Below are positions 1-64,000 of a DNA stretch of 64,000 nucleotides, in pieces. The stretch is from Squalus acanthias (Eukaryota). The position numbers were made by a program, and so were the translations under genes. The stretch spans positions 139,006,001 through 139,070,000 of the forward strand of contig CM059431.1 in assembly GCA_030390025.1 (NCBI GenBank), in the 5' to 3' direction. The notes beneath the pieces are model-generated. The model saw only the letters and a list, made by a program, of their open reading frames with translations. It did not search any database and had not been told where the DNA came from. Position 1 is the first letter of the stretch; the number at the start of each line of letters is the position of its first letter.

Positions 1-862
1 GACAAGTTGAGTGAGTGGGCAAATACATGGCAGATGCAGTATAACGTGGATAAATGTGAAGCTTTCCACTTCAGTAGGAAAAACAGAAAGGCAGAGTATT
101 ATTTAAATAGTGATAGATTGGGAAATGTTGATGTACAAAGGGACCTGGGTGTCCTTGTACACCAGTCACGGAAAGCAAACATGCAGTTGCAGCAAGCAGT
201 TAGGAAGGCAAATGGTATGTTGGCCTTCATTGCAAGAGGATTTGAGTACAGGAGCAAGGATGTCTTACTGCAGTTGTACAGGGCCTTGGTGAGACCACAC
301 CTGGAGTACTGTGTGCAGTTTTTGTATCCTTACCCAAGAAAGGATATACTTGCCATAGAGGGAGTGCAGCGAAGGTTCACCAGACTGATTCCTGGGATTG
401 CAGGACTGTCGTATGAGGAGAGATTGGGTCAACTAGGCCTGTATTCCCAAGAGTTTAGAAGAATGAGAGGGAATCTCATTGAAACGTTTAAAATTCTGAC
501 AGGGCTAGACAGATTGAATGCAGGGAGGATGTTTCCCCTGACTGGGGTGTCTACAACGAGGGGTCACAGTCTCAGGATACAGGGTAGGACATTTAAGACT
601 GAGATGAGGAGAAATTTCTTCACTTAGAGGGTGGTGAACCTGTGGAATTCTCTACCACAGAAGGCTGTGGAGGCCAAGTCACTGCATATATTGAAAGAAG
701 GAGATAGATAGATTTCTAGACACAAAAGGCATCAAGGGGTATGGGGAGAGAGCGGGAATATGCTATTGAGATAGAGGATCAGCCATGATCATATTGAATG
801 GCGGAGCAGGCTCGGAGGGCCAAATTGGCTACTCCTGCTCCTATTTTTCTATGTTTCTATGT
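1..862 (+). mobile_element. CR1 LINE, 3' part of ORF2 and 3' UTR
   Basis: ORF2 C-terminus ([29 protein letters not shown]) and ctatgtttctatgt tail. Confidence 0.92.
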
Positions 863-1121
863 ATCTGAGTCAATGGGACTCTCTCTGACCTTTCTCCTCA
901 GTCCATCTCCAGGACCAGTGTGTATCTGAGTCAATGGGACTCTCTCTGACCTTTCTCCTCAGTCCATCTCCAGGACCAGTGTGTATCTGAGTCAATGGGA
1001 CTCTCTCTGACCTTTCTCCTCGGTCCATCTCCAGGACCAGCGTGTATCTGAGTCAATGGGACTCTCTCTGACCTTTCTCCCCAGTCCATCTCCAGGACCA
1101 GCGTGTATCTGAGTCAATGGG
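859..1121. repeat. 61-bp tandem repeat, about 4.3 copies
   Basis: gtatctgagtcaatggg recurs at 861, 922, 983, 1044 and 1105. Confidence 0.95.
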
Positions 1122-1315
1122 TCTACCTCCCTCTCCCTTTATGACAGAGGCGGGCTGTGTTTGGCTGTGCGGGGCAGGGCAGGAAGGTTTCTAGCGATAA
1201 GTGAGGCATCTTAATCAGAATATTCAACAATCAGAACCAGCATTAACTGTGGCTCAGTGCAGGAACACTCGGACTGAACTGTCCCCGTGTTGGAGAGCGA
1301 GAGACAAGAGGATCA

Positions 1316-4250
1316 CATACATCGGATTACATCGGATATACAGGCGCAGTAACGGGCCATTCGGCCCAAACAGGCTATGCCGTCTTTAATGCTCCTCTCG
1401 AGCCCCCTCCCGCCTTTCCTCATCGAAATCGATCAGCATAATCCTCTATTCCCTTCTCCCTCATATGCTTGTCTAGCCTCCCCTTAAATGCATCTATACT
1501 TTTCACTTCAACCACTCCCTGTGGCAGCGAGTTCCACATTCTCGCCACTCTTTGGGTAAAGAAGTTTTTTCTTAATTCCATGTTGGATTGCTTGGTGACT
1601 ATCTTATATTGATGGCCTTTAGTTATGATCCTCCCAAAAGAGTGGATACAGAGAGAATGTTTCCACTTTCAAAAGCTTTCATAATTTTAAATACCTCTAT
1701 TGGGTCACCCCTCAGCCTTTTTTCAAGGAAAATGAGACCCTGTTCATCCTTTCCTGATATGTATACCCTCGCAATGCTGGTATCATCCTTGTAAATCATC
1801 TCTGCACCCTCTCCAGTGCCTCTATATCCGTTTTATAACCTGGCGACCAGAACTGTACGCAGTACTGCAAGTGTGGTCTAACCAAGCTTCGATACAGGTT
1901 TAGCATAACTTCCTTACTTTTTAATTCTATACCTCTAGAAATAAAAAAAAACAAACCAAGAACTAGGGTTTAAGGCCTTGCTAACCAGTGTCGCAACTTC
2001 TAGTGATTTGTACTCCTAGATCCCTTTGTTCCTCTACCCTCCAAGTGATGTGACCTCACTATTCTTCCTACCAAAATGTAATACCTCCCATTTATCGGTG
2101 TTGAACTTCATTTGCCAATTATATGCCCATTCAGCAAGTTTATTAATGTCCTCCTGTATCTTGTTGCAGTCCTCCTCAGTAATGACCAACACCCCCCGCC
2201 CCGCCCAATTTGGCATCAACTGCAAATTTAGAAATTGTGCTTTTGATTCCCAAGTCTAAATCGTTAATGTAAATTGTGAACAGCATTAGTCCCAGCACTG
2301 ATCCTTGTAGAACACCACTACCCACCTTCTGCCACTGTGAATAGCTACCCTTTACTCCTACTCTCTGCTTTCTGTCCTGAAGCCAGCCAGCAATCCATTC
2401 TGTTACTTGTCCCCTGACTCCGCATTCGCTGACCTTGTTCATCAGTCTATTATGGGTACATTATCGAAGGCCTTTTGAAATTCCAGATAAATTACATCTA
2501 CTGCATTTCCATTGTCTACTCTCTCGGTTACCTCTCCAAAAAATTCAATAAGGTTGGTCAAGCAAGACTTTCCCTTTTGAAATCCATGTTGTATATTCAT
2601 TATTATTTTTGGTTTCTAGATGTTCTATTTTCTCCTTTAGTAGGGATTCCATTATTTTTCCTACCACCAATGTTAAGCTGACTGGTCTATAATTCTCTGG
2701 ACATGTTCTATCCCCCTTCTTAAATAACGGTATTATGTTAGCTATCCGCCAGTCCTCTGGCTCTATACCTTTTTCTAACGAGTTATTAAATATGTGTAAT
2801 AATGCCTCTGCTATCTCTTCCCTAGGATTCTTTCAAAATGCGTGGATGCAATCCATCCAGACCAGGGGTTTTATCCTCTTTGAGTTTGATTAATTTATTT
2901 AATATATCACATTTATTATTTTAAATTCACTCCTATCATTTCTAATCTCATCATCCAATGTCATGTCCAAATGTTCTATCTCCCTGGTAAATACTGAAGT
3001 AAAATAATTTAATATTTCTGCCATCTCTCTATCGTTACCTGTGGTATTGTCCTGACTATCCCATAATGGCCGTATTCCCATCCCAACCTTCAATTTTTTA
3101 TTGATGTGCCTATAAAATATTTTACTGTTTGGTCCCTGATAATTTAATTTCATAGTTCCTATTTGCCTCCCGAATTGATTTTTGACTTCTCTCCTAATCT
3201 TTTCGTATTCTCTCTTATCATGCACTCCCCTGCTGTCTATGTACTTAATGTATGCCTCTTTCCTTACCCTCAATTTTGCCCTTATGGCTTTATTCATCCA
3301 CAGAGTCTCATTATTGTTTAGTTTGTTCTTTCCTTTTAGTGGAATATATTTTTCCTGCACTCTGTTGAATACCATTTCAAATGTTTCCCATTAATGTTTC
3401 CAATTGCTATTCTGCATCATTGCTTGAAAATATTGTTGCCCATTTTTGTTTCCCAAGTTCTACTCTCAGCCCCTCAAAATCAACTTTTCCCCAATCTATT
3501 AACCTGGTTTTCATCATACTTGTGTCCTTCTCAATTATCATCTTAAAGTGTATTATATTATGGTCACTATTGCCTATATGTTCCCCTACCTTTACTTCTC
3601 TTATCTGCTCTGGTTCATTCCCCATTACTAGATCCAATATCGAATCCTCCCTGGTTGGGCTTTTTACATATTGGGTTAGAAAAGAGTCCTGTACACATTG
3701 TAGGAACTCCATTCCCTTATCCCCTTTACCTACCTCTTGTGTCCAATTAATATCAGGGTAGTTGAAATCCCCCATGATTATTATTCGATGCTTTTTACTC
3801 ATTTCCCTAATTTGTTTGCATATTTCTTCCTCCACCTCCCTTCCACTATTAGGTGGTCTGTAGACTACGCCTATTAGTGTGATTGATCCTTTATTATCTT
3901 TTATCTCTATCCATATGGATTCTATTTTGTCTTGCTGATATCTGCGCCACTTTTATCTACTGCCATTATGTTATCCCTAATAAGTACAGATACTCCACCC
4001 CCCCCCCCCTTTATCCCTCTCTATCTTTTCTAAATATGTTATATCCTGCAATGTTTAATTCCCAGTCCTGATTTTTCTGTAGCCATGTCTCAGTAATCAC
4101 GATTATGTTTGGTTCCTCACGACGTATGATTGCCTCCAGCTCCCCTGTCTTATTACAGACACTGTGAGCACTGCTGTACAGACAGTTTAACTCATTTTTA
4201 ATAGGATTTCCTCTCACTTTATGTTTAACCATCTTACTAAAGTAAACTGA
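1316..4250 (-). mobile_element. Degenerate CR1 LINE (APE endonuclease and RT fragments)
   Basis: Minus-strand ORF fragments with ITETWL, IMGDFNYPDINW, ILDLVM...SDHN, GVLQGSVLG and SKFAVDAKLGG. Confidence 0.92.
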
Positions 4251-4857
4251 GTCTCTCATCATAGCTCAGCCCCTTCATCTCAGCTCTCACCCTGAACAAT
4301 TCCAGCCGGACTCCCTCCAGAGCCAATCTGTCCTTCCTGGGACAGGCGTCCCAAGCTCAACACACCGAGTTCCAGCTCACTGACCAACTGCAGTGACCTC
4401 AAGTGTTGTTTAGAGCTGGAATCCAAGGTTTAGTGATTTCTGTATCTAGAGTGAACTCCGTGTGACCCTCTCCCAGTCATTCCCTATTCACGCTGTATTC
4501 CAGTCTGTAACCCTTCAATCCAGAGTGTATTGTCCCACATTGTGTTACATTAAACTACTTCCACAATCCCACCGCTGTCTGCCTGACCAGCCTAGGATTG
4601 GCGGACACTGTGGAGCCCGTGTTCCTGGTCACTCTCGCTCGACCCCTCTGAACAATGAGAGGGATGGTGGGGAACGGGAGCAGGTTGAGCCGAGGGTCCC
4701 AGTGTTGAACAGACCGCCCTCGGTCACTGTCCGAGCGGACACAGAGAATGGCGATAGCTGCCCGGGAATGGATTGGCCACAGCGGCCCGTGGAACAGGAT
4801 CTCCCCGGGAGAGCCCGGCTTTAAACGGGTAGAGTAAAGAATCAATGCCGAGTGAGA

Positions 4858-5782
4858 CAGAGGGGGTGGTTCAGTCTGGGAGAGGGGGAGGGTTCAGTCT
4901 GAGAGAGGGGGCGGTTCAGTCTGAGAGAGGGGACGGTTCAGTCTGAGAGGGGGACGGTTCAGTCTGAGAGAGGGGACGGTTCAGTCTGAGAGAGGGGTCG
5001 GTTCAGTCTGAGAGACGGGGCGGTTCAGTCTGAGAGAGGGGGCGGTTCAGTCTGAGAGAGGGGTCGGTTCAGTCTGAGAGAGGGGACGGTTCAGACTGAG
5101 AGAGGGGGGGTTCAGTCTGAGAGAGGGGGTTCAGTCTGAGAGAGGGGGCGGTTCAGTCTGAGAGAGGGGACGGTTCAGTCTGAGAGAGGGGTCGGTTCAG
5201 TCTGAGAGACGGGGCGGTTCAGTCTGAGAGAGGGGGCGGTTCAGTCTGAGAGAGGGGGCGGTTCAGTCTGAGAGAGGGGGCGGTTCAGTCTGAGAGAGGG
5301 GGTGGTTCAGTCTGAGAGAGGGGACGGTTCAGTCTGAGAGAGGGGACGGTTCAGTCTGAGAGAGGGGTGGTTCAGTCTGAGAGAGGGGGGGTTCAGTCTA
5401 AGAGAGGGGACGGTTCAGTCTGAGAGAGGGGATGGTTCAGTCTGAGAGGGGGCGGTTCAGTCTGAGAGAGGGGATGGTTCAGTCTAAGAGAGGGGACGGT
5501 TCAGACTGAGACAGAGGGTGGTTCAGTCTGAGAGAGGGGACGGTTCAGACTGAGACAGAGGGTGGTTCAGTCTGAGAGAGGGGACGGTTCAGACTGAGAG
5601 AGGGGGGGTTCAGTCTGAGAGAGGGGGTTCAGTCTGAGAGAGGGGGCGGTTCAGTCTGAGAGAGGGGGGGTTCAGTCTGAGAGAGGGGTTTCAGTCTGAG
5701 AGAGGGGGTTCAGTCTGAGAGAGGGGGCGGTTCAGTCTGAGAGAGGGGGGGTTCAGTCTGAGAGCGGGGGCGGTTCAGACTG
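4858..5782. repeat. 21-22-bp minisatellite (GGTTCAGTCTGAGAGAGGGG[G/A]C), roughly 40 copies
   Basis: Directly visible array. Confidence 0.97.
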
Positions 5783-6019
5783 ACGGATTCACCAGTGCTG
5801 TGAGATAAGACTCACTGTTAATACTGCAGGAGTGGGACCAGTACCAGCACTAACAGAGTGAGGGAATCACCAGTGCTGTGAGATAAGACTCACTGTTAAT
5901 ACTGCAGGAGTGGGTCCAGTACCAGCACTGACAGAGTGAGGGATTCACCAGTGCTGTGAGATAAGACTCACTGTTAATACTGCAGGAGAGGGACCAGTAC
6001 CAGCACTGACAGAGTGAGG
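5783..6019. repeat. 78-bp tandem repeat, 3 copies
   Basis: caccagtgctgtgagataagactc at 5790, 5868 and 5946. Confidence 0.95.
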
Positions 6020-6029
6020 TATTCCTTAA

Positions 6030-6522
6030 GAGTGAGTCTGGCGCAGGCGCACTGGGAGTGGCTCCGACCCTCAGGAACGGCAACCGCTGTGGGAGAGGCT
6101 ATGACGTCATCCGCGCGCTCCCGCGCTCGCGCTGAGGCGGTTGAACGGCCGCGCGGGAGGACATGTCAGGAGACACGTGACTCCGGCCCGACAGCGGCCC
6201 TTCAGCACAGTGGGCGTGGCCCTGTGGCGGTCCGGGCTCCCATTGGTTGTATGCGGCAGTCAATCTATGAGTCGCACCCAATAGAAGAGACGAGCTCAGT
6301 GATCGACGTTATTTATTGCTCTTGTGGACACTGTGGCCGCAGTGCGTATGCTCGGTACTGACCCCACCCCAGTCTAGACCCGGAGGAAGTAAAATTCCTT
6401 GAGGAAGAAACGGTCCCGGAGATAAAATGGCCGAGTTACCGGGGAGCGGCTGGGAACCGGACTGAGGAGCGGCGGATGGAGCCGGATCAGAGACTGGGCG
6501 GGCGGCGATGGTGCGGGTGAGT
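6030..6522 (+). promoter_or_regulatory. CpG-rich Pol II promoter with candidate first exon ending at 6516
   Basis: High CpG density; NRF1-like GCGCAGGCGC 6041-6050, CRE TGACGTCA 6102-6109, E-box CACGTG 6174-6179, CCAAT boxes at 6242 and 6278, ETS GGAAGT 6385-6390, YY1-like AAAATGGCCG 6424-6433, donor CGG|GTGAGT at 6517. Confidence 0.7.
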
Positions 6523-7139
6523 TTGGGGATCAGAGAATCAGAGACGTTTACAGCACAGAAGGAATCTTGTCCCCGCCGGCCGACAGAGAGCGATCCTCCC
6601 CAGGCCCACTTTCCAGCTCCTTCAGAACATCAGAAACAGGAGCAGGAGTGGGTGACCCGGCCCCGAGCCTGCTTCACCATTCAATCAGATCAAACAATCC
6701 ATCTCTCTCACAACATCAGGAGCAGGAGTGGGTGACCCGGCCCCGAGCCTGCTCCACCATTCAATCAGATCCTGGCTGATCATTGCCCTCACTCCCCTCC
6801 CCCTCCCCCCCCCCCCCCCCCCCCCCCCCCCCGCCTCTGCCCCCTCCTGTTTCATTTTTTGTCCACCCCAGTCCAACACCGGCATCTCCGCATCATGTTT
6901 CATTCGTCACAGACACACACATTACCGAAGTAGAACAACACCGGTCAAAGCAAGCAGGGAATGTGCTTCCAAAATCAACGTCCGATAAACAGCGACCATC
7001 AGATTCCCAGTGTATTCTGAAATGGTAAGAACCCAAAACAAGTAAAACACAGAATATAGTCTGAAATGGGAATGAGTAATATTAGAAATAAAAGCTGAAA
7101 ATGCTGGAAACACTCCGCGGGTGAAATTAGGAGAGCAAA

Positions 7140-9007
7140 GAGGGGGCATGAAAAAACACTAGCGGGCAAAATAAAGGAAAATCCCAAGGTGTTTTATAAG
7201 TATATTAAGGGCAAGAGGATAACCAGGGAAAGAGTAGGGCCCGTTAGGGACCAAAGTGGCAATCTGTGTGTAGAGCTGGAAGATGTAGGTGAGGTTTTAA
7301 ATGAATATTTTGCATCTGTGTTCACTATGGAGAAGGACGATGTACGCATAGAAATCAGGCAGGGTTTTGTGATCTACTTGAACAAATTAGCATTGAGAGG
7401 GAGGAGGTATTAGCGGTTTTAGCGGGCTTAAAAGTGGATAAATCCCCAGGACCAGACGAGATGTATCCCAGGCTGTTGTGTGAGGCAAGGGAGGAGATTG
7501 CAGGGGCTCTGACACAAATTTTCAGATCCTCTCTGGCCACAGGGGAGGTGCCTGAGGAGTGGAGGACAGCTAACGTAATACCATTATTCAAGAAGGGTAG
7601 TAGGGATAAATCTCGGAATTACAGGCCAGTGAGCCTATCAGTGGTAGGGAAATTATTGGAAAAAATTCTGAGGGACAGAATTAGTCTCTACTTGGAGAGG
7701 CAAGGATTAATCAAGGATAGTCAGCATAGCTTTGTCAGGGGGAGATCATGTCTAACCAATTTGATTGAATTTTTCGAGGAGGTGACTAGGTGTGTGGATG
7801 AGGGTAGTGCAGTTGATGTAGTCTACATGGACTTCAGTAAGGCTTTTGACGAAGTCCCGCATGGGAGACTGGTCAAGAAGGTAAGAGTCCATGGGATCCA
7901 GGGCAATTTGGCACATTGGATCCAAAATTGGCTTAGTGGCAGGAGGCAGAGGGTGATGGTCGAAGGTTGTTTTTGTGACTGGAAGCCTGTGTCCAGTGGT
8001 GTACCGCAGCGATCGGTGCTGGGTCCCTTGCTGTTTGTAGTGTACATTTAATGATTCAGATATGAATGTAGGAGGTATGATCAGTAAGTTCGCAGATGAC
8101 ACGAAAATTGGTGGAGTGGTAAATAGCGAGGAGGGAAGCCTCAGGCTACAGGACGATATAGACAGGTTGGTCAGATGGGCAGAACAGTGGCAAATGGAAT
8201 TTAACCCTGAAAAGTGTGAGGTGATGCATTTTAGGAGGACTAACAAGGCAAGGGAATACACAATGAATGGTAGGACCCTAGGAAGGACAGAGGATCAAAG
8301 GGGCCTTGATGTGCATGTACAAAGATCCCTGAAGGCAGCAGGACAGGCAGATATGGTGGTTAAGAAGGCATATGGGATACTTGCCTTCATTAGCCGAGGC
8401 ATAGAATATAAGAGCAGGGAGGTTATGATGGAGCTGTACAAAACGCTAGTTAGGCCACAGCTGGAATACTGTGTGCAGTTCTGGTCGCCACACTATAGGA
8501 GGGATGTGATTGCATTGGAGAGGGTGCAGAGGAGATTCACCAGGACGTTACCTGGGCTGGAGCGTTTCAGCTATGAAGAGAGACTGGACAGGCTGGGGTT
8601 GTTTTCCTTGGAGCAGAGAAGGATGAGGTGGGACCTGATTGAGCTGTACAAAATTATGAGGGGCATAGATAGGGTAGATAGAAATGAACTTTTCCCCTTA
8701 GTAGAGGGGTCAATAACCAGGGGGCATAGTTTCAAGGTAAGGGGCAGGAGGTTTAGAGGGGATTTGAGGAAAAGCTTTTTCACCCAGAGGGTAGTTGGAA
8801 TCTGGAACTCACTGCCTGAAAGGGTGTTAGAGGCAGGAACCCTCACAACATTCAAGAAGCATTTAGATGAGCACTTGAAACATCATAGCATACAAGGCTA
8901 TGGACCAAGTGCTGGAAAATGGGATTAGAATAGACAGGGCTTGATGGCCGGTGCAGACACGATGGCCCGAAGGGCCTATTTCTGTGCTGTATAACTCTAT
9001 GACTATG
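7140..9007 (+). mobile_element. 5'-truncated CR1 LINE, frameshifted RT
   Basis: ORFs 7434..8051 and 8062..8928 ([28 protein letters not shown]); ctctatgactatg tail. Confidence 0.95.
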
Positions 9008-9359
9008 TTTCCTCCCTTGTACAATGTCCGTGAGACTGTTCAGACTGCAATAAATTCCTGTTCCCACTCTGCCCCCTGCCTCCCCTCTCTTTCCTCTGCC
9101 TCTACCCCGCCGCACTGACCTAACCTCTGTTCCCACTCTGCCCCCTGCCTCCCCCTCTCTTTCCTCTGCCTCTACCCTCGCCACACTGACCCGCGCCTGT
9201 GCCCGCTGGACGTCCAACCCCTCGGCCTGTGAGTGTGACCAGTCTTTCCATTGTAAGTTTCCTAGACCGTGCACCCTGCTGTTGTGTGGAGATACATGAA
9301 AAGCATCAACCAGCTGCGTCAGTGGGAGGGATTCTCCTGGGTGAGCAGCACCTGTGGGA

Positions 9360-10035
9360 CAGGTAGAAAGGTAACATTAGCCATTGTCTTCGGTCCCCGC
9401 CACGAGCTGTGTTTCCGAGGCATCGACTCCATCCCTCTCCCTGCCCACTGTCTGAGGCTGAATCAGAGCATCCGTAATCTTGCTGTTGTATTTGACCGTA
9501 CGATGAGCTTCTGAACACATATCCATTCCATAGCCAACACCGTCTACTTCCAGCTCCATAACAGCGCCAGACTCTGCCCCTGCCTCAGCTCTAGACTTGA
9601 CTGTTCCAAGGCTCTCCTGGCCGGCCACCCTTTTCCACTCTCCATAAACTTTAACTCATCCAAAACTCTGCTCCGCGTGTTCTAACTCACAACAAGTCCC
9701 GTTCACCCATTATCCCTGTGCTCGCTGACCTATATTGGCTCCGGGTCTGGTGTTGCATTGATTTTATAATTCTCATCCTTGTTTTCAAACCCCTCCATGG
9801 CCTTGCCCCTCCCTGTGTCTGTAATTTCTTCCAGTCCTACATCCCTCTGAAATCCCTGTGCTGCTCCAATTCTGACCTGTGGCACATCTCCGATTTCCTT
9901 CTCTCCACCATTGGTGGCCGTGTCTTTAGCTGCGGAGGCCCTAAGCTCTGGAATTCCCTCTTTAAACATCTCTACCTCTCTCTGCTCCTTTAAGACGCTC
10001 CTTAAAACCTACTTCTTTGATCAAATGTTTGGTCA
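9360..10035 (+). mobile_element. L2-type LINE 3' fragment, degenerate
   Basis: RNLAVVFD, LADLYWLRV, KLWNSL and FKTLLKTY resemble the L2 ORF2 C-terminus. Confidence 0.7.
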
Positions 10036-10049
10036 CATAAAAGCTACTT

Positions 10050-10485
10050 ATGGCTGGGTCAGTGGGGTGCACGGCTGGGCCAGTGGGGGTCGCGTGCCTG
10101 CGCCAGTGGGGTGCGGGGCTGGGCCAGTGGGGGGTCGCGGGGCCGCGTCGGTGGGGGTCGCCGGGGAGCGTCGGTGGGGGTCGCCGGGGGCCGGGGGCCG
10201 GGCCTGGGTCAGTGGGTGTCGCCGGGAGCCGGGCCTGGGTCAGTGGGGGTCGCCGGGGGCCGGGCCTGGGTCAGTGGGGGTCGCCGGGGGCCGAGCCTGG
10301 GTCAGTGGGGTGCGGGGGGCTGGGCCAGTGGGGTGCGGGCCTGGGACAGTGGGGTGCGCGGCTGAGTCAGTGGGGGTCACGGGCCTGGGACAGTGGGGTG
10401 CGGGGGGCTGTGTCAGTGTTGGTGTCGGAGCTGGGACAGTGGGGTGCGGGGCTGGGCCAGTTTGGTGAATGGCAGTGCCAGTGGT
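10050..10485. repeat. G-rich degenerate minisatellite A (gggcctgggtcagtggggg-type)
   Basis: Visible imperfect array at the left edge of the duplication. Confidence 0.9.
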
Positions 10486-10847
10486 GTATGTAGCTGCGAC
10501 TGCGGGGTGAGAAATAGCTTCAAAGCCCTGCTCACTCACTCATCCCTGTGCTTGTGAACCTACATTGGCTCCCGGTTCCCCGAGCGTCTCCAATTTAAAA
10601 GTCCCATCGTTGTTTAAATCCCTTCCTGTCTCTAAGCTCCTCCAGCCCTACAATCCCCCACCACCAAGATCTCTCTCTTCCTCCGACTCTGGCCTCTTGT
10701 GGCATTTCACCCTCTCCTCCCCCCATCTATGGAGGCTGTGCCTTCGGCTGTCCCGGCTCAATGCTCATCAATTCCCCACCTAAACCTCTCCAGCTCCCTC
10801 CTCCTTTAGAACCCTCCGAAACTCACTGCTGTGACCAACATTCTGAC

Positions 10848-12900
10848 CATAGAAACATAGAAGATAGGAGCAGGAGTAGGCCATTTGGCCCCTCTAGCCT
10901 GCTCTGCCATTCAATGCGATCATGGCTGATCATCCAAACTCAGTACCCTGTACCTGCTTTCTCCCCATATCCCTTGATCCCTTGATCCCTTTAGCCTTAA
11001 GAAATATATCATAGAATCACAGAATCCCCACAGTGCTGATAGAGGCCATTTCGGCCCATCGAGCCCATATCCCACCCTATCCCCGTAACCCCACGTATTT
11101 ATTCCCCCCCCTAACACTAAGGGTCAATTTATCATAGCCAAATGAACCTAACCTGCACATCTTTGGACTGTGGGAGAAAACCGTAGCACCCAGAGGAAAC
11201 CCACGCAGACACGGGGAGAACGTGCAAACTCCACACAGTCACCCGAGGCCGGATTCGAACCCGAGTCCCTGGCTCTGTGAGGCAACAGTGCTAACCACTA
11301 TGCCACCGTGTTGCCCCTCCTTGAATATATTTAATGAATTGTCCTCTACTGCCTTCTGTGGTATAGAATTCCAAAGGTTCACCACTCTCTGGGTGAAGAA
11401 ATTCCTCCTCATTTCTGTCCTGAATGGCTTACCCCTTATCCTTAGACTGTGACCCCTGGTTCTGGACTCCCCCGCCATCGTGAACATCCTTCCTGCATCT
11501 AGTTTGTCCAGTCCTTTCAGAATTTTACAAGTTTCAATGAGATCACCTCTCATTCTTCTAAACTCCAGCGAGTATAAGCCCAATCGACCCAATCTCTCCT
11601 CATACGTCATTCCTGCCATCCCAGGTATCAGCCTGGTGAATCTTCGCTGCACTCCCTCCATGGCAAGAACCTCCTTCCTCAGATAAGGCGACCAAAACTG
11701 CACACAATACTCAAGATGTGGTCTCACCAAGGCCCTGTACAACTGCAGCAAGACATCCTTGTTCCTGTACTCAAACCCTCTCGCTACGAAGGCCAACATA
11801 CCACTTGCCTTCTTAACCGCCTGCTGCACCTGCATGCTTACCTTCAGTGACTGGTGCACAAGGACACCCAGGTCTCGTTGCACTTCCCCATTCTCCCAGT
11901 CTATTGCCATTCAGATAATAATCTGCCTTCCTGTTTTTGACACCAAAGTGGATAACCTTGCATTTATCCACGTTATATTGCATCTGCCATGCTTCTGCCC
12001 AATCACCCAACCTGTCCAAATCATCCTGGAGTTTCTTGGCATCCTCCTCACAGCACACACTCCCACCCAGCTTTGTGTCGTCTGCAAACTTGGAGATATT
12101 ACATCTAGTTCCCTTGTCTAGATCCTGAATATATATTGTGAATAGCTGGGGTACAAGGACCGATCCCTGCGGTACCCCACTAGTCACTGCCTGCCACTCG
12201 GAAAATGACCCGTTTATTCCAACTCTTTGCTTCCTGTCTGCCAACCAGTTCTCTATCCAAGTCAATACCTTGCCCCCAATCCCATGTGCCTTAACTTTAC
12301 ACGCTAATCTCTTATGCGGGACCTTATCGAAAGCCTTTTGAAAGTCCAAATACACCACATCCACTGGTTCTCCCTTATCTATTCTACCAGTTACATCCTC
12401 AAAAAATTTCAGTAGATTAGTCAAGCACGATTTACCTTTTGTAAATCCATGTTGACTTTGTCCGATCCTGTCACTGTTTTCCAAGTGCTCTGCTATTCCA
12501 TCTTTTATAATGGACTCTAGCATTTTCCCCACTACCGATGTCGGGCTTACCGGTCTGTAATTCCCCGTTTTCTCTCTGCCACCTTTTTTGAATAGTGGGG
12601 TAACATTAGCTACCCTCCAATCCATGGGAACTGTTCCAGAGTCTATAGAATGTTGGAAGATGATCAGCAATGCATCTACTATTTCTAGGGCCACTTCCTT
12701 AAGTACCCTAGGATGTAGATTATCAGGCCCTGGGGATTTATCGGCCTTCATTCCCGCCAATTTCCCTAACACCATTTCCCTACAAATACTGATTTCTTTC
12801 AGTTCCTCCCTCTCATTAGATCCTATGTTCCCTGACATCTCTGGGAGGTTATTTGTGTCCTCCTTTGTGAAGACAGAACCAAAATATGTATTTAATTGGT
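10848..12900 (-). mobile_element. 5'-truncated CR1 LINE with nested SINE (copy 1)
   Basis: ORFs 11813..12940 and 11239..11910 form a frameshifted RT; catagaaacatag tail at 10848. Confidence 0.95.
11009..11316 (-). mobile_element. tRNA-derived V-SINE (HE1-like), copy 1
   Basis: Minus-strand A box tggcatagtgg, B box ggttcgaatcc, V-domain-like tgtggagtttgcacgttctccccgtgtctgcgtgggtttcc and CR1-type tail gattctatga. Confidence 0.9.
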
Positions 12901-14102
12901 CTCCTTCTACCCCCTTTAGTCTGAGCCCATCTTTTGTCATACTTGGCTTCTGTGAAGCACCTTGCGATGTGTTTCGATGGACAAGTTGGTGTTGCTGTGT
13001 GTTTATTGTACCAGTGTCAGCGTGAGTGACACAGCAGATAACTGAATCTTACAAGATCTCAAACTGGGTTATAAGTTAATGCTGGAGAATAACTTCAACT
13101 ATAGTTTGTAGAAATTTCTGATCTGAGACTGAATCACTTTTACATTTCCCCAGTGGGGAAAGGAAAGGACGCTGACTGAGAGTTTGATTGGACGCACGTG
13201 TGTGGACACACACACAGCGAGACACGCGCACGAGTGGAGAATATTCACTGTAAAACAGCAGGCAAATCTACCACTTGTATATTCATGGCCATTCCTGAGA
13301 TTGATAAAACCTGTGAATATGTTCCACAAATCAATGCTGAGCATCACCTCACTGTTTAAATTTACATGATTCATAACATTATACATTAGTGTTAATATTA
13401 GTGGAATAGCGGTAAATATCCTCACCTCCTACAGTGCTCATTAGTCAGGTGCTGACACCAGGAGAGATATGGTCAATATATTCAAATAGAAGCACCAACC
13501 AGGGCATATCTCCATGTACACACGGACAATGTCACAGCCCATAGAGACCAGAGGAATCACACCTAGCTGTATATTGTATATGGATAGAAATCATATTCGG
13601 AAAGTACTGGATTTTAATATCAAAACTCAAATCAAAATTAATAAATACAAATATGCGAATAAAAAATACAATAGCGCCACATTGTGTAAAACCGAGTGTT
13701 GGATCATTGAATTCATCAATGATCACTCGCTCCATATTTTCCTGCAGAATATTCTCTACCTCCGGAATAAGGCTGGCTTTGGCCTGCACTGTGTGAGTAA
13801 ATCTCACCAATGTGCGAGTCTCGGCCGACGGGAGCCCGTCTGGAACTCGGTTGTGGGGATCAGCGGGACTCACTGGATTTCACTGGGCAGCTGTCTGTGT
13901 CACACCTGATGTGGAGAGTTGATCGTAACACTCGGGAAATGCTCGATCTCGGAGCTAACAGCTGGTGTACTGATGGGGGGGAGAAGGGGCTTGAAATCAT
14001 CTTTAACAAGGCAGCGCTCTCCTTATTTTAATATTTCTATCTAACCCTCCTATTAATATAGTTATTACAGAGCATCATAATCTGGGAACGCCTGTCACCG
14101 CC

Positions 14103-14166
14103 ATGGCTGAAGGTCCAATCAGGGGAGAAGATCCAACATCTTCAACAAGAATGAGAATGGACACAG
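14103..14166 (+). CDS. NLR coding exon 1, upstream copy (1a): [21 protein letters not shown]
   Basis: Acceptor ttacag| before 14071, strong Kozak accgccATGG, donor CAG|gtaaga, phase 1 matching exon 2. Confidence 0.75.
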
Positions 14167-14595
14167 GTAAGAACAACACAATATTATTTACAATATAATT
14201 TCTGTTCTGACAAAGGGTCCAGATCTCGTGCAAGAACCTCCAGCTCACACAGGTCGAGGGAACAGGACAGGGGCTGATTAGAAAGAGGGATGTGAGTGAC
14301 CATCTAGAGAGGCACCGCAGTCACAGGTGGAGGGAGCCCCTGAGGACTGGAACTGTCCAATAGATGGGGACTGTAAGGTGGATGGAGACAGTGACTCAGA
14401 AGATTGTCTTCCTGAGCAATAGTTTGAAGCCAGGGAGCAGTAGGTCACCCCGAGTGAGCCGAGGGTGAGAGGAGAATGATAGAGATATCTGATTCCAGAG
14501 GGAAGAACATCTTTGAATGGCTGTGACCTTTTCTGTGAAGGCAAGAAGAGCAGAAAATTGTCCCGGTCAAAACCAAAAACACAACTAGAAATACA

Positions 14596-16015
14596 TTTAA
14601 AAAATAATTTTCGGGACTTGAGTGTCGCTGGCAAGGCCCCCATTTATTGCCCACACCAAGTTGTCATTGAATAGATGATGGTGGGCCACGTTCTTGAATC
14701 GCTGCAGTCCATGTGGTGAAGGTGCTCCCTCAGTGCTGTTAGGTAGGGAGTTCCAAGGTTTTGATCCAGCGACAATGAAGGAGAGGTGATGTATGTCCAA
14801 GTTAGGGTTGTATGTGACATTAGGAGAACTTGGAAGCGAAGGTGTTCCCACGCACCTGGTGTCCTTGTCCTTCTAGGTGGTGGATGTCGTGGGTGTGAGA
14901 GGTGCTGTCGAAGATGCCTTGCTGACTTACTGGAGAGCATCCAGTAGACAGTAATCTGCAACCACGGTAAGCCAATGGTGGAGGGAGTCCATGTTTAACA
15001 CAATGGATGGGGTGCTGATCAAGCATAATGCTTTGTCCTGGATGGTGTTGAGCATCTTCAGTGTTGTTACAACTTCACTTGTCCAGACAAATGGAAAGTG
15101 TTCCATCACTCTCCTGACGTGTGTTGTAGGTGGGGGAGAGAATTTGGGGAGTCACGAGGTGAGCCACTTGCCACAGAATACCCAGCCTCTGACCTGCTCC
15201 CGTAGACACGGGGGATGTATGTGGCTGGTCCAGTTCTATTTTGTTTGATGTGGGGGACTTGTTGATAATGTCATTGACTGTCATGGCATATGGCTATGGT
15301 ATCTCTGGTTGGAGATGGTCATTGCCTGACCCTGGGAACGGTAGCGTAGTGGTAATGTCACTGGGCTAGTAATCCAGAGGCCTGGACTAATGATTCAGCA
15401 ACGTGAGTTCAAATCCCACCACGGCAGCTGGGGACTTAAATAAATCTGGAATAAAAAGCTAGAATCAGTAATGGTAACCATGAAACTATCGGATTGTCGT
15501 TAAAAACCCATCTGGTTCACTAATGTCCTTTTAGGGAAGGAAATCTGCCGTCCTTACGTGGTCTGGCCTGTATGTGACTACAGACCCACAGCAATGTGGT
15601 TGATCTTAACTGCCCTCTGAAATGGCCTAGCAAGCCACTCAGTTGTAACTAACCGCTACGAAACAAAATACCATCACCACACGGACTGCAGCGGTTCAAG
15701 AAGGCGGCTCACCACCACCTTCTCAAGGGCAACTTGGGATGGGCAATAAATGCTGGCCTTGCCAGCGATGCCCAGATCCCATAAAAGGAATAAAAAAAAC
15801 TTGTCTGGTTCGAATATAATTTGCCACATATCAGGCCAAAACTGGATGTTATCCACGTATTGCTGCAAGCAGGCATGGACTGCTTCATTATTGGGGGAAT
15901 TGTGAATGGGGCCGAACAAACTGCAACCATCAGCGAGCAGCCCCACCTCTAACCTTATGATGGAGCGAAGGTCACTGATGAAGCAGCTGGAAGTAGTTGA
16001 GTCTCGGATGCTGGC
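14596..16015 (-). mobile_element. Degenerate CR1-group LINE 3' portion interrupted by a SINE (copy 1; copy 2 at ~27234..28653)
   Basis: Fragments [36 protein letters not shown] and [12 protein letters not shown]. Confidence 0.75.
15332..15799 (+). mobile_element. tRNA-derived SINE with LINE-derived tail (copy 1; copy 2 at ~27970..28437)
   Basis: A box tagcgtagtgg, B box gagttcaaatccc, 3' end homologous to the host LINE terminus, A-rich end. Confidence 0.88.
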
Positions 16016-16885
16016 CTGGTTTGAGGCCTATATTGAGAGAATTTAAAGTCAGGCAATGGAATGTAAAACAAAGCATCAAGGTGATGGTCTCTGGCTGTAG
16101 GGTGGGGGCGGGGTGGTTAAAATGGAATTAGGTTCAAGGCCAGCTGATAATACAAAAAGTCAGGGTTTATGAAAAGTAAAGCAATAATTCAAGGTTCTAT
16201 CACTGGGGATGAAGGGAGAATCTAATTGTGGAGGATGATGTTTTGAGGAGGTATCAAACATTTCCAATAGTTTCTAAAAATGATGGTGGTGGTGCGAGAA
16301 GGTGGACTAGAGGAGGATGTGGGATCATAGTTGGAGTTAAATGTAGGGAAGGATTTGGAGCTGAAAAAATAGCCAAGATGGGTAAGTGACTGGGCCCAGA
16401 GATAACACACTCCAGGCTGTTAAATCAAATCACAGAGGAGGGAGGACAGACTCTCCACAATTGTTCAATCTGTTTTAGATTTAAACAATACACTGGAGCA
16501 CTGAAGGAGCCCAAGTAACGTCTCTGTTCAACAATGGAGGAGAGAGGATAAACCGGGTAACTAGAACAGTCTACGGCAGTTATGGGCAGAATGCTCGAGT
16601 CCGGAATTTAAGGTTGAATTAGTGAATGTTGAGATACAGGGGATGATCAGGGGAGGCTGGAACCGACTAACTGTAGGCAAGATGTGTTTGACAAATTTGC
16701 ACGCTTTTTTTAAAGAATGGACTATATAGATCGATGGGATGCAGCATCTGCGGTGTATATGTGGTTTAAGAAGGTGTTTGATAATGCGGCTCACAGGAGG
16801 TTTCAGCTGTTTGGTATAAGAGGCAATGTAGCAGCTTGGATATAAAGTGGATAATGAGTTTAATTTTCTCCATTTGTGTTCACAG

Positions 16886-17052
16886 ATCCGAACTCTACAA
16901 TCACTGAGTTCTTGACAGAGTGCAACGATTACCAGCTGTTCCAGTTGACGAAATTCTACCGGGACAGACTGGAACAGGCGATTGAAGGAGGGGTGGATGG
17001 AGTCAGCTCGTTGTTAACATATGAGTGGCATTTCAGTGGACAAGAACATCGG
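16886..17052 (+). CDS. NLR coding exon 2, upstream copy (2a): (D)[55 protein letters not shown]
   Basis: Acceptor ttttctccatttgtgttcacag, donor CGG|gtgagt, 167 nt, phase 1 to 0, open frame. Confidence 0.8.
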
Positions 17053-17644
17053 GTGAGTGGGAGGGACACAGAATGAGTTTGGGTTATTTAAACATCACAG
17101 AAGCAACAGGAAATCAGATCTTAGAATCATAGAATGTTACAGAAGAAAAACAGGCCAACTAGGAAAGAAAGGGTTAAAGCTGTTAATATTTTAAAACAGA
17201 AACAACAACACCAATGTGAAAATACCCACTGGATCCATCAGTCTATGTAAAAAGGACAGGGTAATGGGTACGAAATTATCCTTTGTGGGCTGAAGTCAAA
17301 GGAAACCAAGAATTTTAGCAGGTTCTCTCAAAGAGACAAGAGACAACTAGCCGGAGTTTTAGGGAAGGTCATGAGTTGAATGTCCTACAAAGTATATAAA
17401 GTAAATTGAGGAACTGTGAGATGATTTTAAAAAATCAGCTGCGGGTTAAAGGAAAGATATTTTTATAAAATGTTAAACTAGTGAACAAGTATTGGACCCA
17501 AACAACCTCAAAAAACCTATGGGGAGTGTCGGATCAACCGAATAGAATGATCCCAATTATATTGATTCAGATACCAGCGATAAATCAACTTATTGGTTCT
17601 ATGAAAATCCTCAGGATGTTCAAGCAAATTATCCAGCTACAGTT

Positions 17645-20027
17645 AGTAGAATCACAGGAACTTACAGCACAGAAGGAGGCCACGTCGTGCCTGTGCTGGC
17701 TCTTTGAAAGAGCAGCCGAGCTCAGTCCCACACGCCCACTATTTGTCCGTAACCCTGCAAGTTCCTCATCCACAAGTACCTGTCTAACTCCCTTTAAAAC
17801 TATTGATGGCATCAGCTTACATCACCTTTTCAGGTCGAGCGTTCCAGATCCTGACATCACTCTGAGTGAAAACAATTCTCCTCATCCCCCCTCTAGATCT
17901 TTTGGCAATTAATTTAAATCTATGGCCTCTGGTTATTGACCCGCTCGCCAGACGGAATAGTTTTTTCTCTCTGTCAAAACTTTTTATCATCTTGAAACCC
18001 TCTATTAGGTCACCTGTTAACCTTCTCTGTTCCAAAGAGAACAGTCCTGACTTTCCCGATCTAGTAATAGTACATCCTTTTGTATTCTGTCTCTATTTAT
18101 AAAACTAGGAATCCCGTCTGTTTTTTAACAGCTTTCTCAACTGATTCTGCCAACTTCAAATAATTCTCTACATAAATCCCGAGGTCTCTGTTCCTTCACC
18201 CCCTTTAAAATTGTACAGTTTAGTTTGTATTGTCTCTCCTCATTCTTTCTTCCAAACATAGTCATAGAGAAATACATCACAGAAAGAGGCCCTTCTGCCC
18301 ATCGTGTCCGCGCCGGCCATCAAGCCCTGTCTATTCTAATCCCATTTTCCAGCACTTGGTCCGTAGCCTTGTATGCTATGACGTTTCAAGTGCTCATCTA
18401 AATGCTTCTTGAATGTTGAGGGTTCCTGCCTCTACCACCCTTTCAGGCAGTGACTTCCAGATTCCAAACACCCTCTGGGTGAAAAAGTTTTTCCTCAAAT
18501 CCCCTCTAAACCTCCTGCCCCTTACCTTGAAACTATGCCCCCTGGTTATTGAGCCCTCTACTAAGGGGGAAAAGTTCCTTTCTATCTACCCTATCTATGC
18601 CCCACGTAATTTTGTGCACCTAAATCAGGTCCCTCCTCAGCCTTCTCTGCTCTAAGGAAAACAACCCCAGCCTGACCAGTCTCTCTTCATAGCTGAAACG
18701 CTCCAGCCCAGTAACATCCTGGTGAATCTCCTCTGCACCCTCTCTAATGCAATCACATCCTTCCTATAGCGTGGCGACCAGAACTGCACACAGTATTACA
18801 GCTGTGGCCTATCTAGCGTTTTGTACAGCTCCATCATAACCTCCCTGCTCTTATATTCTATGCCTCGGCTAATGAAGGCATATGCCTTCTTAACCACCTT
18901 ATCTACCTGTCCTGCTGCCTTCAGGGATCTATGTACATGCACACCAAGGCCCCTTTTGATCCTCTGTCCTTCCTAGGGTCCTACCATTCATTGTGTATTC
19001 CCTTGCCTTGTTAGTCCTCCCAAAATGCATCACCTCACACTTTTCAGGGTTAAATTCCATTTGCCACTGTTCTGCTCATCTGACCAACCGTCTATATCGT
19101 CCTGTAGCCTGAGGCTTCCCTCCTCGCTATTTACCACTCTACCAATTTTCATGTCATCTGCGAACTTACTGATCATAGCTCCTACATTCATATCTAAATC
19201 ATTAATGTACACACAAACAGCAAGGGACCCAGCACCGATCCCTGCGTTACACCACTGGACACAGGCTTCCAGTCACAATAACAACATTCGACCATCCCCC
19301 CTCTGCCTCCTGCCACTAAACCAATTTTGGATCCAATGTGCCAAGTTGCCCTGGATCCCATGGGCTCTTACCTTCTTGACCAGTCTGCCATGCGGGACCT
19401 TGTCAAAAACCTTTCTGAAGTCCATGTGGACTACATCAACTGCACTACCCTCATCCACATACCTAGTCACCCTCTCTCAAAAGTCAATCAATTTGGTTAG
19501 ACATGATCTCCCCCTGACAAAGCCATGCTGACTATCCTTGATTAATCCTTGCCTGCCAAGAGAAGACTAATTCTGTCCCTCAGAAATTTTTCCAATAATT
19601 TCCCTACCACTGATGTTAGGCTCACTGGCCTGTAATTCCCTGGTTTATCCCTACTATGCTTCTTGAATAATGGTACTACATTAACTGTCCTCCAGTTCTC
19701 TGGCACCTCCCCTGTGGGCAGAGAGGATCTGAAAATTTGTGTCAGAACCCCTGCAATCTCCTCCCTTGCCTCACACAGCAGCCTGGGATACATCTCGTCT
19801 GGTCCTGGGGATTGATCCACTTTTAAGCCCGCTAAAACCGCTAATACCTCCTCCCCCTCGATGCTAATTTGTTCAAGTATATCACCATCCCCCTGCCTGA
19901 TTTCTATGCTTACATCGTCCTTCTCCATAGTGAACACAGATGCAAAATATTCATTTAAAACCTCACCTACATCTTCTGGCTCTACACACAGATTGCCACT
20001 TTTGTCCCTAATGGGCCCTACTCTTTC
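17645..20027 (-). mobile_element. Two adjacent CR1 LINE fragments (17645..18255 and 18256..20027)
   Basis: RT fragments ([21 protein letters not shown]); the second is the same subfamily as 7140..9007, inverted. Confidence 0.9.
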
Positions 20028-20270
20028 GATAGCAAAATACTGCGGATGCTGGAAATCCGAAATAACAACAGAAAACGCTGGAAAAACTCAGCAGGCCAGG
20101 CAGCATCCGTGGAGAGAGAAACAGAGTTAACGTTTCAGGTCGAAGACCTTTCGTCAGAACTGGAAAAAAGCAGGAAATAAAATCGATTTAACGCTGGGAG
20201 AAGGGGGAGGGGATGAAAGAACAAAAGGAGAGATTAAGAGACACAGAGACGTTAAGAGATAATCATGGCC
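20028..20270 (-). mobile_element. Penelope-like element terminal fragment (also at ~32663..32905)
   Basis: Nearly identical to the start of the GIY-YIG-bearing insertion at 33691. Confidence 0.8.
20125..20161 (-). ncRNA. Minimal type-I hammerhead ribozyme-like motif (also 32760..32796 and 33788..33824)
   Basis: AGUU-CUGACGA-A-AGGUC(UUC)GACCU-GAAAC-GUU-AACU on the - strand. Confidence 0.55.
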
Positions 20271-20274
20271 AGGA

Positions 20275-23035
20275 CAGTGGGGGGCGCGGGGTTGGGTCGG
20301 GGGGGGGCGCGGGGTTGGGTCGGTGGGGGGGCGCAAGGCTGGGTCGGTGGGGGGGCGCGGGGTTGGGTCGGTGGGGGGGCGCGGAGTTGGGTCGGCGCGG
20401 GGTTGGGTCGGTGGGGGGCGCGGGGTTGGGTCGGTGGGGGGCGCGGGGTTGGGTCGGTGGGGGGTGGGCGCGGGGGTTGGGTCGGTGGGGGGTTGGGTCG
20501 CTGGGGGGCGCGGGGGTTGGGTCGCTGGGGGGCGCGGGGTTGGGTCGGTGGGGGGTTGGGTCGGTGGGGGGTGCGGGGTTGGCTCGTTGGGGCGCGGGGT
20601 TGGGTCGTTGGTGGGGCAAGGGGGTGGGGGGTTGGGTCGTTGGGGGGTTGGGTCGGTGGGGGGCGCGGGGTTGGGTCGGTGGGGGGCGCGGGGTTGGGTC
20701 GTTGGGTTGGGTCGGTGGGGGGCGCGGGGTTTGGTCGGTGGGGGGCGCGGGGTTGCGACGGTGGGGGGCGCGGGGTTGGGTCGGTGGGGGGCGCGGGGTT
20801 GGGTCGGTGGGGGGGCGCGGGGTTGGGTCGGTGGGGGGCGCGGGGTTGGGTCGGTGGGGGGCGCGGGGTTGGGTCGGTGGGGGGCGCGGGGTTGGGTCGT
20901 TGGGGGGTTGGGTCGGTGGGGGGCGCGGGGTTGGGTCGGTGGGGGGCGCGGGGTTGGGTCGGTGGGGGGCGCGGGGTTGGGTCGGTGGGGGGCGCGGGGT
21001 TGGGTCGGTGGGTGGCGCGGGGTTGGGTCGGTGGGGGGCGCGGGGTTGGGTCGGTGGGTGGCGCGGGGTTGGGTCGGTGGGGGGGCGCGGGGTTGGGTCG
21101 GTGGGGGGCGCGGGGTTGGGTCGGTTGGGGGTTGGGTCGGTGGGGCGTTGGGTCGGTGGGGGGCGCGGGGTTGGGTCGGTGGGGGGCGCGGGGTTGGGTC
21201 GGTGGGGGGCGCGGGGTTGGGTCGGTGGGGGGCGCGGGGTTGGGTCGGTGGGGGGCGCGGGGTTGGGTCGGCGGGGGGGTGGGCGCGGGGTTGGGTCGGC
21301 GGGGGGGTGGGCGCGGGGTTGGGTCGGCGGGGGGTTGGGTCGGTGGGGGGTTGGGTCGCTGGGGGGCGCCTGAGTCGGGTCGCTGGGGGGCGCGGGGTTG
21401 GGTCGGTGGGGGATTGTGTCGGTGGGGGGCGCGGGGTTGGGTCGGTGGGGGGGCGCGGGGTTGGGTCATTGGGGGGCGCGGGGTTGGGTCGGTGGGGGGT
21501 TGGGTCGGTGGGGGGCGCGGGGTTGGGTCGTGGGGGGGCGCGGGGTTGGGTCGGTGGGGGGGCGCGGGGTTGCCTCTGTGGGGGGCGCGGGGTTGGGTCA
21601 GTGGTTGGTTGGGTCGGTGGGGGGCGCGGGGTTGGGTCATTGAGGGGCGTGGGGTTGGGTCGGTGGGGGGCGCGGGGTTGGGGGGTTGGGTCGTTGGGGG
21701 TTTCGGTCGGTGGGGGGCGCGGGGTTGGGGGGTTGGGTTGGTGGGGGGCGCGGGGTCGGTGGGGGGTTGGGTCGGTGGGGGGCGCGGGGTTGGGTCGGTG
21801 GGGGGCGCGGGGTTGGGTCGGTGGGGGGCGCGGGGTTGGGTCGGTGGGGGGCGCGGGGTTGGGTCGGTGGGGGGCGCGGGGTTGGGTCGGTGGGAGCGGG
21901 GTTGGGTCGGTGGGGGGCGCGGGGTTGGGTCGGTGGGGGGCGCGGGGTTGGGTCGGGGGGGGGCGCGGGGTTGGGTCGGGGGGGGGCGCGGGGTTGGGTC
22001 GGTGGAGGGCGCGGGGTTGGGTCGGTGGGGGGCGCGGGGTTGGGGCGGGGTTGGGTCGGTGGGGGGCGCGGGGTTTGGTCTGTGGGGGGGGGGGCGCGGG
22101 GTTGGGTCGTTGGGGGGGCGCGGGGTTGGGTCGGTGGGGGGCGCGGGGTTGGGTCGGTGGGGGGCGCGGGGTTGGGGCGGGGTTGGGTCGGTGGGGGGCG
22201 CGGGGTTTGGTCTGTGGGGGGGGGCGCGGGGTTGGGTCGTTGGGGGGGCGCGGGGTTGGGTCGGTGGGGGGCGCGGGGTTGGGTCGGTGGGGGGCGCGGG
22301 GTTGGGTCGGTGGGGGGCGCGGGGGTTGGGTCGGTGGGGGGCGAGGGGTTGGGTCGGTGGGGGGCGAGGGGTTGGGTCGGTGGGGGGCGCGGGGTTGGGT
22401 CGGTGGGGGGCGCGGGGTTGGGTCGGTGGGGGGCGAGGGGTTGGGTCGGTGGGGGGCGAGGGGTTTGGGTCGGTGGGGGGGCGAGGGGTTGGGTCGGTGG
22501 GGGGCGGGGGTTTGGGTCGGTGGGGGGCGCGGGGTTAGGTCGGTGGGGGACGCAGGTTTGGTTTGTTGGGGGGGCGCGGGGTTGGGTCGGTGGGGGGGCC
22601 TGAGTCATGGGGGGCGCGGGGTTGGGTCATTGGGGGCCCGGGGCTGGGTCGTTGGGGGGCGCGGGGCTGGGTCGTTGGGGGGCGCGGGGCTGGGTCGTTG
22701 GGGGGCGTGGGGCTGGGTCGGTGGGGGTGGCAGGTCTGTGTCGGTGGGTTGCGGGGGGCTGGGTCAGTGGGGTGCGGGGCTGCATCAGTGTGGTGCGGGG
22801 GGCTGGGACAGTGGGTGTGCGGGGCTGCTTCAGTGGGGTGCGGGGGGCTGGGTCTGTGGGGTGCAGGCCTGCATCAGTGGGGTGCGGGGGGCTGTGACGG
22901 TGGGTTGTGGGGCTGGGCCAGTTTGGTGCGGGCCTGGGACTGTGGGGTGCGGGGTGCTGGGTCAATGTGGGTGTCGGAGCTGGGACCGTGGGTTTTGGGG
23001 CTGAGCCAGTTTGGTGCGTGGCTGGGTCAGTGTGG
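20275..23035. repeat. G-rich minisatellite B: ~2.3 kb of the 23-bp unit GGGGTTGGGTCGGTGGGGGGCGC grading into A-type repeats
   Basis: Visible array with extreme G/C strand skew. Confidence 0.97.
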
Positions 23036-23397
23036 GTGTAGCTGCGACAGCGGGGTGCGAAATCGCTTCAAAGCCCTGCTCACTCAGCATCCGTGTGCTT
23101 GTGAACCTACATTGGCTCCCGGTTCCCCGAGCGTCTCCAATTTACAAGTCCCATTGTTGTTTAAATCCCTTCCTGTCTCTGTAACCTCCTCCAGCACTAC
23201 AATCCCCCACCACCAAGATCTCTCTCTTCCTCCAACTCTGGCCTCTTGTGGCATTTCCCCCTCAACTCCCCCCCATCTATGGAGGCTGTGCCTTCGGCTG
23301 TCCCGGCTCAATGCTCATCAATTCCCCACCCAAACCTCTCCAGCTCCCTCCTCCTTTAGAACCCTATGAAACTCACTGCTGTGACCAACATTCTGAC

Positions 23398-25538
23398 CAT
23401 AGAAACATAGAAGATAGGAGCAGGAGTAGGCCATTTGGCCCCTCTAGCCTGCTCTGCCATTCAATGCGATCATGGCTGATCATCCAAACTCAGTACCCTG
23501 TACCTGCTTTCTCCCCATATCCCTTGATCCCTTGATCCCTTGATCCCTTGATCCCTTGATCCCTTGATCCCTTGATCCCTTGATCCCTTGATCCCTTGAT
23601 CCCTTGATCCCTTGATCCCTTGATCCCTTTAGCCTTAAGAAATATATCATAGAATCACAGAATCCCCACAGTGCTGATAGAGGCCATTTCGGCCCATCGA
23701 GCCCATATCCCACCCTATCCCCGTAACCCCACGTATTTATTCCCCCCCCTAACACTAAGGGTCAATTTATCATAGCCAAATGAACCTAACCTGCACATCT
23801 TTGGACTGTGGGAGAAAACCGTAGCACCCAGAGGAAACCCACGCAGACACGGGGAGAACGTGCAAACTCCACACAGTCACCCGAGGCCGGATTCGAACCC
23901 GAGTCCCTGGCTCTGTGAGGCAACAGTGCTAACCACTATGCCACCGTGTTGCCCCTCCTTGAATATATTTAATGAATTGTCCTCTACTGCCTTCTGTGGT
24001 ATAGAATTCCAAAGGTTCACCACTCTCTGGGTGAAGAAATTCCTCCTCATTTCTGTCCTGAATGGCTTACCCCTTATCCTTAGACTGTGACCCCTGGTTC
24101 TGGACTCCCCCGCCATCGTGAACATCCTTCCTGCATCTAGTTTGTCCAGTCCTTTCAGAATTTTACAAGTTTCAATGAGATCACCTCTCATTCTTCTAAA
24201 CTCCAGCGAGTATAAGCCCAATCGACCCAATCTCTCCTCATACGTCATTCCTGCCATCCCAGGTATCAGCCTGGTGAATCTTCGCTGCACTCCCTCCATG
24301 GCAAGAACCTCCTTCCTCAGATAAGGCGACCAAAACTGCACACAATACTCAAGATGTGGTCTCACCAAGGCCCTGTACAACTGCAGCAAGACATCCTTGT
24401 TCCTGTACTCAAACCCTCTCGCTACGAAGGCCAACATACCACTTGCCTTCTTAACCGCCTGCTGCACCTGCATGCTTACCTTCAGTGACTGGTGCACAAG
24501 GACACCCAGGTCTCGTTGCACTTCCCCATTCTCCCAGTCTATTGCCATTCAGATAATAATCTGCCTTCCTGTTTTTGACACCAAAGTGGATAACCTTGCA
24601 TTTATCCACGTTATATTGCATCTGCCATGCTTCTGCCCAATCACCCAACCTGTCCAAATCATCCTGGAGTTTCTTGGCATCCTCCTCACAGCACACACTC
24701 CCACCCAGCTTTGTGTCGTCTGCAAACTTGGAGATATTACATCTAGTTCCCTTGTCTAGATCCTGAATATATATTGTGAATAGCTGGGGTACAAGGACCG
24801 ATCCCTGCGGTACCCCACTAGTCACTGCCTGCCACTCGGAAAATGACCCGTTTATTCCAACTCTTTGCTTCCTGTCTGCCAACCAGTTCTCTATCCAAGT
24901 CAATACCTTGCCCCCAATCCCATGTGCCTTAACTTTACACGCTAATCTCTTATGCGGGACCTTATCGAAAGCCTTTTGAAAGTCCAAATACACCACATCC
25001 ACTGGTTCTCCCTTATCTATTCTACCAGTTACATCCTCAAAAAATTTCAGTAGATTAGTCAAGCACGATTTACCTTTTGTAAATCCATGTTGACTTTGTC
25101 CGATCCTGTCACTGTTTTCCAAGTGCTCTGCTATTCCATCTTTTATAATGGACTCTAGCATTTTCCCCACTACCGATGTCGGGCTTACCGGTCTGTAATT
25201 CCCCATTTTCTCTCTGCCACCTTTTTTGAATAGTGGGGTAACATTAGCTACCCTCCAATCCATGGGAACTGTTCCAGAGTCTATAGAATGTTGGAAGATG
25301 ATCAGCAATGCATCTACTATTTCTAGGGCCACTTCCTTAAGTACCCTAGGATGTAGATTATCAGGCCCTGGGGATTTATCGGCCTTCATTCCCGCCAATT
25401 TCCCTAACACCATTTCCCTACAAATACTGATTTCTTTCAGTTCCTCCCTCTCATTAGATCCTATGTTCCCTGACATCTCTGGGAGGTTATTTGTGTCCTC
25501 CTTTGTGAAGACAGAACCAAAATATGTATTTAATTGGT
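23398..25538 (-). mobile_element. CR1 LINE with nested V-SINE (23647..23954), copy 2
   Basis: Duplicate of 10848..12900. Confidence 0.95.
23521..23629. repeat. (CCCTTGAT)13 8-bp tandem repeat
   Basis: Direct count; only 2 units at the paralogous site 10971. Confidence 0.97.
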
Positions 25539-26740
25539 CTCCTTCTACCCCCTTTAGTCTGAGCCCATCTTTTGTCATACTTGGCTTCTGTGAAGCACCT
25601 TGCGATGTGTTTCGATGGACAAGTTGGTGTTGCTGTGTGTTTATTGTACCAGTGTCAGCGTGAGTGACACAGCAGATAACTGAATCTTACAAGATCTCAA
25701 ACTGGGTTATAAGTTAATGCTGGAGAATAACTTCAACTATAGTTTGTAGAAATTTCTGATCTGAGACTGAATCACTTTTACATTTCCCCAGTGGGGAAAG
25801 GAAAGGACGCTGACTGAGAGTTTGATTGGACGCACGTGTGTGGACACACACACAGCGAGACACGCGCACGAGTGGAGAATATTCACTGTAAAACAGCAGG
25901 CAAATCTACCACTTGTATATTCATGGCCATTCCTGAGATTGATAAAACCTGTGAATATGTTCCACAAATCAATGCTGAGCATCACCTCACTGTTTAAATT
26001 TACATGATTCATAACATTATACATTAGTGTTAATATTAGTGGAATAGCGGTAAATATCCTCACCTCCTACAGTGCTCATTAGTCAGGTGCTGACACCAGG
26101 AGAGATATGGTCAATATATTCAAATAGAAGCACCAACCAGGGCATATCTCCATGTACACACGGACAATGTCACAGCCCATAGAGACCAGAGGAATCACAC
26201 CTAGCTGTATATTGTATATGGATAGAAATCATATTCGGAAAGTACTGGATTTTAATATCAAAACTCAAATCAAAATTAATAAATACAAATATGCGAATAA
26301 AAAATACAATAGCGCCACATTGTGTAAAACCGAGTGTTGGATCATTGAATTCATCAATGATCACTCGCTCCATATTTTCCTGCAGAATATTCTCTACCTC
26401 AGGAATAAGGCTGGCTTTGGCCTGCACTGTGTGAGTAAATCTCACCAATGTGCGAGTCTCGGCCGACGGGAGCCCGTCTGGAACTCGGTTGTGGGGATCA
26501 GCGGGACTCACTGGATTTCACTGGGCAGCTGTCTGTGTCACACCTGATGTGGAGTGTTGATCGTAACACTCGGGAAATGCTCGATCTCCGAGCTAACAGC
26601 TGGTGTACTGATGGGGGGGAGAAGGGGCTTGAAATCATCTTTAACAAGGCAGCGCTCTCCTTATTTTAATATTTCTATCTAACCCTCCTATTAATATAGT
26701 TATTACAGAGCATCATAATCTGGGAACGCCTGTCACCGCC

Positions 26741-26804
26741 ATGGCTGAAGGTCCAATCGGGGGAGAAGATCCAACATCTTCAACAAGAATGAGAATGAAC
26801 ACAG
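26741..26804 (+). CDS. NLR coding exon 1, downstream copy (1b): [21 protein letters not shown]
   Basis: Duplicate of 14103..14166 at offset 12638; acceptor before 26709, Kozak and donor intact. Confidence 0.8.
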
Positions 26805-29800
26805 GTAAGAACAACACAATATTATTTACAATATAATTTCTGTTCTGACAAAGGGTCCAGATCTCGTGCAAGAACCTCCAGCTCACACAGGTCGAGGGAA
26901 CAGGACAGGGGCTGATTAGAAAGAGGGAAGTGAGTGACCATCTAGAGAGGCATCACAGTCACAGGTGGCGGGAGCCCCTGAGTACTGGAACTGTCCAATA
27001 GATGGGGACTGTAAGGTGGATGGAGACAGTGACTCAGAAGATTGTCTTCCTGAGCAATAGTTTGAAGCCAGGGAGCAGTAGGTCACCCCGAGTGAGCCGA
27101 GGGTGAGAGGAGAATGATAGAGATATCTGATTCCAGAGGGAAGAACATCTTTGAACGGCTGTGACCTTTTCTGTGAAGGCAAGAAGAGCAGAAAATTGTC
27201 CCGGTCAAAACCAAAAACACAACTAGAAATACATTTAAAAAATAATTTTCGGGACTTGAGTGTCGCTGGCAAGGCCCCCATTTATTGCCCACACCAAGTT
27301 GTCATTGAATAGATGATGGTGGGCCACGTTCTTGAATCGCTGCAGTCCATGTGGTGAAGGTGCTCCCTCAGTGCTGTTAGGTAGGGAGTTCCAAGGTTTT
27401 GATCCAGCGACAATGAAGGAGAGGTGATGTATGTCCAAGTTAGGGTTGTATGTGACATTAGGAGAACTTGGAAGCGAAGGTGTTCCCACGCACCTGGTGT
27501 CCTTGTCCTTCTAGGTGGTGGATGTCGTGGGTGTGAGAGGTGCTGTCGAAGATGCCTTGCTGACTTACTGGAGAGCATCCAGTAGACAGTAATCTGCAAC
27601 CACGGTAAGCCAATGGTGGAGGGAGTCAATGTTTAACACAATGGATGGGGTGCTGATCAAGCATAATGCTTTGTCCTGGATGGTGTTGAGCATCTTCAGT
27701 GTTGTTACAACTTCACTTGTCCAGACAAATGGAAAGTGTTCCATCACTCTCCTGACGTGTGTTGTAGGTGGGGGAGAGAATTTGGGGAGTCACGAGGTGA
27801 GCCACTTGCCACAGAATACCCAGCCTCTGACCTGCTCCCGTAGACACGGGGGATGTATGTGGCTGGTCCAGTTCTATTTTGTTTGATGTGGGGGACTTGT
27901 TGATAATGTCATTGACTGTCATGGCATATGGCTATGGTATCTCTGGTTGGAGATGGTCATTGCCTGACCCTGGGAACGGTAGCGTAGTGGTAATGTCACT
28001 GGGCTAGTAATCCAGAGGCCTGGACTAATGATTCAGCAACGTGAGTTCAAATCCCACCACGGCAGCTGGGGACTTAAATAAATCTGGAATAAAAAGCTAG
28101 AATCAGTAATGGTAACCATGAAACTATCGGATTGTCGTTAAAAACCCATCTGGTTCACTAATGTCCTTTTAGGGAAGGAAATCTGCCGTCCTTACCTGGT
28201 CTGGCCTGTATGTGACTACAGACCCACAGCAATGTGGTTGATCTTAACTGCCCTCTGAAATGGCCTAGCAAGCCACTCAGTTGTAACTAACCGCTACGAA
28301 ACAAAATACCATCACCACACGGACTGCAGCGGTTCAAGAAGGCGGCTCACCACCACCTTCTCAAGGGCAACTAGGGATGGGCAATAAATGCTGGCCTTGC
28401 CAGCGATGCCCAGATCCCATAAAAGGAATAAAAAAAACTTGTCTGGTTCGAATATAATTTGCCACATATCAGGCCAAAACTGGATGTTATCCACGTATTG
28501 CTGCAAGCAGGCATGGACTGCTTCATTATTGGGGGAATTGTGAATGGGGCCGAACAAACTGCAACCATCAGCGAGCAGCCCCACCTCTAACCTTATGATG
28601 GAGCGAAGGTCACTGATGAAGCAGCTGGAAGTAGTTGAGTCTCGGATGCTGGCCTGGTTTGAGGCCTATATTGAGAGAATTTAAAGTCAGGCAATGGAAT
28701 GTAAAACAAAGCATCAAGGTGATGGTCTCTGGCTGTAGGGTGGGGGTGGGGTGGTTAAAATGGAATTAGGTTCAAGGCCAGCTGATAATACAAAAAGTCA
28801 GGGTTTATGAAAAGTAAAGCAATAATTCAAGGTTCTATCACTGGGGATGAAGGGAGAATCTAATTGTGGAGGATGATGTTTTGAGGAGGTATCAAACATT
28901 TCCAATAGTTTCTAAAAATGATGGTGGTGGTGCGAGAAGGTGGACTAGAGGAGGATGTGGGATCATAGTTGGAGTTAAATGTAGGGAAGGATTTGGAGCT
29001 GAAAAAATAGCCAAGATGGGTAAGTGACTGGGCCCAGAGATAACACACTCCAGGCTGTTAAATCAAATCACAGAGGAGGGAGGACAGACTCTCCACAATT
29101 GTTCAATCTGTTTTAGATTTAAACAATACACTGGAGCACTGAAGGAGCCCAAGTAACGTCTCTGTTCAACAATGGAGGAGAGAGGATAAACCGGGTAACT
29201 AGAACAGTCTACGGCAGTTATGGGCAGAATGCTCGAGTCCGGAATTTAAGGTTGAATTAGTGAATGTTGAGATACAGGGGATGATCAGGGGAGGCTGGAA
29301 CCGACTAACTGTAGGCAAGATGTGTTTGACAAATTTGCACGCTTTTTTTAAAGAATGGACTATATAGATCGATGGGATGCAGCATCTGCGGTGTATATGT
29401 GGTTTAAGAAGGTGTTTGATAATGCGGCTCACAGGAGGTTTCAGCTGTTTGGTATAAGAGGCAATGTAGCAGCTTGGATATAAAGTGGATAATGAGTTTA
29501 ATTTTCTCCATTTGTGTTCACAGATCCGAACTCTACAATCACTGAGTTCTTGACAGAGTGCAACGATTACCAGCTGTTCCAGTTGACGAAATTCTACCGG
29601 GACAGACTGGAACAGGCGATTGAAGGAGGGGTGGACGGAGTCAGCTCGTTGTTAACATACGAGTGGCATTTCAGTGGACAAGAACATCGGGTGAGTGGGA
29701 GGGACACAGAATGAGTTTGGGTTATTTAAACATCACAGAAGCAACAGGAAATCAGATCTTAGAATCATAGAATGTTACAGAAGAAAAACAGGCCAACTAG

Positions 29801-32800
29801 GAAAGAAAGGGTTAAAGCTGTTAATATTTTAAAACAGAAACAACAACACCAATGTGAAAATACCCACTGGATCCATCAGTCTATGTAAAAAGGACAGGGT
29901 AATGGGTACGAAATTATCCTTTGTGGGCTGAAGTCAAAGGAAACCAAGAATTTTAGCAGGTTCTCTCAAAGAGACAAGAGACAACTAGCCGGAGTTTTAG
30001 GGAAGGTCATGAGTTGAATGTCCTACAAAGTATATAAAGTAAATTGAGGAACTGTGAGATGATTTTAAAAAATCAGCTGCGGGTTAAAGGAAAGATATTT
30101 TTATAAAATGTTAAACTAGTGAACAAGTATTGGACCCAAACAACCTCAAAAAACCTATGGGGAGTGTCGGATCAACCGAATAGAATGATCCCAATTATAT
30201 TGATTCAGATACCAGCGATAAATCAACTTATTGGTTCTATGAAAATCCTCAGGATGTTCAAGCAAATTATCCAGTTACAGTTAGTAGAATCACAGGAACT
30301 TACAGCACAGAAGGAGGCCACGTCGTGCCTGTGCTGGCTCTTTGAAAGAGCAGCCGAGCTCAGTCCCACACCCCCACTATTTGTCCGTAACCCTGCAAGT
30401 TCCTCATCCACAAGTACCTGTCTAACTCCCTTTAAAACTATTGATGGCATCAGCTTACATCACCTTTTCAGGTCGAGCGTTCCAGATCCTGACATCACTC
30501 TGAGTGAAAACAATTCTCCTCATCCCCCCTCTAGATCTTTTGGCAATTAATTTAAATCTATGGCCTCTGGTTATTGACCCGCTCGCCAGACGGAATAGTT
30601 TTTTCTCTCTGTCAAAACTTATCATCTTGAAACCCTCTATTAGGTCACCTGTTAACCTTCTCTGTTCCAAAGAGAACAGTCCTGACTTTCCCGATCTAGT
30701 AATAGTACATCCTTTTGTATTCTGTCTCTATTTATAAAACTAGGAATCCCGTCTGTTTTTTAACAGCTTTCTCAACTGATTCTGCCAACTTCAAATAATT
30801 CTCTACATAAATCCCGAGGTCTCTGTTCCTTCACCCTGTGTAAAATTGTACAGTTTAGTTTGTATTGTCTCTCCTCATTCTTTCTTCCAAACATAGTCAT
30901 AGAGAAATACATCACAGAAAGAGGCCCTTCGGCCCATCGTGTCCGCGCCGGCCATCAAGCCCTGTCTATTCTAATCCCATTTTCCAGCACTTGGTCCGTA
31001 GCCTTGTATGCTATGACGTTTCAAGTGCTCATCTAAATGCTTCTTGAATGTTGAGGGTTCCAGCCTCTACCACCCTTTCAGGCAGTGACTTCCAGATTCC
31101 AAACACCCTCTGGGTGAAAAAGTTTTTCCTCAAATCCCCTCTAAACCTCCTGCCCCTTACCTTGAAACTATGCCCCCTGGTTATTGAGCCCTCTACTAAG
31201 GGGGAAAAGTTCCTTTCTATCTACCCTATCTATGCCCCATGTAATTTTGTGCACCTAAATCAGGTCCCTCCTCAGCCTTCTCTGCTCTAAGGAAAACAAC
31301 CCCAGCCTGTCCAGTCTCTCTTCATAGCTGAAACGCTCCAGCCCAGTAACATCCTGGTGAATCTCCTCTGCACCCTCTCTAATGCAATCACATCCTTCCT
31401 ATAGCGTGGCGACCAGAACTGCACACAGTATTACAGCTGTGGCCTATCTAGCGTTTTGTACAGCTCCATCATAACCTCCCTGCTCTTATATTCTATGCCT
31501 CGGCTAATGAAGGCATATGCCTTCTTAACCACCTTATCTACCTGTCCTGCTGCCTTCAGGGATCTATGTACATGCACACCAAGGCCCCTTTTGATCCTCT
31601 GTCCTTCCTAGGGTCCTACCATTCATTGTGTATTCCCTTGCCTTGTTAGTCCTCCCAAAATGCATCACCTCACACTTTTCAGGGTTAAATTCCATTTGCC
31701 ACTGTTCTGCTCATCTGACCAACCGTCTATATCGTCCTGTAGCCTGAGGCTTCCCTCCTCGCTATTTACCACTCTACCAATTTTCATGTCATCTGCGAAC
31801 TTACTGATCATAGCTCCTACATTCATATCTAAATCATTAATGTACACACAAACAGCAAGGGACCCAGCACCGATCCCTGCGTTACACCACTGGACACAGG
31901 CTTCCAGTCACAATAACAACATTCGACCATCCCCCCTCTGCCTCCTGCCACTAAACCAATTTTGGATCCAATGTGCCAAGTTGCCCTGGATCCCATGGGC
32001 TCTTACCTTCTTGACCAGTCTGCCATGCGGGACCTTGTCAAAAACCTTTCTGAAGTCCATGTGGACTACATCAACTGCACTACCCTCATCCACATACCTA
32101 GTCACCCTCTCTCAAAAGTCAATCAATTTGGTTAGACATGATCTCCCCCTGACAAAGCCATGCTGACTATCCTTGATTAATCCTTGCCTGCCAAGAGAAG
32201 ACTAATTCTGTCCCTCAGAATTTTTTCCAATAATTTCCCTACCACTGATGTTAGGCTCACTGGCCTGTAATTCCCTGGTTTATCCCTACTATGCTTCTTG
32301 AATAATGGTACTACATTAACTGTCCTCCAGTTCTCTGGCACCTCCCCTGTGGGCAGAGAGGATCTGAAAATTTGTGTCGGAACCCCTGCAATCTCCTCCC
32401 TTGCCTCACACAGCAGCCTGAGATACATCTCGTCTGGTCCTGGGGATTGATCCACTTTTAAGCCCGCTAAAACCGCTAATACCTCCTCCCCCTCGATGCT
32501 AATTTGTTCAAGTATATCACCATCCCCCTGCCTGATTTCTATGCTTACATCGTCCTTCTCCATAGTGAACACAGATGCAAAATATTCATTTAAAACCTCA
32601 CCTACATCTTCTGGCTCTACACACAGATTGCCACTTTTGTCCCTAATGGGCCCTACTCTTTCGATAGCAAAATACTGCGGATGCTGGAAATCCGAAATAA
32701 CAACAGAAAACGCTGGAAAAACTCAGCAGGCCAGGCAGCATCCGTGGAGAGAGAAACAGAGTTAACGTTTCAGGTCGAAGACCTTTCGTCAGAACAGGAA

Positions 32801-35800
32801 AAAAGCAGGAAATGAAATCGATTTAAAGCTGGGAGAAGGGGGAGGGGATGAAAGCACAAAAGGAGAGATTAAGAGACACTGAGAGATGTTAAGAGATAAT
32901 CATGGCCAGGTCAGTGGGGGGCGCTGGGTTGGGTCGGTGGGGGGGGGGCGCGGGGTTGGGTCGTTGGGGGGGGCGCGGGGTTGGGTCGGTGGGGGGCGCG
33001 GGGCTGGGTCGGTGGGGGGCGCGGGGCTGGGGCGGTGGGGGGCGCGGGGCTGGGGCGGTGGGGGGCGCGGGGCTGGGGCGGTGGGGGGCGCGGGGCTGGG
33101 GCGGTGGGGGGCGCGGGGCTGGGGCGGTGGGGGGCGCGGGGCTGGGTCGGTGGGGGCGGCAGGCCTGGGTCGGTGGGGTGCGCCGCGGGGGTGCGCCAGT
33201 GGGGTGCGGGGGGCTGTGTCAGTGGGGTGCGGGGCTGCGTCAGTGGGGTGCGGGGGGCTGGGACCTACTACCCTCTGAGTGAAGAAGTTTCTCCTCATCT
33301 CAGTTTTGAAAGAGCAGCCCCTTATTCTAAGATTATGCCCCCTAGTTCTAGTTTCACCCATCCTTGGGAACATCCTTACCGCATCCACCCGATCAAGCCC
33401 CTTCACAATCTTATGTTTCAATAAGATCGCCTCTCACTCTTCTGAACTCCAATGAGTAGAGTCCCAATCTGCTCAACCTCTCCTCATATGTCCACCCCCT
33501 CATCCCGGGGATTAACCTAGTGAACCTTCTTTGTACTGCCTCGAGAGCAAGTATGTCTTTTCTTAAGTATGGACACCAAAACTGTATGCAGTATTCCAGA
33601 TGCGGTTTCACCAATACCTTATATAACTGCAGCATCTTCCGGCTCTACACACAGATTGCCACTTTTGTCCCTAATGGGCCCTACTCTTTCGATAGCAAAA
33701 TACTGCGGATGCTGGAAATCCGAAATAACAACAGAAAACGCTGGAAAAACTCAGCAGGCCAGGCAGCATCCGTGGAGAGAGAAACAGAGTTAACGTTTCA
33801 GGTCGAAGACCTTTCGTCAGAACTGGAAAAAAGCAGGAAATGAAATCGATTTAAAGCTGGGAAAAGGGGGAGGGGATGAAATAACAAAAGGAGAGATTAA
33901 GAGACATTGAGAGACGTTAAGAGATATTCAAGGCCAGAGGAGGTTTTGATGTAACAGGTTGAGGCTAAATGAAGTGTGAAATGCACTGGCAGAATGAAGG
34001 ACAGCTGCCAGCTTCTGGGAGGGAAAAAAAAGGGGGGGGGGGCAAACAAAAGGGTGGATGAAAAAATAAAATATAAATGTGATAGGGGCCGAGGAGATGA
34101 TCTAAAATTGTTGAACTCGATGTTGAGTCCAGAGGGCTGTAGAGTGCCTAAACGAAAGATAAGTTGCTGTTCCTCGAGCTTACGCTGCGCTTCCGTGGAA
34201 CAGTGTAATAGGCCGAGGACGGTGAGGTCAGAGAGGGAGTGGAGCGGAGAATTAAAGTGACAGGCAACCGGGAGCTCGGGGGTCCCCCTTACGGACTGAA
34301 CGGAGGTGTTCAGCAAAGCGGTCACCCAATCTGCGTTTGGTCTCCCCAATGTGGAGGAGACCACATCGTGAGCAGCGAATACTGTATACCAAATTGCAGG
34401 AAGTACAAGTAAATCGCTGTTTCACCTGGAAGGGGCGTTTGGGGCCCTACTCTTTCCCTGGTTATTCTCTTGCCCTTAATATACTTATAAAACACCTTGG
34501 GATTTTCCTTTATTTTGCCCGCCAGTGTTTTTTCATGCCCTCTCTTTGCTCTCCTAATTTCTTTAAGTACCCCCCTGCACTTTCTGTACTCTTCTTGGGC
34601 TTCCACTGTTTTTAGTCCTTCGTATCTGCCAAATGCCTCCCTTTTTTTTCCTAATCCATTCTCGTATATCCCTTGACATCCAGGGTTCCCTGGGCTTGTT
34701 GGTCCAACCCTTGACCTTTACGGGAACATGTTGGCGCTGTACTCTCTCTCTTTCCTTTCTGAATGACTCCCACTGTATCGTGGATTTTCCTACAAGTAGC
34801 TGACCCCAGATCCTGCCTTATCATATTAAAATCGGCCTTCCCCCAATTTAGAATCTTTATTTCCGGTCCATCTTTGTCCTTTTCCATTACTACCTTAAAT
34901 CTCACCGAATTATGGTCACTGTCACTAAAATGCTCTCCTACTGACACTTCTACCACTTGCCCGGCTACATTCCCTAGAATTAGGTCCAGTACCGCCCCCT
35001 CTCTTATAGAACTTTCTACATGCTGGCTCAAAAAACACTCCTGGATACACTTTAAGAATTCCGCCCCCTCTAAGCCTTTCACACTCTGACTATCGCAGTT
35101 AATATTGGGGAAGTTGAAATCCCCTACTACTATTATTATATCAATTCACACTTCTCTGTCATGTGTCTGCCCATTTCACCAGTCTGTCTATGCCCTCCTG
35201 AAGTCTGCTATTATCCTTCTCACTATTTACTACCTTTCTGAGTTTCGCGCAATCTGCAATTCTTTTAAATTATGCTCTGTATCCCCAAGTGCAGGTCATT
35301 AATATATATCAAAGAGCAGTCGTCCTAATACTGTACTGAGCCCTGTGGGACAACACTGTACTCTTTCCTCCAGTCTGAAAAACAGCAGTTTACAACTGCT
35401 CTCTGTTTTCTTTCCCTTTGACAATGTTATATCAACGCTGCCACTGCCCATTTAATCCCATGGGTTTCGAATTTGCTAACATGTCTATTACTTGGTCAAA
35501 CGCCTTTTGAAAGTCCATATACACATCATCAACCGCACGACCCTTGTCAACCGTTAATTCATTAAACAACTCAATCAATTTATTCAACCACGCTATGCCT
35601 TTAATAAATCCATGTTGGCTGCAATTTATTAACCCATGTCTTTTCCAAGGGAATATTTTGTCCTGGATTATTGTGTCTAAAAGTTTCTCCACTATCGAGG
35701 TTAGGCTGACTGGCCTGTTGTTGCTGGGTTCATCCCTCTCCCCTTTTTTGAACAGCGGTGTAACATTTGCAACTCTCCACTCCGCTGGCACCACTCAAGT

Positions 35801-38800
35801 CCAAGGAGTATTGGAAGAATTTGGCTCGAGCCACCTCCGATTAGCTGCAGTTCCTGAGAAGCAGTAAATTTTTTGTCTGCAAATATTAATATCTGGTTCC
35901 GCAAATATTCTGCTGACCAGCATTATTCATCTGGAGGGAAGAACATCATTCACCCATTTCAAACAAACGAGCGAAGTTAGTGTCAAAAGGATAAAGTGGT
36001 AACGAATATTCACTTAAAGTAAGTTAAATACCCTGATCCTGCTGTTGAACAGAATCAGCCTTGAATTCAATAAACTGGCCCAATATGGGGTGACATTGAT
36101 CTTCAGCATTGTGAAATGGGCTCACAGCGAATCAGCGCCCGATTTTCCCTCCTGTTGCAGAGTCAGTGTCAGGCTGAACTCAGCAGCAACAAGCAAAGTA
36201 TCTGTGTTCAAATTGCTGAGGATGGTCGGTGATTTGACACATTGCTCTGAATTTAGTGAGAGATATTTGAAATAAAGCAGCGCACAGTTGTGCCAGAGAC
36301 AGGTGTGGGAGGGGGAGTATTGTGAGAGTGCACGGAACCGAAAGCAGGCTCTGTTCCCGGTGGGAAACCAACACCACCTTGTTTTCCTCCTCCTGCTCCA
36401 CCCAGACAGTCCTCTCGCCCAAGTGCTGTAAGAGGACAATCTGCCCCAGTTCATTTTCACTGCAGGCCCTTCACTCCGCTCATCAATATATTCATTATTA
36501 TTCTCTACAGAAAGTCACTGAGCTCGTGGAGAAGGGAAACCGGGCGGACAGTTCCAAACTTCTCCTAAATCTGGTGATGGAGAAAGGCTCTGGGGCCCGA
36601 AGGACAATGTGGAAATCCTTTGTGAAAATGCGCCATGGGGTACCAAAGCTGGACAAAATACTGAAAGAAATACAGGAACTTGGTACGGTAAAATCACACA
36701 CTGAATTCAATTTCACATCTAAAATTACATATTTTACTAAAGTAGTGCACGGATTTGTTTTCATGAAAGCTAATTTATTTAAACAGGTTTCTTTCGATTT
36801 AATGACATGAAAGCCACAGAATGTTTATCCGAAGTTCCCAGTCAGCTGAAAGGTAGGTGATGGGCTGAAGATTTCAAACAGATTATTTCGGTTCTGATTA
36901 TCAGAGGCTTTAACTTTGACCATTGGTTTCGAGATGTCTAGAATCTGGGGGTGAAAAGTTCAAGAGCTGGGCAAACAGAATTCAACTTCATTTTCACTTC
37001 TCACTGATTCTGAAATATATCTTTGAAATGTGTGGGATAAAGTTACCATTAACACCAGGTTTGGGATTATCTTTAAATATTCATTGCAAACTGCCGGCGC
37101 GACATCGGCCGTCTCGATTTTCTCTGCTCCCCTCACTCTATCCTGCCTCCCTTTGAACTTGTAGCACTCCATTCTCTCAGATCCAACTCCAGCATTCTCA
37201 TTAAACCTGCAGACAAGTGTGGTGCTGTTATTGTTTGGCGAGCCGACCTCTACCTAGCAGAAGCGGAAGTTGAACGCCAACTCTCCGACATCTCCTCCTA
37301 CCTCCGCCTGGACCATGACCCCACCACCGAACATCAAGCCATCGTTTCCAAGACTGTCACTGACATCATCTCCTCTAGAGATCTTCCCTCCACGGCCGCC
37401 AACCTTATAGTTCCCCAACCCTGCATGGCTGCTCCATCCCCCACCAGGATGGCCTGAGGGCGCTCTGCTTCTTCCTTGAACAAAGGCCCAACCAGTCCCC
37501 GTCCACCACCACCCTCCTCCGCCTGGCTGAACTTGTTCTCACATTGAACAACTTCTTCTTTGACTCCACTAACTTCCTCCAAATCAAAGCTGTTTCTTTG
37601 GAAACCCACATGGGTCCTAGCTATGCCTGCCTTTTTGTGGGATATAAGAACATAAGAACATAAGAAATAGGAGCAGGAGTAGGCCAATCGGCCCCTCGAG
37701 CCTGCTCCGCCATTCAATAAGATCATGGCTGATCTGATCCTAACCGCCAATCTACTATCTATCACAGAACCATCTCCTGCATCTAACAGAATTGCACACA
37801 CGAAATAGGAGCAGAATCAGGCTACACAGTCCCTGGGCCCGCTCCACCACCCACAGGGCCATGACCGATCCGAACCTAGACTCATGTCCAAATTCCTGCC
37901 CGCTCCCCGTAACCCTTAATGCCCTTTACTTCTAGGAAACTGTCTATTTCTGTTTTAAATTTAATTAATGTTGTAGCTTCTACAGCTTTTTGTGGCAGCA
38001 TATTCCATGGACCTACCACCCTCTGAGTGAAGTAGTTCCTCCTCATCTCAGTTTTGAAAGAGCAGCCCCTTATTCTAAGACTATGTCCCCTAGTTCTCGT
38101 CTCACCCGTCATCGGGAACATCCTCCCCGCATCCACCCGATCCAACCCCTTCACAATCTTATATGTTTCAATAAGATCGCCTCTCATTCTTCTGAACTCC
38201 AATGAGTAGAGTCCCAATCTACCCAACCTCTCCTCATATGACCACCCCCTCATCCCTGGGATTTAACCGAGTGAACCTTTTAATGGTGAACATTAACGAG
38301 TGAACATTCTTTGTTCCAGGCCTACTCTGGTCCCCTCCCTCTCCTCTTTTTCCAGTACACTGATGACTGTATCGGTGCCGTTTCCTGCTCTCTCCCTGAA
38401 CTACAAATTTTCGTTCACTTTGCTTCCAATTTCCACAGTTCCCTCACCTTCACATGATCCATCTCCGACTCTTCCCTTCCTATCCTCAGCTTCTCTACTG
38501 CATTTCTGGGGATAGGCTCTTGACAAACAATCACTATAAGCCCACTGACTCCCACAGCTACCTGGACTGCACTTCCTGCCAACCCGCTTCCTGTAACGAC
38601 TCTATTCCTTTCTCCCAGTTTCTCTGCATCCACCGCATCTGCTCTGACGATGCCACCTTCCACACTAGTGTTTCTGACATGTCTTCCTTTTTCCTAACTG
38701 AGGATTCCCCTCTACCGTGGTTGACACGGCCCTTGACCGTGCCTGTTCTGTTTCCCGCACCTCTACTCTCACCCCTACCTCTCCCTCCCGGAACCACAAT

Positions 38801-41800
38801 ATGGTTTCCTTTGTCCTCACCTTTCACCCAACCAGCCTCCACATTCAACGGATCATTTTCTGCTGCCTCCAGCGTGATCCCAGCACCAAACACATCTCCC
38901 CCTCACCTCCCCTTTCAGCATTCCGAAGGAACTGCTCCCTCCGCGACACCCTGGTCCACTCCTCTATCACCCCCAACACCCCTTCCCCTTCGCCCGGCAC
39001 CTTCCCATGCAAGCACAGGAGATGCAACACCTGACCTTTTGCCTCCACCCTTCCCACTGTCCAGGGCCCCAAACACTCCTTCCAGGTAAAACAGCGATTT
39101 CCTTGTACGTCTTGCAATTTAGTATACAGTATTCGCTGCTCACGATGCGGTCTCCTCTACATTGGGGAGATCAAATGCAGATTGGGTGACTGCTTTGCAG
39201 AACACCTCCGTTCAGTCCATAAGGGTGACCCTGAGCTTCCGGTCACCTGTCACTTTAATTCTCCGCTCCAGTCCCACTCTGCCCTCTCCGCCCTCGGCCT
39301 CTTACACTGTTGCTATGAAGCTCAACGTAAGCTCGAGGAACAGCACCTCATCTTTTGATTAGGCACTTTACAGCCTTCTGGACTCGACATCGAGTTCAAC
39401 AATTTCAGACCATAACCTCTGTCCATATCATTTTTTTCTCTCTTTCACATGGCAGCGGTTGATGATTCTGCCATTGCCATTTACACTTCATCTCGAGTCA
39501 TCTTTTGTTTCTTAACTTGTCCCAATAACTTCTCTTTTTGCCTTGCACCATCATCCCTTTTTGTCTTTTAATCTCTCCTGCCTTCCATCCTATCACAGAC
39601 CTTTCCTTTTGTTCTTTCATCCCCTCCCCCCACTCCCTGCCCCTACACTTGCTTAAAAACCTGTTACATCTCCAACTTTTTCCAGTTCTGACGAAGGGTC
39701 ATCGACCTGAAACGTTAACTCTGATTCTCTCTCTCCAGATTCTGTCCGACCTGCTGAGTATTTCCAGCATTTTCTGTTTTTATTTTAAATTTGCAGATGT
39801 TGTCATTACTCCAGTGGTTTTTCCAGCTGTTCATGTGACTGGCCTTTGCTGCCAGTGGACGTCACTGACCGGGATAAAACATCAAACTCCCAGTGGTCAG
39901 TCTGTCTAATACACCGATTAATCAGCAGAGAAAATTAATTTATTGCGGCTTCCCTGGATGATTCAAATGGATGATGTACCAGTGAGTGCAGTGTTTAGCC
40001 ATTGGCCTAGATATTGGGCCGCGCACTGCCGGTTATCGAGCTCCTGCGGCCAATATTGTGGGCAGGAAGCGCACTCGCATTTCCAGCCTGAATTGTGGAT
40101 CGGGCATTGCTGTGCTGTCGGGAGATCACACCAGTATAATATAAGAGTGAAAATATTATGTAAATGAGGGTCCAGTGCTTCCTGCTGGACCCTTTCCCGC
40201 TTTGGGTATGCTACACCATCTCACACCACGTGCTGAATCCGCCCAGCAACACCTGGCGCAAACCGGCAGGAAGGACCCCTCACCAGCACTATTGAAAGGA
40301 ATCATGGGGAACTTACAGTTTGGTAATTGCCTTGTCGGTTCAGGCAGCTGCTTAACTTCTGGGCGTTTCTTGCTGTGTTTTATCATTCTGGAAATTTTGC
40401 TTTGTCTGCAAAATCAGCAGCATCTTGCTCTTTTTACTGATGTTGACTCACTCATAGATAGTTTGACTGCAGTCATGAGTGGTGTCATAGGACTGCCTTT
40501 GGGACTGACAGAAGGAGAGGGAGCAGCGGGGAGTAGAGCAGAGAACAGCGGGGAATAGGGCAGAGAACGGCGAGGAATAGAGCAGAGAACGGCGGGGAGT
40601 AGAGCAGAGAGCGGCGGGGAATAGAGCAGAGAGCGGCGGGGAATAGAGCAGAGAGCGGCGGGGAATAGAGCAGAGAGCGGCGGGGAATGGAGCAGAGAGC
40701 GGCGGGGAATAGAGCAGAGAGCGGCGGGGAATAGAGCAGAGAGCGGCGGGGAATAGAGCAGAGAGCGGCGGGGAATAGAGCAGAGAGCGGCGGGGGACAG
40801 GGCCGAGGGCGGCGGGGGACAGGGCCGAGGGCGGCGGGGGACAGGGCCGAGGGCGGCGGGCGACAGGGCCGAGGGCGGCGGGCGACAGGGCCGAGGGCGG
40901 CGGGCGACAGGGCCGAGGGCGGCGGGCGACAGGGCCGAGGGCGGGGGGGGGGGGGGGACAGGGCCGAGGGCGGCGGCGGGGGGGGGGGGGACAGGGCCGA
41001 GGGCGGCGGGGGGGGGGGGGACAGGGCCGAGGGCGGCGGGGGGGGGGGGGGACAGGGCCGAGGGCGGCGGGGGGCGGGACAGGGCCGAGGGCGGCGGGGG
41101 GCCCTCCGCAGAAGGCCATGACCACAGCGAGTATTCGGGGGCCATTTCCCCGACATTAACCGGAACTTGGATATGTCCATGAGGGGAAAGACACCGATAG
41201 CTATGCTGATAGGGTGAGATGGTACGGTGGGATGAGGCTCGTGCGGAGCAGATACACCGGCACAGACCTTTTCGACTGAATTGCTTGTTTCTTTGCTATA
41301 AATTCAATGGTATTTCTATGTAACGTCACTGAGGCGCCTTCACTTCACCAAGGGGGCAGTCATCGAGCTATGTCACCTGCTGCAGACACAAGTCCAGCAA
41401 GGGCAGCACTGCCTGTGGCCATCAAAGTCATCATGGCACTTAACTTCAAAACCATGGGCAACTTTCAGGCTGTAGCAGGTGACACCAGTGATCTATCAGA
41501 GTTAGCAGTCCACTGCTGTATCAGGGAGTTCACTGAGGCTCTGTACCAGGATGAACACCTATATGTTCTTCCATATGGAGAGAGCGAAGCAGGATGAGAG
41601 AGCACTAGGCTGCGTCCACATGACAGGTTTTCCCAGGGTGCAAGGTACCATAGACAGCCGCTACCTTGCCTTGAGTGCTCCCCATCACCAACCTGGCATG
41701 TTGAGCAATCGTAAGGGAGTTCACTCCCTCAACGCATAGTTGGTTAGTGACCACAGGCAGCATGTCATACGGACCTGTTCCCATTATCCTGGGAGCAGTC

Positions 41801-44800
41801 ATGACTCTTTCATCCTGCGCCAGTCCTCTGTGAAGCTTTTATTCAAGCCAGGCCCTCAAGTTTCAGGCTGGTGCTTGTCGACAAGGACTAGTCCCTCTAG
41901 ACAGGGCTCACTACTGTCAGGGACCCAAGCACAGCTGCAGCTCTGGCCTACCATGAGAGTCATGCCGTCGTGAGAAACCTCACAGACCAAACAATCGAGC
42001 ACTGCTACATCTCTAAGCTAATGTTCAGATTTGTTTTCGTCTACTGCATTTTGGAAATCATTGCCAGCGTGAGGAGCAACGAGAAGTACTCAAGAAACAA
42101 GTGGAGCACAAAGAGCGGAAGGAGGAGGAGAGGCATCGATCACAGTGCCCCGAGCTGAGTCAGCTCTCAGATCAGTTCATCGAAGAGCGCTTCCTCGAAA
42201 TCATCACTCCCATTCCCAATACACCAAATGTCCCACAATCCTTACCACCGTGCTTACTGCCACCATCCTGTGGCCTTCCTTCAGTCCAGCCAATGGGTCC
42301 GGCCCTCACTCCACTACACAGATCAACACCAACACCAAATTCAGAACAATAAACACTTTCATCAAACAATGCCAGTGCTTCTCAATGTTATAGTTAACAG
42401 AAATAATTAAGAATCAACCTTGTGCCAGCTCTTTGGCCGGAATTTTGCCGACACTCAGAGTGCGGGTTTGGAGGCGGGTCCGCGGTCAAAAGCACAAAGA
42501 TTGACCGGGTCAGTATCCCGCTGTAAACCCGCCTCCTTGTCAGTTTCCCAAGTGTCGGATCTTTCATCCCTGAACAGACCCGATACCAAGCGGCGGGTCA
42601 GCCAATTTAAATACTTAAAAGCTTGTTAAAAGGTAGTTAAGCATCATTTCCCCATGTACTTACCATTTGACCAGGTTTTTAACGAGGTTCCCGGAGAGCG
42701 GGCATCACGTCAGGTAAGTATGTCGTGTTCTCAATGACTCTCCATTGCTGAGTAGGTGACAGATGCCAAAGTGGTACAAAACCTACCATTTCACAGCTGT
42801 TCATTTCACAAACTTAGAAGCTGGAGCCTTCATGATTTGAGACCCACTTTTGTGCTTTATGCAGTTAGGAAGTGTTTGAAGTAAACTCTCTATCCATTGT
42901 CACTTCCTTGGATCAAACTCTCACTATTAACAGATCGCTTCTGTCATCTCAACTTCAGCTGCCATCTATTCCAGCAGCATCGGTACCCTTGACAAAATCT
43001 CACCTTGGTCCTCAGAATCCCACCACGATCAGCCTCAACACCAGCAGCACCAACAACAACATCAACCTGCTCCGCAATAACCTGCTCTGCACAGGACACA
43101 CAGCATCAGCACCCGAGCACATTGCTGCCAGGGATGGACTCACCATGGCCAGATTTACTACACTTAACACTGTACACCCTGGCTACCACATGATGCGCCA
43201 TGCTGGCACTACCACACACCAGCACCATTAAACATCTCTACAATCTCCAAGCCATTGCATTCACACTCATCAGCATTGCGGGGTTACCGTTATATCTGGC
43301 CATTCACTGCAACTCACTGAGCCAATTCCAAAGGTGCAGACAATTCTGTCCAAGAACGCAAAGTGTTGAAAATAAAGATTTCAATGTTTCACAGCACATC
43401 ACCACAAACTTCACGTGAATATTTGCTAAACTACCCGGAGAGAACCTTTACAAGGTGCTGGTTACCTTTTAAGTCGCGTCAGGGAGGCCCGATATCTACC
43501 ACCCACCCCGGCCAGAAGAAAACACAAGCGCATAGCCAGTGAATAGTACGGGTAGCGCTAACTGCACCACTGGCTCATTACAATCAGAACAAATCATACC
43601 TGCTGCCTGAGTCAACACTAAGAGGCATATGCAGTGCACGCTCCGTCACTGCACGCCCATTTTCAGACCCGATCAAATTCTAGGCCATGCAGTCTGTATG
43701 TGCAGCACCACTCAAACACTGTTAGTATTTTCTGAACCAAAATTACAGCAGGAAAATTCTGAGAAGCAGAATAAATCCACTTGATCCAAACAAGTCTGTA
43801 TCTGTAACAGTGAAGATCTCACCTGGCATTCTAGTCAGTGTCTCCACAAACACATCTACTTGTCTCCTGGTCCCATTTACACTGCCCCAAATGCCCTTCC
43901 CTGTTAACTTGATCCCCTATTCTATTACCCTTTTGGTGAAATATGTTTATTCCATTAAAAAGCGGAATCCCTTCAAATTCAATACACTGACGTCGCTTCA
44001 GTAAAATAAACTAATCCCATTTCCTCGACCTTTGCTCATCTTAAATTCCTGATCCCCTTAATCATCTTTTTTAATTCCATTCCATTCCATTCCTAGTCTA
44101 ATATATAGAGGCCTGGCAGGGCAGCTCAGACCCGCAGAGTTCACATCCTGTGCCATGTGGATGTCCTGGACGCTTCGCGTAGCCTGGACGTCCACGTGTG
44201 CAGGAAGTGTCACCAGCTCCGGCAGCTCGAGATCCGTGTTACAGAGCTTGAGCGGCAGCTGGAGTCACTGCGGTGCATCCGCGAGGCTGAGACCTTCGTG
44301 GATAGCACATTTCTGGAGGTTGCCACCCCGCAGCTTAAGAGTGTGCAGGCAGAGAGGGAATGCGTGACCACCAGACAGAAGAGGAGAACGAAGCAGGTAG
44401 TGCAGGAGTCCCCAGAGTGCATCTCGCTCTCCAAGCAGTATTCTGATCTGAGTACTGGTGAGCGATATGGTTCCTCTGGGGAATGCAGCCAGAGTCAAGT
44501 GCAAGGCACCACTGGCGGTTTAGCTACACAGCGGGGCGGGGGGTGGGGGGATGAAAAAGAGTGGAAGTTCAATGGTGGTAGGGGATTCGATAATTAGGGG
44601 AGCAGACAGGTGTTTCTGCAGCCGTAGATGTGACTCCAGGATGTTATGTTTCCTCCCTGGTTCCAGCATCAAGGATGTCACTGAGCAGCTGCAGGACACT
44701 CTTTAGAGGGAGGGTGAACAGCCAGAGGTCGTTGTCCATATTGGTAATAACGACATCGGCAGGAAGACGGATGAGGTCCTGCAGGCAGAGTTTGGGGAGC

Positions 44801-47800
44801 TAGGAGACAGATTAAAAAGCAGGACCTCAAAGGTAGTAATCTCCGGATTACTCCCGGTGCCACAGGCTAGTGAGTAAAGGCTTAGAAGGATAGAACAGAT
44901 GAATGCGTGGCTGGAGAGATGGTGCAGGCGGGAGAGCTTTTGATTCCTGAGGCATTGGGATCGTTTCTGGGGAAGGTTGGACCTGTACAATCTGGATGGC
45001 TTAAACGTCATGGGCACTAGCACTAGCATATAGAAGTAGAAAAGAGGAAAAATGTGCATGAAAGAGTGAGCGTGTTGCATAGTACTAGAGAAGAAAGTAG
45101 TACTAGAGGCGGAAGTAGTACCGTATTAGATAGGAGCAGACTAAGAAAGACTACAAAAAATTCAAAAATGGGTTTAGAATGCATGTACGCAAATGAACAA
45201 AGTGTGGTGAATAAGTTTTGTGAGCTCCAAGCACAATTCGCCGTGTGGCAATATGATGTGGCAATTACGGAAACTTGGCATGCAAACAGTGAGCACTGGG
45301 CACTTAATATTCAAGGGAACCAGGTGTTCATAAAAGATAGGGAAGGAAAAAGGGTGGTGCAGTGGCAGTGCTGATTAAGGAAGACATTGTAGTGTTGGAA
45401 AGGGAGGATGTTCTTGAGGGGACAAGGACAGAATTAATTTGTTTATAGTTGAGTAGCAAGAAGGGTATGATCACGCTATTGAGGTTATTCTATAGGCCTC
45501 CAAATAGTGAGAGAGGTGTAGCGGAGAAAATCTGCAGGTAAATCGCAGAGATATGCAAGAGCTATAGAGTGGTGATATTGGGGGACTTTAATTGTCCAAA
45601 TATCGATTGGGAGAATGCTAGGGTAAAGGGAATGGAGGGGGAGGAATTTCTGAAATGTGTTCAGGAGAATTTCCTTGACCAGTATGTTCTTGGCCCAACT
45701 AGGAAGGAGGCATTGCTGGATCTGCTGCTGGGGAATGAGGTGGGCCAGGTCGACCAAGTGTCTGTGGGAGAACACTTGGGTACGAGTGATCATCGTATCA
45801 TGTGTTTTATATTAGCAATGGAGAGGAGCAAGGAACAATCTAGAGTGGAACTTCTAAACTGCAATACGGCCAAATTCAATGGGATGTGAAAGGATCTAGC
45901 CAGAGTAAAATGGAATCAAAAACTGCCAGGAAAAACTGTAACGGAGCAATGGGTGATCTTTAAGGAGATGTTCCAAGTACAGGCTAGGTACATTCCCAGC
46001 AGAGGGAAGGTTGTGGGAAACAAAGCAAGAACTCCTTGGATGACGCTGGAGATAGACAAGATGATGAAACAAAAAAGAGGCTGTATGGCGCACGTCAGGT
46101 GAATTCTTCAAGGGAGAACCAGACGAAATACAATAACTTGAGAGGGGAAGTGAAGATGAAAGGAGGATTGGCAGTGAGTGAATATGAGAGTAGAATGGCG
46201 GTTAACATAATAAGAACCCCAAAATCTTCTACCGGCATGTAAACAGTAAGCGGGTAGTAAGAGGCGGGGTGGGGCCTATCAGCGACAAAGAAGGTGATAT
46301 ATGCTTAGAGACGCAGGGCAAAGCTAGAATACTCAATGAGTACTTTGCATCGGTGTTTACTAAGGAGGTGGATGCTGACAAAATAACGGTAGGAGTGGAA
46401 AAGTTAGAAGCAATGGAAGGGTTGAAAATTGATAGACAGGATGTAGTAGAATGGCTGGGTATGCTTAGAGTGGATAGGTCGCCAGGTCCAGGTGGCTTGC
46501 ATCCCAGATTGCTAAGGGAATTTGGGGAGGAGATAGCGGAAGTGCTTGCCATAATTTTCCAATCTTCCCTAGATGCGGGGGAGGTGACTGAGGATTGGAA
46601 AGTGTCAAATGTGACACCATTGTTCAAGAAAGGTTTAAGGACAAACCTTGTAACTACAGGCCGGTCATTTTAACATCAGTGATGGGTAAAGTTTTAGAAA
46701 CAATAATCAAGGAAAAAAATAATGGGCACTTGGAGAGGTTTAAGCTAATTAAGGAGAGCCATCACGGATTTGTAAAAGGTTGATCATTTTTGACTAAACT
46801 AATTGTATTTTTTGATGAATTAACAGAGAGGATTGATGAAGGGAATGGAGTGGATGTTGTCGACATGGATTTTAGGAAGGCGTTTGACAAAGTATCACAT
46901 AGAAGGCTGGTTATAAAAATTGAGGCTCATGGAAAAGGTAGTTCAGTGGCAGCATGGATAAGGAATTGTCTTCAGGACAGAAAACAGCGAGTTGTGGTAA
47001 ATGGGTGTTTTTCAGACTGGAGGATGGTAGACAGTGGTGTTCCCTAAGTGTCACTGCTGGGGCCACTGCATTATATATCTAAATGAGCTGGATATTGGAA
47101 TACAAAGTAGAATTTCTAAATTTGCTGATGACACCAAAATTGGGGGGTGTGTGGCAAACTGTCAGGATGATACCAATTGAAAGCATCAGGACATAGAAAG
47201 GCTAGCCGAATAGGCAGACAAGTGGCAGATGGAATTAATACAGAGAAGTGTGAGGTGATGCATTTTGGCAGAAGGAACAGGGAGAGGCAATGTAAACTTA
47301 ATGGCATAGTTTTAAAGAGTGTGCAGGGACAGAGGGCCCTGGGAGTTAATGTGCATAGGTCCCGGAAGGTGGCGGGACATATCGAGAGTGGTTAACAAAG
47401 CATATGTTATCTTGGGTTTCATAAATAGAGGTATTGAGTACAATAGTAGAAAATAAATGCTGTATTTTTATAAAGCACTGGTTAGGCCACAACTGGAGTA
47501 TTGTGCCCAGTTCTGGTCAACACACTTTCGGAAGAATGTGAAGGCCCTTGAGAGGGTGCAGAGGAGATTTACCAGAATGCTTCCGGGGATCGGGGATCTA
47601 AGCTCAAGGACAGATTGGAGAAGCTGGATTTGTTTTCATTAGAGCAAAGGAGGTTGCGGAGTGATTTGATAGAGGTGTACAAGATTATGACGGTTTGGGA
47701 TAGGCTAGACGGGGAAAGGCTGTTTGATGGTACAAGGAATAGAAGACACAGATTTCAGGTTTTGGGCAAGAGTAAAAAGGGGGGAAGTGAGGAACAACCT

Positions 47801-50800
47801 TTTTATGCAGCGAGTGGTGAGGACCTGGAACTCGCTGCTGACGGAAGTGGTGGAAGCGACACACTCAATGTTTACAAAAGAGACTGGATAAGCACTTGAG
47901 GGAAATAAACTTGCAGGGCTACGGGGATAGAGCGGTGGAATGGGACTGACTCGATTGCTCTGCAGAGAGCCGGCACGGACTCGTTGGGCCAAATGGCCTC
48001 CTGCTGTGCCGTTATGACTCTATGACTATGACTCATCCAATCGTAGCAAAATAATCGAATATCATGCACTTTTTTCTCTACCCGCTCCCGCACAGTTACC
48101 AAGGATCTATCCTTGGCCCCCTCCTGTTGATGATCTACATTCTGCCCCTTGGCGACATCATCCGAAAACACAACGTCAGATTCAACTGAAAGAGATCCAC
48201 ACCACCATCTCTCTCAGTCCCTGCACTGTCTCTGATGCGTCACGCAGCTTGTCCGCCATCCAGTATTGGCTGAGCAAACACTTCCTCCTGTTAAATATTG
48301 GGCAGACCAAAGCCATTATCTTTGGTCGCGGCCACAAACTCCATTCCCTAGCCACGCACTCCATCCCTCTCCCTGGCAACTGTGTGAGGCTGAACCAGAC
48401 TGTTGTAACCAATGCATCCTATTAGATCCTGAGCTGACCTTTCGCTCCCATACACACTCCATCAACAAGACCATCTACTTCCAACTCAATAACATTCGCT
48501 GTCTGCGCCCCTGCCTCAGCCCATCTAATGCTGAAATCCTCATCTATGCCTTTTTTATTTCCAGTCTCAATTATTCCAACACGCTATGCCTTGCTAACCA
48601 ACAACGTTCTATCCTCTGTAAATTTGAGCGTATCCAAAACTCTGCTGTGCCTCTCGGAACTCGCACCGAGACCTGTTCACCCATCACCCATGGGCTCACT
48701 GACCTACTTTTTCTCCGGTCTGGCAGAGCCCTGATTTTGAAATTATCATCCTTGTTTTCAATCCCTCCATGACCTCACCCATCTTTATCTCTGCAATCTG
48801 CTCCAGGCCTACAACCCTCCGAGATCTCTGCACTCCTCAATTTTGAACTTTGTGCAACCTTGATTTTCACCCCTCCAATTTTGGCGGCTGTGTTCTCAGC
48901 AGCCTCGGCCCTGAACTCTGGAATTCCCTCTCCAACCCCTATCCACCTCTACTTATCGCCTGTTCACTCGTAAAGTCTACCTCTTTGAACAGGCTTTTGG
49001 TCACCCGTTCTAATATCTCTTTATTGGGCTCGGTGTTTCATTTTATCTAAATACGCTCCTGCAAAGCCTCTTGGGACGTTTGTATTAAGTTAAACGGGCT
49101 ATATCGATTCAAGTTGTTGTTGCTATCCCCTTTTTACCTTCACAATAGTATTTACATTTCCCTGTGACCTGTTAAACGGAAATGTATAGAATTTCCCAAG
49201 AGCTCACCCAAGTGCTGATCAAATAATTGGGGAACATCAGTACATTGTAAACCTGTCCCTCTCTCAGTGCTGCCCAATCAGTATATTGGGAGTCTGTCCC
49301 TCTCTCAGTGCTGCCCAATCAGTACATTGTGAGCCTGTCCCCCTCTCAGTGCTGCCCAATCAGTAAATTGTGAGCCTGTCCCCCTCTCAGTGCTGGCCAA
49401 TCAGCACATTGTGAGCCTGTCCCCCTCTCAGTGCTGCCCAATCAGTACATTGTGAGTCTGTCCCTCTCTCAGTGCTGCCCAATTCCCGATTTGCTATTTG
49501 TACAAAAGCTCAGCTCTGCTGGGTGGGGGGTTCAATCATTTATCCATTATAACCACTACAGCCATATAACCAGAATCACCTGTGGATTTGTAATGAGATG
49601 TCTGCAGTACATTGTGCGACAGATAGTATTCACCATCAGAGGGAACATTTCACCTTCACCCAGCTCGCCATGTTAAGTAAATATTAGTGTCCCATGTTGA
49701 TTTGAAACTTCTCTCAGAAAGTTCCTGTCAACCAAGGTTCTCATGAAATGTTGGTTTTTGTTTTCTAACTGTCCTTGATTAAAATATCGAAGTCGATCCT
49801 GTTACGTTTTACTGAAAAGCAGAGCAGTATATCGGAGCTTTCTTTTACAATATAATGAACATTGAAACCACTTTCTGTCTGTTCTAATTGAAGATGTTCA
49901 ACAGAAACACAAGGAAACACTCCGGGTACAAACTGAAACACTGAGAGTGAACACTATCCTAATAAAGGAGAAGGTTAAGGTTTTCCAGCTGGTTGATCGA
50001 TACGCTGAGCTAACGGTCATTTCTACTGTTCGAGATCGGACACTTGTAGAACATGAACTGTTGGCAAGAGGCCGAGACCATGAAGAATGGAGAGAGAAAC
50101 ATCTCCGAAGGGAACTGGAAAAAATCCGAACTGATCAATTGTTCATGAGCTGTTTTTCCCGGAGAAAATCCAGTTCTGGGAGTTCAGGAGCAGTGAGCGG
50201 AGTCCCGGGGATTGGAAAAACAACAATGGTACAAAAGATTGTTCATGACTGGGCCACAGGGAAAATATACCCACACTTTCAATTTGTTTTCAGCTTTAAA
50301 TTCCGGGATTTGAACTTTATTAACTGTAGAATAAACCTGAGGAATCTGATACTGGATCTGTATCCTTACTTTGGGAGAATTCTGGGAGAGCTCTGGAAGA
50401 ACCCAGAGAGATTGTTGTTTATATTCGATGGTTTGGATGAATTCAAGGACAGGATCGATTTTGCTGACAATCGGAGAAATACAGAACCTCAGTCCATGTG
50501 CACAGATCCCGAATGCTGGTGTGAAGTGTCTGACATTGTGTACAGTTTAATACAGCACAAGCTGCTCCCAGGATGTTCAGTGCTAGTAACCAGCCGCCCC
50601 ACTGCATTACATTTATTGGAAAAGGCTGAGATCAGTGTCTGGGCTGAAATCCTGGGATTTGTTGGTGACGAACGGAAGGAATATTTCAACAGGTTTTTTG
50701 AAGATCAGACGGTGGCAGCAGCAGTTTTTAAACACGTGGAGGAGAACGAGATCCTGTACACAATGTGCTACAACCCTTCCTACTGCTGGATCCTCGGTCT

Positions 50801-53800
50801 GTCACTGGGTCCCTTCTTTACACAAAGAGACAGAAAACAGCAGCGAGTTCCCAAGACCATCACCCAACTATATTCCTACTATATCTACAACATTCTGAAA
50901 AACCATGGCCGAGAGATTGAAAGCCCCCGTGATGTGTTACTGAAGCTTGGTGAGATGGCCTTCACAGGAGTCTCCGAGAAGAAGATTGTGTTTAGAAATG
51001 GAGATTTGATCAAATACAATCTGCAACCTTCCCAGTTCCTGTCTGGGTTCATGATGGAACTTTTGGAGAGAGATGATTCTGTCCAGAGCGTGGTGTACAC
51101 ATTCCCGCACCTCACCATCCAAGAGTTTGTAGCCGCACTCGCACAATTCCTGACTCCAGATCCCGGGGACATCCGGAAACTCCTCAGAGAAGCCCACAGC
51201 AAGGAAAATGGGCGATTTGAGATATTTCTCCGTTTTGTTGCTGGTCTCTCCTCCTCACAGTCAGCTCGGCCCCTGGAGGAGTTTCTTGGTCCATTTCTTC
51301 ATCAAACCACCTGCCGAGTGATTGATTGGGTGAAGGAGAAGGTTGAAGGACAGATTGGAAACACAGAGAGTGAAACTGATAAAAGGAACCTCCTGAACAC
51401 ATTCCACTACCTGTTTGAGTCTCAGAATAAAGCACTGGCTCGGGCCACAGTGGGATCTGTGAAAACACTTACATTTCGTGGATTGAGATTGACCCCGATT
51501 GACTGTGCGGTCATGGCTCATGTCATTGGACTCTGTGATACAATAAAAGACCTCGATCTGCATAACTGCTCCATTCAGTGTGAGGGACTCCAGCGGCTGG
51601 GACCCGTACTGCACAAATGCGTGGTTTTGGGGTAACTGTTTATTTGTCTCTAGCTTTTGGGCGAATTGAGGAACCGTCACGGATTGTGTTGTTGCTCCGT
51701 AATGTAGGGAAACAAACAGTTCAGTTAAACCAGAGGGAAGCAGATGAAACATAAATATGACCAATAATAAGAGGGTCAGTCTGTAATTCCCTAAGGACTG
51801 GAGAATCTAGAACAAGTAGGGATTTTACAGTCTTTATCGGATCAGCAAATACAGGTCATTGAGAGACTGATAATTTAAATACAATAAATTGTATTTAATA
51901 AGGCTGGATAGCAGAATGTAAACATCAAATATAATCCAGCAGTAAAGATAAAATTACTTTAAAATATTTTCCACATCCACCATTTCAACTGGAAACAGGA
52001 GAGTAACCCGAGTTTATGTCAGGAACAGATCGATATTTACTCCAATACCGTGCAGGGTGTGTCCTGTCCAGGGGTTAGTTTCCTGAATTGGGAAATTTGG
52101 GGAATCTGGAATTCTTTCAGCTTTTCATATTTACAACTATACACAGTCCTGAACATTGAGTAAAGATTGTTATTCAGGATCTTATATCTGCCGGAAAAAA
52201 GGTTCCAATCTAACGTGTTGTGGGGTATGAGCCCCGGAGTACAGACACACACCGGCCAGCGGTGGGGCCTCGCACACAGCGGGCGGCTCCTGGGTAAACC
52301 GGGGGCAGTGAACCCGGGAATTCTCCATAATCCGCCCCCTGTGTGTGAGGCCCCGCTCGGGGAGGGAACTTCCGTAAATTCCCCAAAAACTGTCGGGCCA
52401 GTTACACCTGAAATAAATATAGTGCCAGTTTAAAGGGGAATAAAGTGAGAGGCTCCCTTCCCCTATAAACTAGGAGCACAGGGACATTTAAAATTGTAAC
52501 GGGACAGAATAAACTCCATTACTGCTATTGAGAAACATTCACTATAAACCAAAAGCAAAATACTGCGGCTGCTGGAATCTGAAATAAAAACAGAAAATGC
52601 TGAAAATACTCAGCAGCTCAGGCAGAATCTGTGGAGAAAGAAACAGAGTTAACGTTTCAGGTCGCTGACCCTTCCTCACCGTTCTGACGAAAGGTCATCG
52701 ACCTGAAACGTTAACTCTGTTCCTGTCTGCACAGATGCTGCCTGACCTGCTGAGTATTTCCAGCATTTTCTGTATTCACTATAAGCCCTCTGACTCCCAC
52801 AGCTAACTGGAATACACTTCCTCCCACCTCGCTTTCTGTAAGGAGGCTGGTGCATTCTCCCAGATTTTCCCTCTCTGCCGCATCTGCTCTGACGATGCCA
52901 GGTTCCATACTAGTGCTTCCGACATGTCTTCCTTATTTCCTAAACCGAGATTCTCCTCTACCGTGGCTGACACGGCTCTTGACCGTGTCCATTCTATTTC
53001 CCGCACTTCTGCTCTCACCCCTTCCCCTCTCTCCCGGAACCACGATACGGTTCCCCTTGTCCTCACCTTTCACCCCACCGGCCTCCGCATTCAACGGGTC
53101 ATCCTCCGCCATTTCCACCACGTCCAGCGTGATCCCACCACCAAACATATCTTCCCCTCACCTCCCCTTTCAGTACTCTGAAGGAACCGCTCGCTGCACG
53201 ACACCCTGGTCCACTCCTCAATCAACCCCAACATCCCTTCCCCTTCACCCGGCAACTTCCCATGCAAGCACAGGAGATGCACCACATCCCCTTTTACTTC
53301 CTCCCTACCCACTGTCCAGGGCCCCAAACACTCCTTCCAGGTAAAACAGCGATTTACTTGTACTTCTTGCAATTTAGTATACTGTATTCACTGCTCATGA
53401 TGCGGTCTCGTCTACATTGGGGAGACCAAACGCAGATTGGGTGACTACTTTGCGGAACACCCCCATTCAGTCCGTAAGTGTGACCCCGAGATTCTGATCG
53501 CCTATCCCTTTAATTCTCTGCTCCACTGTCACTCTGATCTCTGCGTTCTCGGCCTCTTACATTTTTCCAACAAAGTACAACATAAGATCGAGGAACAGCA
53601 CCTCATCTTTCAATTAGGCACTTTAAAACCTTCTGGACTCAACATCGAGTTCAACAATTTCAGACTATAAACTCGGCCCATATTTTATTTTTTTCATTAT
53701 TATTTTTCCTTTTCCCTTTTTTTTCTATTACATGACGGCTGTTGATGATTCTGCCATTGCTATTCACACCTCATCTAGCTTCATCTTTTATTCCTTAACT

Positions 53801-56800
53801 TGTCCCATTACCATCTCCTTTTGCCTTGCACCATCATCACTTTTGTCTTTTAATCTCTCCTGTCTTCCACCCTATCACAGAACTTCCCTTTTGTTCTTTC
53901 CTCCGCTCCCCCCCGCTCCACCTTTCCCTGCCCTTACACTTGCTTTAAAATCTGTTACATCTGTAACTTTTTCCAGTTCTGGCGAAGGGTCCTCGACCTG
54001 AAACTTTAACTCTGTTTCTCTCTCTATAGATGCTGTCTGACCTGCTGGTATTTCCAGCATTTTCTGTTTTTATTTCAGGATAAATTCTCCTTGTTATATA
54101 AAATCCTGGGGGACGGATTTTACAGCAGCAGTTAGCGTTTCACAATATAACTCACCCCAAGATATTAGCCAGATTAATATAATGCACAGCGTATATAGTA
54201 CAGGGAATCACCGCTATATCATTTTATTCAGGGAAAATCGCCGCATTCCTATAAAATCCGGGATATAAGGAGCAGCATAAATGAGTAAAGTTTTCCCAAA
54301 CATGACGGAACCAGTCACTGAGCTCCAGGAGGGTAATTCTGATCATCCGGGAATGAGATCGGACAGAGGGACATTTAAAGGCGTCACACAGACAGCACTT
54401 TACTTAATAATTACATTTACGGACAGTCCCTGAATATATGATGAGTTGGACAGAGTGAGATTCATTCCCAGTGACAGGAATAGGGGGGAATTTTGCGGGG
54501 GTCAGCGGGCGCAATCGGTGGCGGGTCAGGAGGGAAACTGGATTTTACCCTAAGGGTCGGGACCCCGCTGTCAACCCTCCACCACGCGCCTTTCCCAAAT
54601 GTTGGGTCTGTCAGCGCTGAGCAGACCCGACATGCAGCGGCGGGTGGGAGGGGGTGGGGGGGGGGGGTGCAATTCAAGTCTTTATGACCTTGTTAACAAA
54701 GGATTAACAACTATTTTAGCTCACCTTCAGAGTTTACCAAGTCGCCCACGTTGTCCACGCTGCTCAGGGATTACGTCAGGTAAACAGGGCGGGAGTTGAA
54801 TGGCTATGGAATCATCTCATTACTTGACAGCTGGAAATGTGCTATAAAAGCTCCCATCTCACAGCTGTTCACTTTCCAAGCACAGAAGCTGTTGCTTACT
54901 GCATTTGGAAGACAGAGCGAGCTTTATGCAGGTTGCAAGTGTTTGCAACAAACTCTCTATCCAGTGAACCCTCAATGAAACAACCGCTCTCACCATTGAC
55001 AGATCGCTTCTGTCATCTCAAGTTCACTTGCCATCTATTACATCAGCATGGGTATAGTTTCGACTGTCTCACTTTGTGCCTCAGAGTCCCACCAACATCA
55101 GCCCCAACACCTGCAGCACCAGGCACACCAGCAGCACCAACAACAACACCAACCATTCCAGAACTCCTGATGCTGCACAGCACAGAGGGCATCAACACTC
55201 GTCCACATTGCTGACCGGGACGCCAGAGATGGCCTCACCATGGCCAGATTATCTTCATTGACGCTGCACGCCCTGGATCCCACATTATGCGCCAGGTTGC
55301 CGCAGCCCACACCAACAACATAAAGCATCCCTGCAATGCCCAAACCATTCCTGTCACACTCATAAGCATTGCGTGGGGTACCGTTGTGTCTCACCTATTC
55401 ACTGCAACTCACTAAGCCACATCCAAAGGTGCACACAACAGAAATTTCACAGGAACATTGGGTAAAACACATAATTGCCAACCCTTGTGTGTTGTTAGTT
55501 GATATGTTTGGACGAGGTTGAGGGAGAGTCTGAGGGGTGGTTAGTGAGTTGGGGATGTGATAATATAGATAGAGAGGGACGGGTGGAGGTGCAAGTTAAG
55601 TTGGTGTGAGTAAGAATGTGCAGGAGTGGGGTAGAAAAGGCAGAGTGACGGGGATGTTAGGAGTGGCACAGCAGGATGAGATTGAGGGTGGCTTTGCAGT
55701 AACGTTTCGTGATCTACTGAGATCATTGAAAGATTTGCGCCACTGCAGCCTGGTCCTCCTGACGACATCCCTGCTTGAGCCCCACTTTGCAATGTGCAAC
55801 CAGGCTGTGTTGGTCTCTTCCGCCCATTGGAAGTGAGGAGAACCTCACTGCGTGCGGTGGCTGCGTGCGGTGGCTCCCTCCATAAGCATATGGAGGGCGT
55901 TATGGGAGAGCCTGGGTGCAGCCGTGCTCCTCTGTGCAGAGGGTGTCAGTGTTTGCAGCAGCTCAATACTGTAGAACACTGACATCACAATGGGTAAACT
56001 CAATGTGTGCGTCATCAAATGACGTCATGAAACCCGCTTCCTCCAATTCTCCAGAGCGAGGCCGCGACCCGCCACCGACCCAGGCCCCTTCCGCCCCGCC
56101 ACCGACCCAGGCCGCACCCGACCCGCCAACGACCGCGGCCGCACCCGACACGCCCAGTTGGGAAATCGCGGTAGAAAACTGGGTTATTAATGTCCTGAAG
56201 TACTTTCAGTGATTTTTCCAATATTCGAGAGAGAAAAATATATCAGATCCGGAGTTTGATTCCTTTTGTTTCTCTCTCTTTATGTTTAGACTGAGCGGCA
56301 ATGAACTGGGAGATTCAGGAATTAAACTGCTGTCTGCGGCTCTGAGGAACCCGGACTGTAAAATACAGAAACTGGAGTAAGTACCAGACTGTGAGATTGT
56401 GTTTATAATAACTGGATGTCCGACACTGTACATTATTATTAGTATCAGTAATATTGTTATTAATAAACTCTGGGGATTTACTCTGATTCCTGTTATTTAT
56501 CTCTCTGATCCCCAGGCAGTATAATAACGGTCTCACAAATTCTTGTGCCGAGGATCTCGCCTCCGCTCTCAGTACAAACCGCTCACTGACGGTTCTGGGC
56601 CTGGGTTATAATAAACTGGGAGATTCCGGAGTGAAACTACTGTCTGCGGCTTTGAGGAACCCGGACTGTAAAATACAGGAACTGGAGTAAGTACCAGACT
56701 GTGTCAGATTGTGTTTATAATAACTGAATGTCTGACACTAAACATTTTTATTAGTATCAGTAATAGTGTTATTAAGAAACTCTGGAGTTTACTCTGATTC

Positions 56801-57254
56801 CTGTTATTTCTCTCTCTGTTCCCCAGGCTATGTGATGTCGGTCTCACAGATTCTTGTGCCGAGGATCTCGCCTCCGCTCTCAGTACAAACCGCTCATTGA
56901 CGGATCTGTCCCTGGGATCAAACTCCTTCACAGACCGGTCTGTCCCCGCTCTCAGCCGCTTCATACAGACCTGCAGGAGTTTGGAGCGGATCCGGTGAGT
57001 GTTTGTGTTAATGTTTAATGTAAAAAATAAAATATCAATGGGATTCAGTGACATTTATGGGTAACATTTGTCTGATATTATTACTGAATTATTAACCCCA
57101 GTCTCTCTGTTATTCAAACTGTTGTTCAATTTGTTTATTTCCTGCTTAATCTTTAATCTGTTTCAGGCTGTGGGGGAATGAGTTCAGTTCAAATGGAAAG
57201 AGACTCCTGGAGTCGCTGCAGGAATCCAGACCCAGACTGAGAGTGGATGTGTGA
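26741..57254 (+). CDS. NLR-family receptor (CARD-like death fold + NACHT + RI-type LRR), spliced: join(26741..26804,29524..29690,36511..36682,36787..36852,49894..51631,56290..56376,56516..56686,56827..56994,57167..57254); 2721 nt, 906 aa. Exons 14103..14166 and 16886..17052 can substitute for the first two
   Basis: All introns are GT-AG with pyrimidine-rich acceptors. Phases 1,0,1,1,2,2,2,2 give one open frame from accgccATGG to TGA at 57252-57254. NACHT and LRR motifs are recognisable. No ortholog symbol can be justified (NLRP3-like/NLRC3-like expansion type). Confidence 0.9.
29524..29690 (+). CDS. NLR coding exon 2, downstream copy (2b); first half of the CARD-like domain
   Basis: Duplicate of 16886..17052 with two synonymous changes (GAT/GAC, TAT/TAC); splice sites intact. 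Confidence 0.85.
32910..33262. repeat. G-rich minisatellite C (23-bp type)
   Basis: Visible array at the right edge of the duplication. Confidence 0.92.
33691..34441 (-). mobile_element. 5'-truncated Penelope-like element (GIY-YIG C-terminus and terminal repeat) with 15-bp flanking duplication
   Basis: [10 protein letters not shown]...[21 protein letters not shown]; gggccctactctttc at 33676-33690 and 34442-34456. Confidence 0.88.
35140..35800 (-). mobile_element. Degenerate CR1 RT fragment
   Basis: [13 protein letters not shown]...SQHGFIKG...YMDFQKAFD. Confidence 0.85.
36511..36682 (+). CDS. NLR exon 3, second half of the CARD-like domain: [57 protein letters not shown]
   Basis: Acceptor ttattctctacag, donor TTG|gtacgg, 172 nt, phase 0 to 1, amphipathic helical pattern. 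Confidence 0.85.
36787..36852 (+). CDS. NLR exon 4, linker: (G)[21 protein letters not shown]
   Basis: Acceptor ttatttaaacag, donor AAG|gtaggt, 66 nt symmetric phase 1-1, open frame. Confidence 0.75.
37190..39795 (+). mobile_element. Decayed Penelope-like element (RT and GIY-YIG) interrupted by a CR1 insertion (37643..38282, - strand)
   Basis: IKPADK motif near 37200, [25 protein letters not shown] motif near 39125, terminal repeat at 39680-39795. Confidence 0.88.
39684..39720 (+). ncRNA. Minimal type-I hammerhead ribozyme-like motif in a Penelope-like terminus
   Basis: AGUU-CUGACGA-A-GGGUC(AUC)GACCU-GAAAC-GUU-AACU. Confidence 0.6.
40525..41102. repeat. 22-bp GC-rich minisatellite with polar sequence change
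   Basis: gcggcggggaatagagcagaga units change to gcggcgggggacagggccgagg units. Confidence 0.95.
41370..42000 (+). pseudogene. Harbinger (HARBI1-like DDE) transposase relic
   Basis: [14 protein letters not shown]...[33 protein letters not shown] and [14 protein letters not shown], broken by frameshifts and stops. Confidence 0.88.
44105..48030 (+). mobile_element. Near full-length but inactivated CR1 LINE (ORF1 Zn-finger/coiled-coil and SGNH esterase; ORF2 APE and RT)
   Basis: [49 protein letters not shown] and DFRKAFDKV, with many stops; ctctatgactatg tail. Confidence 0.93.
48075..49123 (+). mobile_element. L2-type LINE 3' fragment
   Basis: [32 protein letters not shown] and ELWNSL; tail caagttgttgttg. 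Confidence 0.8.
49238..49483. repeat. 41-bp tandem repeat, 6 copies
   Basis: Units start at 49238, 49279, 49320, 49361, 49402 and 49443. Confidence 0.95.
49894..51631 (+). CDS. NLR exon 5: NACHT NTPase, HD1, winged helix, HD2 and first LRRs
   Basis: 562-aa ORF with Walker [10 protein letters not shown] (50199-50225), Walker [11 protein letters not shown], sensor-1 [22 protein letters not shown] and HD2 FLRFVAGL; acceptor ttctaattgaag, donor GG|gtaact. Confidence 0.97.
52553..54078 (+). mobile_element. Penelope-like element, 3' half, preceded by an inverted terminal-repeat pair
   Basis: [25 protein letters not shown] and [17 protein letters not shown]; palindromic terminus 52553-52775. Confidence 0.88.
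52680..52716 (+). ncRNA. Minimal type-I hammerhead ribozyme-like motif
   Basis: GUU-CUGACGA-A-AGGUC(AUC)GACCU-GAAAC-GUU-AAC. Confidence 0.55.
54483..56185. mobile_element. Non-autonomous Harbinger-type element with a Myb/SANT-like relic on the - strand (~55700..55930)
   Basis: [29 protein letters not shown]; subterminal inverted motif tcggtggcgggtc / gacccgccaccga; homologous to 42790..43345. Confidence 0.65.
56290..56376 (+). CDS. NLR exon 6, 87-nt LRR exon: [28 protein letters not shown]
   Basis: RI-type LRR consensus; tttag acceptor and |gtaagt donor; phase 2-2. Confidence 0.92.
56516..56686 (+). CDS. NLR exon 7, 171-nt LRR exon
   Basis: 57-codon A/B LRR pair ([54 protein letters not shown]), the exon size typical of NLRP-type LRRs; phase 2-2. 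Confidence 0.92.
56827..56994 (+). CDS. NLR exon 8, 168-nt LRR exon
   Basis: [55 protein letters not shown]; ccccag acceptor, |gtgagt donor. Confidence 0.92.
57167..57254 (+). CDS. NLR terminal coding exon 9: [28 protein letters not shown]
   Basis: tttcag acceptor, capping LRR-like motif, in-frame TGA. Confidence 0.88.
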
Positions 57255-57465
57255 GAGCGCGCGTCATCTCCCATTGTGAGGTCAGAGGCCCAGCCACAGG
57301 GTCACGAGACTCAGCCGCCCGGCCCCACAGAGCTGTTTCTGCAGGATATCTGGGGCTGAATCTTCCCCAATGGGGCACTGGGGAAATGGACAGAAAGGAA
57401 GGGCCCTGGGTGGGGCTCAGTCTGGGCTGCAGTGGGACACTGACAATTTCACTCAGTATTCCTGG

Positions 57466-58112
57466 GTGTCTCTCCCAGAGAGGAGACGGACTCTGTAACA
57501 CGTGTCCCTGTGTACACTGTGTGTCTCTGCCAGTGAGGAGTCAGACTCTGTAACCAGTGTCCCTGTGTACAGTGTGTGTCTCTCCCAGTGAGGAGATGGA
57601 ATCTGCAACAAGTGTCACTGTGTACAGTTTGTGTCTCTCCCAGTGAGGAGTCGGGCTCTAACAAGTGTCCCTGTGTACAGTGTGTGTCTCTCCCAGTGAG
57701 GAGTCAGACTCTGTAACAAGTGTCCCTGTGTACACTGTGTGTCTCTCCCAGTGAGGAGTCAGACTCTGTAACCAGTGTCCCTGTGTACAGTGTGTGTCTC
57801 TCCCAGTGAGGAGATGGAACCTGCAACAAGTGTCCCTGTGTACAGTTTGTGTCTCTCCCAGTGAATATTCGGGCTCTGTAAGAAGTGTCCCCAGTGTACA
57901 GTGTGTGTCTCTACCAGTGAGGAGTCGGACCCTGTAAAAGGTGTCTCTATGTACAGTGTGTGTCTCTCCCAGTGAGGAGTCGGACTCTGTAACAAGTGTC
58001 CCTGTGTACAGTGTGCTTCTCTCCGAGTGAATAGTCCGACTCTGAAACAAATGTTCCTGTGTACAGTGTGTGTCTCTCCATTTGAGGAGTCAGACTCTGT
58101 AACCAGTGTCTC
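57466..58112. repeat. 55-bp minisatellite, about 11-12 copies, in the probable NLR 3' UTR
   Basis: gtgtccctgtgtacagtgtgtgtctctcccagtgaggagtcagactctgtaacaa recurs at 57502, 57557, 57612 and onward. Confidence 0.95.
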
Positions 58113-58114
58113 TA

Positions 58115-58420
58115 CAACCCTCCGATATCTCTCCACTCATCTGACCTGTTGCACATCCTCGATTTTTATTGATCCATATTGGCGCCATGACTTCAGCTGC
58201 GAAGGCCCTAAACTCTGGACGTCCCTCGCTAAATCTCCTCACAGCTCTACCTCTCCCCCCTCCTCCTTTTAAACGCTTCTTAAAACCTACCTCTTTCACC
58301 GAGCTTTCGGCCATCTCTCCTAAAATCTCCATGTGGCTCAATGTCGAATTTTGCCTGAGAATTGCCTTGTGTCCTTTCATTACATTAAAGCCGCTATATA
58401 AATGCAAGTTATTGCTGTTG
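58115..58420 (+). mobile_element. L2-type LINE 3' end
   Basis: Similar to the ends of 9360..10035 and 48075..49123; ctatataaatgcaagttattgctgttg tail. Confidence 0.7.
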
Positions 58421-58435
58421 TCCCTTTGTTGTGTT

Positions 58436-58520
58436 AATAAAACTCCACCGCTTACTTCAGCTCACGCCTGGTCTCGACATTTTCAATAACTTGCTTCATT
58501 GTTTTAATATATTAAATAAA
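58436..58520 (+). terminator. Candidate polyadenylation signals of the NLR gene
   Basis: AATAAA at 58436-58441 and 58515-58520, the first such hexamers I found after the stop codon. Confidence 0.45.
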
Positions 58521-58614
58521 GATTCCTCAAAAACACATCCCACCTTCTCCCGCTCTGGGGGTGGCCTCGATCAGTCCCCTCTGCACGAGGCCTCAGCAGG
58601 TCCCCTCTGGAGGA

Positions 58615-60987
58615 GGTCTGACAGTAAAAGCTGCTGTGGGATCTTTGCATTCTTCTAATTCCCCTCCACTCAAATCAAGACAAGACAGGCAGGCGGGCAG
58701 TGAGAGAAACAGATGGAATCAAGACAACATGCAGAATAGAAATCAAAGCAGAAAATGCTGGAATACTCAGCAGGTCAGGCAGCATCTGTGGAGAGAGGAG
58801 CAGATTTAATGTATCAGGTCGATGAACTTACGTCAGGACCTGGACAGAATCTGAGAAAAGGTCATCGAGATGAAACGTTAACTCGGTTTCTCTCTCTCTC
58901 CACAGATGCTGCCTGAACTGCAGAGTATTTCCAACATTTTCTGTTTTAATTCCCATTTCAAACATCCGCATTATTTTGCTTTTGATTCAGAATAGAAAGC
59001 CTGTATCTGCAGGCCGCAAAATGAAAATATAAGATACTGAAAAGTGTCTGTTAGCTTTTAAACTGCCAAACACAGCAGAGCAATGAGAGAAATCAACTTT
59101 CTTTCTTTGCTGAGAGTGTTGCGTGGCAATTTTGCAGGCTGGCCTGTGTGTGTGTTTGTGTGTGTGAGAGAGAGAGACAGCAAAAGCTGGTGTGTATGCA
59201 GGGCTTGACTGAGTTCAAGTTACCTGCTGTGTGCATTGGTACTGCATCTCATGTCTTGAAAAAAACAGAAAGTATACACCATTAGATCATACTGATTTAA
59301 TTCCAGACTGCAATGCTGTGAGATCTTACTTTGCCTTTCTTTCAAGACATTTGTAAAAAGCAAAGCTACATATATACATCAACCCAATTGATTTTTTCTG
59401 GACTGGACTTTATCGAGGATTTTTTTGTGGGGTGTTTCAGAGCATATCATGTGGGGGATCTTACCCTACCATTAAGCCCAACCAAACCAAGTGAAGACTT
59501 TTGTAAAAACAAAGTATTATATATGTAAAAAATATTTTCAGAATAATCCATTTGATGTTTTTCGGGACTGAGCTTTATTGGGGAATGTGCTTGGGGTGGT
59601 TTCCAAGCAAAAGCTGCTGTGGGATCTCTCCATTCATTTTATTTCATTCCACGCTAATCACAGACAGGCAGACATTTAGTTAACAAAAGTAAAGTAGATA
59701 TATTATTATTTACCCATGATTGTATTTGCTTTCTTCCATTTCCTCGTGGGGACCCGGATTTCTGCGGCCTTGGCTTCACCTCTTCCTGTTGGATTGTCCT
59801 CATCAAACATGGCTAATAGCCAGGAAGGGACATCATCAAAATTGGACACTGTCAGGCTGCACACCTTTCAAAATGGATGTTTGCGTGAGAGAGTTAGTTT
59901 CTGCAAATTGCAGAGTCCGTGTGAGTGTGTCTGTCTGTGCGTGGGTGTCTGTGTGTCTGCAAATTGCAGAGGCTGTGACTCACACTGTGTGTCATGCCAC
60001 TGTCCATTTTAGTTCAATGTGGGTGGGCGGGAGACTGTGAGTGACAGACAGACAGACAGGCAGTCAGTGAGAGCGAGAGAGACATGAAATCCAAAGGCAT
60101 GTTGCAGAATAGAAAGCCTGTTTCTGTAGGCCACAAAGTGAAAAGATAAGATACTGAAAAGTGTCTTTTTGGTTTTCATCTTCCAACACGGCAGTCATCC
60201 CTCTGCAGGCTGGCCTGGCTGTGAGTGTGTGTGTCCGAGAGAGAGAGAGAGAGAGAGAGAGACAGCAAATGCTAGTGTTTGTGTGAGATGTGGTCTGCTG
60301 TCTTACGACCTGTTGATGTTGTATTAAACCCATTGATTTGATTCTGGCTTGGTCCACATGTAATGCTGTTGTGTATTACTTTATTGCACTTTATTTCATT
60401 TCACTTCACTACAAGACAGACAGTCAGTCAGTGAGATACTGAAAAATGTCTTTGTGGACTGTCTGACAGTAGAAGCTGCTGTGGAATCTTTGCATTCTTT
60501 TTATTCCACTCCACTGAAATCAAGACAAGGCAGGCAGGCAGTGAGAGAGACACATTAAATCAGGACAACATGCAGAATAGAACTAAAAACAGGAAGTGCT
60601 GGATATACTCATCAGGTCAGTCAGCATCTGTGGAGAGAGAGAAACAGAGTTAACGTTTCAGCTCGATGACCTTTCGTTAGAACTTTGCCAGGATCTGACA
60701 AATGGTCAACGAGCTGAAACATTAACTCTGTTTCTCTCTCTCTCCACCGATGCTGCCTGACCTTCTGAATATTTCCAGCATTTTTTGTATTTATTTCAGA
60801 TTTCCCACATCCACAGCATTTGCTTTTGATGCAGAATAGAAAGCCTGTTTCTGTAGGCCGCAAAATGAAAAGATAAGATACTGAAACGTGTCTGTTTCAT
60901 ATTAAACTGCCGAACACAGCAGAGGAATGATATAAATCAACATTCTTTCTTTGCTGACAGTGTTTTGTGGCAATTTTGCAGGAAGGC

Positions 60988-61035
<48 letters not shown>

Positions 61036-62928
61036 CAGCAAAAGCTGGTGTGTATGCAGTGCTTGTCTGTGTTCAAGTTATCTGCCGTGTGCATTGGTAC
61101 AACATCTCATGTCTGAAAAAAAAAAGAAACTATATACCATTAGATCATACTGATTTCATTCCAGACTCTGCTGCTGTGGGATCTTACCTTGCCTTTCTTC
61201 AAGAATTTTGTAAAAATCAACGCTACATATATACATCAAGCCATTTGATATTTTTCTGGATTGGACTTTATGGAGTAATGTTTGTGGAGTGTTTCATGTC
61301 ATATCCTGCTGTGTGATCTTACTCTCCCCTTCAGCCGAACCCAAACAAGACAAGACTTTTGTAAAAAAAAAAGTATATATTATATTTTTTTTAAAATATT
61401 TTCTGAATAACCATTTTTTTTTTTGGACTGGGCTTTATTGGGGGATGTGCTTGGGATGTTTACAGAGCAAATGCTGCTGTGGGATCTTTCCATTCATTTT
61501 ATTACACTCCAGGCAAACCACTGATAGGCAGACATTTAGTTAACAAAAGTAAAGTATATATATATTATTATTTATTCCTGATTGCATTTACTTCTTTTCA
61601 CTCTCCCGGGCTTTCATTTCCTCTCGGGGACCTGGATTTCTGGGGCCTCGGCTTCACTTCTTCCTCTTTGCTTGTCCTCATTAAACATGGCCGCACAGCC
61701 AGGAAGGGACATCATCAAAAATTGACATTCCCAGATTGCACATCTTTCAAAAAATATGTGTGTGAGTTTCTGCAAACTGCAGAGTCTGTGTGAGTGTGTA
61801 TGTATGTGCGTGGGTGTCTGTGTGTCTGCAAATTGCAGAGTCTGTGTGAGTGTGTCTGTATGTGACTGCGTGTTTTGTTTCTGCAAATTGCAGACTCTGT
61901 ATGTGTCTATATGTGTGTTGGTTTCTGTGATTCTGCAAATTTCAGTGTCTGTTTGAGTGTGTGTGTCATGTTAATGTAAACTTTAGTTCAATATGGGTGG
62001 GAGGGAGACTGTGAGTGACAGACAGAGAGACCGTCAGTGAGAGAGAGAGACATGAAATCAAAAGGCAAGTTGCAGAATAGAAAGCCTGTTTCTGTCTGCC
62101 ACAAAGTGGAAGGATAAGGTACTGAAAAGTGTCTTTTTGGTTTTAATCTTCCAACACAACAGTTATCCTTCTGCACGCTGGCCATGGTGTGTGTGAGTGT
62201 GTGTGTGTGAGAGAGAGGGCAAAAGCAGGTGTTTGTGTGAGATGTGGTCTGGTGTTTTATTAGCTGCTGTTGTTGTATTAAACCCGATTTATTTCATTCT
62301 GGACTGATCCACATGTAATGGTGTTGTGTATCACTTCATTGCACTTTATTTCACTTCACTTCAAGTCAGTGAGATATTGAAAAGTTTCTTTGTGGACTGT
62401 CTTACAGTAAAAGCTGCTGTGGCATCTTTGCATTCTTTTTATTCCACTCCACTCAAATCAAGACAAGGCAGGCAGGCAGTGAGAGAGACACATGAAATCA
62501 AGACAACATGCAGAATAGAAATAATAACAGAAAATGCTGGAAATACTCAGTAGGTTAGGCAGCATCTGTGGCGAGAGAGAGAAACAGAGTAAGTGTGTTA
62601 GGTCGATGACCTTTCGTCAGAACCTTGCCAGAATCTGACGAAAGGTAATCGAGCTGAAACATCAACTCTATTTCTCTCTCTCTCCACAGATGCTGCCTGA
62701 CCTGCTGAGTATTTCCAGCATTTTCTGTTTTTATTTCAGATTTCCCACATACACAGCATTTGCTTTTGATGCAGATTAGAAAGCCTGTTTCTGTAGGCCA
62801 TAAAATGAAAAGATAAGATACTGAAAAGTGTCTGTTTGCTTTTAAACTGATGAACACAGCAGAGGAATGATATAAATCAACTTTCTTTCATTGCTGAAAG
62901 TGTTTTGTGGCTATTTTGCAGGCTGGCC

Positions 62929-62961
<33 letters not shown>

Positions 62962-64000
62962 CAGACAGACAGCAAAAGCTGGCGTGTATGCAGGGCTTGT
63001 TTGTGTTCGAGTTACCTGCCATGTGCTTTAGTACTGCATCTCATGCCTGAAAACAGAATGTATACACCATCAGAACATACTGATTTTATTCCATTCTGCA
63101 CTGCTGTGAGATCTTACTTTTTCTTTCTCTCAAGAATTTTGTAAAAAGCAAGGCTACATATATACATCAAGCCATTTGATATTTTTCTGGACTGGACCTT
63201 ATAGGGGAATGTTTGTGAAGTGTTTCATGGCATTTCCTGTTGTGGGATCTTACTCTCCCCTTCAGCCCAACACAAACAAGACAAGACTTTTGTAAAAAAA
63301 AATGAGTATATGTTATATATTTTTAATTATTTTCAGAATAATCCATTTGAATTTTTTCTGGACTGGGCTTTATTGGGGAATGTGCGTGGGGTGTTTTCAG
63401 AGCAAAAGCTGCTGTGGGATCTTTCCATTCATTTTATTCCACTCCATGCAAATCACAGACATGCAGCCATTTAGTTAACAAAAGTAAAGTATATATATAT
63501 TATTTATTCCTCATTGTATTTACTTCTTTTCACTCTCTCAGGCTTTCATTTCCTCTCGGGGGCCCGGATTTCTCATCAAAAATTGACACTCCCAGGCTAC
63601 ACCACTTTCAAAGTGAATATGTGCGTGTGTGAGTGTCAGTTTCTGCAAATTGCAGAGTCTGTGTGAGGCTGTGTGTCATGTCACTGTAAATTTTAGTTCA
63701 ATGTGGATGGGAGGGAGAGTGTGAGTGAGAGAGAGACACACAGACAGTCAGTGAGAGGGAAATACATGAAATCAAAAGGCCAGATGCAGAATAGAAAGCC
63801 TGTTGCTGTAGGCCGCAAAGTAAAAGGATAAGACACTGAAAAATATTTTGTGGCGCGTCCGATAGTAAAAGCTGCTCTGGCATATTTGCATTCTTTTTAT
63901 TCCACTCCACTCAAATTGAGACCAGGCACGCAGTGAGAGACATATGAAATCAAGACACTATGCAGAACAGAAATCAAAATAGAAAATGTTGGAAATACTC
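58615..64000. repeat. Diverged 1.5-1.9-kb tandem array, 3 units plus the start of a fourth, running off the window
   Basis: Anchor ag(t)aaaagctgctgtgg..tttgcattc at ~58620, ~60465, ~62403 and ~63862; shared internal order of motifs. Confidence 0.9.

Follow-up and report, generated by a model that had tools for sequence, protein, structure and literature searches.

Two direct copies of the first coding exons of a shark NLR gene between three G-rich minisatellite arrays

The locus and its gene

The window analysed here, a 64-kb stretch of Squalus acanthias DNA (assembly GCA_030390025.1, contig CM059431.1, positions 139,006,001 to 139,070,000), contains a shark NLRP-related NLR gene coding for NACHT, winged-helix, HD2 and LRR regions behind N-terminal exons of a shark type. 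A 10-kb segment with the first coding exons of this gene occurs in two direct copies between three G-rich arrays, and the self-comparison of the window puts the duplication far above chance (blastn E=0). The order proposed in the initial annotation, namely array A, unit 1, array B, unit 2 and array C, was recovered both by Tandem Repeats Finder and by the self-comparison:

10052-10491, + strand: array A, about 19 units (21-31 bp each), its left part built on a private 31-mer and its right part on A-type 21/23-mers
10491-20272, + strand: unit 1, 9782 bp, chiefly retroelement pieces with two coding exons
20273-23040, + strand: array B, 2.77 kb, C-type 23-mers to about 22717, then a switch of repeat type common to C
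Right part of array B: C pattern running on to about 22896, and A-like final five units at 22939-23040
23040-32910, + strand: unit 2, 9871 bp, in which the ATCCCTTG tract is expanded
32910-33264, + strand: array C, C-type 23-mers, then a marker unit, then A-type units

The two units are 99.5% identical: across 9.78 kb, 52 substitutions and 6 internal indels separate them (two more gap records in the alignment are alignment ends and are left out of the 6). One of these indels is an 88-bp gain in the ATCCCTTG 8-mer tract (23519-23629), which lies near the end of the diverged edge described below and has about 14 perfect copies in unit 2 versus about 3 in unit 1.

The exons assigned to the gene are as follows:

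14071-14166, + strand: first copy of the leader exon (96 bp, phase 1-1), with its ATG at 14103, placed by splice contexts and by matches to shark NLR N-termini
16886-17052, + strand: exon a copy 1 (167 bp, phase 1-0), which codes for the first half of the N-terminal domain
26709-26804, + strand: leader exon copy 2, with two amino-acid changes, R7G and D20N
29524-29690, + strand: exon a copy 2, protein identical to copy 1, both nucleotide differences silent
36511-36682, + strand: exon b (phase 0-1), unduplicated, which codes for the second half of this domain
49866-51632, + strand: open frame of the NACHT, winged-helix and HD2 exon (Pfam E 8e-37, 3e-13 and 2e-17)

The duplicated unit thus takes in the leader exon together with half of the N-terminal domain; to the right of the units, exon b, the NACHT exon and the LRR exons are found in single copy. 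No LRR exon was found within the unit, the notable LRR-like matches in the window being confined to 56300-56684. Among 149 candidates, exon a has 134 relatives at E<=0.001, the best of them 91% identical; the best 120 of the 134 all come from sharks and rays, nearly all with NLR names or domains, and in 117 of the 118 relatives having both exons, exon b directly follows exon a. The N-terminal exons gave no Pfam match, and the CARD label attached to them comes from the source names. An expansion of NLRP-related NLRs in sharks has already been described (PMC8455134), and by exon and domain content the present gene resembles the family reported there in having the same leader, two-exon N-terminal domain, NACHT-WH-HD2 region and LRR exons; unlike in that description, the leader exon and exon a are here doubled at the DNA level. 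As a separate feature of the gene, the LRR exons are tandemly repeated together with their introns (56300-56916; 311-bp repeat, about 90% identity), with no array between the copies.

Internal structure of the arrays

The three arrays are evidently homologous, predicted to be G4-prone, and situated at the unit boundaries: non-overlapping canonical G4 motifs number 8 in A, 75 in B and 7 in C, all G-rich on the sense strand of the gene, and the G4Hunter-type mean of array A is 1.3. Splitting the arrays into units confirms that B starts with C-type 23-mers, and its measured length of 2.77 kb agrees with the expansion to ~2.7 kb first suggested for it. Of the C-type 23-mer core, B has 60 copies, C has 9 and A has none, and two A-end markers are present in A and B and absent from C; B is in this respect the hybrid it was said to be. 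The switch between the types, however, is also present in C, the last five units of which are A-type, so that C is not the pure C-type array of the original description. A marker absent from A, GGCAGG, is found at one place in B (22729) and one in C (33158); the C-specific motif GGGGCTGC[AGT]TCAGTG lies at 22776 and 22821 in B and at 33231 in C, again with none in A. B aligns with C up to the final base of C (10 substitutions in 115 aligned bases and one 26-bp gap), and the copy of the motif at 22821 lies past the point that matches this last base. Since C has the switch and B continues past the end of C, the change of repeat type in B is best read as inherited together with C and not as the mark of a crossover.

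Similarity between the other array segments is limited. The last five units of B and of A differ at 15 of 99 aligned bases (85% match); in B, C markers extend to and beyond the end of C and A markers start at about 22918, with 130 bp between them that match neither cleanly. The longest exact matches are 28 bp for A-C, 23 bp for A-B and 37 bp for B-C, compared with 1750 bp between the units. A-right and C-right have 15 18-mers in common, and the last 23-mer of C is identical to A 10302-10324; there are no 14-mers common to A and either the middle of B or the left part of C. The variant units of B recur in clusters, as expected from mutation followed by amplification.

Flanking sequences and new junctions

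The sequences next to the arrays separate a native-looking array site from derived ones:

9694-10051, + strand: retroelement 3' tail, its end running into array A, 71% match to a copy at 48664-49004
19970-20272, + strand: X1, left flank of B, a piece of retroelement adjoining another repeat element, the latter truncated where it meets the array
32605-32909, + strand: X2, left flank of C
33633-33937, + strand: X', third copy of this flank, array-free, 97% to X1 and X2
33261-33633, - strand: Y, reverse-transcriptase element piece, 91.5% to 38009-38279

The tail in front of A is presumably of L2/SINE type, and the one other copy found, at 48664-49004, continues with TTATTGGGCTCGGTG, which resembles the left edge of A, TTATGGCTGGGT. 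Because its left edge thus resembles the natural tail of the element before it, A is the likely native seed site. B and C have the same left flank, as was first noticed, ending in gataatcatggccagg in each case. X', which was missing from the earlier description of the locus, lies 370 bp to the right of C and runs into an intact repeat element that is collinear with two other element copies; it therefore marks an empty site, and the X-array junction at B and C is derived. A accordingly stands at a native-looking site, the left junction of B and C is derived, and C shares the internal order of B. The repeat element that holds X gave 0 Pfam matches in two frames; we take it to be Penelope-like, a label on which nothing here relies. 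Y, which we assume to be of CR1 type, is foreign to the units, its nearest unit element being 72% identical. These family names are provisional; a domain test was made for RT alone, on two other element frames in the window.

Short matches are found at all three new junctions (X-array, C-Y and Y-X', the last one assumed). The 20 bases before the first unit of A and the 20 before the break in X' are alike at 13 of 20 positions in register (empirical p 0.0003, ranging from 0.019 to 0.0003 over six window sizes, chosen post hoc). The right end of C is cut at a 4-bp GGAC match with Y, where the paralog reads TGGAC, and a 3-bp CAT match is assumed at Y-X'. Both ends of C are new junctions. Short matches at new junctions are what microhomology-mediated template switching (FoSTeS/MMBIR) would leave, and the foreign piece Y would fit one such event as well as several.

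Divergence along the units

The right flank of A is repeated at B, as had been claimed (tagctgcgac...cttcaaagccctgctcactca is common to the two), but it is not near-identical there:

10491-10817, + strand: left edge of the unit, diverged from 23040-23367 by 17 substitutions and 3 indels

Along the whole alignment there are 17 substitutions in the first 327 bp, 5 in the last 112 bp and 30 in the 9340 bp between, giving edge divergences of 5.2% and 4.5% versus 0.32% in the interior (Fisher p against the interior 7e-14 and 5e-5, respectively). Directly behind the 327-bp patch follow 1750 bp that are identical but for the 8-mer tract, the longest such run. Because the interior is itself patchy (one cluster has 5 substitutions within 112 bp, another 7 within 327 bp), only the first 327-bp patch is exceptional, and the cluster at the left edge of the array is by itself not so. 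The changes at the right edge fit a step only slightly better than a decay (log-likelihood -58.2 vs -60.1).

Each of the two copies has changes at its edge. Polarised by two distant outgroup copies, the 21 columns that differ between the A and B flanks resolve into 8 A-derived, 6 B-derived and 7 unpolarised ones. The alignment of X1, X2 and X' has 1 event in its first 190 columns and 11 in its last 115 (p 2e-4), with 3 events assigned to X1 and 3 to X2. The first 110 bp of the A/B flank are about as diverged as the last 112 bp of the B/C flank, and for the relative age of the array splits, 15/99 (A/B) against 17/209 (B/C) gives p 0.07. A search of the literature for a shark mutation rate usable for dating the edges in years found none. 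Interlocus gene conversion between duplicates has been reported to leave raised edges around a uniform middle (PMC2588116); diverged edges are common to such tandem duplicates and to the present units, with the difference that the edges here coincide with minisatellites.

A low transition/transversion ratio was considered as a sign of error and rejected, the 22/30 of the units being in the range of five other paralog pairs in the window (44/48, 12/8, 78/106, 15/13 and 72/48). Just left of A, 7228-9010 is an inverted 1.8-kb copy (93.5%) of the retroelement stretch at 18254-20027 and 30889-32662 in the units; used as an outgroup, it assigns 3 changes to unit 1 and 4 to unit 2. In the 755 bp around the leader exon (13763-14518), 11 unit differences cluster, two of which alter amino acids. 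Within exons the units differ at four positions, 14121/26759, 14160/26798, 16998/29636 and 17022/29660.

Origin of the duplication

In the reading that we favor, the 5' coding end of the gene has truly undergone a partial tandem duplication, which would have been built in stages around one G4-prone array. The order of events and the pathways that we infer for it are as follows. A replication fork would have stalled at or near the array and switched template between the end of X and the left edge of A, creating the X-array junction; this junction would then have been copied again, either via unequal exchange within the kilobase-long units or by re-replication, and the last unit lost down to C-Y-X' through two short-match joins. 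B would on this account be the old junction array, grown to 2.77 kb during array turnover, and C its truncated sister, while later unequal crossover or gene conversion would hold the interiors at 0.32% as the edges drifted to ~5% and the arrays turned over. We give this staged origin, with a template switch at the left edge of A, amplification of the junction array, truncation of C and later homogenisation of the interior, an even chance of being correct. Because X1, X2 and X' branch at about equal depth and the A/B versus B/C comparison (p 0.07) does not show the A/B split to be the older one, the order of events is not fixed, and a one-off mutagenic copy is disfavored because changes fall on both copies, in the A/B flank as well as in X1 and X2. 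A similar assemblage has been reported at human 16q24.1 (PMC4411736): a duplication lies there next to an unstable minisatellite of large size, its junctions show truncated minisatellite pieces and template switches at short matches, and the event was ascribed to replication error. The present locus is like it in having a duplication beside a minisatellite, a truncated array piece and short-match junctions, and unlike that de novo, 1.7-Mb case in having a 10-kb unit, three surviving arrays and diverged edges.

Against the staged origin stands its need for three or four events, versus just two for an exchange between arrays A and C, which is the simplest rival and was the initial interpretation of the locus. 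Homologous direct arrays do stand at the unit boundaries, as ectopic recombination between A and C would have it, but the flanks, the shared switch, the 28-bp match and the 15/99 comparison do not support a crossover footprint. The left flank of C and right flank of A on either side of B do not amount to such a footprint because any tandem duplication that includes an array gives the same arrangement, and the 'hybrid' array alone is therefore no proof of a crossover between arrays. In the version that we weighed, C came first, as a partial templated copy of A, and an exchange of A with the end of C made B and the second unit; as amended, one complex event yields X-C, C-Y and Y-X', and B is later expanded and turned over. 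The identity of the last 23-mer of C with A 10302-10324 and the 28-bp exact match offer a substrate, human alpha-globin exchanges are reported to be able to use matches of <50 bp over short distances (PMC2583991), and a single date would fit the similar divergence of the A/B flank over its first 110 bp and of the B/C flank over its last 112 bp. The crossover would nevertheless have to fall in the last tens of bases of C, yet B keeps the C pattern beyond them; 28 bp is far under the 300-500 bp usual for meiotic NAHR (PMC2583991); and later homogenisation or hypermutation would still be required for the 15% and 5% edges. Of the features that mark NAHR between direct repeats as described in the same source, bracketing homologous direct repeats and a junction copy between the units are present here; long uninterrupted identity is replaced by 28 identical bp between the outer arrays, C is itself derived, and there is no marker-mapped crossover interval. 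We therefore regard the A-C exchange as possible but rather unlikely.

Two further readings were weighed. If the duplication were false, two A-unit-C haplotypes would have been joined via the array, with B as a long C allele fused to the other A. The 0.32% interior is close to the heterozygosity of vertebrate assemblies (0.22-0.95%), in which unsupported gap-free joins do occur (PMC9516828), and G4 motifs cause recurrent sequencing errors (bioRxiv 2022.02.08.479604). Against this, false duplicates are mostly gap-separated in that survey of assemblies (PMC9516828), whereas the window has no N and hence no gap anywhere in its 64 kb; A shares 0 14-mers with the middle of B or the left of C and 28 exact bases with C, too short for a read overlap; the alleles would need a 5% difference on both sides of the arrays; and the 52 substitutions versus 6 indels, with transitions/transversions of 22/30, are like those of other paralog pairs. 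Such a mis-join is in our estimate improbable. A young duplication of the age given by the 0.32% interior, with arrays that raise germline substitution ~15-fold for 100-330 bp on each side, would account for the divergence on both array sides in all three comparisons and finds a parallel in the break-induced replication at non-B repeats that mutates flanks over kilobases in cell lines (PMC11161834). Error-filtered human variants, though for short motifs, are reported without flank mutagenesis (bioRxiv 2022.02.08.479604), a single burst should mark one copy where both are marked, and the longest identical run begins directly after the diverged patch; hypermutable flanks are to us likewise improbable.

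Predicted effect on the gene

At canonical splice sites the duplicated exon a is out of phase with its neighbors: splicing of leader 1 to exon a copy 1 and on to exon a copy 2 would meet a stop after 86 residues, and leader 1-exon a copy 1-leader 2 after 104, while an open frame results when leader 1 is joined to exon b through one or the other copy of exon a. The likely outcome would be two alternative 5' ends for one gene. The view that tandem inclusion is always out of frame had to be softened, in that the leader is of phase 1-1 and skipping the first exon a keeps the frame; an isoform with two leader exons is on these phases possibly produced, and use of the weak GAG acceptor (14071/26709) would also restore the frame. 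Among the best 120 matches to exon a, of 98-2000 residues, exon a is repeated in 0 and the leader in 2. The functional stake is small unless RNA shows use of both 5' ends.

Wider setting and other repeats

Repeat-associated duplication of this sort is already known, and the locus is one more case, though a well-preserved one, of an unstable G-rich repeat, short-match joins and homogenisation reshaping an immune gene. Tandem repeats and G4 motifs are reported to be enriched at human CNV breakpoints (PMC4090240), and G-rich tandem repeats lie at copy-number boundaries both there and here, the human result being a statistical association and the present one a single locus. No minisatellite-bounded duplication in shark NLR genes was found in a literature search that was thin on subscription journals. 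Whether long non-B repeats mutate their germline flanks is disputed, and the three copies of one flank offer a usable test of it.

The proposal that such arrays are a general driver of exon copy number in these NLR genes found no support within the window, where the duplicated half-domain exon is out of phase with the exons next to it at canonical splice sites and the sole other relative of the 23-mer is a short reverse copy:

56065-56154, - strand: 23-mer relative, 90 bp, upstream of the LRR exons

A broader conjecture has long G4-forming minisatellites drive repeated germline change in the NLR cluster of sharks: they would seed re-replication of exons nearby and raise substitution ~15-fold over 100-330 bp of each flank. 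It seems to us improbable; were it true, the arrays would generate alternative 5' ends and leader repeats like those in 2 of the 120 relatives.

Several other repeats of the window may be recorded. The intron that precedes the LRR exons has a GC-rich stretch (55780-56160) containing both the 23-mer relative at 56065-56154 and a palindromic TGACGTCA motif. Two more G-rich minisatellites, with unrelated 22-bp units, are situated upstream of and within the gene region (4859-5783 and 40521-41101). Downstream of the gene, 58616-64000 contains older tandem duplications of 83-85% identity that are not bracketed by the 23-mer.

Follow-up and report, generated by a model that had tools for sequence, protein, structure and literature searches.

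Fish NLR repertoires are described as subject to high birth and death and to copy-number variation (10.1101/2023.08.23.554498), and a whale-shark expansion has been reported for the same elasmobranch NLRP-related group as the gene analysed here (PMC8455134). Genes that repeat 5' exons ahead of a shared body are known from the UGT1 and protocadherin clusters, whose defining trait is that every variable first exon has a promoter of its own (PMC1885805). A docking/selector layout has been modelled as a route to new mutually exclusive exons (PMC6071210), and loop-out exon skipping between inverted Alu repeats has been described in a study that used 5-kb windows and reports small overall effects (PMC13019027). 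A search of mostly non-subscription sources found no description of duplicated N-terminal exons in shark NLRs.

Within a 64-kb stretch of the Squalus acanthias genome (hereafter the window, analysed as a whole), a 12.64-kb unit holding coding exons 1 and 2 is present twice in the assembly (copies a and b), ahead of an intact CARD-NACHT-LRR body. The window contains no N letters, hence no assembly gap, and its features are as follows.

6001..6500, plus strand: putative CpG-island promoter, present once and lying outside the duplicated unit (GC 0.61, CpG o/e 0.95)
6380..6516, plus strand: probable non-coding leader exon with three upstream ATGs, ending GGTGCGG, then a GTGAGT donor
7228..9010, plus strand: LINE arm U, in the leader intron, single copy, with reverse-transcriptase-like ORFs
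10052..10461, plus strand: minisatellite array 1, GC-rich with a 21-23-bp repeat, bounding the duplicated unit on the left
14071..14166, plus strand: exon 1a, symmetric and 96 nt long; a splice acceptor precedes it, and 32 nt lie before the ATG at 14103 (gccATGg)
16886..17052, plus strand: exon 2a, 167 nt, encoding the first CARD half
18254..20027, minus strand: LINE arm A, within the 2a-1b intron
20277..23059, plus strand: minisatellite array 2, the 2.8-kb junction, with array-3-type repeats to about 22,600 and array-1-type repeats after about 22,700
23000..23399, plus strand: 5' flank of unit b, differing by 6% from the matching part of unit a
26709..26804, plus strand: exon 1b, ATG at 26741, R7G and D20N relative to 1a, TGA at 26790-26792 in the 2a-1b frame
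29524..29690, plus strand: exon 2b, two silent differences from 2a
30889..32662, minus strand: LINE arm B, within the 2b-3 intron
32909..33262, plus strand: minisatellite array 3, bounding the duplicated unit on the right, final repeats resembling array 1
36511..36682, plus strand: exon 3, encoding the second CARD half, present once
36787..36852, plus strand: exon 4, a 66-nt linker
49894..51631, plus strand: exon 5, NACHT, winged helix and HD2 (Pfam PF05729 with E 8e-37, PF17779, PF17776)
56290-56376, 56516-56686, 56827-56994 and 57167 to the stop at 57254, plus strand: LRR exons 6-9, in frame

An earlier note had described exons 1 and 2 as each present twice with intact Kozak and splice sites, ahead of single-copy exons 3-9, and our analysis agrees: the duplicated exons lie in tandem and are equal in length and phase, the gccATGg context is intact, the GT/AG sites of the two cassettes are identical, and the spliced model is an open frame of 906 aa with its winged helix, HD2 and NACHT matches (PF05729, PF17779 and PF17776) all above cut-off. 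The frames were also as previously given. An open frame results from 1a-2a-3, 1a-2b-3 and 1b-2b-3. In 1a-2a-1b, the TGA at 26790-26792 ends the frame after 104 aa, with at least seven exon junctions downstream, and 2a-2b is frameshifted, 1a-2a-2b stopping after 86 aa. The cassettes are not, however, frame-exclusive as had been proposed, since 1a-1b-2b-3 is open as well, the 96 nt of exon 1 adding 32 aa. The 2a-1b intron measures 9.66 kb and every splice site is GT-AG, so that the two copies show no steric or spliceosomal incompatibility. A second AG lies 2 nt inside exon 1, and its use as acceptor would bring 2a-1b into frame. At the protein level, the cassettes differ by two residues, both in the leader peptide, a part modelled with low confidence, and the CARD half encoded by exon 2 is unchanged.

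The shark relatives carry the automatic NCBI name “NACHT, LRR and PYD domains-containing protein 3-like”. Judged by predicted fold, the N-terminal domain is CARD-like and not a PYD: the model of a homolog (P0140) has a pLDDT of about 89-98 over residues 31-130, and a Foldseek search with it returned CARD-titled entries in 9 of the top 10 rows (probability 0.96-1.00, with a best E of only 0.12), while Atlas CARD clusters matched at 0.88, which is a lead and no more. A Pfam search of three homologs did not find CARD. Exon 2 spans residues 22-77 and the CARD fold extends to about 116-134 in the homolog model; the 104-aa peptide, which would end midway through the six-helix CARD, is thus an unlikely candidate for folding.

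Because a splice acceptor precedes it and a single-copy CpG island with a leader donor lies upstream at 6001-6522, “exon 1” appears from the sequence to be an internal exon rather than the first one. It is preceded by a pyrimidine/AT tract and CAG, and this acceptor is kept in most of 28 loci. The exact leader donor motif is found once in the window and at 28 sites in the genome; for 20 of these sites, a listed exon 1 follows on that strand at a distance of up to 50 kb, and for none does one lie upstream. The CpG island, a likely promoter, holds matches to CRE (6102), E-box (6174), CCAAT (6242 and 6278), NRF1-like (6041), ETS (6385) and YY1-like (6424) motifs, and uORFs start at 6427, 6476 and 6508 in the predicted leader exon. 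The island occupies the same place in the single-unit paralog L031, and some paralogs have the leader region in 2-4 tandem copies. Between the junction array and exon 1b (23060-26708), the CRE, NRF1, ETS and YY1 patterns were absent and the search for a leader was also negative. The earlier proposal of an obligatorily mutually exclusive design, after UGT1 and the protocadherins, is therefore not sustained: those clusters are defined by a promoter for each variable first exon (PMC1885805), whereas one putative promoter and leader lie upstream here, only two leader residues differ, and one in-frame product contains both copies of exon 1.

Outside the minisatellites, copies a and b differ by 30 substitutions in 9,179 aligned bases (0.33% divergence); with repeats included, they are 98.8% identical over 9,657 aligned bases, far beyond chance. 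The changes private to one copy number six in a and seven in b. Three arrays of one GC-rich minisatellite type, located with TRF, delimit the copies. Array 2, whose repeats were typed by 8-mers against the two arrays of the paralog, is a graded hybrid about eight times the length of array 3, with 80% GC, a CpG o/e of 1.3-1.4 and six GC-box-like matches, and it ends 3.6 kb before exon 1b. Its passage from array-3 type to array-1 type leads us to infer an origin by crossover. The 5' flank of unit b departs from unit a at 24 of 397 bases, while unit a differs from L031 at 4 of 529; a flank 6% diverged is not expected after one clean crossover and calls for another template or for subsequent gene conversion. 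Among the best 40 of 2,536 candidates scored, no donor paralog for the flank emerged, the best other match being 94%. A decayed exon-2 copy was looked for inside the window and none was found.

The gene belongs to a family of about 230-280 members in this genome, with 233 matches to the exon-2 motif, 278 to exon 3 and 180 to exon 1; layouts were surveyed in the first 100 matches listed per exon motif and in the best 40 for DNA queries. One paralog, 98% identical, shares the leader, the arrays, the LINE arms and the exons and has a single unit, and another (L003) matches the exon 1a region without difference over 150 bases. Among the matches listed, at least four other N-terminal exon duplications occur in the genome with different breakpoints, among them a doubled exon 1 at C29:18.97 Mb, a doubled set of exons 1-4 on C737, where the upstream copy carries indels, and a doubled set of exons 2-4 on C1175. 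The last was considered as a second exon 1-2 duplication and rejected, as exons 3 and 4 separate its exon-2 copies. A frameshifted old exon-2 copy is found at 13 loci, 7 of which have a listed exon 1 downstream; no decayed exon 1 was found in the 5.2 kb upstream at one of them (L034). These 13 loci may or may not represent the same type of event as the present duplication. On C7 and C29, exon-2 pairs lying close together with no exon 3 between them number one among 58 exact exon-2 matches, namely the present locus. In 259 retrieved proteins, exon 1 is in tandem in nine models and exon 2-3 modules are repeated in six, and the order 1-2-1-2 appears in none. These models suggest that phase-compatible N-terminal duplications are read through, the present one being without annotated counterpart. 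A match to a bacterial repeat protein (P0233) was due to chance and was dropped.

The four exonic differences that had been put forward as diagnostic SNPs do exist, but only half of them are diagnostic: 1a carries the paralog state at 23 of 23 informative loci (24 non-redundant loci), and private alleles are confined to 1b, at 26759 and 26798 (seen at 0 of 23 loci), and to the TAT of 2a at 17022 (0 of 21). Reads across an exon 2-exon 1 junction cannot prove read-through either, because back-splicing in any paralog with inverted LINEs yields the same junction.

Taking the observed structure, frames, junction type and paralog layouts together, we consider this locus to be probably a young intragenic copy-number variant produced by minisatellite crossover, an ordinary receptor at reduced dose rather than an alternative variable-exon system. 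The GC-rich minisatellites of the leader intron and intron 2 would have recombined unequally, doubling the 12.64 kb between them, which included coding exons 1 and 2 by happenstance. The single CpG-island promoter would then produce one pre-mRNA, leader-1a-2a-1b-2b-3 through 9, and since every splice site derives from a strong constitutive one, a sizeable fraction of the transcripts would contain all four exons, meet the stop at 26790 with many junctions downstream and undergo NMD. Surviving mRNA would arise by skipping, either as leader-1b-2b-3, aided by pairing of the inverted LINE arms around cassette a, or as leader-1a-1b-2b-3, with one exon skipped and 32 leader residues added, and less often as 1a-2a-3 or 1a-2b-3. 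Every surviving product would have the same single CARD and the same body, and the predicted outcome is reduced dose without new specificity; collapse of the locus or decay of the upstream exon 2 would be its likely fate. Several observations go against this explanation: the a/b divergence of 0.33% is within the range of two alleles, which leaves room for an assembly error; the 5' flank of unit b is too diverged for one clean crossover; no exon-1 remnant was found upstream of the decayed exon-2 copy at L034; and inverted LINEs are just the arrangement that genuine mutually exclusive splicing would call for.

An assembly artefact, in which two haplotypes of one unit were joined head to tail within the GC-rich minisatellite, seems unlikely to us. 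The low divergence, the about even private changes and a junction sitting in 2.8 kb of 80% GC repeat would all suit it, and the assembly holds other near-identical locus pairs on small contigs (L011/L012/L013 at 99.6-99.9%, L019/L020 at 99.1%). Yet the window is without a gap, the junction array is a graded hybrid far longer than array 3, independent N-terminal duplications exist at other family loci, and the 5' flank of unit b is 6% off unit a, against less than 1% for a separate paralog, which would be odd for an allele.

The LINE of the leader intron, presumably of CR1 type, is reverse-complementary to arms A and B (93.4% over 1,790 bases), and arm U is also found in L031. One upstream arm and a complementary arm after each cassette form, unexpectedly, a docking/selector arrangement by which cassette a might be looped out. 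A 200-nt arm piece has duplex energies of -331 and -335 kcal/mol, compared with -115 to -155 for five control pieces. The two-exon cassettes might accordingly be nascent mutually exclusive ones, controlled by RNA structure and NMD, with U-A pairing giving leader-1b-2b-3 and U-B pairing giving leader-3, a CARD-less form possibly starting at MEKGS in exon 3. We hold this to be about as doubtful as the artefact. The layout fits the birth model (PMC6071210) and Alu loop-outs offer a precedent, and at least 10 of the 259 retrieved models begin at MEKGS, though these may be incomplete annotations. Set against it, the arms are transposon copies older than the duplication and lie 9.2 kb (U-A) and 21.9 kb (U-B) apart, beyond the 5-kb windows examined in PMC13019027, where the effects are reported to be small overall; neither pairing picks cassette a, which amounts to skipping and not to a choice between two variants, and the two cassette products are nearly the same protein. 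There is a slim chance that mutually exclusive splicing is here being born without new mutation, the duplication having copied one LINE arm so that one docking arm faces two selector arms and, with NMD, toggles between a CARD receptor (leader-1b-2b-3) and the CARD-less leader-3, releasing exon 1-2 circles.

Selected attenuation, in which the duplication is retained for an NMD-lowered dose or an inhibitory 104-aa half-CARD peptide, is still harder to credit. Read-through to the premature stop followed by NMD fits the sequence and forms part of the explanation preferred above, as a by-product, and there is no sign of its being under selection. What speaks for attenuation is the all-exon frame, which ends after 104 aa ahead of those junctions, along with the intactness of both copies and of the body, but this last is expected anyway at such divergence; the peptide ends between CARD helices, its source mRNA is an NMD target, and with hundreds of near-identical paralogs one locus shifts the total dose little. 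Least credible of all is a separate promoter for each cassette as in UGT1, with b perhaps driven by the expanded CpG-rich array 2, to which the composition of that array, its GC boxes and the tandem leader copies of some paralogs lend themselves, because what precedes exon 1b is an acceptor rather than a start region, the window has a single promoter-motif cluster and a single leader donor, array 2 stops well short of 1b, and the “variable” parts do not vary.

As a young copy-number variant, the locus is most likely of small importance, as one of many structural variants in an immune gene family with rapid turnover, and it illustrates how the number of N-terminal exons changes in shark NLRs, by minisatellite-bounded units whose phase decides read-through. 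Should the RNA-structure reading be true, it would provide a direct test of the published model in which duplication of a stem-loop arm leads to mutually exclusive splicing, and transposon-made switches of this type, if at work throughout the family with its several hundred members, could adjust which of the shark NLRs bear a signalling domain.

Like the UGT1 and protocadherin clusters, the locus repeats 5' coding exons before a shared single-copy 3' body (exons 3-9); it differs in having, by sequence, one promoter region and leader for both cassettes, and internal exons, two small instead of one large, without diversification. With Dscam-type mutually exclusive exons, as modelled in PMC6071210, it shares tandem duplication, a premature stop on double inclusion and an upstream arm facing a duplicated, complementary downstream arm, but its unit has two exons, its arms are long transposon copies in place of short conserved elements, one of its double-inclusion products stays in frame, and sequence diversity is lacking. 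The zebrafish NLR-B30.2 (NLR-C) genes are likewise a large tandem family, with duplication, exon shuffling, gene conversion and ~30-aa N-terminal repeats described (10.1101/022061), although they belong to another lineage with another domain set, the model in our window ending in LRRs without B30.2. The closest relatives are the elasmobranch NLRP-related NLRs, which share the order leader peptide, CARD, linker, NACHT and LRR, and of which 120 listed shark proteins are 84-92% identical over the NACHT exon; the present locus differs from them by its doubled exons 1-2, an arrangement seen in 0 of the 259 retrieved proteins. Shark and ray entries of this family, known as gene models and not as demonstrated proteins, also contain internal tandem N-terminal duplications, with exon 1 repeated in XP_078059742.1 and XP_038656758.1 and CARD modules repeated in XP_072894802.1, XP_059818528.1 and XP_072894424.1. 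Their units are phase-compatible and read through, whereas the present unit splits the CARD and breaks the frame at 2a-1b.

The locus is best explained, with moderate confidence, as a young and near-neutral intragenic duplication. In a self-comparison of the window, 10969-20599 recurs at 23607-33255 with an offset of 12,638, and the upstream (a) and downstream (b) units differ by 30 substitutions over 9,179 bases, minisatellites left out.

Features of the locus (window positions)
6001-6500, CpG island with probable non-coding first exon (leader)
7228-9010, LINE fragment in the leader intron (arm U)
10052-10461, GC-rich minisatellite (array 1)
14071-14166, exon 1a
16886-17052, exon 2a
18254-20027, LINE fragment (arm A)
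20277-23059, GC-rich minisatellite (array 2, middle)
26709-26804, exon 1b
29524-29690, exon 2b
30889-32662, LINE fragment (arm B)
32909-33262, GC-rich minisatellite (array 3)

Exons 1a, 2a, 1b, 2b and 3 lie where the earlier note implied, with identical splice sites in both units, and adding exons 4-9 gives an open frame of 906 amino acids. As claimed there, 1a-2a-3, 1a-2b-3 and 1b-2b-3 are all open, 1a-2a-1b terminates after 104 amino acids (stop at 26790-26792), and 1a-2a-2b is out of frame and terminates after 86. The cassettes (exons 1 and 2 of one unit) are nevertheless not frame-exclusive, as had been proposed: because exon 1 measures 96 nt and its 32-nt 'UTR' is free of stops, 1a-1b-2b-3 is open too, with 32 additional residues, and requires only skipping of exon 2a. 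Gene models of two other sharks, Mustelus asterias and Scyliorhinus canicula, follow this route: among 259 retrieved proteins, 9 carry in-frame exon 1 repeats, with two to four copies each, several of the 9 being isoforms. An alternative AG 2 bases inside exon 1, a weak GAG site, would put 2a-1b back in frame; three paralog loci (L011-L013) have lost the CAG and kept only this AG. The exon 1-2 intron also holds a 99-base inverted repeat of 83-84% identity (14625-14723 with 15670-15768; in unit b, 27263-27361 and 28308-28406), whose cross-unit pairing, possible since the duplication, would loop out 2a and 1b.

The cassettes have no variable part. Their proteins differ only by R7G and D20N, both in the leader peptide, a region with pLDDT <50 in a homolog model, and exon 2 carries two silent changes. 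The SNPs earlier proposed as diagnostic serve in part, as judged from 24 non-redundant loci out of 30 fetched: the alleles private to this locus are TAT in 2a and the two of 1b, but those of 1a are shared by 23/23 informative paralog loci.

GC-rich minisatellites limit the unit at both ends. A single-unit paralog, 98.4% identical and 2.7 Mb away, has the same order of leader, array 1, exon 1, exon 2, array 3 and exon 3; typed against its arrays, the middle array is array-3-like up to ~22,600 and array-1-like from ~22,700, a hybrid that fits the expectation of unequal exchange. The stretch 23000-23399 differs from unit a at 24 of 397 bases (unit a differs from the paralog at 4 of 529), with no other genomic site above 94% as donor among the best 40 of 2,536 candidates, and the interior a/b differences are patchy, with patches common to single paralogs. 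This diverged stretch and this patchiness require a second template or gene conversion, not one clean event. An assembly artefact, in which two haplotypes were misjoined, would suit the allele-like divergence of 0.33% between units, but is improbable given a stretch diverging far more than unit a does from the paralog, a long hybrid junction and the absence of gaps. An 8-base microsatellite at 23519-23629 (ATCCCTTG) has ~14 copies in unit b and ~3 in unit a. A direct repeat of 305 bases (32605-32909 and 33633-33937), also present in the paralog, flanks array 3 together with a LINE fragment, an arrangement that looks like insertion of the two into the intron-2 LINE with local duplication.

Arm U (1.79 kb) is 93.4% reverse-complementary to arm A, behind exon 2a, in an inverted pair that predates the duplication, being also found in the single-unit paralog; the duplication gave it a second complementary partner, arm B, behind exon 2b. 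PMC6071210 proposes just such an arrangement, two partners competing for a single arm, as the origin of mutually exclusive exons. Exclusive splicing guided by such structure is unlikely here, however: U:A pairing, across 9.2 kb, would exclude cassette a, with a normal protein as product, and U:B pairing, across 21.9 kb, would exclude both cassettes. Neither picks cassette a, and the arms would therefore provide a rescue route, not a two-way choice. Exons can be looped out by inverted Alu pairs, with small effects according to PMC13019027, which worked in 5-kb windows and with repeats assigned to single exons. With such arms, an exon 2-exon 1 junction may also stem from back-splicing, at this locus or in paralogs.

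Under the near-neutral duplication that we favour, a single pre-mRNA would span leader, both cassettes and body; much of the all-exon product would go to NMD, skipped forms would yield normal protein, and the net effect would be a reduced dose. That such attenuation was selected seems very unlikely.

The gene is located on a contig of 160 Mb, within an assembly totalling 3.71 Gb. Its NACHT, winged-helix and HD2 domains all sit on one long coding exon (49894-51631), 84-92% identical to the 120 shark proteins listed, almost every one of which bears the name 'NACHT, LRR and PYD domains-containing protein 3-like' or '12-like'. By similarity, not by a tree, we take it as a member of the expanded NLRP-related family of cartilaginous fish reported in a whale-shark paper (PMC8455134). 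Exon-motif matches, our gauge of family size in the S. acanthias genome, number 233 for exon 2, 278 for exon 3 and 180 for exon 1 (controls 0). In a model of homolog P0140 built with a 27-row alignment, exons 2 and 3 combine into a CARD-like fold (9/10 top Foldseek rows CARD-titled, probability 0.96-1.00, best E only 0.12), and Pfam returned no CARD in three homologs searched; since both exons jointly make this predicted fold, exon 2 may fairly be called a 'half-CARD'. At least 10 of the 259 retrieved shark models (P0007, P0008, P0052, P0053, P0068 and others) begin at MEKGS within exon 3, lacking most of the CARD, and are either skipped isoforms or incomplete annotation. The NACHT-exon acceptor (49882-49893), closing a 13-kb intron, has a purine-rich TTGAAG behind a short pyrimidine tract, and a separate tandem repeat of ~1.9-kb units (80-84% identity) occupies 58616-64000, past the stop codon.

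Immediately upstream of 'exon 1' lies TTATTACAG, and 'exon 1' is, judging by sequence, an internal exon, which the earlier note missed. The CpG island (GC 0.61, o/e 0.95) contains what we take to be CRE, E-box, two CCAAT, and NRF1-, ETS- and YY1-like motifs, and ends in a GGTGCGG/GTGAGT donor at 6516. The 19-base donor motif matches exactly at 28 genomic sites, of which at least 20 are followed by exon 1 within 50 kb on the same strand and none is preceded by it, among the 100 of 180 exon-1 matches listed; in the window it occurs once, outside the duplicated unit. Among the 106 homolog models that match exon 1, the 'UTR' is partly translated in 25, and ~20, by eye, extend 5' of the acceptor, which is weak support because some may be intron read-through. 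The probable leader contains ATGs at 6427, 6476 and 6508; the last, in strong context, would upon leader-exon 1 splicing start a reading frame of 30 codons, overlapping the main ATG in a different frame and sharing its TGA with the 2a-1b read-through. Lying inside the 19-base motif, it may damp translation family-wide. Elsewhere in the genome, the CpG-island and leader-donor region occurs 2-4 times in tandem upstream of single NLR genes, possibly as alternative promoters with non-coding first exons, nearer to a multi-promoter design than the window locus.

Tandem leader regions (contig:positions)
C29:1084985-1106807
C29:1346509-1351266
C29:1763600-1767168
C823:228928-252954

N-terminal duplication recurs across the family in other forms. 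The same layout, which the earlier note proposed to seek among paralogs, turned up at the window locus alone among the matches listed on C7 and C29: of 58 exact exon-2 matches there, one, at this locus, has an exon-2 neighbour on the same strand without exon 3 between.

Other N-terminal duplications (contig:positions)
C29:18970123 and 18971187, exon 1 twice with donor motif, 1,064 bases apart; decayed exon-2 copy upstream
C737:1-14200 (L033), exons 1-4, then exons 1-3 onward; several one-base indels in the upstream copy
C1175:765900-785700 (L035, L036), exon 2, exons 3-4, exon 2; phase-compatible 405-nt module

The C737 indels may reflect decay or sequencing error, and the C1175 module would, from its phase, encode tandem CARDs. 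An old, frameshifted exon-2 copy, 71% identical, is present at 13 loci, with exon 1 2-17 kb downstream in at least 7; such copies sit upstream of exon 1 at L006:154-344, L007:219-354, L026:243-426 and L027:448-631, with acceptor and donor apparently intact in L006, L026 and L027, and may have turned into a non-coding exon. Among the 259 proteins, isoforms and some chance matches included, the exon 2-3 module is repeated in 6 and the order 1-2-1-2 appears in none.

A design with a promoter per cassette is scarcely credible here. UGT1 and Gcnt2 have, according to PMC1885805, a distinct promoter ahead of each variable exon, whereas this locus, by sequence, has a single leader region outside the unit, an internal 'exon 1' and cassettes without variability; the UGT1/protocadherin analogy drawn earlier thus fails, and the locus at most works like duplicated exons under NMD policing. 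We found no published account of the doubled exon 1-2 arrangement in sharks in the part of the literature searched. Zebrafish NLRs share habits with the shark family, namely repeated N-terminal peptides, exon shuffling and gene conversion (10.1101/022061), and copy-number variation between individuals (10.1101/2023.08.23.554498).
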